From the NCBI GenBank assembly GCA_001661245.1, contig KV454011.1:523498-587497 (forward strand): a stretch of 64,000 nucleotides of DNA. Reading direction: 5' to 3'. The first letter of the stretch is position 1. Every line of letters begins with the position of its first letter. Shown here in pieces: positions 1-64,000 of this stretch. The DNA comes from Pachysolen tannophilus NRRL Y-2460 (lineage: Eukaryota). The notes beneath the pieces are model-generated. The model had not been told where the DNA came from and made no database searches. It was given only the letters and a program-made list of their open reading frames with translations. Made by a program: the position numbers and the translations under genes.

Positions 1-55
1 ATCAAAGTTACTTCAAATTTCAATAAGTGATTATGATTTACAAAAATCTATAAAT

Positions 56-2257
56 ATGGCCACTCAAGTATTGCAATGTGGTAATTTTCTCAATAGTGAG
101 GCTAGGATTGATATTGGTAAAACTGATTTTTTTAACTCAAAAATGAAACCTCTGGAAGGTGATGATTTAATTAAAAAATACCCTATAATTCAATTTTTTG
201 CTAATATACTTGATGAACCTATACCGAAAGTTTTACAATTACTTTCTGAAATGTCTCCATCTCAGTTGATTGAAAAAAAAATTAATGTTAATAATAGTAC
301 AACAATAGAACTTACAAATATAAATCATTCAAATGATTTTTTTTTGAAAAAAAAAATATTATCCAAATATACATTTATAAATAATTTAAATAATGGGAAA
401 AATTTTTTAAACAAATTATATGATTTAGTAGATGGAAATGAAGGTTTCTTGATTGTTATTACAAGTTTATGGCTATGTCGTTCTCTATTCAATACTTTCC
501 CACAAACTAGTGAAGAAATAAGTGAAAGGAATAATGAAGAACAAGTTTTTTCAAATTCAACAAAAAAAATGGATAATTCAGAATCTGGAAAAATCAAAAA
601 CGTTAAATCCAACGAAATTGCAGAACTTTCCAACAAATCGTATTCTCCCACAATTTCTAAATTGTCTGAAATGTTTTCACACCTTTCACTAAGTAAAATC
701 CGTGAAACTGTACAAGAAGTTAATGGAGACTTGGATAAAGCTGTAGATTTACTTTTAAACGAAGATGCTGTCAGATTTGCTCAAAACACAAAGCAAAGCT
801 CTCTGCTTCCAGAGACTACTGGTGTGGTATCAGAAAATTTGTGCGACTATGATTTTTCCAATGAAAACGTTCAAGACCCAACAATGTTTAAAGAGAATTT
901 TGTATTTTTAAAAGAAATGTTCCCTAATATACCTCTGAGAGATATTGGTGATACTTTGGTAAAAACTGGAAACAATACCGTTTCATCAATTGAAATATTA
1001 TTAAATTATAAAAATTTTAAAAGGGAAATTTCTAATTACGATTCACAACAGATGATAAAATTGTCATTAAAGAATTCTTCAACTACAACTTCTACGAAAA
1101 CATGGGCTAAAATAGATGAAGAAGCAAAACAAGTTGTATCATTAACTGGAATTCCATTTGAAATAGCTAAAAGGTATTACCATGAAAATGACACCAATAT
1201 TATAAAAACTATTATTTCAATAATTGAAACCTATAAATCAGTTGAAGTTGAAGATGAAGCTAATGATATACAGCTGTTGAAAGCTGGAGGGAAGGTAAAA
1301 GGCCGAGTTCAAAGAGAAGTTCCACGAATGAGCTCCAAAATGTTTAAATTCGAAAATTTTCTGCTGCCACTGCTGCCACTGCCACTACTGCTGCTGCTGC
1401 TGCTGTCGCCCTTGTTACAGAAAAAGAAACATATCTATAAATATGATCCTGAAAGTAATGAATCCCAGGTATTGGGTCTTTCGAAACACGAAAATCCTAT
1501 ATTATTCACTGTTTCTGATAAGTTTTACGAAAGAGCAATGGAATTTTTCAATGGCAATATAAAGAAAGTTATTTCCGTTGCTACATTAATTTGTGAACAA
1601 AATTGTCAAGAATTAACTTTTGAAAGCCAAAGAGTTGGGAATACGGGAAAAAATGAAAATTCTATGAACTTTAATAATGCAGAAATTGAAAAAGAAAATA
1701 ACTTTACAAAACAAGAAAAGTCGGAGCCCAGTATAAACAATAATTCAAATACCAATTTGGATATCAACCCAATTTTAACAGCCGATAATTATTTTGCTAG
1801 AGCTCAGAATTATACTCAAATGGCAAGATCTTCACAATCGTCTGCAATCAAACATCATTATAATCAATTGGCTGCAGAAAATAAAAAAAAAGGCATAGAA
1901 TGTAAAAATTCTGAGCAAGGAGGACTACAAGAAGAACGATTACTTATTGCTAAACAAACATCGACTTTAGATTTGCATGGCTTGAGTGTTGAAGTTGCAT
2001 TGAAAACATTGCGCAAAGGCTTACAGGAATGGTGGGATGATGAATTGAAAGAAAGAGAACTCAATCATGGTAAGATGAATTATAGTAGCCTTAAGGCTTT
2101 CGCTATAGGACCCATGCGTATTATTACAGGTAAAGGAATTCATAGTAGAAATGGAGTCAGTCAGATTAAAAAACAAGTCAAATTATACTTACAACAGCAT
2201 AACTATATTTTTGATGATCAATCATCTGGCTACATTGTTGAAGGTAAACGCCATTGA
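56..2257 (+). CDS. CUE2: CUE-domain / Smr-domain endonuclease (Cue2-like, No-Go decay)
   Basis: Two CUE motifs (LSEMFSHLS...DLDKAVDLLL; LKEMFPNI...SIEILL) and a C-terminal Smr domain (LDLHGLSV...IITGKGIHS). True start uncertain. Contains a CTG tract at 1361-1405. Confidence 0.85.
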   Translation: MATQVLQCGNFLNSEARIDIGKTDFFNSKMKPLEGDDLIKKYPIIQFFANILDEPIPKVLQLLSEMSPSQLIEKKINVNNSTTIELTNINHSNDFFLKKKILSKYTFINNLNNGKNFLNKLYDLVDGNEGFLIVITSLWLCRSLFNTFPQTSEEISERNNEEQVFSNSTKKMDNSESGKIKNVKSNEIAELSNKSYSPTISKLSEMFSHLSLSKIRETVQEVNGDLDKAVDLLLNEDAVRFAQNTKQSSLLPETTGVVSENLCDYDFSNENVQDPTMFKENFVFLKEMFPNIPLRDIGDTLVKTGNNTVSSIEILLNYKNFKREISNYDSQQMIKLSLKNSSTTTSTKTWAKIDEEAKQVVSLTGIPFEIAKRYYHENDTNIIKTIISIIETYKSVEVEDEANDIQLLKAGGKVKGRVQREVPRMSSKMFKFENFLLPLLPLPLLLLLLLSPLLQKKKHIYKYDPESNESQVLGLSKHENPILFTVSDKFYERAMEFFNGNIKKVISVATLICEQNCQELTFESQRVGNTGKNENSMNFNNAEIEKENNFTKQEKSEPSINNNSNTNLDINPILTADNYFARAQNYTQMARSSQSSAIKHHYNQLAAENKKKGIECKNSEQGGLQEERLLIAKQTSTLDLHGLSVEVALKTLRKGLQEWWDDELKERELNHGKMNYSSLKAFAIGPMRIITGKGIHSRNGVSQIKKQVKLYLQQHNYIFDDQSSGYIVEGKRH

Positions 2258-2262
2258 CAAAT

Positions 2263-2335
2263 TCTACTGTTGCCGCTGCCGCTACCGTTGCTACTACTGC
2301 TGCTGCTGCTATTACTGCTATTACTGCTATTACCG
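2263..2335. repeat. Degenerate GCT/ACT trinucleotide microsatellite just after the CUE2 stop
   Basis: ...gccgctgccgctaccgttgctactactgctgctgctgctattactgctattactgct... Confidence 0.8.
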
Positions 2336-2530
2336 ATAGATTTCCTCTTTTGGATGTTTGATATTCTGCACTACTTTTTGGTTTTTTTTTTTTTTTTTTT
2401 TTTTTTGGTTTTTTTTTCGGTGGGAATTTTTCAAAAGTTTTCATTTTTTTTCATTTTGTATGTTATCAAGTTGTATAATTAATTAATATATTCCAAGAAT
2501 CAAGTCAAGTGTAATAATATAGGCGAGTGA

Positions 2531-3064
2531 ATGGTAATTATGTTTTCCACAAGGCCGATTAAAGATGTATCTGTGAGATCTCAGGTAGTAAATTTTATTA
2601 GAAATTATGCTGGTAAGCCATCATTACTGCAAGGAGCAGTTATTCCAAGAAGACCATTAAAGAAAATTCAAATAGGTAAAGCTAGACCTGCAATTTATCA
2701 TAAATTTAACTGTATGGTTGAGCTTTCCGATGGCTCTGTTTTCATTCGTCGTTCTCAATTTCCAAAAGTTGAAATGAGAATGATTACAGATCAGAGAAAT
2801 AATGTGATATGGAATGAAAGTAGATCAGATTTGGTTGTTGCAGATGCAGGAGCTAGAGGTAGATTGAACAGATTTAAAGAAAAATATGCCGATTTTGCTG
2901 ATGAATCCAAAGAAGAAAAATCAGAAAAGAAACTGTCTGCAGATGTAAAGCCAAAAGAAGATGAAGAGAAGGTGGATGATTATCTTGATTTATTGGGTGC
3001 AGGCCACGTTGAAAGCAAGTTGGGTGGTAACATTGCTGGTAAAAATAAAAGCAGAAAGAAGTGA
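2531..3064 (+). CDS. MRPL36: Mitochondrial ribosomal protein bL31m
   Basis: [21 protein letters not shown]...ELSDGSV..RRSQFPK...DQRNN matches recalled Mrpl36; adjacent to TFC1 as in S. cerevisiae. Confidence 0.92.
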
Positions 3065-3334
3065 AGCCCATCCGCTACATAAAATCATCACCACCATTCT
3101 CTTCTTGTATATATATATAGATAGATAATTAACAAATATTTCAAATTATTTGAAACGAAACTCGTCAAATAACGAGTAGTGTTTGAACTGACAAAAACAG
3201 TAAAAGAAACCTTTTAATTTAAGTAAACAAGAAGATGAAGTTAAAGAAGAAGAAGATAAAACTATATATATATATATATAAATATAATGGGTTCTTGGTT
3301 GTTTCTATCTTGTATGTGAAATTATTCATCTGTT

Positions 3335-5035
3335 ATGAAAATGCCTAAGCAACATCAGAAGGATAATAGGAAATTGGCCAAGACGTATTCATTGGATATA
3401 CCACATTATTCTTCGGTTGAATTTCCATTAAATGTTGTCAATAATGATAAGGCTGTTGAATTAATTGGTGGTAAATCAAAGATTAATAAATCAATTGTGG
3501 AAGATAATATTCCATTGGAGCTAAGGTTGAGGCCAGATGATGCGTATCAACATCCAATCAATTCTTCGCTTGCGACAAATGAAAATTTATTGGTTAAAAT
3601 CAAATTACCCAAGGGCGAATTAAATAAATACAATAATGATATTTCAAAAGCTATAATGAATAATAAAAATAATTTTGAATTAGAACCTGTTGGTTTAGTT
3701 AATAAAAATTTTAAATTTAGAGGAATTGCTGATTTTCAAATATATACCAAAAGCTCGGAATTTATATCAAATGATTTAAATAAAATCTTGTCCAGTTATG
3801 ATTTCCATGATGTGGTGGATTTTACAGATTCATTGGTTACAGAAGGTAAAAATAAGAAAATTGATGCTAAATCAAATTTAGACTTACCTCCTTTACCAGT
3901 ATATGCAAAAGTTAATGTTCCATTCCATTATAATTATAATTCAAATAAATCATCATCAACAGTAATGCAAGAGAATGGTAGAATTAAATTAATAAATAAA
4001 AAAGTACCTTCCAAAATTTATTCCATTTTTGTTAATATTGATGATCCAACACCTACTTCACCTATTCCAAATTTAGTTTCACAACTAAGAGAAATGGAAA
4101 AAATTGTTAAAGATCAATTTGAAAACCCTACAATAAAAAATTTTTATATCAAAAATACTTTTAATTATCAATTGATTGAATGCATAAAATTTGTTAGAAA
4201 ATTATTCGATATTAAACCAATTTGGATTAGAAAACATTTGAATTATTTAATACCAGAAAATTGGAGAAACGTTACCAAATATGCTTTACCTCATGTCTCA
4301 TATTCTATGAAAAAGGGACCTTGGAGACAAACTTACATAAAGTACGGTGTTGATCCTAAAAGTAATTCCATGTATTTAAGTTATCAAACAGAAAATTTTA
4401 GAGTACAAAAAGATTCAAATGATAATAATATTGAGTCGAAATCTATGATTGCGTATTTAGAAAGTGCAGATGATATCGAGGTAAATGAAAGTTTCTTATC
4501 TAAAATACCAGACGAATATTTTTTTGATGGTCAAATTTCACCAGTAATGATGACATTTCAAATTGGAGATATTAGAGATCCATTAATAAAAAAAATATTA
4601 CAAAACGTAGAACCTAATACAAAAGTTGACGTTAATAATGGGTGGTTGGATTCAATAACTCTTGGGAAAATAAGAACGATAATAAGGTATAAATTACTTC
4701 AGTTGAATTCGAATAGACCAATAGATCAATCGAAACTCACATCATTGATAGATAATGTTAAAGCTGAAGAAGTTGACAATAACGAATCGATTGAAGCTAA
4801 CAACAATAATGATGATGCTGATGGTAATGTTGATGAAGAAGAAGAAGCTGAAGAAGACGATCAACAAGAAGAGTTTACAAGTCCTTTCAAAAAAGCGGAT
4901 GTAGACAATAAGCTAGATGAAGATGATATTTTAAATAGATTGAGTAAATATCATGCTGCTGATATTTCTAACATTGTCGGCTTATTAAAACAAGAAGATT
5001 TGATGGACATTAATCTGGGAGTTTCTACTATTTGA
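3335..5035 (+). CDS. TFC1: TFIIIC tau95 subunit
   Basis: SVEFPLNV, LELRLRPDD.YQHPI, FRGIADFQ, KPIW.RK, KGPWR..YIKYGVDP motifs and an acidic C-terminal tract. Confidence 0.9.
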   Translation: MKMPKQHQKDNRKLAKTYSLDIPHYSSVEFPLNVVNNDKAVELIGGKSKINKSIVEDNIPLELRLRPDDAYQHPINSSLATNENLLVKIKLPKGELNKYNNDISKAIMNNKNNFELEPVGLVNKNFKFRGIADFQIYTKSSEFISNDLNKILSSYDFHDVVDFTDSLVTEGKNKKIDAKSNLDLPPLPVYAKVNVPFHYNYNSNKSSSTVMQENGRIKLINKKVPSKIYSIFVNIDDPTPTSPIPNLVSQLREMEKIVKDQFENPTIKNFYIKNTFNYQLIECIKFVRKLFDIKPIWIRKHLNYLIPENWRNVTKYALPHVSYSMKKGPWRQTYIKYGVDPKSNSMYLSYQTENFRVQKDSNDNNIESKSMIAYLESADDIEVNESFLSKIPDEYFFDGQISPVMMTFQIGDIRDPLIKKILQNVEPNTKVDVNNGWLDSITLGKIRTIIRYKLLQLNSNRPIDQSKLTSLIDNVKAEEVDNNESIEANNNNDDADGNVDEEEEAEEDDQQEEFTSPFKKADVDNKLDEDDILNRLSKYHAADISNIVGLLKQEDLMDINLGVSTI

Positions 5036-5128
5036 GATATAAACACAATTATATTAATATTAGGTTTGTATAAAATTTTAACAAGTTTGGAAAAATTTAA
5101 AAAAAAAGCAAAGTTAATCAAGGAAAAA

Positions 5129-6060
5129 TCAAGCATCATGTAGTGAGTTATAATGTTCACCTAAAGCGTAAGAATATTTGTAGTAAACTAATTTCAATTC
5201 AGGGTTAGAACCTTCTTCATTAATTACCAAAGTAGACCGTCCAGCCATCATAACGCTAATAGGACAATCAAACACTTTAGCTAAAGCTAAAATTTCCATA
5301 TCACCACCCCATATAGCAGTAGTCTCCAAGTCCTTAGTATATGTATCAATATCTTTCATTGTCAATGTCTCCTCACTGAAAAGAAATGGAGCAAAAGTAT
5401 CACTATTCTGTCTAATATAATTGGCAGCACTTGTTCTCAAGTCTTGAATTGATTTATCAATATTGTGACGTATTTTTAATTGATCAGCTATCGATGCAAA
5501 CAAACAATGTCCATCAGGCTGTATATCAAATTGCTTCAACTTGTTCAATTCACAAAGTTTATCAATACTTGACAATTCTATTCCTTTCAAATCAACCTGG
5601 TCTTCAGCTTCCAATTCTGCTTGTTTTTTAGTCTCCTCAATTGCCGCATCACGGCGTGCTAACCTTTCCTTTTGCCTGTTTCTTTTTTCTTGGGTTGTTG
5701 TTGCTGGTGATCCTCCTTTGGCTCATCTTCTTTCAGTTCTTTTTGTTCTAATTCCAATTGAGCCAACAATTTCTCTGGAGTTAGCTCATCGTCATTTTCT
5801 ACCTTCTCCTCAGTTTTCCCATTTTCCTCATTTTTCTCAGTTTCCTTAATCTTTTCAGCATCTGGTGATTCTTTATTCAATTCCTTCAATTCCTTCAGCT
5901 GCTTTGCCTTCAAGTTTTCTTCCATTTCTTGACATTTCTTCATAACTTCTTTTTTTTTAGACTTTGTTGCTTGCTTCTTCATACCAGTTATAGTGGCAAT
6001 CAAGTCTCTATTTTCCTTTCTATGCCTAATTAAAATCTGCTCTTCAGTTTCTCGATCCAT
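5129..6060 (-). CDS. OTU2: OTU-family deubiquitinase (about 310 aa), split by one frameshift at 5683-5688
   Basis: N-part RHRKE.RDL.A.ITGMKKQATK and C-part with catalytic IQPDGHCLF and GEHYNS. Adding one A to an A6 run joins them through KKRNRQKERLARR. Confidence 0.9.
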
Positions 6061-6205
6061 TTTTGTATTCTTTTTCTCAGTAAGTCTTCTTCAATGCTCA
6101 AACAGCTTGTTTTCGACTATTCTTTTATACTACAACATAATAATTTTAGTTTTTTTTTTTTATTTTTTTTTTTTTTCATCTGTTTTATTTTATGTTTTTT
6201 TTTTT

Positions 6206-6611
6206 NNNNNNNNNNNNNNNNNNNNNNNNNNNNNNNNNNNNNNNNNNNNNNNNNNNNNNNNNNNNNNNNNNNNNNNNNNNNNNNNNNNNNNNNNNNNNNN
6301 NNNNNNNNNNNNNNNNNNNNNNNNNNNNNNNNNNNNNNNNNNNNNNNNNNNNNNNNNNNNNNNNNNNNNNNNNNNNNNNNNNNNNNNNNNNNNNNNNNNN
6401 NNNNNNNNNNNNNNNNNNNNNNNNNNNNNNNNNNNNNNNNNNNNNNNNNNNNNNNNNNNNNNNNNNNNNNNNNNNNNNNNNNNNNNNNNNNNNNNNNNNN
6501 NNNNNNNNNNNNNNNNNNNNNNNNNNNNNNNNNNNNNNNNNNNNNNNNNNNNNNNNNNNNNNNNNNNNNNNNNNNNNNNNNNNNNNNNNNNNNNNNNNNN
6601 NNNNNNNNNNN
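6206..6611. other. Assembly gap (N run)
   Basis: Ns flanked by poly-T tracts. Confidence 1.
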
Positions 6612-6724
6612 NTTTAATTTTTTAGTTTTTTTATTTTTTTTATTTTTTTTTTTTTCTTATCTTGTTTTATTTTATTGTTTTTTTTTTTTTTTTTTTTGGT
6701 TTAAATTTTCAAGTGAACAAGTTG

Positions 6725-8038
6725 ATGAAATTTATTGAAAACAGAGTAGAAATGATACAGTCTGTGATAAGGAAAACAAGTTACTATCAGCCAAGGGCAA
6801 TAAAGGCGTTTTACTCATCAGTAAAAGTAGATGATAATGTTATAAAAAAATATTTGGGAAGACCTTCGAACAATTTAACTAGCGGTATAGTCGGTATGGC
6901 CAATGTTGGTAAATCTACATTTTTTCAAGCAATAACCAAATCAGAATTGGGGAATCCTGCTAATTATCCCTTTGCTACCATAACACCAGAAGAGGCTAGG
7001 GTGATTGTTCCTTCTGATAAATTGGATCATTTGTATCAATTATTCCAATCTGAAAATAAGATACCTGCAAATTTGAAAATTTTCGATATAGCAGGTTTAG
7101 TTAGAGGTGCTTCTAATGGTTCTGGTTTAGGAAATCAATTTTTGAATGATATTAGACAAGTTGATGGAATTTTTCAAGTGGTGAGAGCATTTATAGATGA
7201 TGAAATTACTCATGTTGAAGGGAAAGTTGATCCAGTTAGAGATTTAACTGTTATAATTGATGAATTATTATTAAAAGACATGGAATTTGTTGAAAACTCT
7301 TTAGAAAAATTGCAAAAAGAGTTGAAAAACAAGAATAGGAAACAACCCGGTGATTTAATGAATTTGGAGTTGGAAATTAAAACATTAGAAAAGTGTTATG
7401 AATGGTTAATGGAAGGGAAAAGAATTGCAAATTATGAAAATTGGAGTAATGAAGAGATTGAAATTTTAAATACACACAATTTATTAACAGCGAAACCTTG
7501 TGTTTATCTTATAAATTGCAATGAAAAGGATTATGCCTCAAAAACAAATCAATTTATTCCTGAAATTAAACAATGGATATCTGAAAATTCTCCAAACTCA
7601 CCTTTCATAATTTTTTCTGCTGCTTTTGAAACACAATTTAATAAACTTTCTTCTGATAAGAAAGAGTTATCACAATATTTGAATGCATTAAACGTTGAAG
7701 AATCAGCCTTGCCTAAGATAATTTCTGCAATGAGAGATTCTTTAAATTTAATAAGTTTTTATACTTGTGGTGATGTTGAAGCAAGACAATGGACAATAAG
7801 AAAAGGTATTAAAGCTATAGATGCAGCTGGGGTCATCCATTCAGATTTACAAAACACTTTTATAAACGCACAGATTATGAAATTTTGTGACTTGATAAAT
7901 TTATCTCTGCCCTTTGATGAAAAATTGATAAAATCTCAGGGGAAGCAACTAAAAGTCGGTAAAAACTATATTATAGAAGATGGAGATGTGGTATTCTTCA
8001 ATGCTGCTGCTGCCAAGTCAAAAAAAGTAAAACGATAA
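6725..8038 (+). CDS. YLF2: Mitochondrial Obg-like ATPase (YchF/Ola1 family)
   Basis: GIVGMANVGKST, NYPFATI, DIAGLVRGAS, TGS-like tail; N-terminal presequence-like extension; neighbour of OTU2. Start is ATG 6725 or 6752. Confidence 0.88.
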   Translation: MKFIENRVEMIQSVIRKTSYYQPRAIKAFYSSVKVDDNVIKKYLGRPSNNLTSGIVGMANVGKSTFFQAITKSELGNPANYPFATITPEEARVIVPSDKLDHLYQLFQSENKIPANLKIFDIAGLVRGASNGSGLGNQFLNDIRQVDGIFQVVRAFIDDEITHVEGKVDPVRDLTVIIDELLLKDMEFVENSLEKLQKELKNKNRKQPGDLMNLELEIKTLEKCYEWLMEGKRIANYENWSNEEIEILNTHNLLTAKPCVYLINCNEKDYASKTNQFIPEIKQWISENSPNSPFIIFSAAFETQFNKLSSDKKELSQYLNALNVEESALPKIISAMRDSLNLISFYTCGDVEARQWTIRKGIKAIDAAGVIHSDLQNTFINAQIMKFCDLINLSLPFDEKLIKSQGKQLKVGKNYIIEDGDVVFFNAAAAKSKKVKR

Positions 8039-8602
8039 AAAATTTAAAAAATTTAAAAAGAAATAAAATAAAATATAGAATCCTTGTATAAATCCCCTTC
8101 TCTTGTCCTACCGCTTACTATTGTTTATTATTATAGCATACAGATGAAACTGTTTTAAATAATTGTATAAATGTTAAAAATTATATCAATTCTCTTAAGA
8201 AGAGTAACTTTAAGCTTTTATAAACGTCGCCTCGGTTACCACTGTCATATGACTTGCTACTTAGTGACAAGTACTATATATTAGATGCACTCTAATGCAA
8301 GTGATACATGAGTTTATGCCAGATTGTGCTGTGCATGTTAAGAAAAAGAGTTCTGCATATAATTTTAGTTTTTTTAACTTCAAACGGAAGTTTATGGAGA
8401 AGAAAAAAGATTAACTTAAAAAAAAAAAAAAAAAATTGATGTAAAAATTTACACGTAAATAGATAAAAAAGAAAAAATTTATTCTTTAATACCGTAAAAT
8501 CAATAATAGATTTTAAAATTATGATTCTATTATTTCTTTGTATTTTTGATTCTTGCTATGGAGAAAACTTGTAACAGGATAAACTTTAAAAAAAAAAAAA
8601 AA

Positions 8603-9155
8603 NNNNNNNNNNNNNNNNNNNNNNNNNNNNNNNNNNNNNNNNNNNNNNNNNNNNNNNNNNNNNNNNNNNNNNNNNNNNNNNNNNNNNNNNNNNNNNNNNN
8701 NNNNNNNNNNNNNNNNNNNNNNNNNNNNNNNNNNNNNNNNNNNNNNNNNNNNNNNNNNNNNNNNNNNNNNNNNNNNNNNNNNNNNNNNNNNNNNNNNNNN
8801 NNNNNNNNNNNNNNNNNNNNNNNNNNNNNNNNNNNNNNNNNNNNNNNNNNNNNNNNNNNNNNNNNNNNNNNNNNNNNNNNNNNNNNNNNNNNNNNNNNNN
8901 NNNNNNNNNNNNNNNNNNNNNNNNNNNNNNNNNNNNNNNNNNNNNNNNNNNNNNNNNNNNNNNNNNNNNNNNNNNNNNNNNNNNNNNNNNNNNNNNNNNN
9001 NNNNNNNNNNNNNNNNNNNNNNNNNNNNNNNNNNNNNNNNNNNNNNNNNNNNNNNNNNNNNNNNNNNNNNNNNNNNNNNNNNNNNNNNNNNNNNNNNNNN
9101 NNNNNNNNNNNNNNNNNNNNNNNNNNNNNNNNNNNNNNNNNNNNNNNNNNNNNNN
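8603..9155. other. Assembly gap (N run)
   Basis: Ns flanked by poly-A tracts. Confidence 1.
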
Positions 9156-10208
9156 AAAAAAAAAAAAAAAAAAAACACTTAAATCGATCAATTGTTTAAT
9201 ACCTCAAATATACAATTCAAGAATATTGTGTAAACACAAGAGATTTTGATTAAATTGGAGGATTTTATATGAATGATAATATAAACTATATAGATGGTTT
9301 AATAACACTTTTTTTTTAAAAAAAAATTTGGGGTTATAGTTTTTATTCCTGCGATATGTATAACAATAAACTTGCATCATTTGGTATCTATCAATATATG
9401 TGGGTCATTACAAGTGAGGAGAGTTGTTATGTTTCTTAGAATTGAGGTTGTAATCGAATAATAATAATAATAATAATAATAAAAATAAAAAAAAAAAAAA
9501 AGATTATCGGTTATTGATGTGAATTTAGGTACGTAATTAGCGACTTGTAAATAAAACATTACAAAGTAGAGCCCATTTCATACATAGTAAATACATTGAT
9601 TTAACACATATCACTGCACGGAGGTGATTCACACGCCAATCTCAATTCGAAAATATGATTCTAGATTGATAATTCAATTCTAACGAATCAAATAAAAAGC
9701 AAAAAAATAAAAAATAAAAAAAGAAAATTGAAAAAGCGTCTTTTTGTAAAGTAATAATGATTTCTGTTTTGTTCAAACGTGGATAAAATATAAATTGAAA
9801 TCTTGTTTAAAAAGAGCCGTTTACTGAATGAAAAAAAAAAATTTTTTTTTTCTTTTTCTCTTCTGGATTTGCTTTCTGTATATCACTTTCTATATTACAA
9901 AACCAATTTAATGGCATGAATAACCTGACGAAGACTTTATACCATGCATATCTTTGCTATTCGATAGCTGCCATTATACATGGTGATGCGTGGTAAATGT
10001 TACTAAATGTTTTTCCAACTAACAATCAATAGATAATTCTCAATAGGCGAAAATGAAAAATTCAACATTTAAATGTTATATTCGCGGCGAAATAATGTAT
10101 GTACTTTTGAAAACATTTCTAATTGAATAAAATGTGATCTAGTATTATAAATCTGTACCAAATCCTGATTTGAGAGATTTGCAGTGTACGCCAATGCTTT
10201 TTTGTAAT

Positions 10209-10225
10209 TTTCCTATTTCGGTAAA
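10209..10225. promoter_or_regulatory. Mcm1/ECB-like site
   Basis: TTTCC-TATTTC-GGTAAA fits the CC-N6-GG MADS-box site; lies upstream of the CLN3-like gene. Confidence 0.55.
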
Positions 10226-11667
10226 CGGTGAGCAAAAGAATAAAGTTCACGTTTTTTTATTTGATTTTTTTATTACTATTATGATCTTAATCTATGTATG
10301 GGTGGGTGGTGAGTGAAAAGTTTTTCCTGTAATTTTTCTCGTTACCATATCTCTTTATCAAAGCAGAAAGTAAAGTATGGTAAATGCTGACAAAATTTTC
10401 ATTATGCGTTTTGCACCTTACTTCTTTTCCGAGGAGCTCTGAGGCTTATAATATCGAGTTCAATCTTAAACAATAGGACAGACAATATACTAAAAGTTAT
10501 ATATGATGAAAATTGATCATAGTAATAAAATTTTTTTTTTTTTTGAATCAACTGCTTAGGTTCAAATTGTATTTTTTTTTTTTTCTTTAAAAAATAATTG
10601 TATAAATTGTTCAGTCTTACAATTACCTAATTGAACATGCAACGTTGTGAGCAGAATATACAACGTGAGAATTTTTATAAAAGTAAGGAAAAGGGCAAAA
10701 ATCATTTGCTTTTCAGCACGTATCTCTACATATCAAGAGATCACAAATAAAAAATAAAAAAAAATGATAGTAATTGTATTTCCAAATAAAAATATATTAT
10801 AAAAAAAAAAAGCGTTGAATAAGTAAATCGGTATTTATTCTAGACTAAGCATCTAAGTGAAAAATTTCCTGAAAATCTTAAACAGAACCCTATGATTCAC
10901 ATTGACAATCAATTGATGCCTAATGTTCAGAGACAAAAATTAAAATTACGAGAAAAAATTAATCAAGACCCAATTAAATAATCTATACAGTTTAGTTTTT
11001 AAATTCAAGAATCATTAATCATTATTTTTCAAAAATCAAAAATCAAAAATTAAAAAGAAATGATCTGCACATAAATTTTGCAAGAGCAATATGAATAAAA
11101 AAATCTTGTCTTTTGTATATATACACTGTCTTCAGCTCGAATTAGCCGCACCGCATTCATTTGTCCTTCATATTATTTGAATAATCAAATATCCTTGAAA
11201 CTTGACTTTGTTCAATAATAATGCTTAATTATAAACCGTTAACTACGAACCTGGTTGTCGCGCATTGCACACTTGAAAAAAAAATAAAATTTACAGGGAC
11301 AAATGCCAAATATAATAAGAATTTTTCACCAAACAATACCAAGGCTCGACAACTGTTTTAAATTCGAAAACAAAATTCAATCTAATTCAATTAAGACGAA
11401 ATCTTTTTTAGTTCTAAAATGACAGGTACATTTTTTTTCTTTTTTTCGGCTTACCAAATATGGGTAGTCCGGTATTGAAAAGTTATGGCGTTATATGATC
11501 TATAAAAATTAAGAAAACTTTTTGTCAAGCTAATGATTGAAAAGTTTTAGGCCTCGAAAAGAATACATAATTAGGCTTTGCAAAAATTCATAGTAACAGG
11601 ATTTATAACCCAAGAAACACACGGCTTGATGTTTTTTTTTTCTGAATTCTATTGTTTGGAAAAAAAA

Positions 11668-11706
<39 letters not shown>

Positions 11707-11721
11707 GAAAAAAAAACCCCA

Positions 11722-12018
11722 NNNNNNNNNNNNNNNNNNNNNNNNNNNNNNNNNNNNNNNNNNNNNNNNNNNNNNNNNNNNNNNNNNNNNNNNNNNNNNN
11801 NNNNNNNNNNNNNNNNNNNNNNNNNNNNNNNNNNNNNNNNNNNNNNNNNNNNNNNNNNNNNNNNNNNNNNNNNNNNNNNNNNNNNNNNNNNNNNNNNNNN
11901 NNNNNNNNNNNNNNNNNNNNNNNNNNNNNNNNNNNNNNNNNNNNNNNNNNNNNNNNNNNNNNNNNNNNNNNNNNNNNNNNNNNNNNNNNNNNNNNNNNNN
12001 NNNNNNNNNNNNNNNNNA
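11722..12018. other. Assembly gap (N run)
   Basis: Ns preceded by a long poly-A tract. Confidence 1.
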
Positions 12019-13413
12019 AAGAAAGAAGAAAAGAAACACGTAAAAATAACTCCAGCAATGAAGCTTTTCTATTTCCTTAGTTTTGCCCCGTATTAGGACA
12101 TTTCTTTTTCTTTTTTTTTTTTTTTTCAGTAAAAATCGCATATCTATTCATCGTCGTCATAAAGCCTGAACTACATTGAGAACTTTGTAACTAAGTCTAC
12201 TACCATGGTTAAATAAAAAATTTTTGAAATTGAATTTCACTTGAATTTAGAAAAAGAATTTAAAATAAATTAAGACCTTAAAATACTCAATGGTAAAAAA
12301 TTTCGGATATTGAATTTATAGCCTACAATTGAGAAACTTTTCATTTTGAAAAATATATAGGAGTTAAGCTTGATATTTTCGAGGTTAAATAATCAGATAT
12401 AATAAATAATATACAACGGAATAAATTTTCCAGCTTAAATTTATAGTCTCAGTTTAAAAGGCAATCTTTATATAAAATAGTCAAGCATCTAGAATGTATA
12501 GTTGTGTTCTCCAATAAACGTTATCACATATAGAGCCTGAATCTACAGTTTGCATGGTTAGTTTTAACATTAAGCCTTTTTCTAAATAAGACCACTTAAA
12601 TTTTGTATCTGCACAAATACCTGGGCAGAGAGAGACACATTTTTTCTACACCTGAATTCTCTCTATCAAGATACATATATTATAGTATTAACTGTAGAAT
12701 GGAGTATTATACATTGAAAGCAGCGTAAATTAATGAAAATCCAGTTTAAAGAGACTTATGCCTTGAAAATAAAATTAAATGCATGATGCGCTTGCATGCA
12801 TCCTGCAACGCATGTCCAAACTCTAAATCCAATTGACTTTTTCTTTTTCAAAAAAAATACAAAAAAATATTTAGCACTGAAAAAAAAAAAGATTACTTAC
12901 TGATGAATATCAAAAGGGATTCTTCAAAAAACTGTAAATCAAAAATTACGGAAGATTATATATATAGTTCAGTAATCCCAACTTTTGTTTAGTTTTTAAA
13001 AAGTTCTGTTTTCTTCTTTCAAAGATCAAAAGAGTTGGTTGAATTCTAAACTTATTTGCTAATTCTTTTAATATCATTTCTCTTTAGTCATTTGCTTTTT
13101 TTTTTTGTTTTGTTTTTTTTTCTGGTTTTCTTCTTTGCTTTTTTTCATTACATTATAACAAAGTCGATTTTTTGAAAAGGAAAATTGATAAAAATATAGA
13201 AAAAAGTTCAACATAATAGACTCAACCATTGTTTAGTTTGTTTTCGTTTTCATCTTCATAGTCATCGTCATTAAAGTTTTTTATTTTTCTTTCTTTTTTT
13301 TTCTTTTACTTTTCTTTGCTGGTCGATTTTTATTTTAACGTTTTAACATTTTTAACGAACTCGTTCATTTTTTTTTATTTTCTTTTTGCATAGTCATTGA
13401 CTCACAAGCTTTG

Positions 13414-13470
13414 ATGCTACAAGAAAGAAAAACAATTATTATTCATTCTTTGATCTTCATCTATAGCTAA
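13414..13470 (+). promoter_or_regulatory. Candidate uORF (18 codons) in the cyclin leader
   Basis: ATG CTA CAA GAA ... TAT AGC TAA; the only ATG I find between 12906 and the cyclin start. Confidence 0.5.
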
Positions 13471-13601
13471 CTTTTTTTTTTTTTTGTTTTCATCATAACG
13501 CATCTTATTTTTTTGAAAAATCTTGAAAAATTTTTCCCCTTATTTAGCAATACTGAAATATTTTAGTTTTCGTATTTACATATATATAACAGACTCAAGC
13601 T

Positions 13602-14810
13602 ATGTCGACCTCACCAGATCAATATCAACTGAAAAGAGAGAGAATTTCGGATTTGAAATCCAATGATTTATCTCTTGTCGGTATGGAGTTAAGATCACAT
13701 TCCAATACCATGGAAGAATATTCCAAATCAATATTATATTGTCATTTAGAGTTGGAAAATATATATAAACCATTGCCGCTGTTGATTTCACAGCAACCAG
13801 AAATCAAACTGAAGATGAGATACTTGGTCATTGATTATTTGTTGGATATTATTAACAAGTATCAATTAAGTCATGAAACATTTTTCACTACAATTAATAT
13901 AATGGATAGATATTCATCTGTGAGGATTGTAAGGAAAAACCAATACCAATTAGTTGGTCTTTGTTGTTTATGGATTTCAAGTAAATATCATGAAAAAAAG
14001 TCAAAGATTCCTCCTTTAGATCATTTAATCAAATTATGTTGTAATTGTTATAATAAGAAACTTTTTTTAGAAATGGAAAAACATGTATTGAGCTCTATTG
14101 ACTGGTGCTTAAGCTCAAACTTGGAAAACTTGTTGGATTTGATCATTTCTAAACAAGAGCAGCAACAAAAGCAAAGCTCTTCACCGGTGGACTTGAGCGA
14201 TTTAAAAGAATGTTGTATCTACATGTGTTCATTGGCACAATTTGGTAAGATAAGTTTACATCATAAGGCCAGTATTGTTGCATGTGCTTCATTATCATTA
14301 TCGTTAAAGGCTTTAAATTCAAATACAACATCTTTATTGAATAACAATTTAGAAGTTTCATTGGTTCGGTTATTATTTAATGCTGTACCAAGCTCTATGG
14401 TGACTAAATCTAAAACACCAGCTGTGTTAAAATTGAAAACTTTTTACAAAGAATTGATGATGATTTCATCATCACCTTTAAACAGAATAGATAATAATGA
14501 ACAACTCTTGACACCTCCTGGTAGTTCGAAAAGCAGTGTTATAGATGCAGGTATCAATAATTACATTGTTATTCCAACAACACCATTAGCTAACGAGATA
14601 TCATCAATAAACGATCCGGCACACATTTCTATATACCCATCACCAGTGGATATTAATACCAATAATGACTCTGGAAATCCAATTACCCCTCCACAATCTG
14701 AATCCAGTATAAAGAGAAAATTTGAATACGAAGATGAAAGCTTTAACGAATATAACTCTGTTAGCAAAAGATTTCATTACGATTCAACAGAATTTTTCTA
14801 CGAAAACTAA
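13602..14810 (+). CDS. CLN3: G1 cyclin, Cln3-like
   Basis: Cyclin box QQPEIK.KMR..VIDYL, DRYSS.RIV, YQLVGLCCLWISSKY, EMEKHVL; C-terminal PEST region with TP/SP sites. Confidence 0.75.
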   Translation: MSTSPDQYQLKRERISDLKSNDLSLVGMELRSHSNTMEEYSKSILYCHLELENIYKPLPLLISQQPEIKLKMRYLVIDYLLDIINKYQLSHETFFTTINIMDRYSSVRIVRKNQYQLVGLCCLWISSKYHEKKSKIPPLDHLIKLCCNCYNKKLFLEMEKHVLSSIDWCLSSNLENLLDLIISKQEQQQKQSSSPVDLSDLKECCIYMCSLAQFGKISLHHKASIVACASLSLSLKALNSNTTSLLNNNLEVSLVRLLFNAVPSSMVTKSKTPAVLKLKTFYKELMMISSSPLNRIDNNEQLLTPPGSSKSSVIDAGINNYIVIPTTPLANEISSINDPAHISIYPSPVDINTNNDSGNPITPPQSESSIKRKFEYEDESFNEYNSVSKRFHYDSTEFFYEN

Positions 14811-16925
14811 ATAACTATTAAGGACCATTTTTTTTAATGCAGCATCGAAGTACTTTTTGAAAATACTTTTTCTTTTTTTTTTATTTTCTACTATTATTAT
14901 TATTACTATTATTATTATTAATTATTATTATTAATTATTATTATTCTTGTTACTTTCATTTTCATTTAATTTTATCTCAAAGAGATCTTTATCTATTGGC
15001 TTCGAAACTTAAAATATAAAGAAAGTTGAAAAAAAAAGACAAAAAACAACAAGAAAAAAAAAGAAAAAAAAAGAAATTAGAAAGAGGAAAAGAAAAAAGA
15101 ATTTAGAAAAATTTTAGAATTAAAAGGGTCGGAATGCTTTTTTTAATCCATAGAGTACAACAAATAAGAAAGAAATTTTTTTTTAAAAAAAACGGATGGA
15201 TAGAAAAATAAACCATGGAATGCTGTGTATATGATTTTTTACAAGAAAACCTTTCAAAAATGGTATTATTGTTTGTTGTTTTTTTCTTTTTTTTTTTTGA
15301 AGTGGCTTTTAATTAATTTATTTTTACTTTTACTTTTATGTTTGGAGTGTGATTTGAATTTTTCAATTTTTATTTGTTAACTGCTTGTTAAATATTATAT
15401 ATAACTTCACTTATTTTATTTTCATTATGGATTTTATGTTGCATTGTAGTATCCAATAATATGCTTATAGTTTATTTTAATAGTAAGACTTTATTTTAAT
15501 TTTTTAGTTTTGATATAGGTATAATTAAAATAATTGTAGAGTGAGTGAGTGATTGAGTGAGAGCGAAAGTGATTGAGAGTGATTCTTTTACTTTTTAAGG
15601 TTGTGATGAGAGAAAACTAAAATTATTACAAATTGTTTTAATTTTTTCACGTTAGACTAATAAATGAAACTAGCGACATTTTCGACTGCTTAATAATTGT
15701 CCAAAAAGAGGAGGAGGATGGAACCTAGGTACTAATGTACACAAGGTACTAATTATAACAATAATAAGTTTCCCCCTATTTTCTATCCAGGGGAACAACT
15801 ACAGCGTATCTGTATAACTTTATAGTAACTCTAACTAATATTGAATTTGAGGTTTATCCTATTTAAAATAACAAAGGTAAAATCAATATACAACCTCATT
15901 TTTTTAATGAATTGTGGTTTTTTTTTTGGAATTGAAAATTCTTTATATAAAAAAAAAGGTTTAGCATAATTAATTTATAATTCAATTATTATAATATTAA
16001 AAGAAAACCCCAGCTACAAATTATGTGTCTCTCTGCATTCAATCAATCTTACCAATAAAAGACCAAAAAAAAAAAAAAAAAAAAAAAAAACAAGGAATGG
16101 CTAGAATTTATTCATATTTTGAACAAAAAAAAAAGCCTTGTATTAAAATACGAGAATCGTAGTAATATTATCACAGAAAAGTCTCAAATTTTTACTCAGT
16201 TAAATGAATTTTCAATATTTATTCACATGTTACTTTTACATATTAAGAAAACAGCAATCAAGTTATCACATCATCACACGTATTATATCTGTAATAATCT
16301 CTAATTTTACTCTTTTTAATAAATAATACATTTTACGGCTAAATACCTTGTAGAGGTCAAAACCTTCTTTAAAAAGAGGTATTAAAGATATTTAATACCC
16401 TTAGTTACGGTACTATACATTAATAATTTTTTTTTTTAAAAAAAAAAAAAAAAGTGATTTAAAAACGGTAGAAATTTGAATAATTTAAGTTTCATAAATA
16501 TTATTATTATATCATCGAACGTAAAAATCACCAAGCGTCATTTTGGAATTACTGAAACTTTTTTTTTTTTTTTCTTTTCTTTTAAAAAAAACACAAAAAA
16601 AACACCACAATATAATAACCTATTTTGAATAAAAAAGAGTTTGGGCGAACTTGTTGATGGGCAATTAACCCTTGCTTTTTTTTTTTATTCGCACTTAAAA
16701 GTTACCTTTTTTAAAATCATTATTAATATTTTAATAGTTTTTTTTTCTTCTACTTTTTTAAAAGATATTTTGAAACTTGAAGTTCCTGCTATATTTAAAC
16801 CCTTTAAAGCCATACAGTTATAAGTAGCAACGAATAATAATTGATTTAGTTTTTTTTAAAAAAAAAACTGTAGTAATATGGTAAATTTTATTTATTTTAT
16901 TTTATTTTATTTTTGACTTCATTAT

Positions 16926-17114
16926 CTGGGCTATAACCCAGGCAAAAAAAGGTAAAATGTCCCCGCGTTAGGTGGATCAGTTGAACTGGGCTTGAATATA
17001 AATAATGTTTGACCTGAGATCGGTCAAGCCCGAATGTGTCCCTCTCTGTCCCTCTGTCCTTCTGTCCTTCTGTCCCACTCTCACCGCCTAACTTGGTCAA
17101 GTTTTTTTACCTGG
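16926..17114. other. GC-rich island with nested inverted repeats and an internal (CTGTCCYT)n tandem repeat
   Basis: Arms 16938-50/17102-14, 16967-75/17084-92 and 16988-95/17024-31; tandem repeat about 17037-17076. Confidence 0.6.
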
Positions 17115-19212
17115 CGATCTCTATTTCCCCCCTCCCTTTCTAGAATATCTATATATATATATATATATAGATATGTATACATATACATATATAATACCGA
17201 TAAAAGAAAGTAACAGATACGAAAAATCCCTCTAAACTGGCGTTTTACTATTTTATTATTATTTTATATTTTTTTTTGCTCAATTAAGTATTTTTTACTG
17301 AAAGAATTAGAAAAAGACCCAAAAAAAAAAAAAAAGGTTTAAAATTTCAATCAATTAATCAATAGTAAAAATTTAAGATCTCCAATTTTTTTTTTATTAA
17401 TTACTTCAATTTTGAACCTCAAATTTTAAAAAAGAAAAAGATTTCGTCACCAGGACTGTAAGGAAATATATATAAGTTAAAGACAAAAAAATACAAGGAT
17501 TCAAAAAAAAACAAAAACTTGTTATTTTTAATATAGGCCTAGTTATCTAAATATCTACATATATATAATAATACATACATAAATATATGTATGTATTTTA
17601 ATTATATTATTTTCAATCAATAATACCGCGATAGATGAGAATGAAAATATAGTTTAAAAGATAAATTTTATTTTATTTTAAAAAATCTTTTAAGAAGGGC
17701 TATAAATATAATATAAATTATATTTGATTTTGGCCCTTTTATTTAAGATCACATTTATTCATTTACATTTTTAACATTTTTACATCATTGTGCCGTACGG
17801 TTTAAAATGCAAGTTGAAATAGAATTTCTTAAATAGACGATACATTTCACTATTCTGGTACTTAATAAAAATATGAAAAAATAACGGAATTTTTTGGGCG
17901 GTACTATTAAAGGAAAGTTAAGGAACGAGTAGAGTATATCATTTTTCACTAAAATCTAAACATTCTATTTCCTCTTTTAGTAAATAACTTTTTACCTAAA
18001 ATTTTTTAGTGAACGGTGGAAAGAATTTGAAAAGTCTTGATTATCAGGATAGCTTACTGCTTTAATTTTTGACTAAAATTAAAGAGAAAAGAAAAGAAAA
18101 TTTTTTATTTTTATTTTTATTTTCCAAAAACAAAAAAAAAAGGTTACTTTTTGACTATGATAAAATAGAAGCTATTTTAACTATCATTCCAATGCAACAT
18201 TTAGTTATGTAAAAAAATTTAGTTTGTGCTACTTTTAGTGTCTTAGATATTATCGATAATTCGGTTAAAAAAAGTAGTAATTTTTACGTTTTCGGTATAA
18301 ATTGTATTATTTCTAGTAATTTATACCAAATTTTCAGTACTATTTTAGACATGATCACCAAATGCTTTTCTTTTCTTAAAAGTATTTCTTTTAAATTAAT
18401 TTAATTATAATTGGAAAAGCGCAATTTTTAACAAATAATGTACTGAAATTTTCTATTTAGATGTACGAACTCGAAGTTGATGTAATTTGTATAATTTATT
18501 TCTATGTCTAGATTTTTTATTTTAAAATCATGATCAGCAAAAATACAATGAATGAATACACCTTGATTAAATGTAGGCGTTCTTTGTTTTTTTTTTTTTT
18601 TTTTATTAACTGATTCCATTCTACTGGATTCAACGGATTTGATATTTTAAACTAAATCACTAAAACCTCTTTTTTTTTTCTTAAAAAAAAAGGACATAAC
18701 AGCTATTCCGCCAGTATTTATTTAGTTTGAACAGAAATGAGAGAATAAAAAAAAAAAATTTTTTTTATTTTTTTTTTTTTGAATAGTCTTGATTTTGTTT
18801 GGACAGGAAGAAGAAATGAAACTCATGTTCGAAAATCGAAAAGACAAGGAAGAAATTTAGTTTAAAAAAGAAAGTAAGTTATATTTAGAGCTTTCTTAAA
18901 TCCTATGCACAAAACAAGAAAATTAGAATCAAAGATTATAATAATAAACCCTTATATAAAATACCAAAACCGAATTGAGTCAACTCAATGCTTAAAGGGC
19001 AAAAAAAAAGAAAAAAGAGAGAGAATTAATTAACTCCTGCCATTCTAAACTAGAGGAAAATAATAAGAAAAAAAAAAGCTTTAAAGAATCAAAAATTATA
19101 ACCAGCACCAATTGAAAAATGAAAGCATTTTATCTCTAGTGTTTTTCAAAATCTAATAATTTTTTTTTTTTTATTTTTTTTTTAATTTGTTTTTTCAATT
19201 TTTCAATTTCTA

Positions 19213-20128
19213 TTAGAGAATCTTTCCAAATTTTTCATCCAAAACTCTATTCTTCATTCTCTCATACCATTCATCTAAGGTCTCATTGGTACCATGCAAC
19301 GCGATAATTATAATTGTCATATTATCAAAACCTACACCAGTTGTTGCGTTTGCTAAATATAAACATTGATCCAAGACAATTTCCACAATTTCATTAATTT
19401 TTTTACCATATGATAAATTTTTTCTAATTAAAGCAATTAATTCTTGATTTTTAAAACAATCCCATATACCATCACAAGCTAAAATTAAAAATTCATCTTG
19501 ATCAATGTTAATATCATGAATTAATATTTCAGGTTCAACAGTAACTTGATATTCTTCAGGTGGAGTTTTACTAAAATTTTTCTTTGCTCTTAACCTTAAA
19601 GGGATTGTTTTTTCATTTTTAAATGAAAAATCACCAAATGCTCTACTAAGTGCTAAAGTTCCATTAACTCTATTTAATGCAACATGACCTCCATCATTTC
19701 TAATTCTTAACATTTCTCCGAAATTATTAGGTTTATGATCATAAGATAAAGTCTTTGCCATCCCATTTATACTTAAAACACATCTTGAATCTCCTGTATT
19801 TCCTATTATTAATCGATTTTCCACTATTATAGACACTATTGCAGTAGAACCAGAATTTTTACATTCTTTATATAATTGATAATCACAATCTAAAAAACTG
19901 TCAACAACTAATCTTGGAATATTAATATTACTTAATACATCTAAACAAGATTTTTCAACAAATTCACTCTTGTTAAACTCAAGATCCAACGAATGTAGTA
20001 TTATTTCAGGTAAACGCTCATTTATATAGTTTGAAGTGCTATAACCCCCATGACCATCAAAAACTCCAAAAATGTTTATAGTGTATTCCTTCTTATCACG
20101 AACGCCATTTTCATCATTATGATCATGA

Positions 20129-20163
<35 letters not shown>

Positions 20164-20349
20164 AGTATCATCACCACTTAAGATCCTTCCCTTCCCACTC
20201 TCCACAACTAGTTTCGCAACTTTTTCACAATGAGCATCTTCCATAGTCAATCTATACCCTTGCATCTCCCCAATCGAGTAAGAAAGATGTTTTTGGGAAA
20301 AAGTCTTGATATGTTTTTCCGTTATTGGTTGTGATAACAACTGCCCCAT
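19213..20349 (-). CDS. PTC4: PP2C protein phosphatase
   Basis: MGQLLSQP, MQGYRLTMEDAH, FGVFDGHGG, GDSR, DHKP, ALSRAFGD, LACDGIWD, DNMT; adjacent to TPS1. Confidence 0.9.
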
Positions 20350-20824
20350 CTACGCTATCTCTCTAATACCAATACTAATGGGTTTCTTAAAATTAATTTA
20401 TTAATAAAATAAAACTATGGACTTTATATCAGCCAAAAAGAAAAAGGAAAAAAAATTATAACAACAACCAATTCCCATATAAATATATATATATATTTAT
20501 ATTTATAACTATAATTCAAATGGTCTTTTAAACGTTGAATCTAACTGATAACGCTTGATGTTTTTCATTTCTCCATTTCTCCAAGAGATAAAATTTTGCC
20601 AAAAAAAAAAAAAAAAAAAAAAACAATTTTGATTTTCGGCGAACTACCGTTTGTTTTATTCTCTCTTGAAACTTCTATTTCAACTTCATCTATATCAGTA
20701 TTCATCATTGACACGTAGTTAAGGGCAGTTCTAGGCCATTAGATAGGTCATTCCCACTAGAGAAGACCTGGTCTTAAAGTATCTAGAGCAAAGAAATTCA
20801 AGTCTCAAGCACTAAATTTTAGGA

Positions 20825-22240
20825 TCAGCTTTTGCCGTCCATCTTGTTCAATTCTTTAACAAAGTTTTCACCCCAATAAGAAGCCGTATACTTACTTATA
20901 TATTTGAATAATTTATCAAAGTTGTTCTTTTTTTTCTCTTCTGGTAAAGTCAAACATTCCAGGATTGCTTCGCACATTTCTTCTGTGTTCCATGGATTAA
21001 TTACGTGGGCACCATTTAAAGATTGTGCGGCTCCTGCAAATTCTGATAAAATCAATGAACCTTTTCTTTCTTGTTGACAAGCGATATATTCATAACTAAC
21101 TAAATTCATACCATCTCTTGTAGAACTAACAAGACAAATATCGCTCACCGAATATAATGAGATCAATTCATCAAATGGGATTGATTTATGCATAAAATGA
21201 ATAGGTACAAATTCTACAGTACCAAACTGGCCATTTATTCTTCCAACTAATTCGTTAACGGTCAGCCTTAAAGATTGATATTCTTCCACATCTCCACGTG
21301 AAGGTACTGCCAATTGTACTAGTACGACTTTACCAATCCATTCAGGATGTTCTGATAAAAAGATTTCAAAAGCATGTAATTTTTGAGGTACACCTTTAAT
21401 GTAATCTAATCTATCAACACCAACAATAATCTTTGTATCTTTAAACTTTTCCTTTAATATCTGTATTCTATCCAAAACAGGTTGTTTTTGAAGTCCAGTG
21501 ATGAATTTATCCACATCAATTCCAATTGGGTAAGCACCTATATGAACCATTTTATTATTATATTCAACACCATTTGGTAAAGTATTAACATTTAAGATTC
21601 TTTGTACAGATGATAAAAAATGTCTAACATAATCATAAGTATGGAATCCAATTAAATCACAACTTAAAACACCTTCTAAAATTTCTTTTCTAACTGGTAA
21701 TATTCTGTAAATTTCAGAAGAAGGAAATGGTGTATGTAAGAAAAACCCAATTTTAACATTTTTAATTCCTAATTCATCAATCTTTGATCTTAACATCTGA
21801 GGTAATAACATCAAATGATAATCATGCACCCAAACCAAATCATTTTCCTTAACAAAAGTTATAATACTTTCTGCAAAACTTTTATTAGCCTCGATATATG
21901 CAGCCCATGAATTTTCATCAAAATTCATCTCACCCGGATGATAATGGAAAAGAGGCCATAATATCGAATTGCTAAACCCATTATAATGTAAATCGGCAAT
22001 CTCATCACTCAAATAAATAGGTATACACTTGAATTTTTCTTGTAACTCAGCATTAACTTTCTTTTGTTCTTCTTCAGGAACTTCTAGCCCAGGCCAACCA
22101 AACCATTTAAAAGACTGCTTCAATCCTTGTAACGCCGTCACCAACCCACCTGAAGACATTGCATATCCATAATCACCACTCTCCTTCTTCTTAATTGTAA
22201 TTGGAATCCTATTGGAAACAACTAAAACGTCACCGGTCAT
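20825..22240 (-). CDS. TPS1: Trehalose-6-phosphate synthase
   Basis: VVSNRIP, SSGGLV, WPLFHY, WVHDYHL, FLHTPFPSSEIYR, GVDRLDYIKG, RDGMNLV. Confidence 0.99.
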   Translation of the reverse strand: MTGDVLVVSNRIPITIKKKESGDYGYAMSSGGLVTALQGLKQSFKWFGWPGLEVPEEEQKKVNAELQEKFKCIPIYLSDEIADLHYNGFSNSILWPLFHYHPGEMNFDENSWAAYIEANKSFAESIITFVKENDLVWVHDYHLMLLPQMLRSKIDELGIKNVKIGFFLHTPFPSSEIYRILPVRKEILEGVLSCDLIGFHTYDYVRHFLSSVQRILNVNTLPNGVEYNNKMVHIGAYPIGIDVDKFITGLQKQPVLDRIQILKEKFKDTKIIVGVDRLDYIKGVPQKLHAFEIFLSEHPEWIGKVVLVQLAVPSRGDVEEYQSLRLTVNELVGRINGQFGTVEFVPIHFMHKSIPFDELISLYSVSDICLVSSTRDGMNLVSYEYIACQQERKGSLILSEFAGAAQSLNGAHVINPWNTEEMCEAILECLTLPEEKKKNNFDKLFKYISKYTASYWGENFVKELNKMDGKS

Positions 22241-22998
22241 TCCTAATGATTATTTTGGAAAAAAAAAAAGAATACAATGAAAAAGATTTAACGATAATAA
22301 CAACACCACACAAATCAAAGAAATAGTAACTTAAATACAACTTCCAAGTCTTCAATTAATTGTTTTTTTCCCGCCGAAAATAAAGAAAAAAATTATCAAT
22401 TAATCTATTAATCAATCCAATTAATCAATCTATTAATTAATCAATAAATCAAGATAATAATTGCACTAATTTACAAACTAGATCTTATACTAATATCTCG
22501 TCACTAACGCTTTAAATATATATTATTGCTAACATATGGAACAGAAAACTCCTAAAGAAATTCCAGAAAATTTCCGTTTTAGAAACATTTCCGAATAGGG
22601 AAGTCAAAAAAGAAACCCATAAATATAACTTTTACGTAAGCTTAAGCTTAAAGGAAGAAGGTTCTTCATATGATAAGAAGTAACAGTAGAAAGAACTAAT
22701 AAATATCGATTAAAGGAAAAAAAAATAGCGATAGAATAAAGAGAAAAGTTTCAGAGTTGGATTGTTGAAATGAAAGAGAAACCTTTTGGAACAAAAGAAA
22801 AAAAAACAATATAAAAGGAAGAAAAACAGAACTGCTATCTATTAATGAAAAATTTTTGAAATGGTTTTTTTTTTTTTTTTTTTATTTTTATTTTATTTTA
22901 TTTTAATTTAGTTTAGTTTGATTGTTAATTTGTAATTTGTAATTGCCAAAAAGAGAAAGAAAAAAAAAAGAATAATGAAAGATAAATGTTGGTTGAGA

Positions 22999-24600
22999 TT
23001 AATCTTTGTCCTTTTCTCCATCTTCTTCGTCATCTTCAGCACCACTTCTATCTCTGTCGTAAAATTCGTCCAAGATTTTTGGAGAAATTCTGTTCAACAT
23101 TTCCTTTGGATAAATTCTCAATAATGACCAAGCTTGATCTAAACTTTCAAAAATTGTTCTATCTTCATAAGCACCTTGACTAATAAAAGTTTTTTCAAAT
23201 TTTTCCAAAAATTCTAAAGATAATTTATCCTCAATACTTAATGCTTCTTCTCCAACAACTGCTTTCATTGCTGCTGCGTCTCTTCCAATAGCATATTTGG
23301 CATATAATTGATTAGAAACATCACCATGATCTTTTCTAGTCATTCCTTCACCAATGGCACTTTTCATTAATCTGGATAATGAAGGTAAGACATTGATAGG
23401 TGGATAAATACCACGGTTATTTAAAGGACGATCAATGAATATTTGCCCCTCAGTGATATAACCTGTTAAATCAGGAATTGGATGGGTTATATCATCGTTT
23501 GGCATTGTTAAAATTGGAATTTGAGTAATTGAACCATTTCTACCTTCAACTCTACCAGCTCTTTCATAAATTGTTGATAAATCCGTGTACATATAACCAG
23601 GATAACCTCTTCTACCTGGAACTTCTTCTCTTGCAGCAGAAACTTCTCTTAAAGCATCAGCATAAGATGACATATCAGTTAAAATTGTTAAAACGTGACG
23701 TTCGGTTTGATATGCTAAATATTCAGCAGTAGTTAAAGCAAGACGTGGAGTGATAATTCTTTCAATAGTTGGATCATTTGCCAAATTTAAAAATAAAGAA
23801 GTTCTCTCTAAAGAACCATTTTCTTCAAAATCTTGTTTGAAAAATCTTGAAGTTTCTAAATTAACACCCATAGCTGCAAATACAATCGAGAAATTTTCTT
23901 CATGACCATCATGAACATCTTTAGTTGGTCTAACCAAGCCTGCTTGTCGACAAATTTGAGCAGCAATTTCATTATGCGGTAAACCAGAAGCTGAAAAAAT
24001 TGGAATTTTTTGACCTCTTGCAATAGAATTCATAGTATCGATTGCAGAAATACCTGTTGATATCATTTCTTCAGGGTAAATTCTAGCATATGGATTAATA
24101 GGAGAACCATTGATATCCAAATAATCTTCAGCAAAAACTTTTGGACCATTATCAATCGGTCTACCAGAACCATCAAAAATTCTTCCTAACAGATCCTCTG
24201 AAACAGCAATCTTCAAGTTTTCACCTGTAAATTCAACTCTAGTCTTTTTAACATCAATACCAGAAGTTCCTTCAAAAACTTGGACAACAGCTCTATCACC
24301 CCTGACTTCTAAAACCTGACCTGCTCTAACAGTTCCATCTGGAAGAGTCAAATTAACAATTTCGTTAAAACGAGGAAATTTGACATTTTGTAAAATCACT
24401 AATGGTCCATTAATACCTCCAACAGTGTTATAATTGATACGAGGCTTAATTTTAAAGCTATTAGTAACAGCCTTTTTATTTATCGCAACTAATAATCATC
24501 ATGATAGCAATGTTAGTATATGTCCTAATAATTTAAATTTGATAGTCATTTAAGACGTATTCGTTTTATATTACTTACAAAGTTCTTCATCGGTCAACAT
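22999..24600 (-). CDS. VMA2: V-ATPase V1 subunit B, 503 aa; exons 24600-24579 and 24488-22999
   Basis: Near-identical to Vma2. Splicing a 90-nt intron restores MLTDEELFAINKKAV. Confidence 0.98.
24489..24578 (-). other. Spliceosomal intron of VMA2
   Basis: GTAAGT donor, TACTAAC at 24518-24512, TAG acceptor; reading frame restored. Confidence 0.95.
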
Positions 24601-25207
24601 TCTTGAATAATTATGATAGAAAATGTGCAATCTTTTTTAAAAAAAGGCAAGAGTTTTTTTACTTTTTTTTTTTTTAATTCAATTCAATTCTTTTTCAATG
24701 ACAATTATTAATTCTCAACAATCCAATCTAATTGATTTATCTGGATATTTATAAAACTCAAATCCATATATCAGTATTAAATTAATAATATCTTCCAATT
24801 GAAATGTATTATTATAATATATTTTTTGCTTTTTGGCCTTTAGGAAAATATATTTTCCATTAAGCAGCCACCCGTGTACTTTAGAGCAAGATTAATGATC
24901 AAATTTACACCAAATTAAATTTATTTAAAAGACAAGAAAACACACAATTGTAAAGTCACTAGGTTAAAAGAGTTCTCAATTACCGTTTACAATTGAAATA
25001 GACTTGGAAACTACAACATTCACATAGAGATCACTCTTGTGTTCTGTCTTTTTTTAATATCTCTGGAACTATGACTGAAACTTGGTGAGTATATTGATAA
25101 CACAAACACTACCATAGTTTTATTCTTAAGCCAAAAGCTCTATTACTATTACTATTACTATTACTATTAATTACTATTATTATTATTACCTATACTTTAG
25201 AAATCCT

Positions 25208-27289
25208 CTAGATAACTTGCCAATTATCTTCTCCATTTTTAGCATTATCCGTTTTGCTAGCCTTGTATCTGTTATTTGCATTGTTGGAGACCCTTTCATC
25301 ATCAAAAAATACTGTCTTATTGTTTCGTTCGCCATTAGAATTACCATTATTACTATTATTACTATTATTATTATTATTACCATTACTATTACTATCACGA
25401 CCAGTTGCTCGGGTATCGTTTAATCTTGTAGTTACGCCACCATTTACCAATAACAACTTATCCTGATCGCTGTTTTTGCTTCTTCTATAATCATTAGTAA
25501 TTTTAGTGTGGTTTTTATTGGTGTTTCCACCCCTTTTGTCATCATTACGAGTAGCAGTAAGTATGTCTCTTCCATTACTAATTTTTTTATTATTATTTTC
25601 ATCATTTTCATCAACTTGTGATTGTTGTTGCAACCTTAAGAGTCTAATGTCATTCGATAAATATTCGTGAATTTTAGAAGATAAATAATTCAAATTTAAT
25701 AATTTTTTCATACTTTCTCCAGTTTGTTTGAACTCTCGTTTGATTGATTCGTTATCGCTGTTAATTTTTTCAGTATCGTCTTCTTCTTCTGCTTTCCAGA
25801 AATTTTCCTCTGAAGATGAAGATTCCAAATTAATAATACTTCTAGTACTTTCATCCTCTGAAGTTATCTTTGTTCTTCTCCAAAAATTGAAAAATGACAT
25901 TTTGGAATTATTTTTGATCAATGAATTGACATTTGATTTTTCTTGTAAATCAGTATTATTCCTTCCAAGAACTTTTTCATCTTCTTTTCTTAAATTTGAA
26001 TTAAGATTATTAAAGGAATCAAAATCTTCACCATAAATTAATCTCCAAATTAATTTATCAATTCTTAAAATACTCTGGAAATTTATTAAAAAATTAAAAT
26101 CAAGTTCCACATGATCATTTAAAGAATTTGAATAATAAGCAATTAAAATAATTAAATCAATCAATAAACAACTTAACCCTTTTACAAACATCATTAATTG
26201 TAAATCATTAATCTCTAAAAAAAATTGTTTCTTCTTATCTTGAATGTTATTTTTATTATTCTTATCTTTTTCCTTATCTTGATCCTTATTTTTATTTTTA
26301 TCTGATTTTCTAATAATTTTTGGAAGGTATAAAGGATAACATTCTCCACTAACTTGATTTATTAAAACTGGTTTATTAATCTCAAATAAAAAATCGATTT
26401 TTCTATTGTTCTTCTTTAAAATTTTTTTGTTTATATTTAAGATAAAATTTTCATTTGGAAATAAAATTAATTCAAAAGGTAACGCTATTAATAAATATTG
26501 AGATGTCAATTTAGTAAATTTTGTTAACACTTCCAACGATGCATTTATAATCACTGGTGAATAATTTATATAGTGGGTTATTGGTATTATTGGTACAAAT
26601 GACATTGTTAAAATTATATTATCATTCTTTTCATTATTTATAATAGTATTATTATATTTAATCCTTTTGATAACAAATAAATTTATCAATTCTTGAAATA
26701 ATTTCAATTTAGAATTATACAACATTTTTTTCCCATTTGCCAATTTTTCATTTTTAATTAATTCAGTATTTTCTTGTAAATTGTTTTTCAAATCATTATA
26801 ACGTGAATTCAATTTCAAACTAATATCCCTATTTGATTTCAGTTTATTAGCATTCGCCACCTTTAAAGCATTGGCTCTTTTCAACACTTCACTATTTCTT
26901 GTCTTGATGCGTTCAATATTCTCTCTCAATTCCAGTAAGCTGTTATTACACTGGATAATTTCAATATTTAACAACTGTTGAGATAATTTAGCAACTTGAT
27001 CTATAGAAGGATGGGGTATATTGTTCTCGTATAATAATCCAACCAATTTTGGATCTTCATCAAGCTCTTTTTTCTTCAAATAGCCATTGATAAAATTATA
27101 AGCATTCTCATTAATACAATTACTCAAAATATTATTAATTTCCCGTATCGATAGCTTATTAATACAACTAATATTGATCAAACTTAATCTCAACTTCAAC
27201 AAACTATAATTGACACACGAACAACAATACAACTTATTATTCTCGCTATTATTTATATGACATATATTGCAATATATTGGATCCATCAT
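25208..27289 (-). CDS. ATG14: Autophagy PI3K complex I subunit
   Basis: N-terminal CxxC...CxxC (CNICH...YCCSC) followed by LLKLRL coiled coil; next to VMA2 as in S. cerevisiae; Asn-rich tail. Confidence 0.75.
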   Translation of the reverse strand: MMDPIYCNICHINNSENNKLYCCSCVNYSLLKLRLSLINISCINKLSIREINNILSNCINENAYNFINGYLKKKELDEDPKLVGLLYENNIPHPSIDQVAKLSQQLLNIEIIQCNNSLLELRENIERIKTRNSEVLKRANALKVANANKLKSNRDISLKLNSRYNDLKNNLQENTELIKNEKLANGKKMLYNSKLKLFQELINLFVIKRIKYNNTIINNEKNDNIILTMSFVPIIPITHYINYSPVIINASLEVLTKFTKLTSQYLLIALPFELILFPNENFILNINKKILKKNNRKIDFLFEINKPVLINQVSGECYPLYLPKIIRKSDKNKNKDQDKEKDKNNKNNIQDKKKQFFLEINDLQLMMFVKGLSCLLIDLIILIAYYSNSLNDHVELDFNFLINFQSILRIDKLIWRLIYGEDFDSFNNLNSNLRKEDEKVLGRNNTDLQEKSNVNSLIKNNSKMSFFNFWRRTKITSEDESTRSIINLESSSSEENFWKAEEEDDTEKINSDNESIKREFKQTGESMKKLLNLNYLSSKIHEYLSNDIRLLRLQQQSQVDENDENNNKKISNGRDILTATRNDDKRGGNTNKNHTKITNDYRRSKNSDQDKLLLVNGGVTTRLNDTRATGRDSNSNGNNNNNSNNSNNGNSNGERNNKTVFFDDERVSNNANNRYKASKTDNAKNGEDNWQVI

Positions 27290-27475
27290 CCAATTCAATT
27301 GACCATCACTTAGACTTCACATATATATTACTCACAATTAACCAAATTCACATAAATTCATATATATACCATATATATATAAATTATATATATATATGAT
27401 TAAAAGAAAGAAGTTCCCCAGTTTGTTATATTAGATGGGGGATTAAACTCTTTATGCACCACCAAATCACCATAC

Positions 27476-27562
27476 TTCCTAAAAGGGAAACACCCAAAAA
27501 CAGAAAAAAAGCCTTTCAACTTCCTATTACGGTAATGGTGTGGCGGTTTCCTAAAAAGGAAA
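27476..27562. promoter_or_regulatory. Cluster of three Mcm1-like CC-N6-GG sites
   Basis: TTCCTAAAAGGGAAA (27476), TTCCTATTACGGTAA (27521), TTTCCTAAAAAGGAAA (27547). Confidence 0.65.
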
Positions 27563-27816
27563 CATGATGAGCCACAGATGGGTTATTCATTAATACCTGC
27601 ATATTGTTCGGAAGTCCTGTTGTTTAAAATTTTTCATTATAGAGGAAAGAGCTTTATAGATATATATATATATATATAGTTATATGTAGTTTGGATTAAA
27701 AGTTGTCCTTTCCCCAAGGATTGCAAATAATTTTTTCAACTGTCTGTGCTGAGGTGAGGTGTTGTGGTAAGGAAAAAGGGATGACGTCGAGTTGTTCAGC
27801 TTTGTGCTGTAAGAAT

Positions 27817-28956
27817 ATGTTTGAGCCGTTGCGAATTGCTCTCTTGGGAGATTCCGGTTCAGGAAAATCTACATTTCAACTAAAGCTTTCTACTAATCAG
27901 TTTGTTGAAACTTATTATCCAACAAGTACAACAACACCAACAATATTTGAGTTTTTGCCACAAGGTTCTAACTCGAGATTGATTTTAAGTGGTGACGATG
28001 ACTTGAAGATTGGAGAAATTGAGCAACATTCAAATTTAATATTATCACCTTTATATTTTCAAAAAGATAACAACAAAAATAAAAAAACAGGAATCAATTT
28101 AGTTGATTCTAAAGTAAGATCCAAGAATCCGTATTATGATGTGATATATGAACAAGAGAGACATGTTCCCGGGAATGAGGAACCTTCTCTGTTGATCACT
28201 CCAATGTTGGTAGAAATAATTGATACCCCACCTTTCAAACCGGATCAAATTGTTCCCTTCTTAGAGGCATCGCTTGATATTAAGTTACCTCCAGATATTT
28301 TACATAACTTAGCTAATGAACCGAGAAGAGATCATTCTGCTAAGCCATTGATTGTAGCAAGTGGTGCACATGAATTAAATGGGAAAGTTGATGGTTATTT
28401 ATTAATGTATAGTTCAGTCCCAAGTTTAAATCCACCTACTTATGAACTGATTCAAAGCTCTTCCAACAATAATGAAGGACATAATACAGATCCAATTGCA
28501 TTGTTAAAAGTAATGAGAGCTGCATTAATTGATGCCTGGAAAGAATATGTAAATTATAAGACAAGTTGGGAAAAAGGTGCTGAAACAGATGTTTTTTCAT
28601 TGATTTATTCGGTAAAATCATTATGGAAAAAAAATAAAATTTTAAGAAATGAACAGAAAAAAGCTGCTAAAGAACGTCATGAATATCATGATGATAATGA
28701 TAACAATAGAGAAACTTTTATGGAAGATGAAGATTCGGTAAACCCAGAGACTTTACCACCAATTACAATTGTGTGCACTAATGCGGATAGTAAATATAAA
28801 TCACCAATTTTAATTGAAGAAGGTAAAAAATTGGCAAAATCTTGGAAATGTGGGTTTGCAGAAATTAGCAGTTTAACGAATGAAAACGTAGAAGAATGCT
28901 TAAGCATAATTATTAGGCAAGTGGTTGAAAAAGAATTATTTCATGGTAAAGATTAA
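27817..28956 (+). CDS. Atypical Ras-superfamily small GTPase
   Basis: G1 GDSGSGKST, G2 YYPT, altered G3 DTPP, altered G4 TNAD, G5 EISS; long inserts; no CaaX. Alternative ATG at 27781. Confidence 0.8.
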   Translation: MFEPLRIALLGDSGSGKSTFQLKLSTNQFVETYYPTSTTTPTIFEFLPQGSNSRLILSGDDDLKIGEIEQHSNLILSPLYFQKDNNKNKKTGINLVDSKVRSKNPYYDVIYEQERHVPGNEEPSLLITPMLVEIIDTPPFKPDQIVPFLEASLDIKLPPDILHNLANEPRRDHSAKPLIVASGAHELNGKVDGYLLMYSSVPSLNPPTYELIQSSSNNNEGHNTDPIALLKVMRAALIDAWKEYVNYKTSWEKGAETDVFSLIYSVKSLWKKNKILRNEQKKAAKERHEYHDDNDNNRETFMEDEDSVNPETLPPITIVCTNADSKYKSPILIEEGKKLAKSWKCGFAEISSLTNENVEECLSIIIRQVVEKELFHGKD

Positions 28957-29089
28957 AATTGCATATAATTAGGGTAGTATAGATAATTTTTTTTTTAAAA
29001 AAATATTTTTACATTTATTTATATATTATATTGATAGCATTCAATTATTAATTATTTATACAATATTACACATTATAAAAAGAAATCTT

Positions 29090-32000
29090 TTATTTCTCTC
29101 TAGGTTGAATCAAACAACTCAACTTCCAAGCTCTGTCATCATCATTTAATTTCAATTGCTTGACTTTCCATAATTCTAATAATATCATTTCTTGTAAAGG
29201 CAATACTGGATAAATATAATTGTTATCAGGTGTAAAATTTGTTCTTGAAAATCGAGCCCCTAAAATGTTAGAATTTTTCTTGTTTTTCTTAGGACTTGAA
29301 GGTACCAGCGATGCTTCAGTAATCAGATAATACTTTTGAATAAATTGAAGGTCACCAATAATCTTAGTGATTTTGAAATACTTGTCAATGTTAATTAATT
29401 TCTGACTCAAGAAAGTGTTTGATGGCCTGTAATTTGAATTACCTTCCACAACAAAAGTTAAATCTTGTAAAAAGAGGTTCAAATATGGAATAAATCTGAT
29501 ATTCTTATGTTTTTTAGCTAAAATTTTCTTCAAAATCTTTCTATATATCAGATAGTTCTTTTCAGGATGAATCACTTTGCACAATCTTTCAAAAATCTTT
29601 AAATGGTTTTGATCCAAGTTAGACCATATTCTGGAACATCTACTAATCAAGAAGTTTTGTAACGATATCACAATAGAAGCCAATGAGTTAAAATTGTTCA
29701 AACACAATAACGACTGAGAGATTTGTAACCACTTCTTTAAAATTTCACACCTCTGTTTAATCGTCAAGTTTTCCTGTAACAAAGTCTCTATGACGTATTC
29801 CGACAAAGCATTAGTGAACAGTAAAGACTTGTTAATATTCGGAGATAATTTCAAGTAAAGCTTTTTCTCAGCAAAATTAGAATCCAATAATTCTTCTATT
29901 TTGATTTTTCGGAAAATATTGGATTCGATGATAGTCAACTGCTTTGAAATTTCAATCTCATTGAATTCTAGCAAATGGCTTGGTTTCAATGACAGCGGTA
30001 ACTTGAAACGTTCATTAATCAAAACCGACCAGCTTTCAAAAAAGCTTGAAGTTGAAGAATGTGGCTTCCAATGACGTGTTGTTAAAAATTGCCTGTAAGC
30101 CAAATTGATGGTTTCAATATTGCTCAATTGACTCTTTGATAACGAAGTACCATAATTACTACTACCGCTACTGTTACTCAACAATGATTTAATAGAATTT
30201 GAAGACGATGAACCAGAATCAGTTATGTACAAACTTCCCAATTTCTCATCGTTATTAAGCGAAGACGATAAAGATATCATAGAGAATCTGTCATTGTCAT
30301 TATCATCATCATCTATGGTGTCATTTTTACCTAAAACCAAAATATCTCTTTCTACCAACTGTTTAACATCTTTCTCAGGTTCCTTAACATTCATGTTTTC
30401 TACCGGTAAAGAAGATGAAGAAATGATTTTTGCAATTGTTTCTATCAATTTCACCGATTCTAGGGGTAAGTAATTCGAAACTCCTTCACTTATAAAATTC
30501 AATAACGTTGTCAATATCTTGAAATGTTCGATGTTCTTATAATTCCAATATGAACATAACCAGATATTCAAAATCTTCACTATCAACTTCCTCCTACTTT
30601 TAAATCTAGATTCCAAAGAAGAATACATGTTATCACTGTTAGACTTTTGCTCATTGGATAAAAAGGTATTTGACAAATCAAATCTATCAATCAAACAGTC
30701 CAATAACTCTTCACTTGATCCAAAAAATTTATAATTTATGAAGAAAGTGGATATCAATAGTTCTTCGTTCATAGAGGTTCTGTCACTATTTGACATCAAC
30801 TCATCAGTCATTAAAAATATTAATCCTCTAAATGAAGTACCAATTATATGACCATCCTGGTCTTTCATGATTTCATTTGACACGTTATTCCTGTAATATG
30901 GATTATCTTTAATATCTTTGTTAGCATTACCACTGTCAGTGAAATCTTTGAAAATTTCGTCATTATTAAATAGAGGACTGGAAGTAGAAATGTTTGGTAA
31001 CTGTTCCAAATAAAATTCGATTCCTTCTTCATCCAACATCAAAGAACCAGTTTTACCACTTCTCAATGTTGAAAATCTTTTACGTTTGTTTTTGGAGTCT
31101 CCTCCGCTTCTTGAACCAATTTTGTGATCTCTAGATTCAAATTCTTTAGAATTGATTAATCCTACCGTCAACTTCTTTATAAATTCCTCAGGTTCAATTT
31201 TCAACTGTGTAAAATCAACGTAACTTCTTTTAGAAGATAATTCCAAATTCTTATTGTGAACTTTTTTCTGTAATAAAAATTTCAAAAACGATGAAATATG
31301 TATTGATTTGGCAATCATTTTTGATGAAATATCTATTAATTTAGCACCTGTCTCGGTATAGTAATAAATTTCTTCATCATTACGTTTTGGAACATTATAG
31401 ATAAGATTTCTAGATTCTTGTTCGCTGTTTTTAATAAAGTCACCTTCGAATTTAATAAAATTTCTAATCAAACCTTCCAAGTCAAGCATATAATTTTTCA
31501 AAACTTTTTTATGACTCAAATTTTCCTCAGTTTTAACCAAAATTTCCAAAAATTTAGATCCAATATTAGACAATTCCTTCCATAGCAATAGGATATGATG
31601 GGTGAGAATTTCCAATAATTTATAACCCATTGCATTGTGTTCTATCAAATCCATCCTACCTATAATGAGACATAAATATGATACCAAGATATTTGAAATC
31701 TCATATAGTCTTTCACGTATATCCGGTGGTTGTGATAATAACGGAATATTATTAAAATCATATTTAAACTTGTTGAATCCAACAGTTTTTGTTTGTGATT
31801 CTCCGACGAACAATTCATTTTGAATGTTTGGATATTCTACATTCCAAATATCCAAAAATATTATAGATTTCTTCAAAACTTTATAGACGTATAATTCCAA
31901 GACTTCAATCTTAGTTAAATCAACAGTATTTCTATAATCTTTTGCCCTTTCCATTAATTTGTACCAATCTTGTAATAATTGTTTTCTAAGCTTCCTAATG

Positions 32001-33928
32001 GCAGATTTCTTTTGTACTATTATGCTGTGTCTACTTAAACATTTAGTTTTTTCTAATAATTCCCTTACACCATCTCGTACTTCGTTAATATATGAAGTTT
32101 GGAAAGAATAACCTAATAATTCTCCCGAGTTTGACGAATATATTGGTTTATCTTGAGGATTTAATAAAAATTTCCCACAAGCTTTGAATAATGGTTTCAA
32201 AGGCCTTTTAGTTGGATCATCTATTGTTACTTTAAAATAATTCATTGGAATCCAACCTCTATTTAGATTGTCATCTAGAAGCGTGACCTCACCCCAACCA
32301 GTCTTGTCAACCAAGTGAATGAAGGCAACAACATCTTTCGTGAAAGATAAACAAATCGATGCATCACTAGTAGATTCTAATTGACTCGAATTAAATGGAT
32401 GTGTTGCTGTGATGAAAAGTACAGACAAATCATCGTTCTTATCAATTTCATGTTCTTGGGACGCTTTAGCTGTGCTAATACTTGTAGAAGAATAATTTTG
32501 TGATTCTCTTTTAGAAATATTTGAGAAATTCTGTTTCAAGTTTCCCTGCTGAGTATGAGTACGTTGTTGAAGCCATGTTTTGTGAACAGGAACAGAAACA
32601 GGTGTTTCTTTGCGTTCTTGCTCTTGCTCTTTCTCTTGCTCTTGTTCTTGCTCTTGATCATGTTCTTGTTCTTGTTCTTGTTCTTGTTTTTCCTTATTGA
32701 ACTTGCTTATTTCTTCGAAATCACCTTCTTCTTGAGTTGATGGTGGAGTTATCAATTCATCTTTTATCAATTCACTTGACACAATATAATCATTTATTTT
32801 TTCCGTGAATTTGGTTGAATTAAGGTCAGATTCCTTACTTGGTTCTACCTGCGGTTGTGGCTTATATACATGATACAATTCTTCCTCTTCTTCCTCCTGC
32901 TCATTATCATCATTATCATTATCATATTTTCTCTCATTTAAATTTTGTTGTTGAACCTTGTTCACTTGGATTAATTTTACATCACTTCCCTGTCTTGTGA
33001 AATATTCATCATAGCCTATTAAACCTTGACCTTGATCATTATTCATTGAAGTTAAATCTTCTGGTTCAACAACACTTGATCTGTTTAATCTTTGTATTAA
33101 TCTATTTTTCAAAAATAACCTCTTATTTTGTTTTTTATTATGATTATTCTGGTCATTGGTGGTTGTGTTTGTTGCTGTTACAGGTGGATTAGGCAGAGGT
33201 CTTAACGGTTGAAGTGAAGAATATTTTTCAAAACCATGTTTATCCACAATTGGAGTCTTATCGTTATCAACTTCGTCAGCTTCATCAACTTCTTCTATAG
33301 CAAATTGTTTTACATTAGACATTCTTATACCATTGGCGTTACCCCTATCATCACCATCAGAATCAGAATCAAACGGATTCCCATATACAGACGAAGTTGT
33401 TGTATTAAAAGTCATATTCGAGACATGTTTTTGGTAGCTTATATCGTTACTGTCATTCAAATTTTCAGTATCAACTGTAGTATTTGCAAGTTCATCTTCT
33501 TCCACATCTAGATCAAAGTCACCTAAATTCGAACTTGATGAAAAAATAGTGCTTTCAGACTTGGTGCTTGATACGTTTCTATTATGACCTTGTTGTCCTT
33601 TCAAATTCAAAGATGATAAAGATGATTTTTTCTTAATATTCAACGGTAATATCTTATAGTTGTTATCCACAAAATGAGGCCTTCCACTACTAATACCGCC
33701 ATCACCATTACCATTACTATTAGCAGCTGCTGCTGCAGTTGCTGCTGCATTAACCTCTTTAATTTTTAAAGGTCTTACCTGGTGTAAACCCATAGAATCA
33801 ATCGATTGAGCAGGACTCTCTTGCGGATACGTCTCTAAATCACCTGTGTTCAACTTGGGAGTCTTGGCTTCGAACGTAAACTCCCCATTTTCACCACTAT
33901 TATCATTCTTCTTAAGCGCCGACAACAT
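29090..33928 (-). CDS. BUD5: SH3 + RasGEF_N + CDC25-type RasGEF, Bud5-like
   Basis: SH3-like CLSF...TGWGEVTL...RGWIPMNY; GEF motifs ISKQLTIIE, LNNFNSLASI, FIPYLNLFLQDLTF, INIDKY. Confidence 0.75.
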   Translation of the reverse strand: MLSALKKNDNSGENGEFTFEAKTPKLNTGDLETYPQESPAQSIDSMGLHQVRPLKIKEVNAAATAAAAANSNGNGDGGISSGRPHFVDNNYKILPLNIKKKSSLSSLNLKGQQGHNRNVSSTKSESTIFSSSSNLGDFDLDVEEDELANTTVDTENLNDSNDISYQKHVSNMTFNTTTSSVYGNPFDSDSDGDDRGNANGIRMSNVKQFAIEEVDEADEVDNDKTPIVDKHGFEKYSSLQPLRPLPNPPVTATNTTTNDQNNHNKKQNKRLFLKNRLIQRLNRSSVVEPEDLTSMNNDQGQGLIGYDEYFTRQGSDVKLIQVNKVQQQNLNERKYDNDNDDNEQEEEEEELYHVYKPQPQVEPSKESDLNSTKFTEKINDYIVSSELIKDELITPPSTQEEGDFEEISKFNKEKQEQEQEQEHDQEQEQEQEKEQEQERKETPVSVPVHKTWLQQRTHTQQGNLKQNFSNISKRESQNYSSTSISTAKASQEHEIDKNDDLSVLFITATHPFNSSQLESTSDASICLSFTKDVVAFIHLVDKTGWGEVTLLDDNLNRGWIPMNYFKVTIDDPTKRPLKPLFKACGKFLLNPQDKPIYSSNSGELLGYSFQTSYINEVRDGVRELLEKTKCLSRHSIIVQKKSAIRKLRKQLLQDWYKLMERAKDYRNTVDLTKIEVLELYVYKVLKKSIIFLDIWNVEYPNIQNELFVGESQTKTVGFNKFKYDFNNIPLLSQPPDIRERLYEISNILVSYLCLIIGRMDLIEHNAMGYKLLEILTHHILLLWKELSNIGSKFLEILVKTEENLSHKKVLKNYMLDLEGLIRNFIKFEGDFIKNSEQESRNLIYNVPKRNDEEIYYYTETGAKLIDISSKMIAKSIHISSFLKFLLQKKVHNKNLELSSKRSYVDFTQLKIEPEEFIKKLTVGLINSKEFESRDHKIGSRSGGDSKNKRKRFSTLRSGKTGSLMLDEEGIEFYLEQLPNISTSSPLFNNDEIFKDFTDSGNANKDIKDNPYYRNNVSNEIMKDQDGHIIGTSFRGLIFLMTDELMSNSDRTSMNEELLISTFFINYKFFGSSEELLDCLIDRFDLSNTFLSNEQKSNSDNMYSSLESRFKSRRKLIVKILNIWLCSYWNYKNIEHFKILTTLLNFISEGVSNYLPLESVKLIETIAKIISSSSLPVENMNVKEPEKDVKQLVERDILVLGKNDTIDDDDNDNDRFSMISLSSSLNNDEKLGSLYITDSGSSSSNSIKSLLSNSSGSSNYGTSLSKSQLSNIETINLAYRQFLTTRHWKPHSSTSSFFESWSVLINERFKLPLSLKPSHLLEFNEIEISKQLTIIESNIFRKIKIEELLDSNFAEKKLYLKLSPNINKSLLFTNALSEYVIETLLQENLTIKQRCEILKKWLQISQSLLCLNNFNSLASIVISLQNFLISRCSRIWSNLDQNHLKIFERLCKVIHPEKNYLIYRKILKKILAKKHKNIRFIPYLNLFLQDLTFVVEGNSNYRPSNTFLSQKLINIDKYFKITKIIGDLQFIQKYYLITEASLVPSSPKKNKKNSNILGARFSRTNFTPDNNYIYPVLPLQEMILLELWKVKQLKLNDDDRAWKLSCLIQPREK

Positions 33929-34387
33929 AATTCACTTTAGACGCGTAAACTAACAATAATAATTAATGGGCAAACCAAACCAAACCAAACCAAACTAAAA
34001 TAAAATTAAAAAAAAAAAAACTAAAAGAGAACCCGCCGTTGTAATAAAATCACTATTCTCCTTATTAAAACCGTTTATTCAATAATCTAACAAGTAAATA
34101 ACGAACGATAATCATACACACACTAGAAAGCTCCCACCAACAAACATGTATATAATTAATATAATTAATTATTAAATTATTAATTTGTTGTAAAGTTCAT
34201 TTACGCTTAAAATTAACGTATCTTTTTTGATGTAATTTTTGAGTAGAAGAAAAAAAAGAAAAAAAATTTTCTTTTTTTTTTTTTTCTTTTTTATTAACAA
34301 ATTGGAATTAATTAATTGATATTGGCGGTATATACGGTTTGTATATATTGATCTAGAGATTGTAGATAGATAGGATTAGTGTCAGGG

Positions 34388-34840
34388 ATGTCTGTGAAGG
34401 AGGCGGCAAAGAATTTGGTGAAGTTATTGGAGAAGATTCCAGGTGATCGGGTTCCTCATTATTCTTCGTTTAAGGAGACTCAACTTCAAAGGTTTAGGAT
34501 TATTGCTGGATTAAGTTCTAAAACAGTTCCTGAGAAGAAGAAATCACTTATTGATGATTTGATCGGGAATAAAGTTTTCAAAGATGGGAAGAAGAATGAT
34601 GGTGAAGCTCAGATAAAGGCTGAACTGTATACGGAAAAAGTGCTTAACCAACAATCAAAGGCGGTTAACAATTTATTAAATAACAAATATTTAACATTAT
34701 ATAAGATTGATAAGAAATTGTTGGAACCAAAGAGTAATCCAAATTATTATAAGAGATTATTGAAAGATTTGGATAAAGGTGGTAAGGAGAAAGAAAGTTT
34801 CATAGATGCTCTTAAAACTGTTTTAACTGGTAAATATTAG
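34388..34840 (+). CDS. CBP6: Cytochrome b translation/assembly factor
   Basis: SVKEAAKNLVKLLE..P.DR....SFK..QL.RF and LL.PKSNPNYYKRLL. Confidence 0.85.
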   Translation: MSVKEAAKNLVKLLEKIPGDRVPHYSSFKETQLQRFRIIAGLSSKTVPEKKKSLIDDLIGNKVFKDGKKNDGEAQIKAELYTEKVLNQQSKAVNNLLNNKYLTLYKIDKKLLEPKSNPNYYKRLLKDLDKGGKEKESFIDALKTVLTGKY

Positions 34841-34902
34841 GGGTATTAAATTATACAATTATACAATTATACGAGTACACAAGTACAAACTTATATATAG
34901 GA

Positions 34903-35619
34903 TTATTTTTTGGCAAAGGTAATAAATGCAAACTTTTCATCATTGGTATTGGAAGTATCGTTAAAGATGAATTCTTTAACTTGACCATTTTCAAAAAAAT
35001 TCAAGCACTGAGAACTATTCTGTTCATTATCAAACTCTATGAATCCAATCAAATTCTTACCTTTAATTAATCTTAAATTTATAAAACCTTGGAATTTGTT
35101 GAAAAAATTATTTAAGTCTTGTTCCTTAGTAGAAGGTGATAATTGTTGTAATAATAATATTCTATTTGGTATATCTGATTTAATTAATTTTGTTCTTTTA
35201 TGACTAATGTTTTTATCATCCTCATTTGAAGCTTCTACTTCTTGATGTTTCCTCTTTTTAATTAAACTCTCCTTAGCTTTCCTTCTATTCAGTAAATATT
35301 CTTTAAAATTATCTTCTTTATCTTTAAATAATACTTCTTTATAATAATCATCGCTATTTGTCTTTGCAAATGATATTTTAATGTTACTATCCAATATTTT
35401 ATAATTTTGTAAACTAGTTAAGATAGAATTGATCTCATTTATACCATTATTCAACGTTATAAAAGCTTGACCTTTCATTCTTAAGTTTTTCTTTGCTATA
35501 ATTGATACTATATTAGCACCTTTACTTTTGAAAATTTCATACAACTCTTTCTTTGTGGTATTTATTGAAGGTTTCTCATTCAAATGTTGAATATATAAAG
35601 TCCGTATCTCACTGGTCAT
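34903..35619 (-). CDS. MUD1: U1A/U2B''-family two-RRM snRNP protein
   Basis: TLYI.HLNEK, MKGQAFI, PNRILLLQQL, GFIEF; tail-to-tail with CBP6 like YBR119W/YBR120C. MSL1 is not excluded. Confidence 0.7.
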   Translation of the reverse strand: MTSEIRTLYIQHLNEKPSINTTKKELYEIFKSKGANIVSIIAKKNLRMKGQAFITLNNGINEINSILTSLQNYKILDSNIKISFAKTNSDDYYKEVLFKDKEDNFKEYLLNRRKAKESLIKKRKHQEVEASNEDDKNISHKRTKLIKSDIPNRILLLQQLSPSTKEQDLNNFFNKFQGFINLRLIKGKNLIGFIEFDNEQNSSQCLNFFENGQVKEFIFNDTSNTNDEKFAFITFAKK

Positions 35620-35841
35620 AGCTATTATCAGTCTCTATATCAAATTGAAAGAATGGATTCGTTTCTAATTCTATTTTATACAAGTAATAAAACAATTTAA
35701 ATAATTTCTTCAAAAAAAAAAGTAACAAGATTTTTTTGCTTTTATATATATATATATAACAAAAATAAACGGTATTAATATTAAGAAAAAACCCATTCAA
35801 AAGAGTTGGAAATACATTGTTATTACAATTGACAGCTAAAA

Positions 35842-36541
35842 ATGAGGATTAGAAAACCAGTCTTGGGTAGTAAGTAGAATTGCAATGTGAACTCTTATGT
35901 TTTGTTAAGAATTTTTTTGGCATATACTAATAACGAGTTGTTGGTTTATCGTTTGTTCAGTCTTCATAATATTTATAATAATTTCAATAATTTTAGGTTT
36001 TTCAAATATTGAATTATCCAGTTATGATAAGGCTCTTCATTTTGTTGTTTTCATGGTTCTCACCCTGTTATTCTATTTCTTGGTGGATGTTCGGGACTTG
36101 AAGAAATTAAAAATTTTAACATTTGTAATTTGTACAGTGATAGCCAGTACAACTAGTGAATTTTTACAAGATTTTCTCACTGGATCTAGAAGAAAGTTTG
36201 ACCCCATGGATATTCTTGCGAATATGATAGGTTCAGCAGTGGGTTTAATTGTTGCTGATTTATATAACAAGAAATTGATTAGAAGTAGGAAATTGAGCAG
36301 GAGACTGAGAAGAAGAAATAATAATAATGGTCTGACCGATGATTACGATATTGAACTGCAACCCGCAGAACGAGATTACGATGAAGATGGAGATGAAGAA
36401 ATGTTAATACAAGAGCAGCTCAGTGCCCAGGTGACAAATCATAGTAATGATAGTAACGATAGTAAAAAACAGGAAAATCCAAAATCAAAATCAGATTTAA
36501 TCATACTAAAAAATTTACCACCAGAACCAATAAAAGATTAA
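35842..36541 (+). CDS. VanZ-like membrane protein, 202 aa; exons 35842-35869 and 35961-36541
   Basis: Splicing gives MRIRKPVLGIF...DKALHFVVF...SEFLQ...R.FDPMDILANMIGS (VanZ signature). Confidence 0.85.
35870..35960 (+). other. Spliceosomal intron (91 nt)
   Basis: GTAAGT donor, TACTAAT at 35925-35931, CAG acceptor; reading frame restored. Confidence 0.85.
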
Positions 36542-36678
36542 TCATGATTGATGTTTATGTATTTAATGTGCAATCTATATATTTGCTTTAATAATTTCTT
36601 TGTTCTTTATTCTTTTTTTTTTTTTCAACTATCTATTTACAAGGAAACAAAAACCACCGTTTTAATTTAATTTTTAAT

Positions 36679-38925
36679 TTATAATATAACTTCATTCAAC
36701 TTATCTGGTAACTCAACATCTTTTTCTTTTAATTGCTTTAATATTTTTGGAATACCGTCACCAAGTTTGAAATCTTTATCAGTTGTTAAACAAGAACTCA
36801 AGTCTTCTAATATAGCCATTAATAATGGTTTATTTCTAATGGTACGACCCTGATTAAAATATTTTAACAAAAAATAAAAAGTATAAAAATTTACCTTACT
36901 ATTCTTGTCATTTTTCAACAATTCGTAATATTTGATAGCTTTATTAATATAATCAGATTTCACGCATCCATCGATGATATTATTAAAGAATGAAGTGGAA
37001 ATTTTAAATCCAGATTTGATACTTTTTTTGAAAAATTCTTCTGCTATCGTTATGTCACCAGATTTTGATTCTGCATTAATGATTGTGGTGTAAGTCTTGA
37101 GACTCATTGGAACTTTGTTTTCAACCATATAATGGGTCAACAACCTGGCTATTTCAAATTCTTGGAATTTGTATAATCCATCAATAATAGTAGTCAAATT
37201 ATAAGTAGTATTGAATTCAATGTTATTCTGTTTCATATCTTGAATGATATTAGATAATGTGGTCTTGATATCAAATTTCTCATTTCTTTCAACTGAATAT
37301 TTAAACATCAAGTTAATCAATATCGTATAAGTTGCAATATCTGGCTTCAAATCATATTTATCTTGCATGATATTAATCAATTCTTCACATTTGTCAAATT
37401 TCTTTAGGCCACAATATTTTGTAAGAAAAGAGTTAAATACCTTAATATCTGGTTTAAAATCAGAATCTTTTTCTCCGACAAAGCTTTGGAAAATTTTCTC
37501 TGATTCCAGTAATTTATCTTTAAATAATAATTCCAAAATATAAGCAATCTTAATATCGTTATTTATCTTTAAACCATTAAATGAACCTTTTGGAGAACTC
37601 AATTCTTGAATTAATTTAAAAGATTTTTCAAATTCATCATTTGCAATATAACCACAAATTAAATACTTGATTGTATCTTGATTAATACCTACATTTTCCA
37701 AGATGTAATTAAAAGTTTTTTCAATTTTTAATAAATTTTCATCTTTTTGTTCTTTTGTAAAATTTTTTTTAACTTTACTAAAACTGTATAATAACTCATT
37801 CCAAGAAGATATTGATGGAGTTATATTTCTTTGTATCATTTCATTCCAAACGACTTGGGCTTTTGCAGGATTAGAAACTAAAGAATAAGCATGCATTAAT
37901 TTTTGGAAAGATTCTTCGGTGACTGGAATTTCTTTAAGTTTAGAAATTTTTAAAATATTTCTATAGTTATTATCAATTATAGAAATCTTATATTGTTGAG
38001 CAGCTTTTAAATTTTCAATCAGAAAAGTTTCAGAATTAGGATCCATAGCTTCAAGTTCACATGTTCTAATAAAATTTTGAAAAAATTTTTCAAATTCCTT
38101 AATATTATCAATAGAAGATGAACGAAGTCTTGACATGTATAAATTTAAAGCTCTATAACTTGGTGTGTAATTTGAATCTTGAATCAAAGAATGATAAAAT
38201 TCTAAACTTGGTTGTTGCTTATTTAAGAAACATGAATAAAGATAACTCAAATAAACAATACTTAATTCAGCTTTTTCATAAATTGGATTCCGAACTGCTA
38301 TGAATGCATTTTTCAAATCATCTGGCAAGCTTTTAGAATATTCAATAAATTCAATCCATAAACTCAAAGAATCATTCGGTTTCCCATCTTTCAAGTAATC
38401 AAACATAACTCTATTGAATTGTGAAACATTCAGTAACTGATAATTGATCAAAATTGACAAAACTTTATAATTCAAAGTAGCAGTACTTAAACCTTCAGCA
38501 CCAGTGTTCAACTTCTCCAACTTATCCATTAACAGATTACTCTTATAAATCAATAATCCGGTAGCCATACTAGTACTAATCCTTTTATATTTCTGTTCTT
38601 TTTCCAAAAAATTCTGGAACCGATTAATCAATGTATCGACATCTTTTATACCTTCATCTTGAATAATCTTATCCAACAGCTGACCAAAATTTAACCTTCT
38701 TGGACGTTGATGTTGTGTCTCTGTTACCGCATCTGTCGTGTCTGCTACTGACTCTGTTGCCACAGATTGCTCACTATCAACAGCAGCAGTTGAATTAAAA
38801 CGCATCATCAACAAAGTATACTTGAACGCAACAGTCTTAGTGCTATTGCTTGGCAATAAACACCTCAAAGTTTGTGGACATGCCGCCCTATTAATACGAG
38901 CTATACTACTTCTTAACTGAATCAT
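36679..38925 (-). CDS. RMD9: Mitochondrial pentatricopeptide-repeat protein, Rmd9-like
   Basis: Presequence-like N-terminus; PPR motifs (ITPSISSWNELL, KPDIKVFNSFL, KPDIATYTILI). Confidence 0.65.
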   Translation of the reverse strand: MIQLRSSIARINRAACPQTLRCLLPSNSTKTVAFKYTLLMMRFNSTAAVDSEQSVATESVADTTDAVTETQHQRPRRLNFGQLLDKIIQDEGIKDVDTLINRFQNFLEKEQKYKRISTSMATGLLIYKSNLLMDKLEKLNTGAEGLSTATLNYKVLSILINYQLLNVSQFNRVMFDYLKDGKPNDSLSLWIEFIEYSKSLPDDLKNAFIAVRNPIYEKAELSIVYLSYLYSCFLNKQQPSLEFYHSLIQDSNYTPSYRALNLYMSRLRSSSIDNIKEFEKFFQNFIRTCELEAMDPNSETFLIENLKAAQQYKISIIDNNYRNILKISKLKEIPVTEESFQKLMHAYSLVSNPAKAQVVWNEMIQRNITPSISSWNELLYSFSKVKKNFTKEQKDENLLKIEKTFNYILENVGINQDTIKYLICGYIANDEFEKSFKLIQELSSPKGSFNGLKINNDIKIAYILELLFKDKLLESEKIFQSFVGEKDSDFKPDIKVFNSFLTKYCGLKKFDKCEELINIMQDKYDLKPDIATYTILINLMFKYSVERNEKFDIKTTLSNIIQDMKQNNIEFNTTYNLTTIIDGLYKFQEFEIARLLTHYMVENKVPMSLKTYTTIINAESKSGDITIAEEFFKKSIKSGFKISTSFFNNIIDGCVKSDYINKAIKYYELLKNDKNSKVNFYTFYFLLKYFNQGRTIRNKPLLMAILEDLSSCLTTDKDFKLGDGIPKILKQLKEKDVELPDKLNEVIL

Positions 38926-39373
38926 CTTCCTACTACTGGAAATCAAACTCCAACTGAATATTATTCAACTGGATAGATATTACTTTATGGTGGTCTCTTG
39001 ATCAAAGCTGTTCAGCTGTTCAGCTGTTCAACGAGCAAAGAGAAAAAACTTTACGGTTGAAAAATACACGACTCCATAGAAAAGCTCGATTCAATCAACA
39101 TTTTTACCATTGAATTAATTGAAGAAATGGATGGATAGATATAGGTTTACTCATGCTACAATCACGGGCTTGCTTAAGTAATAGTCATTGTCTATAATTA
39201 AGAGTTCAAAAGAAAAAAAAGAAAGTGTATACTATATTAAACTGTCATAACGGATCCACTTTTTAAAACCTAAATTCTGTATAAATCGTTAGTTTATTTA
39301 TTGTTCACCAAGTGATTAATTAGTTTCTACTTTTTTTTCAAACCAGGAAAGGGGGCCCCAAGAAATAGTAAGC

Positions 39374-39408
<35 letters not shown>

Positions 39409-39812
39409 AATCAGAGCGTTTGTCATTTTTTCTTCTCATGAACAGATTAGTCGAAGAGCTGGGTTTATAAATATAAATAGAATCCTTCAAGGATTCATTA
39501 TCATCATGATATAATTTGCAAAATAATTTGGGACTTGTTCCTTCAACTGGTTGAAACTTTTAAAATTAAATATTAACGTACCTTAACCTTAATACTTGTT
39601 TAAATAATTCAGTGTTGTTATGAATAAATAAATCTAATAGAAATATAATTTTGAACATCTTTTGTATAAATTTTTCATCAACAGGAAAAAAAGAAAATTT
39701 TTACCCGGTTTTACACCAATTGACCTTTAACCACGAGTGTTTAAATACTACTATATTCAAGCAGTTGAGTTAGAATATATATCTATATATATCTATATAT
39801 ATATATATATAT

Positions 39813-40721
39813 TCAAAGAATGAAAAAAATGAGTAATTGTGCTATAAAACAGTATCCAAACATGAATATCTCTTTTGATCTGTTTTTAATACCAATTCCT
39901 GCTGAAGTATTGAAAACAATTGATCTCATTGACCTTATTAAGAAAAACCCATAACTAATTAATAAGTAAATAAAACTTAAATAAAATATAAATCTACCTC
40001 CCAAGATTTCTTTAATCAATACTAATACACTGATTGGTACAAATTTATAACCGGTATAGCTTAAAATATCAAAATATTTATAATCTTGTACGTTAAATAC
40101 GAAAAATCCAAACCATAGGATAACAACATCCAAGATATAAATCGCTATATCTTTTGAGAAAAGTAAAGATAAAATTTGTGGATCAAATTCTCCTTCAACA
40201 CCAATTACAATTGAACGTATCAATATAAAAGTAATGAATCCCATCAATGGTATATATAAATCTGGTGCATTTATATCTTCAATTGGTGATGAATAAACTT
40301 GTTTATTCTCACTTGTGGTCATTGGAAGTCTTGCCCATTGTTTATTTCTAAATGGGAAAAGTAAAAGCATCAATTTCTTGAAAACATAAGAATTATTTAT
40401 CTGGAAATATTTTTTAATATCCTCTTTTGGTATATAGTTTGATACATTTTGTTGAGCATAATTAAAAGCTCCATGAGTAAATTGAAACCCTAAATTGGCA
40501 TTTGTCTGATTGAAAAAATTTGAAAAATTTTGATCAAGCGTCTGTTGCTGTTGAGGTGGATGTGGGGATGTCGCCAGATATTGCAGCTGAGGTTGGGGAA
40601 TTGGATTTACAAACTGTTGTTGTTGTTGTTGCTGTTGTTGTTGCTGTGCAATATTCAGACGTTGTTGTTGTGGTCGATGAGTACTCGAATCAGGTGATAT
40701 ATTTGAATACGGATTATACAT
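39813..40721 (-). CDS. YIF1: ER-Golgi integral membrane protein
   Basis: KYFQINNSYVFKKL.LLLFPF, EDINAPDLYIPLM, YTGYKFV; five TM segments; ATG at 40721. Confidence 0.93.
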   Translation of the reverse strand: MYNPYSNISPDSSTHRPQQQRLNIAQQQQQQQQQQQFVNPIPQPQLQYLATSPHPPQQQQTLDQNFSNFFNQTNANLGFQFTHGAFNYAQQNVSNYIPKEDIKKYFQINNSYVFKKLMLLLFPFRNKQWARLPMTTSENKQVYSSPIEDINAPDLYIPLMGFITFILIRSIVIGVEGEFDPQILSLLFSKDIAIYILDVVILWFGFFVFNVQDYKYFDILSYTGYKFVPISVLVLIKEILGGRFIFYLSFIYLLISYGFFLIRSMRSIVFNTSAGIGIKNRSKEIFMFGYCFIAQLLIFFIL

Positions 40722-41100
40722 GCCAAGTCCAATACTTCTTTTCTTCAATTGCTTATTGCTGATTTATCCGAGATAATCCTATTAATCTATTTGTTTTCTT
40801 TTTTTTTGAATTGTTTATTTAGTTATTATTATGTATTCAAGATAAAATTTTTAAAATGTACGTATCAAATACCAAAAAAAATAAAAAAATAAAAAAAAAA
40901 AATATAAAATTTTGGCGGAAATTAGGCGGCCAAAAAAAACAATAATGTCCGCCAAAAAAGGCAGGCTTCGTGGGAGGAAGGGTGTTCCTGCCCAGTGGAA
41001 TCTACTTTACAGAATTGTATAACCAATCCAAACAAATAGTTAATTATATATATATATATATATATATGAGTGAGCTAAACTACTATATAACACACGTAGC

Positions 41101-42380
41101 TCACAAGGGCTCATCTTCTAATATTTTGAAATAATCTTCGTTGATTTTTTTAATTAACACTGTACCTTTTTCGAAATGATTGTCTTTCCAATCTCTAATA
41201 TCATCCGCTGAGTAAGGGCCGTAAACTTCATCATGACCTATATACTTGAATTCGTATTTTATATCTTTTGAACCAGATTGTGTTTCTTCATCATTTTTTT
41301 GTTCATATAAATTGTCTAATTTTCTCTTAACTCCTCTAGTACCGCTCTCGCCGTTACTTATTGGTTTATAATCTTCTCCAGATTCTTCTTTATACTTTCG
41401 GATCAATTCTTCCCTTGTTAGGTCATAGATATTAGTTACTCCTTTGTCAATTAACTTATTGCATAATAGCGTTATTTCTTCAATTTTCAGTTTCCTTTGC
41501 TGTACCACTTCTTTATCATCTTCTAAGATTTTATTCTTTTTTTGGTTTTTGTTCTTCCATTTGCTATGTTTTGTATTCAACAGTTGTAATGACTCCAAAG
41601 GTGTCTCTACAGGTTTTAGCAACTCTATAAGTCCACCTATCAACTGCTCAATTGGTTTAAAAGCTTCATTTTGACTCAGAGCCAACATTTTCAGTCTCAG
41701 TTTATCTTGTGATTTTTTGGCTTTTATAATATCTGATTTCTTCAAATCCAGTAACCAAGAATCTTTATTCAGTTCTTTTTCCTCTTCCTCATCATCATTT
41801 CTTATATAGTTCCCATCTATATCAAACTGCCCAGTCTCATTCTCTTCTTTTAAATTAAACAGATCAAGTTTTGGTTCATATTTTTTTTTTTAGAAAAATC
41901 CAAATTTTCCTTTTCCGGATTGTTATAATACTCATAATACAGTTCCTGTTTGTCTGCTTCTTCATCGCTACCACCTTCAGCATCTTCAATATCTTCTACA
42001 TCATCATGTTGAGAACCATTATCACTCAATCCCATCTCCTGATTAAATTCATCAACGTTTAAAAACTCAACTTGTTTTTTAACCTTTTTTTTATTAGTTT
42101 CTTCAACTTCTTTTCCCTCATCCACATCTGAAACAAACATATCCTCATCACTTCCATTTTTATCAATTTCTTCATCTTTCTCTTTCATATCTTTATAATC
42201 CTCATCAGAAGAATCGGAATCATAATTTAATTTTATTCTTCTCTTTACATTTTTAGCTTTCTTAACTGAACCTTCAATGTCCTGTTCAAGTAACTCATCT
42301 TCAAGACTTTTCGAATTTCCCTGAGACTCCTTATTACTCTCCACTTTCAAAGTAAGTGGATTATGAAAGTTGAATGACAT
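41101..42380 (-). CDS. LIN1: U5 snRNP 52K/CD2BP2 GYF-domain protein (about 426 aa), split by one frameshift at 41881-41891
   Basis: YDSDSSDE, DMF, KLD[CTG]FNLKEE..TGQFD.DGNY, DSWL, ETPLE, and C-terminal GYF-like VYGPYS...W...HF. A11 to A12 joins the two ORFs. Confidence 0.88.
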
Positions 42381-42736
42381 CTTTCACCACCCATCACTAA
42401 ACGGTACATATAGAAATAAAACAAAAAACTGAGACAAACACTAAAGATATATACACACACAGTTGATATATGAATAAAGTCTTTGTTTGCATTTACACAG
42501 TAATTATCTATCTTCTCCGCTACGGAGAATAGTTTTACAATTTTTTTAATATTCTCCAAACACCAATAAATTCTCCTACTTGGAGAATGGAGAAGTTTGT
42601 GTTTCGTTTTTCTTTTTTTTTTTTTTTTTTTGGCTCTTTTCAAGTTTTAACGTCTTTTCTAACGTCTTTTTTATATACAGAAAGATAGATAATAGTTTGT
42701 GGTATTAAAGAGTTATTGGTATTAAAGAATTTTGCC

Positions 42737-43228
42737 ATGGACTTTGATCTAGATGATGTTTTAGATTTGGAAAGTGATTTTTATGAAGAAGGCTATAATC
42801 AAGGTTTGAATGAAACAACTAAACAAGAATATACCGATGGTAAAGAATATGGGATCCAAATATCTTTTCAACGGTTTTTAGTTATGGGGTATTATAGATC
42901 TGTAATAGAACATTGGAAAACAATACTTTTAGCCAAGACTACAGAAAATGATAGAAAAGCTAGTACACTTTTAAATACTTTAAATAAATTACTGTATCTT
43001 GTGGATAACCTTAGTTTTGAGAATACTGAAGAAAATGGATTAATTTATGATTCAACTTTGAAGAAAATAAAATATAAATTGAGAATAATAAATACTCAGT
43101 TAATAAATATGAAAATTGGTATTAATGATAATTTGCGAAACGCTGGAACGTTATTGACCGATATTGGTGGGCGGTTGGAAATAGATAATGGATCAAGTAG
43201 TACTGATGTTGATAACGGTATGTGGTAA
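42737..43228 (+). CDS. LTO1: Yae1_N-domain Fe-S maturation adaptor
   Basis: DDVLDLE..FYEEGY..G...GKEYGIQ..FQRF and C-terminal W. Confidence 0.85.
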   Translation: MDFDLDDVLDLESDFYEEGYNQGLNETTKQEYTDGKEYGIQISFQRFLVMGYYRSVIEHWKTILLAKTTENDRKASTLLNTLNKLLYLVDNLSFENTEENGLIYDSTLKKIKYKLRIINTQLINMKIGINDNLRNAGTLLTDIGGRLEIDNGSSSTDVDNGMW

Positions 43229-43568
43229 TATAGATAGGATTTAAAAAAAAAACTCCCCGCTTTGTTTCTCTTGTTTTATTTTTTTATTTTGCATGTAATA
43301 ATTTGATAATAAAACGAAATTTTTGTAATGATAATAGTCTATTCTTTGAAAAGTTGTAAGATTGTAAATAACTTCATTGGTATTTTTGAGTTTGTCTTTT
43401 TATTTCTTTCTCTTTCTTTGCTTTATGTATAGATTTACAATTGAGTTTTTTGTAAAAAAATAAAAAATAAAAAAAAAAAGAGTCAGCAGACAAAAGCTAA
43501 TTAAAAAATCAAGTTTTAAAATTGATTCAATAAAAAAATAATAAAAGAGCTTAGTTTATAGTTTGATA

Positions 43569-44282
43569 ATGACTTTAACAGAAAATCAGGGTAGCATCAA
43601 GTTGTTAATATTTTCGTATCGTACAGTTTTCCAATCTAGTAATTCTTCTCTAATTCAAAAATTGTTAGTAGATATTATTAATAAAGGTTATGACAAACCG
43701 AGATATAAGTATAATGTAATCAAGAGTTCAAGGATAAAACATAGTTTGGAACAAGATTTAGGTATAGAAAACCAACTGGAGTTTATGATTTGTTTATGTG
43801 TTCATACAGATAAGCAGTGGATGAATTATAAGAATTCAAAAACTGGTTATAAATTAATTAAACCAGAAGATATTGAAGTTGAGCATATAGATATACTAGA
43901 TTATTTTGAAGTTGAAGAATTAAAAGATAGAGTAATAGGTTCAATTGCATTAAAACCTTACAAAGATGATAATGATATGTCTCTTTGTATGGAAATTACT
44001 GCGTTGACTTCTTTTTATCCAAAAATGGGGAAATGTTTAATAGAAAAAATTGAGTCATATTATGTTCCATTAGGGAAAATTAACAAATTATATGCTCATG
44101 TTATAGTTAATCATGATTTAGTTCAATTTTATGAAAAATTGGGATTTATTGTGATTGGTACTTCAAATATTGAAGTAGACCCAGTAACTGGTTTACTAGT
44201 CAATGGTGATAAATTAGAAGATGATATTTTAGCAAGTCAAGATTTTCAATTGGCAAAGATGTACAAAGAGTATAGACATTAA
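43569..44282 (+). CDS. Putative GNAT-fold acetyltransferase
   Basis: IINKGY, VIGSIAL, EITALTS...GK.LI..IE, LVQFYEKLGF motif. Confidence 0.7.
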   Translation: MTLTENQGSIKLLIFSYRTVFQSSNSSLIQKLLVDIINKGYDKPRYKYNVIKSSRIKHSLEQDLGIENQLEFMICLCVHTDKQWMNYKNSKTGYKLIKPEDIEVEHIDILDYFEVEELKDRVIGSIALKPYKDDNDMSLCMEITALTSFYPKMGKCLIEKIESYYVPLGKINKLYAHVIVNHDLVQFYEKLGFIVIGTSNIEVDPVTGLLVNGDKLEDDILASQDFQLAKMYKEYRH

Positions 44283-44439
44283 ATAAAAAATAAATATTTA
44301 AATAAATAAACTAACTAATTACGCGGGAATCAAGAAAACATTTTTTTTAAAAAAAAAAAAAATCTTTTAAATCAAACCAAATTGTATTTCGTTTTTCTTT
44401 TTCTTTTTCTTTTGCAAATAGAAATTAATTTTCTTTTTG

Positions 44440-44844
44440 ATGGAACCAATAATTTCTATTTCAGATCTAATTGAATTTCACAAGACTCATATTTCAGAAA
44501 ATGTACCTGAAATAAATTTTGATCAAGAATATAGCAACGAAGATGGTGGAAACAACTTATTAAGTGATGACGAGCAAGAAAGTTTCCCAACTTTCCATGT
44601 GAATGATTTAACAAATGATTTTTATAATTTAGAAAGAAAATCCAAGAATATAAAATTAAATAAAGATCAATTACAATATTTACTTTTTAGAAAAGAGCAT
44701 TTACAAAAATTCAAAATTGAAATGAATAATTTTTATCAACAAAGGAAAATTGAACATAAAGAAGAAAATGAACAAGATTTTAAATTAAATTCTCATAATA
44801 GTAGTGAAGAAATTGAAATTGAATTAGATGAATTAGATTATTAA
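44440..44844 (+). CDS. Hypothetical acidic protein (134 aa)
   Basis: Open frame with coding-like composition between poly-A/T spacers; no family recognised. Confidence 0.5.
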   Translation: MEPIISISDLIEFHKTHISENVPEINFDQEYSNEDGGNNLLSDDEQESFPTFHVNDLTNDFYNLERKSKNIKLNKDQLQYLLFRKEHLQKFKIEMNNFYQQRKIEHKEENEQDFKLNSHNSSEEIEIELDELDY

Positions 44845-45677
44845 ATCTTTTACATAGAAACGGTATTTAATAATAAATGAACTAACTAATTTTACATACA
44901 TCCCAAATCTTATCAATTAGGGTAGGGTTACACATACTGTACAATGTAAATAAAGTCCACTCTCCCTTTTACTATTACCATTGTAAGCTAAGCTAACTCT
45001 ACAATAGTGTCTCAGACATTCATATATATTTATATATATATATGACATACACTAGATAGAATATCAGAACAGTTGGTATTTGACGTCAACTTATCACCAG
45101 AATAGACATTGTTATCTTAACTTTTTACTAAATACGTGCACACATTCTGGGCAGACTGGAAACTCAAAAAGATGCGATTCGTTAGTTAAATTTCCCTCTG
45201 AGCTGCACTTTTTCTATGAAAGTTTCAATTTTGTTAAATTGATTAATTTTATTGGCTTATTTAATCCAATATAGCTCAATTATTAAATTGGTCAACTGAA
45301 ATTTCCAATTTGATCAATTTGAAATGGATATTCTGATGAATATTGTATGAAAAATGGTAACTTCACCTTTGTAATACGGATTTTAGGTGATTAAGTACTT
45401 ATAAATTGTCCTCATTTTAATGACACGCAAGAAACCTTGCTAATAATTTATGTCTCAAAAGAAAAAGGGGAAGGAAGATTAATAAAGAACCTTTTATTAA
45501 AGTCTACTAAAATATTACAATTGTTAATTCTGCAAATAAAACAATGGTTTTCTTTTTAAAATAAAAAAAAAAAATAAAAAAAATAGAGGACAAAAAGTAA
45601 AGTTTTATTCAAAATGAAATAGTATTGATTAAATAAAAAGAAAAAAAAAAAAGTAAGAGATATATCAAATGAACATT

Positions 45678-46469
45678 TTAAACATCCTTGCCGCCAGCAA
45701 CATCTTGTCCTAACTTGTAATTATTAATTGATCTACCCCATTGGACTTTAGCTCTATTAATAGGCAATTGCCTTCTCAAGTTTTTAAAATATTTTTCATT
45801 TAATTCTTGAAATTGAATTAATACATGTTTTTCAAAATCATTTTCAAAATTATTGATAAAAGATACTAAATCATTAAATTCAACTTTAGAATCTTCTAAT
45901 TTCTTATCTGTAATTAATCTAACATTACCATCTTCAAAATAATGAACATTTATTTTAATTTTTCCACTAACTTGTTGTGATACTTTGTCATATTTATAAA
46001 AAGAAGACCATTTACCATTATAAAAATTCTTTGGACTAAATTTTAAATCCAATATTATAATAATAAAATCATTTTCATTTTCAATTAAAATTGATTTAAA
46101 ATGAGATGGGAAATGTTCTTGAACATAAGTCTTCAACGATTTATTTAATTTTAAGTAATCGTCTGATAATTCTAGTTCAAATTCTTCTAAATCAATTGCC
46201 ACCAACTTCTTGAAATCAACGTTAAATTTAGTTTTTGAATCATAATCAACATATTTAGAGCCTTCTTTATTATGTTTCGATATTACTGTATAATCATTTT
46301 TTAATTGTATTAATTCAAAATCATCTGTTAAGAAATCTTCTATTGATGAAGATAAATCTTTTTGATCATCTTGAATTATGGTTTTAATATCCGATACCAC
46401 ATTATGTAACTCACCTGGCGGTGAATCTTTTATCATATCATTTATGATTGAGTCCAATGATGCAGACAT
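45678..46469 (-). CDS. CAP1: F-actin capping protein alpha subunit
   Basis: DSPPGEL, NFYNGKW.S, VHYFEDGNVRL, FK.LRRQLPINR.KVQW. Confidence 0.97.
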   Translation of the reverse strand: MSASLDSIINDMIKDSPPGELHNVVSDIKTIIQDDQKDLSSSIEDFLTDDFELIQLKNDYTVISKHNKEGSKYVDYDSKTKFNVDFKKLVAIDLEEFELELSDDYLKLNKSLKTYVQEHFPSHFKSILIENENDFIIIILDLKFSPKNFYNGKWSSFYKYDKVSQQVSGKIKINVHYFEDGNVRLITDKKLEDSKVEFNDLVSFINNFENDFEKHVLIQFQELNEKYFKNLRRQLPINRAKVQWGRSINNYKLGQDVAGGKDV

Positions 46470-46674
46470 GTTCTAACGATGGATGTATATTTAACAAAAA
46501 TATCAACTCTTTTATTAGAACTTATTTTTTGAAGCCTAAATAATTTTTTTTATATAATAATAATAAGGTGTTGATGTTTTTTATTTTTTTTTTCACATCT
46601 CTTTATACGTAAAAAAATTAAAGTGTGGGTTTTCTATAAACTAAATTAAAAATCTATATATATATATATATATC

Positions 46675-47685
46675 TTATTTGTTGACGTCAATAACAAAGA
46701 AATGAGAGCCTAGAAACATTCTAATTATTTTTTTACTTTCATCTACAAAATCTTTATCATCAAATCCATCAATAATGTTATCAATTTCATTTTTAACTTT
46801 TAATTTCTCTTTATCTGATAACGAAGTAATATAAGATCTTGATTCCCAATAAGGATAAACTTTATCTTTTGCAATATTCAAATTTTTGAAAGTAAATCCT
46901 TCAAAAACAGTATTTCTACTGAAAAAATCTTGATTTTTAAAAGTTTTTCTCCATTTACCGTGTCTATATTGAGGAACATTAATATCATATGAATAAATAT
47001 AATTGGCGATAAGATCCCATTTTGATGTATTAATGCATAGATAATTAATCAATTTTTCTAATTTTTTTACATCAGATTTAATAAAATTTCCACTGTTGTA
47101 AATAAATTCTTGACTTAATTTTTTCAATTCATCATTTTGATAATCTAATGAATAATTTTCAAGATTTTCATCTTGAAAAAAAACATGAGCATTACTTGAT
47201 GCATCAAAATTCCAAATAAATCCTAATTTACCTTTTGGTTTTAAAATTCTATACATTTCTTTTAATGAATTAGTATCCGCAAACCAATGATAACCTTGTG
47301 CAACAATAATAATATCAGCACTATTATCTTCCAATGGAATTTCATAACTTGAACCATTTAATATACATTCTGGATTTAAATTTGGAAATCTTTTTTTAAA
47401 TGATTCAATCATTCCAATTGAGGGTTCAACAGTTACTAAATTTGATTTATTATTCCAACCACAATTGATTAAATTAGTTGTAAATTTACCTGTTCCTGAA
47501 GCAATTTCTACAATTTTTAAATCATTACGATATTGATTTGTATCAAAATTATAAGCATTTAACTTGTGTAAAAATGAATTAACAAAATCTTTATCATAAT
47601 CTGGTCTTACTTGATCATATAATACATGATTTGAATTAAAAGAATTTAATGAATTTGGGTTTACGCTTCTATGATCAATTGACAT
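46675..47685 (-). CDS. Class I SAM-dependent small-molecule methyltransferase
   Basis: YDQVRPDY, EIASGTGKFT, VEPS.GM, AQGYHWF, EMYRILKPKG.LGFIWN, SRSYI. Confidence 0.9.
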   Translation of the reverse strand: MSIDHRSVNPNSLNSFNSNHVLYDQVRPDYDKDFVNSFLHKLNAYNFDTNQYRNDLKIVEIASGTGKFTTNLINCGWNNKSNLVTVEPSIGMIESFKKRFPNLNPECILNGSSYEIPLEDNSADIIIVAQGYHWFADTNSLKEMYRILKPKGKLGFIWNFDASSNAHVFFQDENLENYSLDYQNDELKKLSQEFIYNSGNFIKSDVKKLEKLINYLCINTSKWDLIANYIYSYDINVPQYRHGKWRKTFKNQDFFSRNTVFEGFTFKNLNIAKDKVYPYWESRSYITSLSDKEKLKVKNEIDNIIDGFDDKDFVDESKKIIRMFLGSHFFVIDVNK

Positions 47686-48104
47686 ACTTGCGCATCTATA
47701 ACTTAAAGTTGAAGCTTATTAAAAGATTGGATCTTTATTAACTTTTTAAAATATTAAAATATATATATATATTATATTTATATATATATTAATGTGAGTT
47801 AGTTAATTAATTAGTTAATTTCTTTGCAGGTGAGGCTCAAAATTATATTTAAATTGAAAAATAATAATAATGATGAAATTCAGCACCATTACTACATCAA
47901 AACCATCTTCTTTAAGCTATATTTTTTTTCCTTTAAATTACATATACTACAAATCGAGTTCTGATAAAAGGTAGACTGTTAATAATAAAAAAAAAAGCTA
48001 AAAATCCAAAATGCCATGTCATGCCATCCTATTAATAAAACAAAAGAAACCAAAAAAAGAATTTTGTTACCTTAATTTTGTCTTTCTTCTTCTTCTCTGT
48101 TCAC

Positions 48105-48543
48105 TCACCAGAATTTAAATAAAGTCCATAAAATGAAAAAAGCTAATAATCCAATACCAATCATTCTAAATGTATTACTGTTTGCATTAATAACTCTAGC
48201 TAATTTATTTGATGTGTTTTTAACCTTATTTAAAAACGAGGACATAGCGCTATTTGCAGCGTCTAAATTATATTGATCTTGAAGTGATTGATCATGAACA
48301 TCCTGTGTTACTTTTCTAAAAGTTGATATTTTTGAAGCCAACAGGTCAAACCTTTCATTATTCTAAATATATATATATATATATATATAATTTTTATTTT
48401 AATATTAGTCTTTGCTCATAAATTACAATCCTGATCCATCATTTCAAACTTGCACATAAAGAAAAGAAAAAAGAAAAAAAGAAAAAAAGAAAAAACTTGT
48501 AACTTACCTCAGATTCCCTTTGAGCATAGGTACTGCTTGACAT
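48105..48543 (-). CDS. SFT1: Golgi Qc-SNARE, 97 aa; exons 48543-48508 and 48362-48105
   Basis: Spliced MSSSTYAQRESENNERFD.LASKISTFR...RMIGIGLLAFFILWTLFK; C-terminal TM anchor. Confidence 0.92.
48363..48507 (-). other. Spliceosomal intron of SFT1 (145 nt)
   Basis: GTAAGT donor, GACTAAT at 48410-48404, (TA)n run, TAG acceptor. Confidence 0.88.
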
Positions 48544-49265
48544 TGTTTATTAATAATAATATATGTATATTATGTATATATATCTACTGTTAGATAATAG
48601 ATACTTTTAGTTACTTTTACTATATAGACAAACAACTCATAATAGATAAACTTTTAATACTGTATTATCGGAGTTCTATACACGACTCCGTTTTCTATAT
48701 AGAAAATTTCTTTTTACTCTTTTATGGCTTTATCTTTTGCTAATCAAATGCTATAACATAAACTGTTGTTACTTTATAATAAATAACAAAGTATTAATTA
48801 GTTAGTAAAATGGATAATAACTAAATAATGAATTCTTGCTAAACTTCTTGTTCTTTTTCCTGTTCTCTTTTTGTTTGTTTGTTTGTTCAGACTATAATTA
48901 TATTTTCGCATGCCATAGAAAAACGTTGAATGAAACTAGGCGTTGTTTCCGTTATTCCACCCTTGATCGCAAATTATATCATCATAAAAGAGAAAAGGAA
49001 AAAAACCACAATTCTTTTGTTAAAGTTCAGTCCATGAATTTTTCCTTGTTTTCTCTTTCTCTTTTTCTTTCTCTTTCATTGAAAAGAATAGAAATTTAGC
49101 TTACTAGTTGATAAAAGGTGTTCTACATACCAATTGATTAATCTTGAAAAAACTCAATTCAATAATCCCATTAATAAGTTAATGAGTATATTATTGTTAA
49201 TGTATACAGTACTATTTGTAAACTATAATAAAGACTTACCTTGTTCTTCTTCTTCTTTTTTTTAG

Positions 49266-49381
49266 TTTAGGGTTGTTTACCCTAAAGATCAAGACATTTT
49301 AACCTTATTGGGACTTCGCAGTCACTTTTCTTTTTAATAAGGAAAAAAAAGTTTAGAAAATCGACCTTCCCAATATGGTAA
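49266..49381. promoter_or_regulatory. Ribosomal-protein promoter module: inverted Tbf1-like pair, Homol-D box and Mcm1-like site
   Basis: TTTAGGG-N7-CCCTAAA (49266-49286), CAGTCAC (49319-49325), TTCC-CAATAT-GGTAA (49367-49381). Confidence 0.7.
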
Positions 49382-49668
49382 TTTTGTTTTTTTATAAGCT
49401 AAAAAAACCCGAAAAAAAATTATTTTTAAAAAAAATTGTTTGTTTTGTTTTGTTTTGTTTTTTAATAGTAATTTTCGCCTATGAATTTCTGATCCAAAGC
49501 GCACTATCTTTTTTTCTCAAAATTTTTTTTTTTTTTTTCTTCTTTTTTTTTTTTTTGCCCAAGAAGAAAAGTTATTCGAATTAATACTTGTACATAAAAC
49601 TTTTTAAATATTTTATAATTTTTTTAATATAATCCTGTTAATCATTTAAAAATAAAATTATATTAAAA

Positions 49669-50398
49669 ATGTCATCAGTTAAAGCTTCAAACTGGAGATT
49701 GGTCGAAGTTGGTCGTGTTGTTTTAGTCAACAACAAGCAATTAGCCACCATTGTTGAAATCATTGACCAAAAGAGAGTATGTGAAAAATTTCAGTAATGG
49801 AAGAAGAATAAGAAAAGGTAGTAAATGAGCAAAGAGAAATATAATATAATAAATAGAATAAGCAATATTAAAGTATGAGATTTGGTTTTTGGTTTTTGCT
49901 ACTCTATGGCTTTTTCTATGGTATTTAGAATAGAAGGAGTAGCTGCTTGCCATTTTTTTTTTTTTTTATGAAACATAACTTGATCTCATCTTTTAAGAAT
50001 ATTACTCGAGAAATTTCCATTGATGTTGTATTTGCTACCTTTTTCAAGCTTTTTTTTTGAGTTATAACGAATGATATACTAACTAACTAATTATTTTTTT
50101 ATTTTAGGTTTTAATCGATGGCCCAACCACTGGTGTCGCCAGACAAGTTTACTCATTAGCTAGACTTGTTTTAACTCCACTTGTTTTGGAAAACTTACCA
50201 AGAGGATCAAGATCTTCAACTGTTGCTAAGAAATTCACTGCTGCAGAAATTGCTAACAAATGGGCTCAAACATCATGGGCTAAGAAAATTGCTCAAAGAG
50301 AAAGAAGAAGAGAGTTAACCGATTTTGAAAGATTCCAAGTTTTAGTCTTAAAGAAGCAAAGAAAATTTGCTGTTAAGAAAGCCGTTGCTAAGGCTTAA
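49669..50398 (+). CDS. RPL14: 60S ribosomal protein eL14, 132 aa; exons 49669-49776 and 50108-50398
   Basis: [18 protein letters not shown]...[15 protein letters not shown]...[19 protein letters not shown]; strong codon bias. Confidence 0.98.
49777..50107 (+). other. Spliceosomal intron of RPL14 (331 nt)
   Basis: GTATGT donor, TACTAAC at 50077-50083, TAG acceptor. Confidence 0.97.
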
Positions 50399-50626
50399 TT
50401 TTTGTAAAAAAAAAAATAATAGAAATTTTCAGGAAAAAAAAAAATTGGAAAAATGAAAAGAAAAAGAGAAGAAGACAAGAAATAATATATTAGTTTATAT
50501 ATATATATTTGGGTATATTTGTTTTTTTTTTTATAATAATTTTAGGTTTATTACTTTTATCTCTTTACCAGTAACTAATTTTTTAATTTTGTAAGTTAAA
50601 ATATTTTTAACCTAAAGACGTAAATT

Positions 50627-50655
50627 GTGTGTGTGTGTGTGGGTGTGTGTGTGTG
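50627..50655. repeat. (GT)n microsatellite
   Basis: gtgtgtgtgtgtgtgggtgtgtgtgtgtg between the convergent RPL14 and BYE1 genes. Confidence 0.9.
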
Positions 50656-50827
50656 AAAATTTACATTATTATACAAATTAACCTATTAATTTAAAAAAAT
50701 ATCGAAGCTGAAGTCGTACTCCATTCACCTCCTATAATACAAAATCAAGAAAAAAAAAAAATTTCATAGCACATAAGGCCTTGCACTTTTCATAATAATA
50801 CACTTTGGAAAACTTTTAGTCTACTCT

Positions 50828-53350
50828 TTATTGTTGCTGTTGCTGTTGTTGTTGTTGTTGTTGTTGCTCTAACAATCTCAATAAATTCAATTGCTGTTCA
50901 GTATAATTCCCATTACTAGTTTTCAACAATTGCAGAATCTGTTGTTGTAAATGTGGCGGTAAACTACTTATCAAATTTTGTTGGATTTCAGATTGTGATA
51001 AATTATTGTTTGAATTTCCTGTAACATTGGTTTGCTTTGTGGAATTAGTGTGAGATGAGGTGATAGGTGCAGTTGCAGTATCACCGTCTAACTCGGTTTC
51101 ATAATTTTTCTTTATCACAAATATTAAAAATAACCTATCTTCTTCTTCTTCTTCATCACCATCAATACTTTTAAATAAATTTTCATGTTTATAAAATTTT
51201 TTAAATAATTTAATCAACTCTTTATTTGAGATATCATTATACAATTTCTCATTAAAATTTTTACTTGTTTCTTTATCTATTGGTAATAAATAACAGTCTT
51301 TCATAAACAGAGGTCTATCACCTATAACACCAATTTTCTCCTTTGAATAAAAATAATCAAATAATCTTTTAAAATTATTTTTATTACTAAAATTTTCATA
51401 TTCATTTGAAATTAAAGATGGTTTCAATTCAACTATTGTTAAATTTCTCGTTGCTAATATTTTATTTAAATAACTTATAGCTTTTCCTAAATTTAACCTA
51501 CCTTCAATCTCTAAATAACTTGATGATTTAAATTTTGATAAAATCTTACCAGTTGATTCAACTTCTTTTTGAATAAATTTTAAAATATTATTTGTTGAAG
51601 GATTTCTTGTAGTAGATATAAATTTAGCAGATGCTGAAAAATTCACTGTTCCAGGGAAAATTATTTCACCATTCCATACTATCTTATTTTTACAAATTTT
51701 CAATTCTTCTTGATTAGTATCATTACTATAACTGTTGCTGTTCTTTGTTGGTGAAATATCCAATCTCTTGGAAGGATCATATTCATCATTATGATTGTTA
51801 TCCTTTTTTTCTTTATTATTATTATTATTATTATTATTCCCATTAAGAATGAGATCCAAATCTGTATCTAATCCAACATCTTCATATTCATAATTATTAT
51901 TTTCTTTCCCTGGATTTTCTGCCTTGTCATGGTGATCAGGTAAATAATCATCAGGGGACTCTGCATTTATATGAATATTTGATGTAAATTTATTCGAATT
52001 TTTATCCATTTCTCCATCTTGTTGCTCTTCTGGTTCTGCAGATGTTGTTAAGGCAAATGGATCTTCTTCTTGTTCTTGTTCATGTTCATGATCTTGTTCT
52101 TTTTCTGGTTGGTACTTATCTGGAGATTCCGATTTTGAAACACCATCTTCTCTTTCAATAGACGATTGTCTACTGATGTTATTTACATGAGCCGCTGAAG
52201 CTGTAATACTTTCTGTATTAGTAGTTTCTTCATTATCATCCTCTACCATTTCATCACCTTTATGTGTTTTCTTAAATTTTGGTTTTAACACAGGTTTCAA
52301 TATACTATTTTGAATTGAATCTTGCAAGACTTTTTTATTAAATTCTTGTAAATCTGGATTAAGTAATTCATTTGAAGACATTAATGATAATTTTTCTAAA
52401 GATAATTCATTTGTTAAAATTTTTTCAAATAAAATATTTTTTCATCTTTTAAATTTGATAATAAAGATCTTGATTTTTCCAAATATTTTGAACCTGGAGA
52501 TTCTGAAATTGTATTCAAATTTATAGAATAATGTTTAAAAATTGAAGATTCTAATTCCAATGCAAATTTTTGTGATAATTTAACTGCATCTGATTCAATT
52601 GAATTTTTATTTGTCTTGAGAATTTTTTTATAAAATAATTGTTGAAAATTTTTAGCTACTGAATATCTTGTCTTATTAAATTTTAAAGAATCTATAGTAT
52701 TACTTTTAAATTTTTTTTCAATAAATATTCTTCAATTGTTAATTTTAATTCTAAATTTTTATAATTGGATGGATTACAAATATTACAAGTATAATTTTTA
52801 GGAATTTTTCTTGAATTTGTATGACCCAATACACATAAAGCATGTTGCCAAGTTTTACATTTTGAACATTCAACCATTAACCCGCGCTCATCATTTTCTT
52901 CATCATAATTGTCATCTGTAGTTCCACATACCAAGCACCTAACTGATTCGTTTTCCTCTGGCTCCAAACTAGGATCCAAACTAGGATCAGAAATAACATC
53001 AACTTTCATCAATTTTTGTTTTTAACTTTACTAGGAATCACATCTGGATCTGGATCTGAATTTACTCTCTTAATCGCTGACCCAGAAAGAGAATCAGAAA
53101 CAAAATCAGAATCTACCGCCGACGCAGCTGCCGATGCAGCCGCCAATTTTTCATTCCCTCCTTTGCTTTCATCCTCCTGATCCTCAGCAAAAACATCCGT
53201 ATATACTTCATTCTCATAATCTAACCTTGAATTTCTGCCTCTAGTTGATCTGGCAGAACGGCGGATCCCATCAATCGGTGCATCGGCGCTACTATCGCCA
53301 CTACCATCATCTATAGAAGTAGAAGCGGTGATATTACCCTTGCGCAGCAT
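50828..53350 (-). CDS. BYE1: PHD + TFIIS-M + SPOC transcription factor (about 841 aa), split by three frameshifts
   Basis: RRSARSTRG; PHD (VRCLVCG...MVECSKCKTWQHALC...YTCNIC); TFIIS-M (KY.EKSRSLLSNLKD...LMSSNELLNPDL, KKTHKGD); SPOC (VWNGEI, IEGRL, KDCYLLP). One A is missing at 53019-23, 52711-18 and 52437-42. Confidence 0.88.
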
Positions 53351-54288
53351 ACGAACTTCAAAAAAAAAAAAAAAAAAAATCTCTCTTTCTCAAATAGATT
53401 AATTTACAATAACTTGTATATAAAGATATTTGTATAAATTTATTTATATATAAATATTATTATATATTATTTTATATAGTTAGAATTGTTTGGAAAGTTG
53501 TTATTGGAAAAGTTTTGGAGAAAACAAAATTTTTCCGGAGAAGTTTCACTAGTAAACAGCCGATGACTTTTAAAAAGTTGTATCTCCTAAAAGGAAACCT
53601 TTTATTTAAGTGCTCGGAATTAAACTGTTTGCTAAGAAAAGAAGAAAAAAAAAAAAAGAAATGACCGACCCGAGAGAGTTTGAGAATCCGGTTACAACAA
53701 ACAAAACACGGGGTTTTCGCCTATGTAAATCTACTAGATTTCTAGTGCTTGACCTCTAGTTACCGTCCACAGGTACTATTTATTTACAAACTAACTTTGA
53801 ATTTTGGTCTGTCAGTTACGTAATAATGAAAACAGAAAAGAAATAAAAAAAAATAAAAAATAAAAAAAAAAAAGAAATAAAAAAGGCTCTGAAAATTAGG
53901 ACATAAATTTTTTCTCCGAGAATATATATTTTAAGTATATAATATCATATATCATCTCATATTATTTTTGCTTTTTTAAAAAATTTTAAACTATTTATAT
54001 TATATTAAATTAATTTAATCATTAAATATACTAATTTAAAAATTATTAAAATTATTTTGATATTTCGAATTGATATTAATTTAATTCGAATTTCTAACCG
54101 CCGTTGATACTTTTTGTTTATTTTTTTTTTTTTTTCTTTCTTTTGTTTTTTTTGTTTTGTTTTCTTTATTTTTTTCTTAAAATTTGATTTTATTTTGTTT
54201 TAATTTTTTATTTTATTTTTTCTCATAATTGCTCTATAGAAAAGAGAATTAATAAGAGTAATAACTAATAATTAATAACTAATATCAT

Positions 54289-55704
54289 ATGAGAATGGGG
54301 TATCCGGCTGTTATACGGAAACCGTATAATCTTTATCGTTATTATTTTTTATCAGAAAAGCAAACAAATGAATTTGATTTGAATTGGAATTTGAATCCAA
54401 TGGATTCAATTCGTAAGTTGTATCACTACAAGCCAAGATCATTTGCAGAAGGTTTACATTATACTTTTCTTTTTTCCACAATATTATTTGTGTTTATAAT
54501 TTTACCAGTTTCATTTTTTGTCAAATTTTTAATTTTTGCATTTTTCAGTTTCTTATTTACAGTTCCAATGTTATCTCAATTTTTTTTCAGTGCTTTACCT
54601 ATTTTAACATGGGTTTTTTTCTATTTTTCAGCATCAAAAATTCCAACTTCTTGGAGACCACCAATTTCAGTTAAATATTTACCATCAATGGAAACTATTT
54701 TTTATGGTGATAATTTAAGTGATATCTTGGCAACTTCAACCAATATGTTTTTGGATTTATTGGCTTGGTTCCCTTATGGAATAATTCATTTTAGCGTTCC
54801 ATTCATATTGGCTGCATTTATCTTTTTATTTGCTCCTCCAACAGCTTTAAGATCTTATGCAACAGCTTTTGGTTATATGAATTTACTTGGTGTCATTGTA
54901 CAAAGTACTCTTCCAGCTGCTCCTCCTTGGTATAAAGTATTATATGGATTGGAACCAGCAGATTATTCAATGACAGGTTCTGCAGGTGGATTGGGAAGAA
55001 TAGACAAATTATTTGGTTTTGATATGTATTCATCAAATTTTGCAAATTCTCCAGTCATTTTTGGAGCTTTCCCATCATTACATAGTGGTGCTGCTACAAT
55101 GGAAGCTTTATTCTTGTCATATTTATTCCCAAGATTTAAACCTCTTTGGTGGGGATATGTTTTCTGGTTATGGTGGTGTACAATGTATTTGACCCATCAC
55201 TATTTCATAGATTTAATTGCTGGATCTTGTCTTTCATTGATTTGCTTTGCAACTGTCAAATATACAACATTGCCAATAAGAGACAGAAACAAGTTTTGCC
55301 GTTTTAGTTATACAAAACTTGAATATGTCAATTTGATCTCTTTAGATCCATCACCAAATTATCATCCATTAAATGACAATATAGATGAAGAAATTGAACT
55401 CGCATCAATGGATCCTTCCACTCCGATCTCAAATCTATCGGTTTCTGTCAACAACAACAGCAATCGCAGCAACAGCAGCAGCAACAATAATAATAGAGCA
55501 GAATCACCAATCTTAACCTCATCAAATGTCACCTTACCGGTTAACGCTACTTCTGCTCTTTTCCCAAACGGATTGTATCAACGTTCGGTTAGTTCTTCTT
55601 CAAACAGTTCAACTGCTGGATCAATATTTGATGAAGGCGGAAAATCAATACCCAATACCTCTTCAACAAGCTTGAGCAGTTTGGATGGAAGCAGTAACAA
55701 ATGA
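54289..55704 (+). CDS. AUR1: Inositol phosphorylceramide synthase
   Basis: ALPILTW, WRPPISVK.LP.METI.YGDNLS, PAAPPWY, GAFPSLHSG, TMYLTHHYFIDL. Confidence 0.97.
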   Translation: MRMGYPAVIRKPYNLYRYYFLSEKQTNEFDLNWNLNPMDSIRKLYHYKPRSFAEGLHYTFLFSTILFVFIILPVSFFVKFLIFAFFSFLFTVPMLSQFFFSALPILTWVFFYFSASKIPTSWRPPISVKYLPSMETIFYGDNLSDILATSTNMFLDLLAWFPYGIIHFSVPFILAAFIFLFAPPTALRSYATAFGYMNLLGVIVQSTLPAAPPWYKVLYGLEPADYSMTGSAGGLGRIDKLFGFDMYSSNFANSPVIFGAFPSLHSGAATMEALFLSYLFPRFKPLWWGYVFWLWWCTMYLTHHYFIDLIAGSCLSLICFATVKYTTLPIRDRNKFCRFSYTKLEYVNLISLDPSPNYHPLNDNIDEEIELASMDPSTPISNLSVSVNNNSNRSNSSSNNNNRAESPILTSSNVTLPVNATSALFPNGLYQRSVSSSSNSSTAGSIFDEGGKSIPNTSSTSLSSLDGSSNK

Positions 55705-56105
55705 ATCAAATAACAGTTTTTGAGAAAAATCAGCATAGAAACTAATTTTATCCATTCATTTTCAAAAGTTTTTTTTTCATAATAAAAAAAAATAAAATAA
55801 AAAAAAAGAATACATATATAATGAAAGGGAGTCATTTTTAATGAAAGTTTGTGTTTATTTGTCGTTGTCTTTTTGTTTTAATACCTGGGTAATTGTTTTT
55901 TTATAATCATTTAATATGAATTTGTCTTTTAATTAATTTTCTTGAAAAGAAAAAAAAAAATAAATAAAAAAAAATATTTACATATATTTTATATACTTAA
56001 TTCATAATCATAGTAATAATTAATAAATAATAATTAAAATTAATGAAATTTAATAATAATTCAATTCAATTGATTGTAGAATTTATTTTGTGATGGGTTA
56101 AAAGT

Positions 56106-58787
56106 ATGCTGCTGATTAAGAAAACATTACCAAAGACAATATTTTTGAAAAATTGGGAATACAAACAAGAAAACGTTACCACTTGGAAACCTTGTTTAAA
56201 TTCAGAAAATTCAATTTCAGAAATTCATCTAGAATTAAGATCTAACAATGAAATTGATGAACCTTTTTTAAATGATAACGAAAAATATTTACAATGGATA
56301 GGTTTAAAAAATTGGGAATATAGATCTCATTTTAAGATAAGCTATAATGATAACGATAATGGAAATGATAAATTTAAATTGATTTTTTATGGTTTGGATA
56401 CTTTTGCTAAAATTTACTTGAATGGTTCATTGATTTTAACTACTGATAACATGTTTGTAAAATATTGTGTTGATGTTGATCCAATGATTCTTAATGTTGA
56501 TAATCAAAATGATGGTATTAATGAATTAAAAATATTGTTTGAAAGTTCTTTACTTAAATCAAGAAATTTGTTTTTAAATGGGGATTTTAAACCCAAAGGT
56601 TTTAATGGAGAATTGAGTAGATGTTTGATTAGAAAAGCTCAATATCATTATGGATGGGATTGGGGTCCTATCTTCATGACATGTGGACCTTATAGACCAA
56701 TTGAATTCCTACATTATAATCATTGTTGTATTTTAAATAAGGATGAAATTTATATCCATCCTAAATTTAATGACAATAGTTTAAACAATATCGAATTGAT
56801 TGTTGAAAATATTCATGTTGAAGTTTCAGAAAAAGGATATCTGATAGTTGTTGAATTATACTTACCCACAGGTGAACTTTCCCAATCTCAAGAAATTCTA
56901 ATTGATAATTCTTCCGTTAATATTTGTACTAGTTTCAAATTAAAGAAAGCTTACCTATGGTATCCTTCAGGTCATGGCTTACAGCAACTATATTCTCTTA
57001 ATATTAACTTGATTCACAAGGGAAATATTGCATCAGAACTTGAGCCAGAAATTATGGATAGCATTAAAGATAAAAAATTTGGTATCAAAAAAGTAGAATT
57101 GATACAAGATAATTTTCTTAATTCAAATATACCAGGTAAAACTTTTTATTTCAAAATCAATAATAAGCCAATTTTTTGTAAAGGATCTAATTGGATTCCC
57201 GCTCATTCATTTCAAACATCACTAACGAAAGATGACTATATAAGATGGTTGGAACTAGGAGTACATGCTAACCAAAATATTTTAAGAGTCTGGGGAGGTG
57301 GCTACTATGAAAATGAATGGTTTTACGAAGAATGTGATAGGTTGGGAATAATGGTTTGGCAAGATTTTATGTTTGCCTGTGGACAATATCCAGGTAATTC
57401 GAAATTTCGTGAATCAGTTAAGCAAGAAGTTTCTTATCAAGTAAAAAGATTGAGAAATTATTGCTGCTTAATTCTATATTGTGGAAATAATGAGGATTAT
57501 CAAGTCATTGAGCAACTCAAATTAACTGATAAGGAATTTGAAGCCAAAATTATATACGAAAAAGATATAGCCCAAATTGTAGCAGAATTACATCCCTTGA
57601 TACCTTATCATCCTGGTTCTCCCTATTCTGATCCTAAATTGTTATCAGATGACCCAAACGTGGGTGATATTCATCAGTGGAATATTTGGCATGGAACTCA
57701 GGAACGTTATCAAGATAGCTGGAAATTAGCTGGAAGGTTCATTAGTGAATTTGGAATGATAGCTTTTCCCAACTACAAAACTTTAAAGCAATCGATTGAT
57801 CATGAAAAACAATTGTTTCCTCAAAGTGAGCTTGTGAACTTCCATATGAAAGCTGATGGTTCTGAAGCAAGAATTGGACTATATTTAATGAGTAATTTCA
57901 AAATTATTAAAACTGATTTGAAATCGTGGATTTATTATACACAATTATTACAGAGTGAGTGTTTAACATATTGTTTCAGGAATTGGAGAAGAAACTGGTC
58001 TACAGATGGGAATAGGCTAACTTCAGGTATAATTGTTTGGCAATTAAATGACTGCTGGCCAGTTACATCTTGGGCTATAGTGGATTTTTATAAAAGACCG
58101 AAACTCGCTTATTATGCAGTTAAGAGAGAATTCGCATCAATTGTTTTAGGTTTTAATAGATCCAAAATTGATCCACAAACAGGTAACCATATTGAAAAAG
58201 ATGAGAAACAAGATAATACTCATCAATATTTTTTGTTTAAAGAAAAATTAGAGATTTTTGGAATGTCGTCATTATTCAATGATTTAGAAGTTTATTTGAA
58301 TTTGAAGTATTTTAATGCAGAAACTGGGGTAGAAATTGAAAAATTGCTGGTCAAAAGTTACAAGACAAAACTCAAAGCAAATGGAACTTCTGAATTAACT
58401 GAATTAACTGTAGTATTGCCCTATATTCATAATGAAACTGATCAAGATGAAAATTTAAAGAAAATAGTTGTATTTGGCACCTTATCTGATCTTCAAGGTA
58501 ATATCCTATCAAGATCAAGTGATTGGCCACAACCTTTAAAATATATTTCTTTAAACTACACTGATAAAGATTTGAAGTTTGAACTGAAAAATGGGTGTGT
58601 ACTTGTTTTAGCCAAAAAACCAATAAAGTGTGTACAGTTCTACATGAAAGATGATAGCAGAGTCGATCAAGTTTTTTTCCATGATAACGGCTTTGACTTG
58701 TGTCCCACTTCGGAGTTCTACACTGTTCCAGCAGATGGCTTACTTGAAACTGATGACATTGGTGTAGAGTACTATGATAAAGTATAG
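56106..58787 (+). CDS. GH2 beta-mannosidase, no obvious signal peptide
   Basis: GLDTFA, RKAQYHYGWDWGP, KGSNWIP, RVWGGG.YE, WQDFMFAC, GNNE (acid/base), ISEFG (nucleophile), WQLNDCWP. Confidence 0.93.
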   Translation: MLLIKKTLPKTIFLKNWEYKQENVTTWKPCLNSENSISEIHLELRSNNEIDEPFLNDNEKYLQWIGLKNWEYRSHFKISYNDNDNGNDKFKLIFYGLDTFAKIYLNGSLILTTDNMFVKYCVDVDPMILNVDNQNDGINELKILFESSLLKSRNLFLNGDFKPKGFNGELSRCLIRKAQYHYGWDWGPIFMTCGPYRPIEFLHYNHCCILNKDEIYIHPKFNDNSLNNIELIVENIHVEVSEKGYLIVVELYLPTGELSQSQEILIDNSSVNICTSFKLKKAYLWYPSGHGLQQLYSLNINLIHKGNIASELEPEIMDSIKDKKFGIKKVELIQDNFLNSNIPGKTFYFKINNKPIFCKGSNWIPAHSFQTSLTKDDYIRWLELGVHANQNILRVWGGGYYENEWFYEECDRLGIMVWQDFMFACGQYPGNSKFRESVKQEVSYQVKRLRNYCCLILYCGNNEDYQVIEQLKLTDKEFEAKIIYEKDIAQIVAELHPLIPYHPGSPYSDPKLLSDDPNVGDIHQWNIWHGTQERYQDSWKLAGRFISEFGMIAFPNYKTLKQSIDHEKQLFPQSELVNFHMKADGSEARIGLYLMSNFKIIKTDLKSWIYYTQLLQSECLTYCFRNWRRNWSTDGNRLTSGIIVWQLNDCWPVTSWAIVDFYKRPKLAYYAVKREFASIVLGFNRSKIDPQTGNHIEKDEKQDNTHQYFLFKEKLEIFGMSSLFNDLEVYLNLKYFNAETGVEIEKLLVKSYKTKLKANGTSELTELTVVLPYIHNETDQDENLKKIVVFGTLSDLQGNILSRSSDWPQPLKYISLNYTDKDLKFELKNGCVLVLAKKPIKCVQFYMKDDSRVDQVFFHDNGFDLCPTSEFYTVPADGLLETDDIGVEYYDKV

Positions 58788-58852
58788 AAATGAATATGGG
58801 CCACACACATTAAAAAGAAAAATGATCCAAAAAAAAAGAAAAAAAAAGTTGT

Positions 58853-58924
58853 AGGTCGTACCCGGATTCGAACCGGGGTTAATTGGATCAAAACCAACTG
58901 TGATAACCACTACACTATACAACC
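58853..58924 (-). tRNA. tRNA-Gln(TTG)
   Basis: GGTTGTATAGTGTAGTGGTTATCAC...TTTTGAT...GGTTCGAATCCGGGTACGACCT, followed by a poly-T terminator. Confidence 0.97.
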
Positions 58925-59384
58925 TTTATTAATGAATCTTTTTACACTTCGTCTGATAACTTGACAACTTCGAATTAAATAAAGCTTCAAATAGAAGAAA
59001 TAAAACATTGACTTTGGATAGATAAAAAATAAGAGACAAGAGATTGAACCGAAATATCTTTTGAGCAAAGTCACCAATCACTCGTAACATCGCACTAAAT
59101 TTTTACACTGAATCACAGTAGTGTGTTAAAAAGCAAAGAAACTATTAAATAATTAGTATCATGCAAGAGATGCTTGATATTGAACGTTAAAAGTCAAACA
59201 GAAAAACTACATCATCATATTGTTCAGGTTTATGTATATTTGCAGCTGTCAATACAAATAAGGTTAGTGAAATAAATATTGTAAAATAAAAAAAAAGACG
59301 TAAAAAGAACCATTCAACTTTTTTTGGTAGTCACAAAAGAAAAATAAAAACAATAAGAAAAATCCCATCTTTGAATATAAAAAA

Positions 59385-61073
59385 CTAAACTTTTTCCTGA
59401 TCTAACTCTTTTTCATTTCCTAAGTTAGCATCTGTTACTGTTACTGGTCCTGTTTCAGTAGCGTATTCCAATTTTTCGTTTTCATAATAAAGTCCCTTTT
59501 TTGTATCTAGGAATGTAAAGTAAGTAGCGACCAGGGTAACAATTATACCAAGAGAAGCTAAGCAAGCTGTGTAAGTAAATCCTACATGGAAAACTGGTTG
59601 ATAATCAGTATTCCATACTAAAATTGGAACCCAAGCATTTGTAACGTATGCTAAGGTGTTAGTAACAACAAGAACAAAATTTCTCTTCATATCGTCGTAT
59701 CTTAACAATCTGTTTACCCACGAATAAATTTGTGGTTGACCCCATGCCGTTGGAACTCCTATTAAAAAGTAACAGAAATATTGATAACCAACAGGTAAAT
59801 CCCAATGTGCCAAGGATGCACATCCTATTACAAGACAAATGAAAAACAGTTGAACGACAACGAAATTATACCTATTTTTGGTATAATCTGAAATCCATGA
59901 AATTGCCACAGTAAATGCGATACCAGCACCATTGATAGCTGTTGGATAAGTGTTATATTTCCCAGAAGTTAAACCTAAATCATATTTCATCCAAGTGGTA
60001 AATGTAGGCTCACTTATAGCAGTACAACTATTATTGTAACATAAGAACAATATGGGGAAGACCCAAATGTGCCATGTTGTGAAAAATGATTTAATTTTCT
60101 TCCATGTATATTTCTCTCTAGTGTTTAATTGAGCGCCAATCCTTCTTCTTCTTTCTTTTGCAATCAACTTATCCTCTTTAGAAAAATACCAAGCAGTTGA
60201 AGTTGAAGGAGTATTTGGGTCTGCGGTCATTGTGTATATGGCAATTGGGAAAGAAATAATGGCATCCACTATAAATAACCACTGGAAAGCTTGGTACCTA
60301 GTACTTGATTTGGCTACCCCATTTAATACCGCATCTTGCAAAGGACCAGAAACCATGGAAGCGGCAGTACCTGAACAAGCAAACAAAGATTCTCTTTTAC
60401 TTAATTCAGCTGGTGAATACCATGAACCAATAAGGTACTCCATAGCTGGGAAAAATCCAGATTCAGTGAGCCCAACTAAAAACCTAATAGCATAAAGTTG
60501 ATGCATTGTCTTACATGAAACCATACATATGGTCAATAAGGACCAAACAATCTCCAAACAACCAAGATAATATCTAGCTGAAATCCGATGTAAAATTAAA
60601 TTCGAAGGAATTTGACCAATGATATAACCAACTGTCCAAAGCATTTGTACTGTATTATACTGATTGGACTCCATATCGTAGTAATCACTCATACCATTAA
60701 CGTATGCAGTAGCTATATTACTGTAATTTAAAGTCTTTATAAAATAACCCAACATGGCCGAAGATAATAAGAAAAAATCCAACTTTAACAAAAATTTTCT
60801 TTCCTTTGGATGTTTATCAGCAGAATCCCAAAAAAAAATTGCCAATTTATATTTCCATGTTTTCCTCCTCTCTAATTCTTCAGGTGTCAAATGAACCGTT
60901 AAATCAATAAATTTCTCTGTCTCATCTAGATTTAAAGGGGAAGAAGAATCATTGGAAACCGAATTAACCTCTTCATTTATCTCAACATATTTATTATGAG
61001 ATGCTTCCCTGGAAATACCAGAAGATACAGTATCAGCACCACTGACAACACCGGTTTCTGTCTGCTCAACCAT
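59385..61073 (-). CDS. MFS transporter, allantoate permease (ACS) family, Seo1/Fen2-like
   Basis: [47 protein letters not shown]...[14 protein letters not shown]. Confidence 0.9.
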
Positions 61074-62037
61074 TTCTATAAGATCTCTAAATCTTCAATG
61101 AAGTTTTCGCTTAAACAAAAAAAAAGCAAAAGAACATGAAAATTAGGAAAATCAATCTCCTTTAATACTGAAAATTATTCATTCTTAGCCAGTGGACAGT
61201 TTATTTGTAATAAACCAAATCATACTTTAAATTAACGCTTAAAAAATTATACATGCCACAGTAAAAAAAAAATTCAGTTTACTACTTTGATTATAGCTAA
61301 GAAACTTTAAAACTAACAGGAAGAAAAAAAAAAAAGAAAAAAAGTTCAAGCTTATTCCTACATGCTAATACTCTGGCTCATCGGAACATTATCAAAATTA
61401 GGTAAAATTTCGACTTCTGTGTGAATAATGATTGTTAATCCACATTATATTAAAAGACTGTGGATTTTTCACCACACGTCAAATGTCCACTTACACACGT
61501 TCATGACATACGTCATGCTAGATAACAAGTGAGGCTCAAATTTTTTTTTTTTTTTTTCCTTTTTAGTGTGAGGTGTGGTTCACAATTTATATTCCTCTAG
61601 ATGAACAATACTATCTGAAGAATACAAAGAAAAAAGATACTTGAGGTCATAATAGTGAGCGCTCTAGTAACTTTAAGAAAAGCTTTATTATCAAATAAAT
61701 GAAAGAAGATTTACAGTGGATGTTTTTTTGTAAAAGAACAGTAAAAATACTAGATAATTCTTAAGAATCGGAAATAAAAGGATGTCTTGGTAAACCCCCA
61801 TTTTGCATATACTTTATTTATTTATTGTTTAAATAGAAGATAGCTTAACTGTTTACACAAACACAAAACCCAATCAGTGGACATAAACTTTTATGTTCTT
61901 TCTATAGAAACAAAGATGATAATGAAAAGAATTTTGAAATTGAAAACAGTTGATGGAGAGGGGGGGGTTTTTTTTAAAAAAAAATTTCCTTAATTAAGGA
62001 AAGATCAAGACTAAATTATTGCTGAAAATAGTTTGCT

Positions 62038-63612
62038 ATGAAAAATCAAATTCCTGAAAGTGAGTCCATCAACAAAAATGAAAATATAAGAACGTTATCT
62101 ACAATTGATGAGATTTATACATGTGTGCTTTTCAATGAAATTTTTTTAAAAGCTATTGAGTTTGCTAAGAGCATTGAGCTCGAAATCAAAACAGCTATAA
62201 TAAATTTATTGTTTGTTCAAATTGATTCACTGATGGCTCTGGAATTACAAGAACTGTTGATTCTTGTCAGAAGTATGATTTCTTCTTTGAAAACAGATTC
62301 ATATCCAAAATTTAAGGAATTTTCAAAAAATGATTTTATGTATTCAAAAATTATATTCGAAAGTGCAGTTAATAGGTTTCTAAGTGGATTTAAGGAAAAT
62401 TTAATGAAAACTTTAAATAATTATAATAATAAGTTTAATAATAATCAAAATGAATGCTTTGATGATTATATTTTAGCTGAAAAATGTCATTTAATTTATA
62501 AATTTGGAAATAGCTTGATCACACCGAGTCAACAAATAGAAACTCTTGTTGAACTTTTTTCATCAAATGAACCTATAGATTCTTTTGAAATTTTAAGAGA
62601 AATTGAAAAAAATTTTAAAATTGATTTTACACAGATTTTATTAAAAAATATAAGAATATCATATATTACTACTACAATTATTCATTTAGAAGATGAAAAT
62701 ATAAAAAACTTTAAAGATTTTTTTCATCGCAAGACATGTAAGGATACACTCGAAAATGATAATATATATGAGATGATTACGGAAAGCTATAATTCTTTTC
62801 AAGATACTTTGGTCATTAAAAATAATTTTTTAGCTGAAAAAAATGATATTTTCAGGTTTTTACTTGAAAATGAGAAAACTGGAATTTATATGCTGGTTTT
62901 ATATAAACAAAAACATGTTTTTCTACTGTTAGTTGGTTTAGGATTAGATTATGTCTGTTTACTTTCAAGTATTTTTTTGAAAGTTACAGGTATAATAGAG
63001 CTTTCAAATTATGAAATACTGATTCGAAGTTATTTTTCAGAAATATTAAAACTTTATCTGGAAGTAGAAGTTACATGGGAATTTCAAGCAAAATTAAGCA
63101 TTTTTAAAAAAATAAATTACAAAGTAATAAGCTCTTTAATTTATGCTCTGGAATCAAGAAATGTTTTTGATAAATATTGTTCAACCATATATGAAACTGA
63201 ACCTTTTAAATTTACTTCAAATTTTGATGCTTTACTTTGCGGAGAAATTTTTAAAATCCATAGTTTCCAAAATTCTTTTATTGATAATTTCCATTTATTT
63301 TTCGAAAAAGACCCATTAGATAATAATATGCTCTTAATTGTTGATCATGATAAAAAAAATTTTTATGAAAAATTTTTACAAATAAAGGAAATTTTTTTAG
63401 ATGAATTAGGAATTGGTTTGGAAAATAATCAAAACGAACATTCTGGGTTTGAATACTTTATCAACATTTACAAAGAAATAGCCAACAATAATACCACGAA
63501 CATCGACTTTAAGCAAATCACACCCTACCCACTTATGACCATGGATGAATTAAATGATATGCTTGATTCAATTACATCTGATACATGTACTACCACCTTA
63601 GCACCTCTTTGA
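62038..63612 (+). CDS. Hypothetical protein (524 aa), no family recognised
   Basis: 1.57 kb uninterrupted ORF in very AT-rich DNA, unlikely by chance. Confidence 0.65.
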   Translation: MKNQIPESESINKNENIRTLSTIDEIYTCVLFNEIFLKAIEFAKSIELEIKTAIINLLFVQIDSLMALELQELLILVRSMISSLKTDSYPKFKEFSKNDFMYSKIIFESAVNRFLSGFKENLMKTLNNYNNKFNNNQNECFDDYILAEKCHLIYKFGNSLITPSQQIETLVELFSSNEPIDSFEILREIEKNFKIDFTQILLKNIRISYITTTIIHLEDENIKNFKDFFHRKTCKDTLENDNIYEMITESYNSFQDTLVIKNNFLAEKNDIFRFLLENEKTGIYMLVLYKQKHVFLLLVGLGLDYVCLLSSIFLKVTGIIELSNYEILIRSYFSEILKLYLEVEVTWEFQAKLSIFKKINYKVISSLIYALESRNVFDKYCSTIYETEPFKFTSNFDALLCGEIFKIHSFQNSFIDNFHLFFEKDPLDNNMLLIVDHDKKNFYEKFLQIKEIFLDELGIGLENNQNEHSGFEYFINIYKEIANNNTTNIDFKQITPYPLMTMDELNDMLDSITSDTCTTTLAPL

Positions 63613-63665
63613 TGGCCCAATACCATCCTCATATATGGAACCTGGCTCAACTGAAAACCAGAATT

Positions 63666-63739
63666 GGTTTTGTGGTCTAGTTGGTTATGGCATCTGCTTA
63701 ACACGCAGAACGTCCCCAGTTCGATCCTGGGCAAAATCA
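63666..63739 (+). tRNA. tRNA-Val(AAC)
   Basis: GGTTTTGTGGTCTAGTTGGTTATGGCATCTGCTTAACACGCAGA...GTTCGATCCTGGGCAAAATCA, followed by a poly-T terminator. Confidence 0.97.
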
Positions 63740-64000
63740 ATTTTTTTTTAATTTTTTTTTTTTTTTTTTAATTTTTTTCAATTTTATTTTTTACTTTGAA
63801 ATAGCTCTCTCACGAACATACTGAGAAAAATTTTCCAGTTTTTAATATATAAATCAAAATCTTTTCACTTCTTAGTTAACGTTCTATTTTATTTATTTTT
63901 TTTTTTTTTTCTTCTTCTTCCAGTAAGCTATCACAACATTGAAAGAATGAGCAAAGTAAGTACTTCTTTTTCATTTTAAGTTTACTTGATGCCAATGCTT

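What the first reader, a model, noticed from the sequence alone, without database searches (positions are those of the whole stretch)
1361..48344. Non-standard genetic code: CUG most likely reads as alanine
Seen: CTG is rare in highly expressed genes (none noticed in RPL14, one each in TPS1 and VMA2). In-frame CTGs occur at LIN1 PKLD[CTG]FNL (41860-62), TPS1 YQSLR[CTG]TVNE (21263-65), BUD5 QPLRP[CTG]PNPP (33194-96), RMD9 NYQL[CTG]N (38431-33), OTU2 KAKQ[CTG]KEL (5896-98) and SFT1 RFD[CTG]LASK (48342-44). Recalled homologs: fungal Lin1 has D/E-A/P-FN, Tps1 has S or A, and the Sft1 and Otu2 positions are small/polar. Inference: Leu fails TPS1 and LIN1, Ser fits LIN1 and BUD5 poorly, and Ala fits all six. 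Established: a CUG-Ala code (table 26) exists in Pachysolen and relatives, so the code itself is known, but it changes every translation in the ORF track.
Basis: partly seen in the sequence, partly recalled or inferred. Interest (0 to 1): 0.85.

Follow-up and report, generated by a model that had tools for sequence, protein, structure and literature searches.

The report
Known CUG-to-alanine yeast genetic code

Summary
The window is nuclear DNA of Pachysolen tannophilus. Its RMD9-like ORF matches NCBI protein PACTADRAFT_31182 of strain NRRL Y-2460 at every aligned residue, apart from X at CTG and a 15-residue gene-model gap. The public proteins carry Ala at all CTG codons compared: 12 of 12 in three proteins. 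Table-26 translations of 5 of 6 ORFs are exact public entries; table-1 and table-12 translations are not, 0 of 4. CUG=Ala in this species is published, from LC-MS/MS and a tRNA-Ala with anticodon CAG (PMC4937558).

My own alignment test covered 10 scorable CTG columns in three proteins. It rejects Leu: plurality Leu in 1 of 10, 5.4 expected, P=0.002. It cannot separate Ala from Ser. Two conserved columns are clearly Ala: TPS1-326 and RMD9-165. The VMA2 CTG aligns with Met in all five homologues shown.

CTG rarity is no more than AT-richness predicts (71 seen, 59 expected). No tRNA-CAG lies in the window and no genome is held, so the tRNA test could not be run. Verdict: interpretation supported, already known (NCBI table 26), low interest.

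The parts
1361..1405 (+). Run of 11 CTG codons mixed with CCA and one CTA, in the linker between the CUE and Smr domains of ORF 56-2257. Table 26 gives an Ala/Pro-rich linker; the standard code gives poly-Leu.
5896..5898 (-). It aligns with Glu in S. cerevisiae Otu2 (8c83).
20825..22240 (-). TPS1 gene with two CTG codons: 21263-21265 (codon 326) and 20960-20962 (codon 427). The table-26 translation is an exact public entry.
21263..21265 (-). TPS1 codon 326. Homologues: A 74, S 43, N 1, T 1 of 119, and no Leu. All named Komagataella, Kuraishia, [Candida] boidinii, Wickerhamomyces and Cyberlindnera sequences have A.
24190..24192 (-). VMA2 CTG at a conserved column that is Met in all five solved homologues shown. 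This is a counter-example to 'CTG sits at Ala columns'.
33194..33196 (-). Column not tested.
36679..38925 (-). RMD9-like PPR gene with five CTGs. It matches NCBI PACTADRAFT_31182 of P. tannophilus NRRL Y-2460 at every aligned residue except X at CTG, and that record has Ala at all five.
38431..38433 (-). RMD9 codon 165. Homologues: A 36, L 6, I 4, S 3 of 56.
38020..38022 (-). RMD9 codon 302. Homologues: L 26 of 56 (hydrophobic column), A 1.
41860..41862 (-). It aligns with Pro in human CD2BP2.
48342..48344 (-). No solved homologue was found, so the column is untested.
58584..58586 (+). Beta-mannosidase codon 827. Homologues: V 74, S 10, P 8, I 8, A 5, T 4, L 3 of 119.

Best explanation
The window is nuclear DNA of the budding yeast Pachysolen tannophilus, from a 2.51-Mb scaffold. 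This species reads CUG as alanine (NCBI table 26).

Published mechanism, not tested here: the ancestral tRNA-Leu(CAG) was lost, and a tRNA-Ala gene copy acquired the anticodon CAG. Alanyl-tRNA synthetase recognises the G3:U70 pair and A73 and ignores the anticodon, so this tRNA is charged with Ala and inserts it at CUG.

CTG codons now in the genome are mostly young. They arose after the reassignment at sites that tolerate change, so they rarely sit at conserved Leu columns and only sometimes at conserved Ala columns.

Shown here: the identity of the organism, Ala at CTG in the public proteins, and rejection of Leu by alignment columns. Taken from the literature: the tRNA and the peptide evidence.
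For: Organism and public annotation:
- The RMD9-like ORF matches NCBI 'PACTADRAFT_31182 [Pachysolen tannophilus NRRL Y-2460]' at 688 of 708 aligned positions. The 20 others are the 5 X at CTG and a 15-residue gap. That record has A at 5 of 5 CTGs.
- The window's own beta-mannosidase and TPS1 entries have A at 5 of 5 and 2 of 2 CTGs.
- Exact look-up: table-26 translations are present for 5 of 6 ORFs (TPS1, beta-mannosidase, RasGEF, cyclin, ORF 62038-63612). Table-1 and table-12 translations of TPS1 and beta-mannosidase are present for 0 of 4.

Literature:
- PMC4937558, Results section read. The tRNA-CAG has G3:U70, A73 and no long variable arm, and groups with tRNA-Ala. Of 907 CUG positions with full fragment-ion support, 97.2% were Ala.
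- PMC5951914, passages. The Ala clade comprises Pachysolen, Nakazawaea and Peterozyma.

Independent test in this window, 10 scorable CTG columns in TPS1 (119 homologues), beta-mannosidase (119) and RMD9 (56):
- Plurality Leu in 1 of 10, against 5.4 expected from the window's other Leu codons, P=0.0024.
- Summed log-likelihood: Leu -6.9, Ser +0.18, Ala -0.23.
- TPS1-326: A 74, S 43 of 119. The named Komagataella, Kuraishia, [Candida] boidinii (3 of 3) and Wickerhamomyces and Cyberlindnera (4 of 4) sequences all have A.
- RMD9-165: A 36 of 56.

The CTG run at 1361-1405 lies in a linker between soluble domains, where poly-Leu would be odd.
Against: - No tRNA with anticodon CAG lies in the window and no genome is held. 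The decisive tRNA test was therefore not run here.
- The alignment test does not favour Ala over Ser. Totals are S 0.18 against A -0.23 over 10 sites. Ala leads (0.57 against -0.21) only after dropping the two N-terminal beta-mannosidase sites.
- Plurality Ala occurs in only 2 of 10 CTG columns, against 5.4 expected from ordinary Ala codons, P=0.022.
- Individual sites look like other residues: VMA2 Met in 5 of 5 shown, RMD9-302 Leu in 26 of 56, beta-mannosidase-827 Val in 74 of 119, RMD9-83 Gln in 30 of 55.
- Ala in the public proteins is annotation and follows the published code, so it is not independent biology.
- Some homologues come from automatic predictions that may themselves misread CTG.
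Confidence: 0.97

Rival explanations
1. CUG is read as serine, as in the Candida/Debaryomyces (Ser1, table 12) or Saccharomycopsis/Ascoidea (Ser2) clades.
For: Over the 10 scorable CTG columns Ser scores marginally best: 0.18 against -0.23 for Ala. TPS1-326 is Ser in 43 of 119 homologues. The best solved TPS1 match is the Candida albicans enzyme, with Ser at that site.
Against: The organism is P. tannophilus, which lies outside both Ser clades (PMC5951914). Published peptides show Ala at 97.2% of 907 positions, and the tRNA lacks the serine-type variable arm (PMC4937558). Table-12 translations of TPS1 and beta-mannosidase are not in the public collection, 0 of 2. Ser at TPS1-326 is seen mainly in Saccharomycetaceae. 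Named relatives nearer to Pachysolen have Ala.
Confidence: 0.01
2. CUG keeps its standard meaning, leucine, and is simply a rare codon in an AT-rich genome.
For: The CTG count is what composition predicts: 71 against 59 expected. RMD9-302 is a Leu column, 26 of 56. The VMA2 CTG aligns with Met, to which Leu is the conservative replacement.
Against: Plurality Leu occurs in 1 of 10 CTG columns, against 5.4 expected, P=0.0024. The likelihood for Leu is about 7 natural-log units below Ala and Ser. No Leu appears among 119 homologues at TPS1-326. Table-1 translations are not in the public collection, 0 of 2. Published peptides contradict it.
Confidence: 0.01
3. CUG is decoded ambiguously: mostly Ala, with a meaningful fraction of Leu or another residue, as reported for Ascoidea asiatica (Ser/Leu).
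For: A few CTGs sit at Met, Leu or Val columns. The paper found 26 of 907 positions with non-Ala or mixed calls.
Against: The authors found the same level of deviation at AUG and concluded that decoding is unambiguous (PMC4937558). Nothing in the window bears on it directly.
Confidence: 0.01

Closest known systems
Pachysolen tannophilus nuclear code (NCBI translation table 26; CUG-Ala clade: Pachysolen, Nakazawaea, Peterozyma)
   Same: Same organism and same reassignment. The public proteins from this very DNA carry Ala at CTG.
   Different: Nothing differs. This window is an instance of the known case.
CUG-Ser1 code of Candida/Debaryomyces yeasts (NCBI table 12)
   Same: The same codon is reassigned away from Leu, and CTG codons avoid conserved Leu columns.
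   Different: The residue is Ser, from a tRNA-Ser(CAG) with a long variable arm. It is a different clade, and table-12 translations of this window's genes are not the public ones.
CUG-Ser2 / dual Ser-Leu decoding in Saccharomycopsis and Ascoidea
   Same: A third independent reassignment of CUG in budding yeasts (PMC5951914, abstract and passages; PMC6041473, abstract seen in listing).
   Different: The residue is Ser, or stochastic Ser/Leu with two competing tRNAs. No sign of that was tested or found here.

Membership tests
CUG-Ala code (NCBI table 26) | Organism belongs to the Ala clade (Pachysolen, Nakazawaea, Peterozyma) | tested here: met
   The RMD9-like ORF matches a named P. tannophilus NRRL Y-2460 protein at every aligned residue except X at CTG. 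Five further ORFs are exact public entries on the same 2,514,465-bp contig.
CUG-Ala code (NCBI table 26) | A tRNA with anticodon CAG carrying alanine identity elements (G3:U70, A73) and no long variable arm | not testable with these tools
   The window holds only tRNA-Gln(UUG) and tRNA-Val(AAC), and no genome is held. The feature is published for this species (PMC4937558).
CUG-Ala code (NCBI table 26) | Peptides spanning CUG codons show alanine | not testable with these tools
   Published: 97.2% of 907 fully supported CUG positions (PMC4937558).
CUG-Ala code (NCBI table 26) | CTG codons do not sit at conserved Leu columns | tested here: met
   Plurality Leu in 1 of 10 scorable columns against 5.4 expected, P=0.0024. 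Leu log-likelihood -6.9.
CUG-Ala code (NCBI table 26) | Alignment columns at CTG fit Ala better than any other residue | tested here: inconclusive
   Ser 0.18 against Ala -0.23 over 10 sites. Ala 0.57 against Ser -0.21 over 8 sites. Two clear Ala columns: TPS1-326 and RMD9-165.
CUG-Ser1 code (NCBI table 12) | Organism in the Debaryomycetaceae/Metschnikowiaceae clade, with a tRNA-Ser(CAG) | tested here: not met
   The organism is P. tannophilus. The clade assignment comes from PMC5951914. The tRNA itself was not testable here.

The most novel reading that the evidence does not exclude
Some CTG codons of Pachysolen sit at strongly conserved non-Ala columns: Met in VMA2 at 24190-24192 and Leu in RMD9 at 38020-38022. 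One could ask whether decoding at such sites is context-dependent, or whether a minor Leu or Met-like reading persists. That would make the reassignment not fully clean.
Probability: 0.02. Interest if true: 0.55.

Novelty: already known. Interest (0 to 1): 0.08.

Why it matters
Every ORF translation in this window has to use table 26. At least 71 CTG codons in 27 ORFs would otherwise be misread. One example is an Ala/Pro-rich linker that would be read as poly-Leu. Beyond correct annotation nothing new follows. The reassignment, its tRNA and its peptide proof were published in 2016 and are built into the public records for this DNA.

The check has one methodological lesson. A single 64-kb window gives enough CTG columns to reject Leu but not enough to tell Ala from Ser.

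Tried and rejected
- The whole genome was not available, so no tRNA-CAG search was possible.
- Earlier notes on this genome: none.
- Sequencing runs: five DNA-type holders with coded names and no RNA holder listed.
- The word-indexed search with RMD9 found only the protein itself. The HMMER representative search was used instead. From its 150 listed hits I kept 56, judged by hand to be full-length single-stretch orthologues of about 650-790 aa, and dropped 93 other PPR proteins and the self hit.
- Beta-mannosidase CTG codons 246 and 748 fall in insertions (0 and 14 of 119 homologues occupied) and were not scored.
- RasGEF: solved homologues are distant. The CTG columns held R/K/R, K/K/D, G and H/K, so they are uninformative between Ala and Ser.
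- One solved-structure search was run without alignments by mistake and repeated on a shorter stretch.
- SFT1 has no solved homologue.
- CTG rarity as evidence was rejected, because composition explains it.
- The Rfam gathering scan missed tRNA-Val. It was found with laxer filters.
Full report
**What is in the window.** The window is 64 kb at 27.5% G+C, with three masked N runs (6206-6612, 8603-9155, 11722-12017). It holds about 30 yeast-type genes. Among them are TPS1, VMA2, RPL14, a PP2C phosphatase, a RasGEF of 1612 aa, an RMD9-like PPR protein, YIF1, LIN1, CAP1 and a GH2 beta-mannosidase. No whole genome is held for it.

**Check of the observation.**
They are in frame on the minus strand, in the quoted contexts.
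- RPL14 has no CTG. VMA2 has one, at 24190-24192. TPS1 has two, codons 326 and 427, not one.
- In 27 ORFs CTG occurs 71 times in 12,125 codons. Position-specific base frequencies predict 59, so the rarity is what an AT-rich genome gives and is no evidence by itself.
- Eleven of the CTGs form a run at 1361-1405, mixed with CCA codons. The run lies in the linker between the CUE and Smr domains of ORF 56-2257.

**Identity of the organism.**
- A search with the RMD9-like ORF, with X at each CTG, returned one protein: 'hypothetical protein PACTADRAFT_31182 [Pachysolen tannophilus NRRL Y-2460]'.
- The pairwise alignment has 688 identities in 708 positions. The 20 others are the five X positions and a 15-residue gap in the gene model. 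At all five CTGs the NCBI protein has Ala.
- The collection's own entries for this window's beta-mannosidase and TPS1 differ from my X-translations only at the CTGs, and have Ala at 5 of 5 and 2 of 2.
- In an exact-sequence look-up, the table-26 translations of 5 of 6 ORFs were present in NCBI/UniRef: TPS1, beta-mannosidase, RasGEF, cyclin and ORF 62038-63612. All lie on a contig of 2,514,465 bp. The sixth, ORF 56-2257, was absent, presumably because of a different gene model.
- The table-1 and table-12 translations of TPS1 and beta-mannosidase were absent, 0 of 4.
- This shows which organism this is and how its records are translated. It is annotation, not independent biology.

**What is published.**
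- Mühlhausen et al. 2016 (PMC4937558; outline and Results section read) report that the P. tannophilus tRNA with anticodon CAG groups with alanine tRNAs. It carries the G3:U70 pair and A73 and has no extended variable arm.
- In the same paper, of 907 CUG positions fully supported by fragment ions, 97.2% were alanine. Deviations were at the level seen for AUG.
- They count 16,824 CUG codons in 4210 of 5288 genes.
- Krassowski et al. 2018 (PMC5951914; passages) place Pachysolen with Nakazawaea and Peterozyma in an Ala clade, separate from the Ser1, Ser2 and Leu clades.
- A second 2016 report of the same reassignment is cited there as reference 12. I did not see that paper.

**Independent test: method.** I collected homologues for three proteins:
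- 119 for TPS1;
- 119 for beta-mannosidase;
- 56 for RMD9, kept by hand as full-length single-stretch orthologues out of 150 listed. The other 93 PPR proteins and the self hit were dropped.

Twelve CTG codons lie in these proteins. Ten fall in columns occupied by at least half of the homologues. Beta-mannosidase codons 246 and 748 are in insertions.

**Independent test: result against Leu.**
- As calibration, the window's ordinary Leu codons have Leu as the plurality residue in 114 of 208 columns.
- The CTG columns have plurality Leu in 1 of 10, against 5.4 expected, P=0.0024.
- I summed a likelihood score built from the same alignments, using for each residue type the mean homologue distribution. 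It gives Leu -6.9, Ser +0.18 and Ala -0.23. Without the two N-terminal beta-mannosidase codons it gives Ala +0.57, Ser -0.21 and Leu -6.2.
- So Leu is rejected, Ala and Ser are the two best of twenty residues, and this window cannot separate them.

**Independent test: single sites.**
- Sites that speak for Ala: TPS1-326, with A 74, S 43, N 1, T 1 of 119. All named Komagataella, Kuraishia, [Candida] boidinii, Wickerhamomyces and Cyberlindnera sequences have A there, and Ser is mainly in Saccharomycetaceae. RMD9-165 has A in 36 of 56.
- Sites that do not: VMA2, with Met in 5 of 5 solved homologues shown; RMD9-302, Leu 26 of 56; beta-mannosidase-827, Val 74 of 119; RMD9-83, Gln 30 of 55.
- The LIN1 site aligns with Pro in human CD2BP2. 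The OTU2 site aligns with Glu in yeast Otu2.
- Plurality Ala in only 2 of 10 columns is fewer than ordinary Ala codons give (5.4 expected, P=0.022). This fits the published view that present CTG codons arose after the reassignment, at tolerant sites.
- Several plurality residues (Gln, Val, Met, Leu, Pro) have codons one base away from CTG. That is what de novo origin by point mutation would give. This last point is my inference.

**What could not be done.** The window contains only tRNA-Gln(UUG) at 58853-58924 and tRNA-Val(AAC) at 63666-63739. Peptide evidence cannot be produced here.

**Verdict.** The interpretation, CUG = Ala, is correct for this organism. Interest is low. The practical consequence is that ORFs of this window must be translated with table 26.

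Noticed in passing
window 41101-42383 (-): LIN1 is split over two overlapping reading frames: 41850-42383 and 41101-41889. The second carries the GYF-type C-terminus and 8 CTGs. This is a short intron or a frameshift at about 41850-41889.
   Followed up: no
window 36850-36894 (-): The NCBI model of the RMD9-like gene omits 15 residues (codons 678-692) although the window's frame is open through them. It looks like a predicted intron inside an intact ORF.
   Followed up: no
window 63666-63739 (+): tRNA-Val(AAC) was missed by the whole-window Rfam scan at gathering threshold with fast filters. It scores 53.8 bits with laxer filters. ARAGORN found it.
   Followed up: yes
window 39409-39511 (-) and 48885-48993 (-): Two C/D-box snoRNA matches, snR69 (50.7 bits) and snR87 (40.6 bits), in intergenic stretches.
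   Followed up: no
window 56-2257 (+): The table-26 translation of the CUE-Smr ORF is not an exact public entry, unlike 5 other ORFs. The public gene model probably differs in its start or in an intron.
   Followed up: no
CTG columns in TPS1, beta-mannosidase, RMD9, VMA2, LIN1: The plurality residues at several CTG columns are Gln, Val, Met, Leu and Pro. Their codons are one base away from CTG. This suggests that present CTG codons arose by single point mutations at tolerant sites.
   Followed up: partly
window 6206-6612, 8603-9155, 11722-12017: Three masked N runs, 1256 bases in all, interrupt ORFs on both strands. The genes there could not be read.
   Followed up: no
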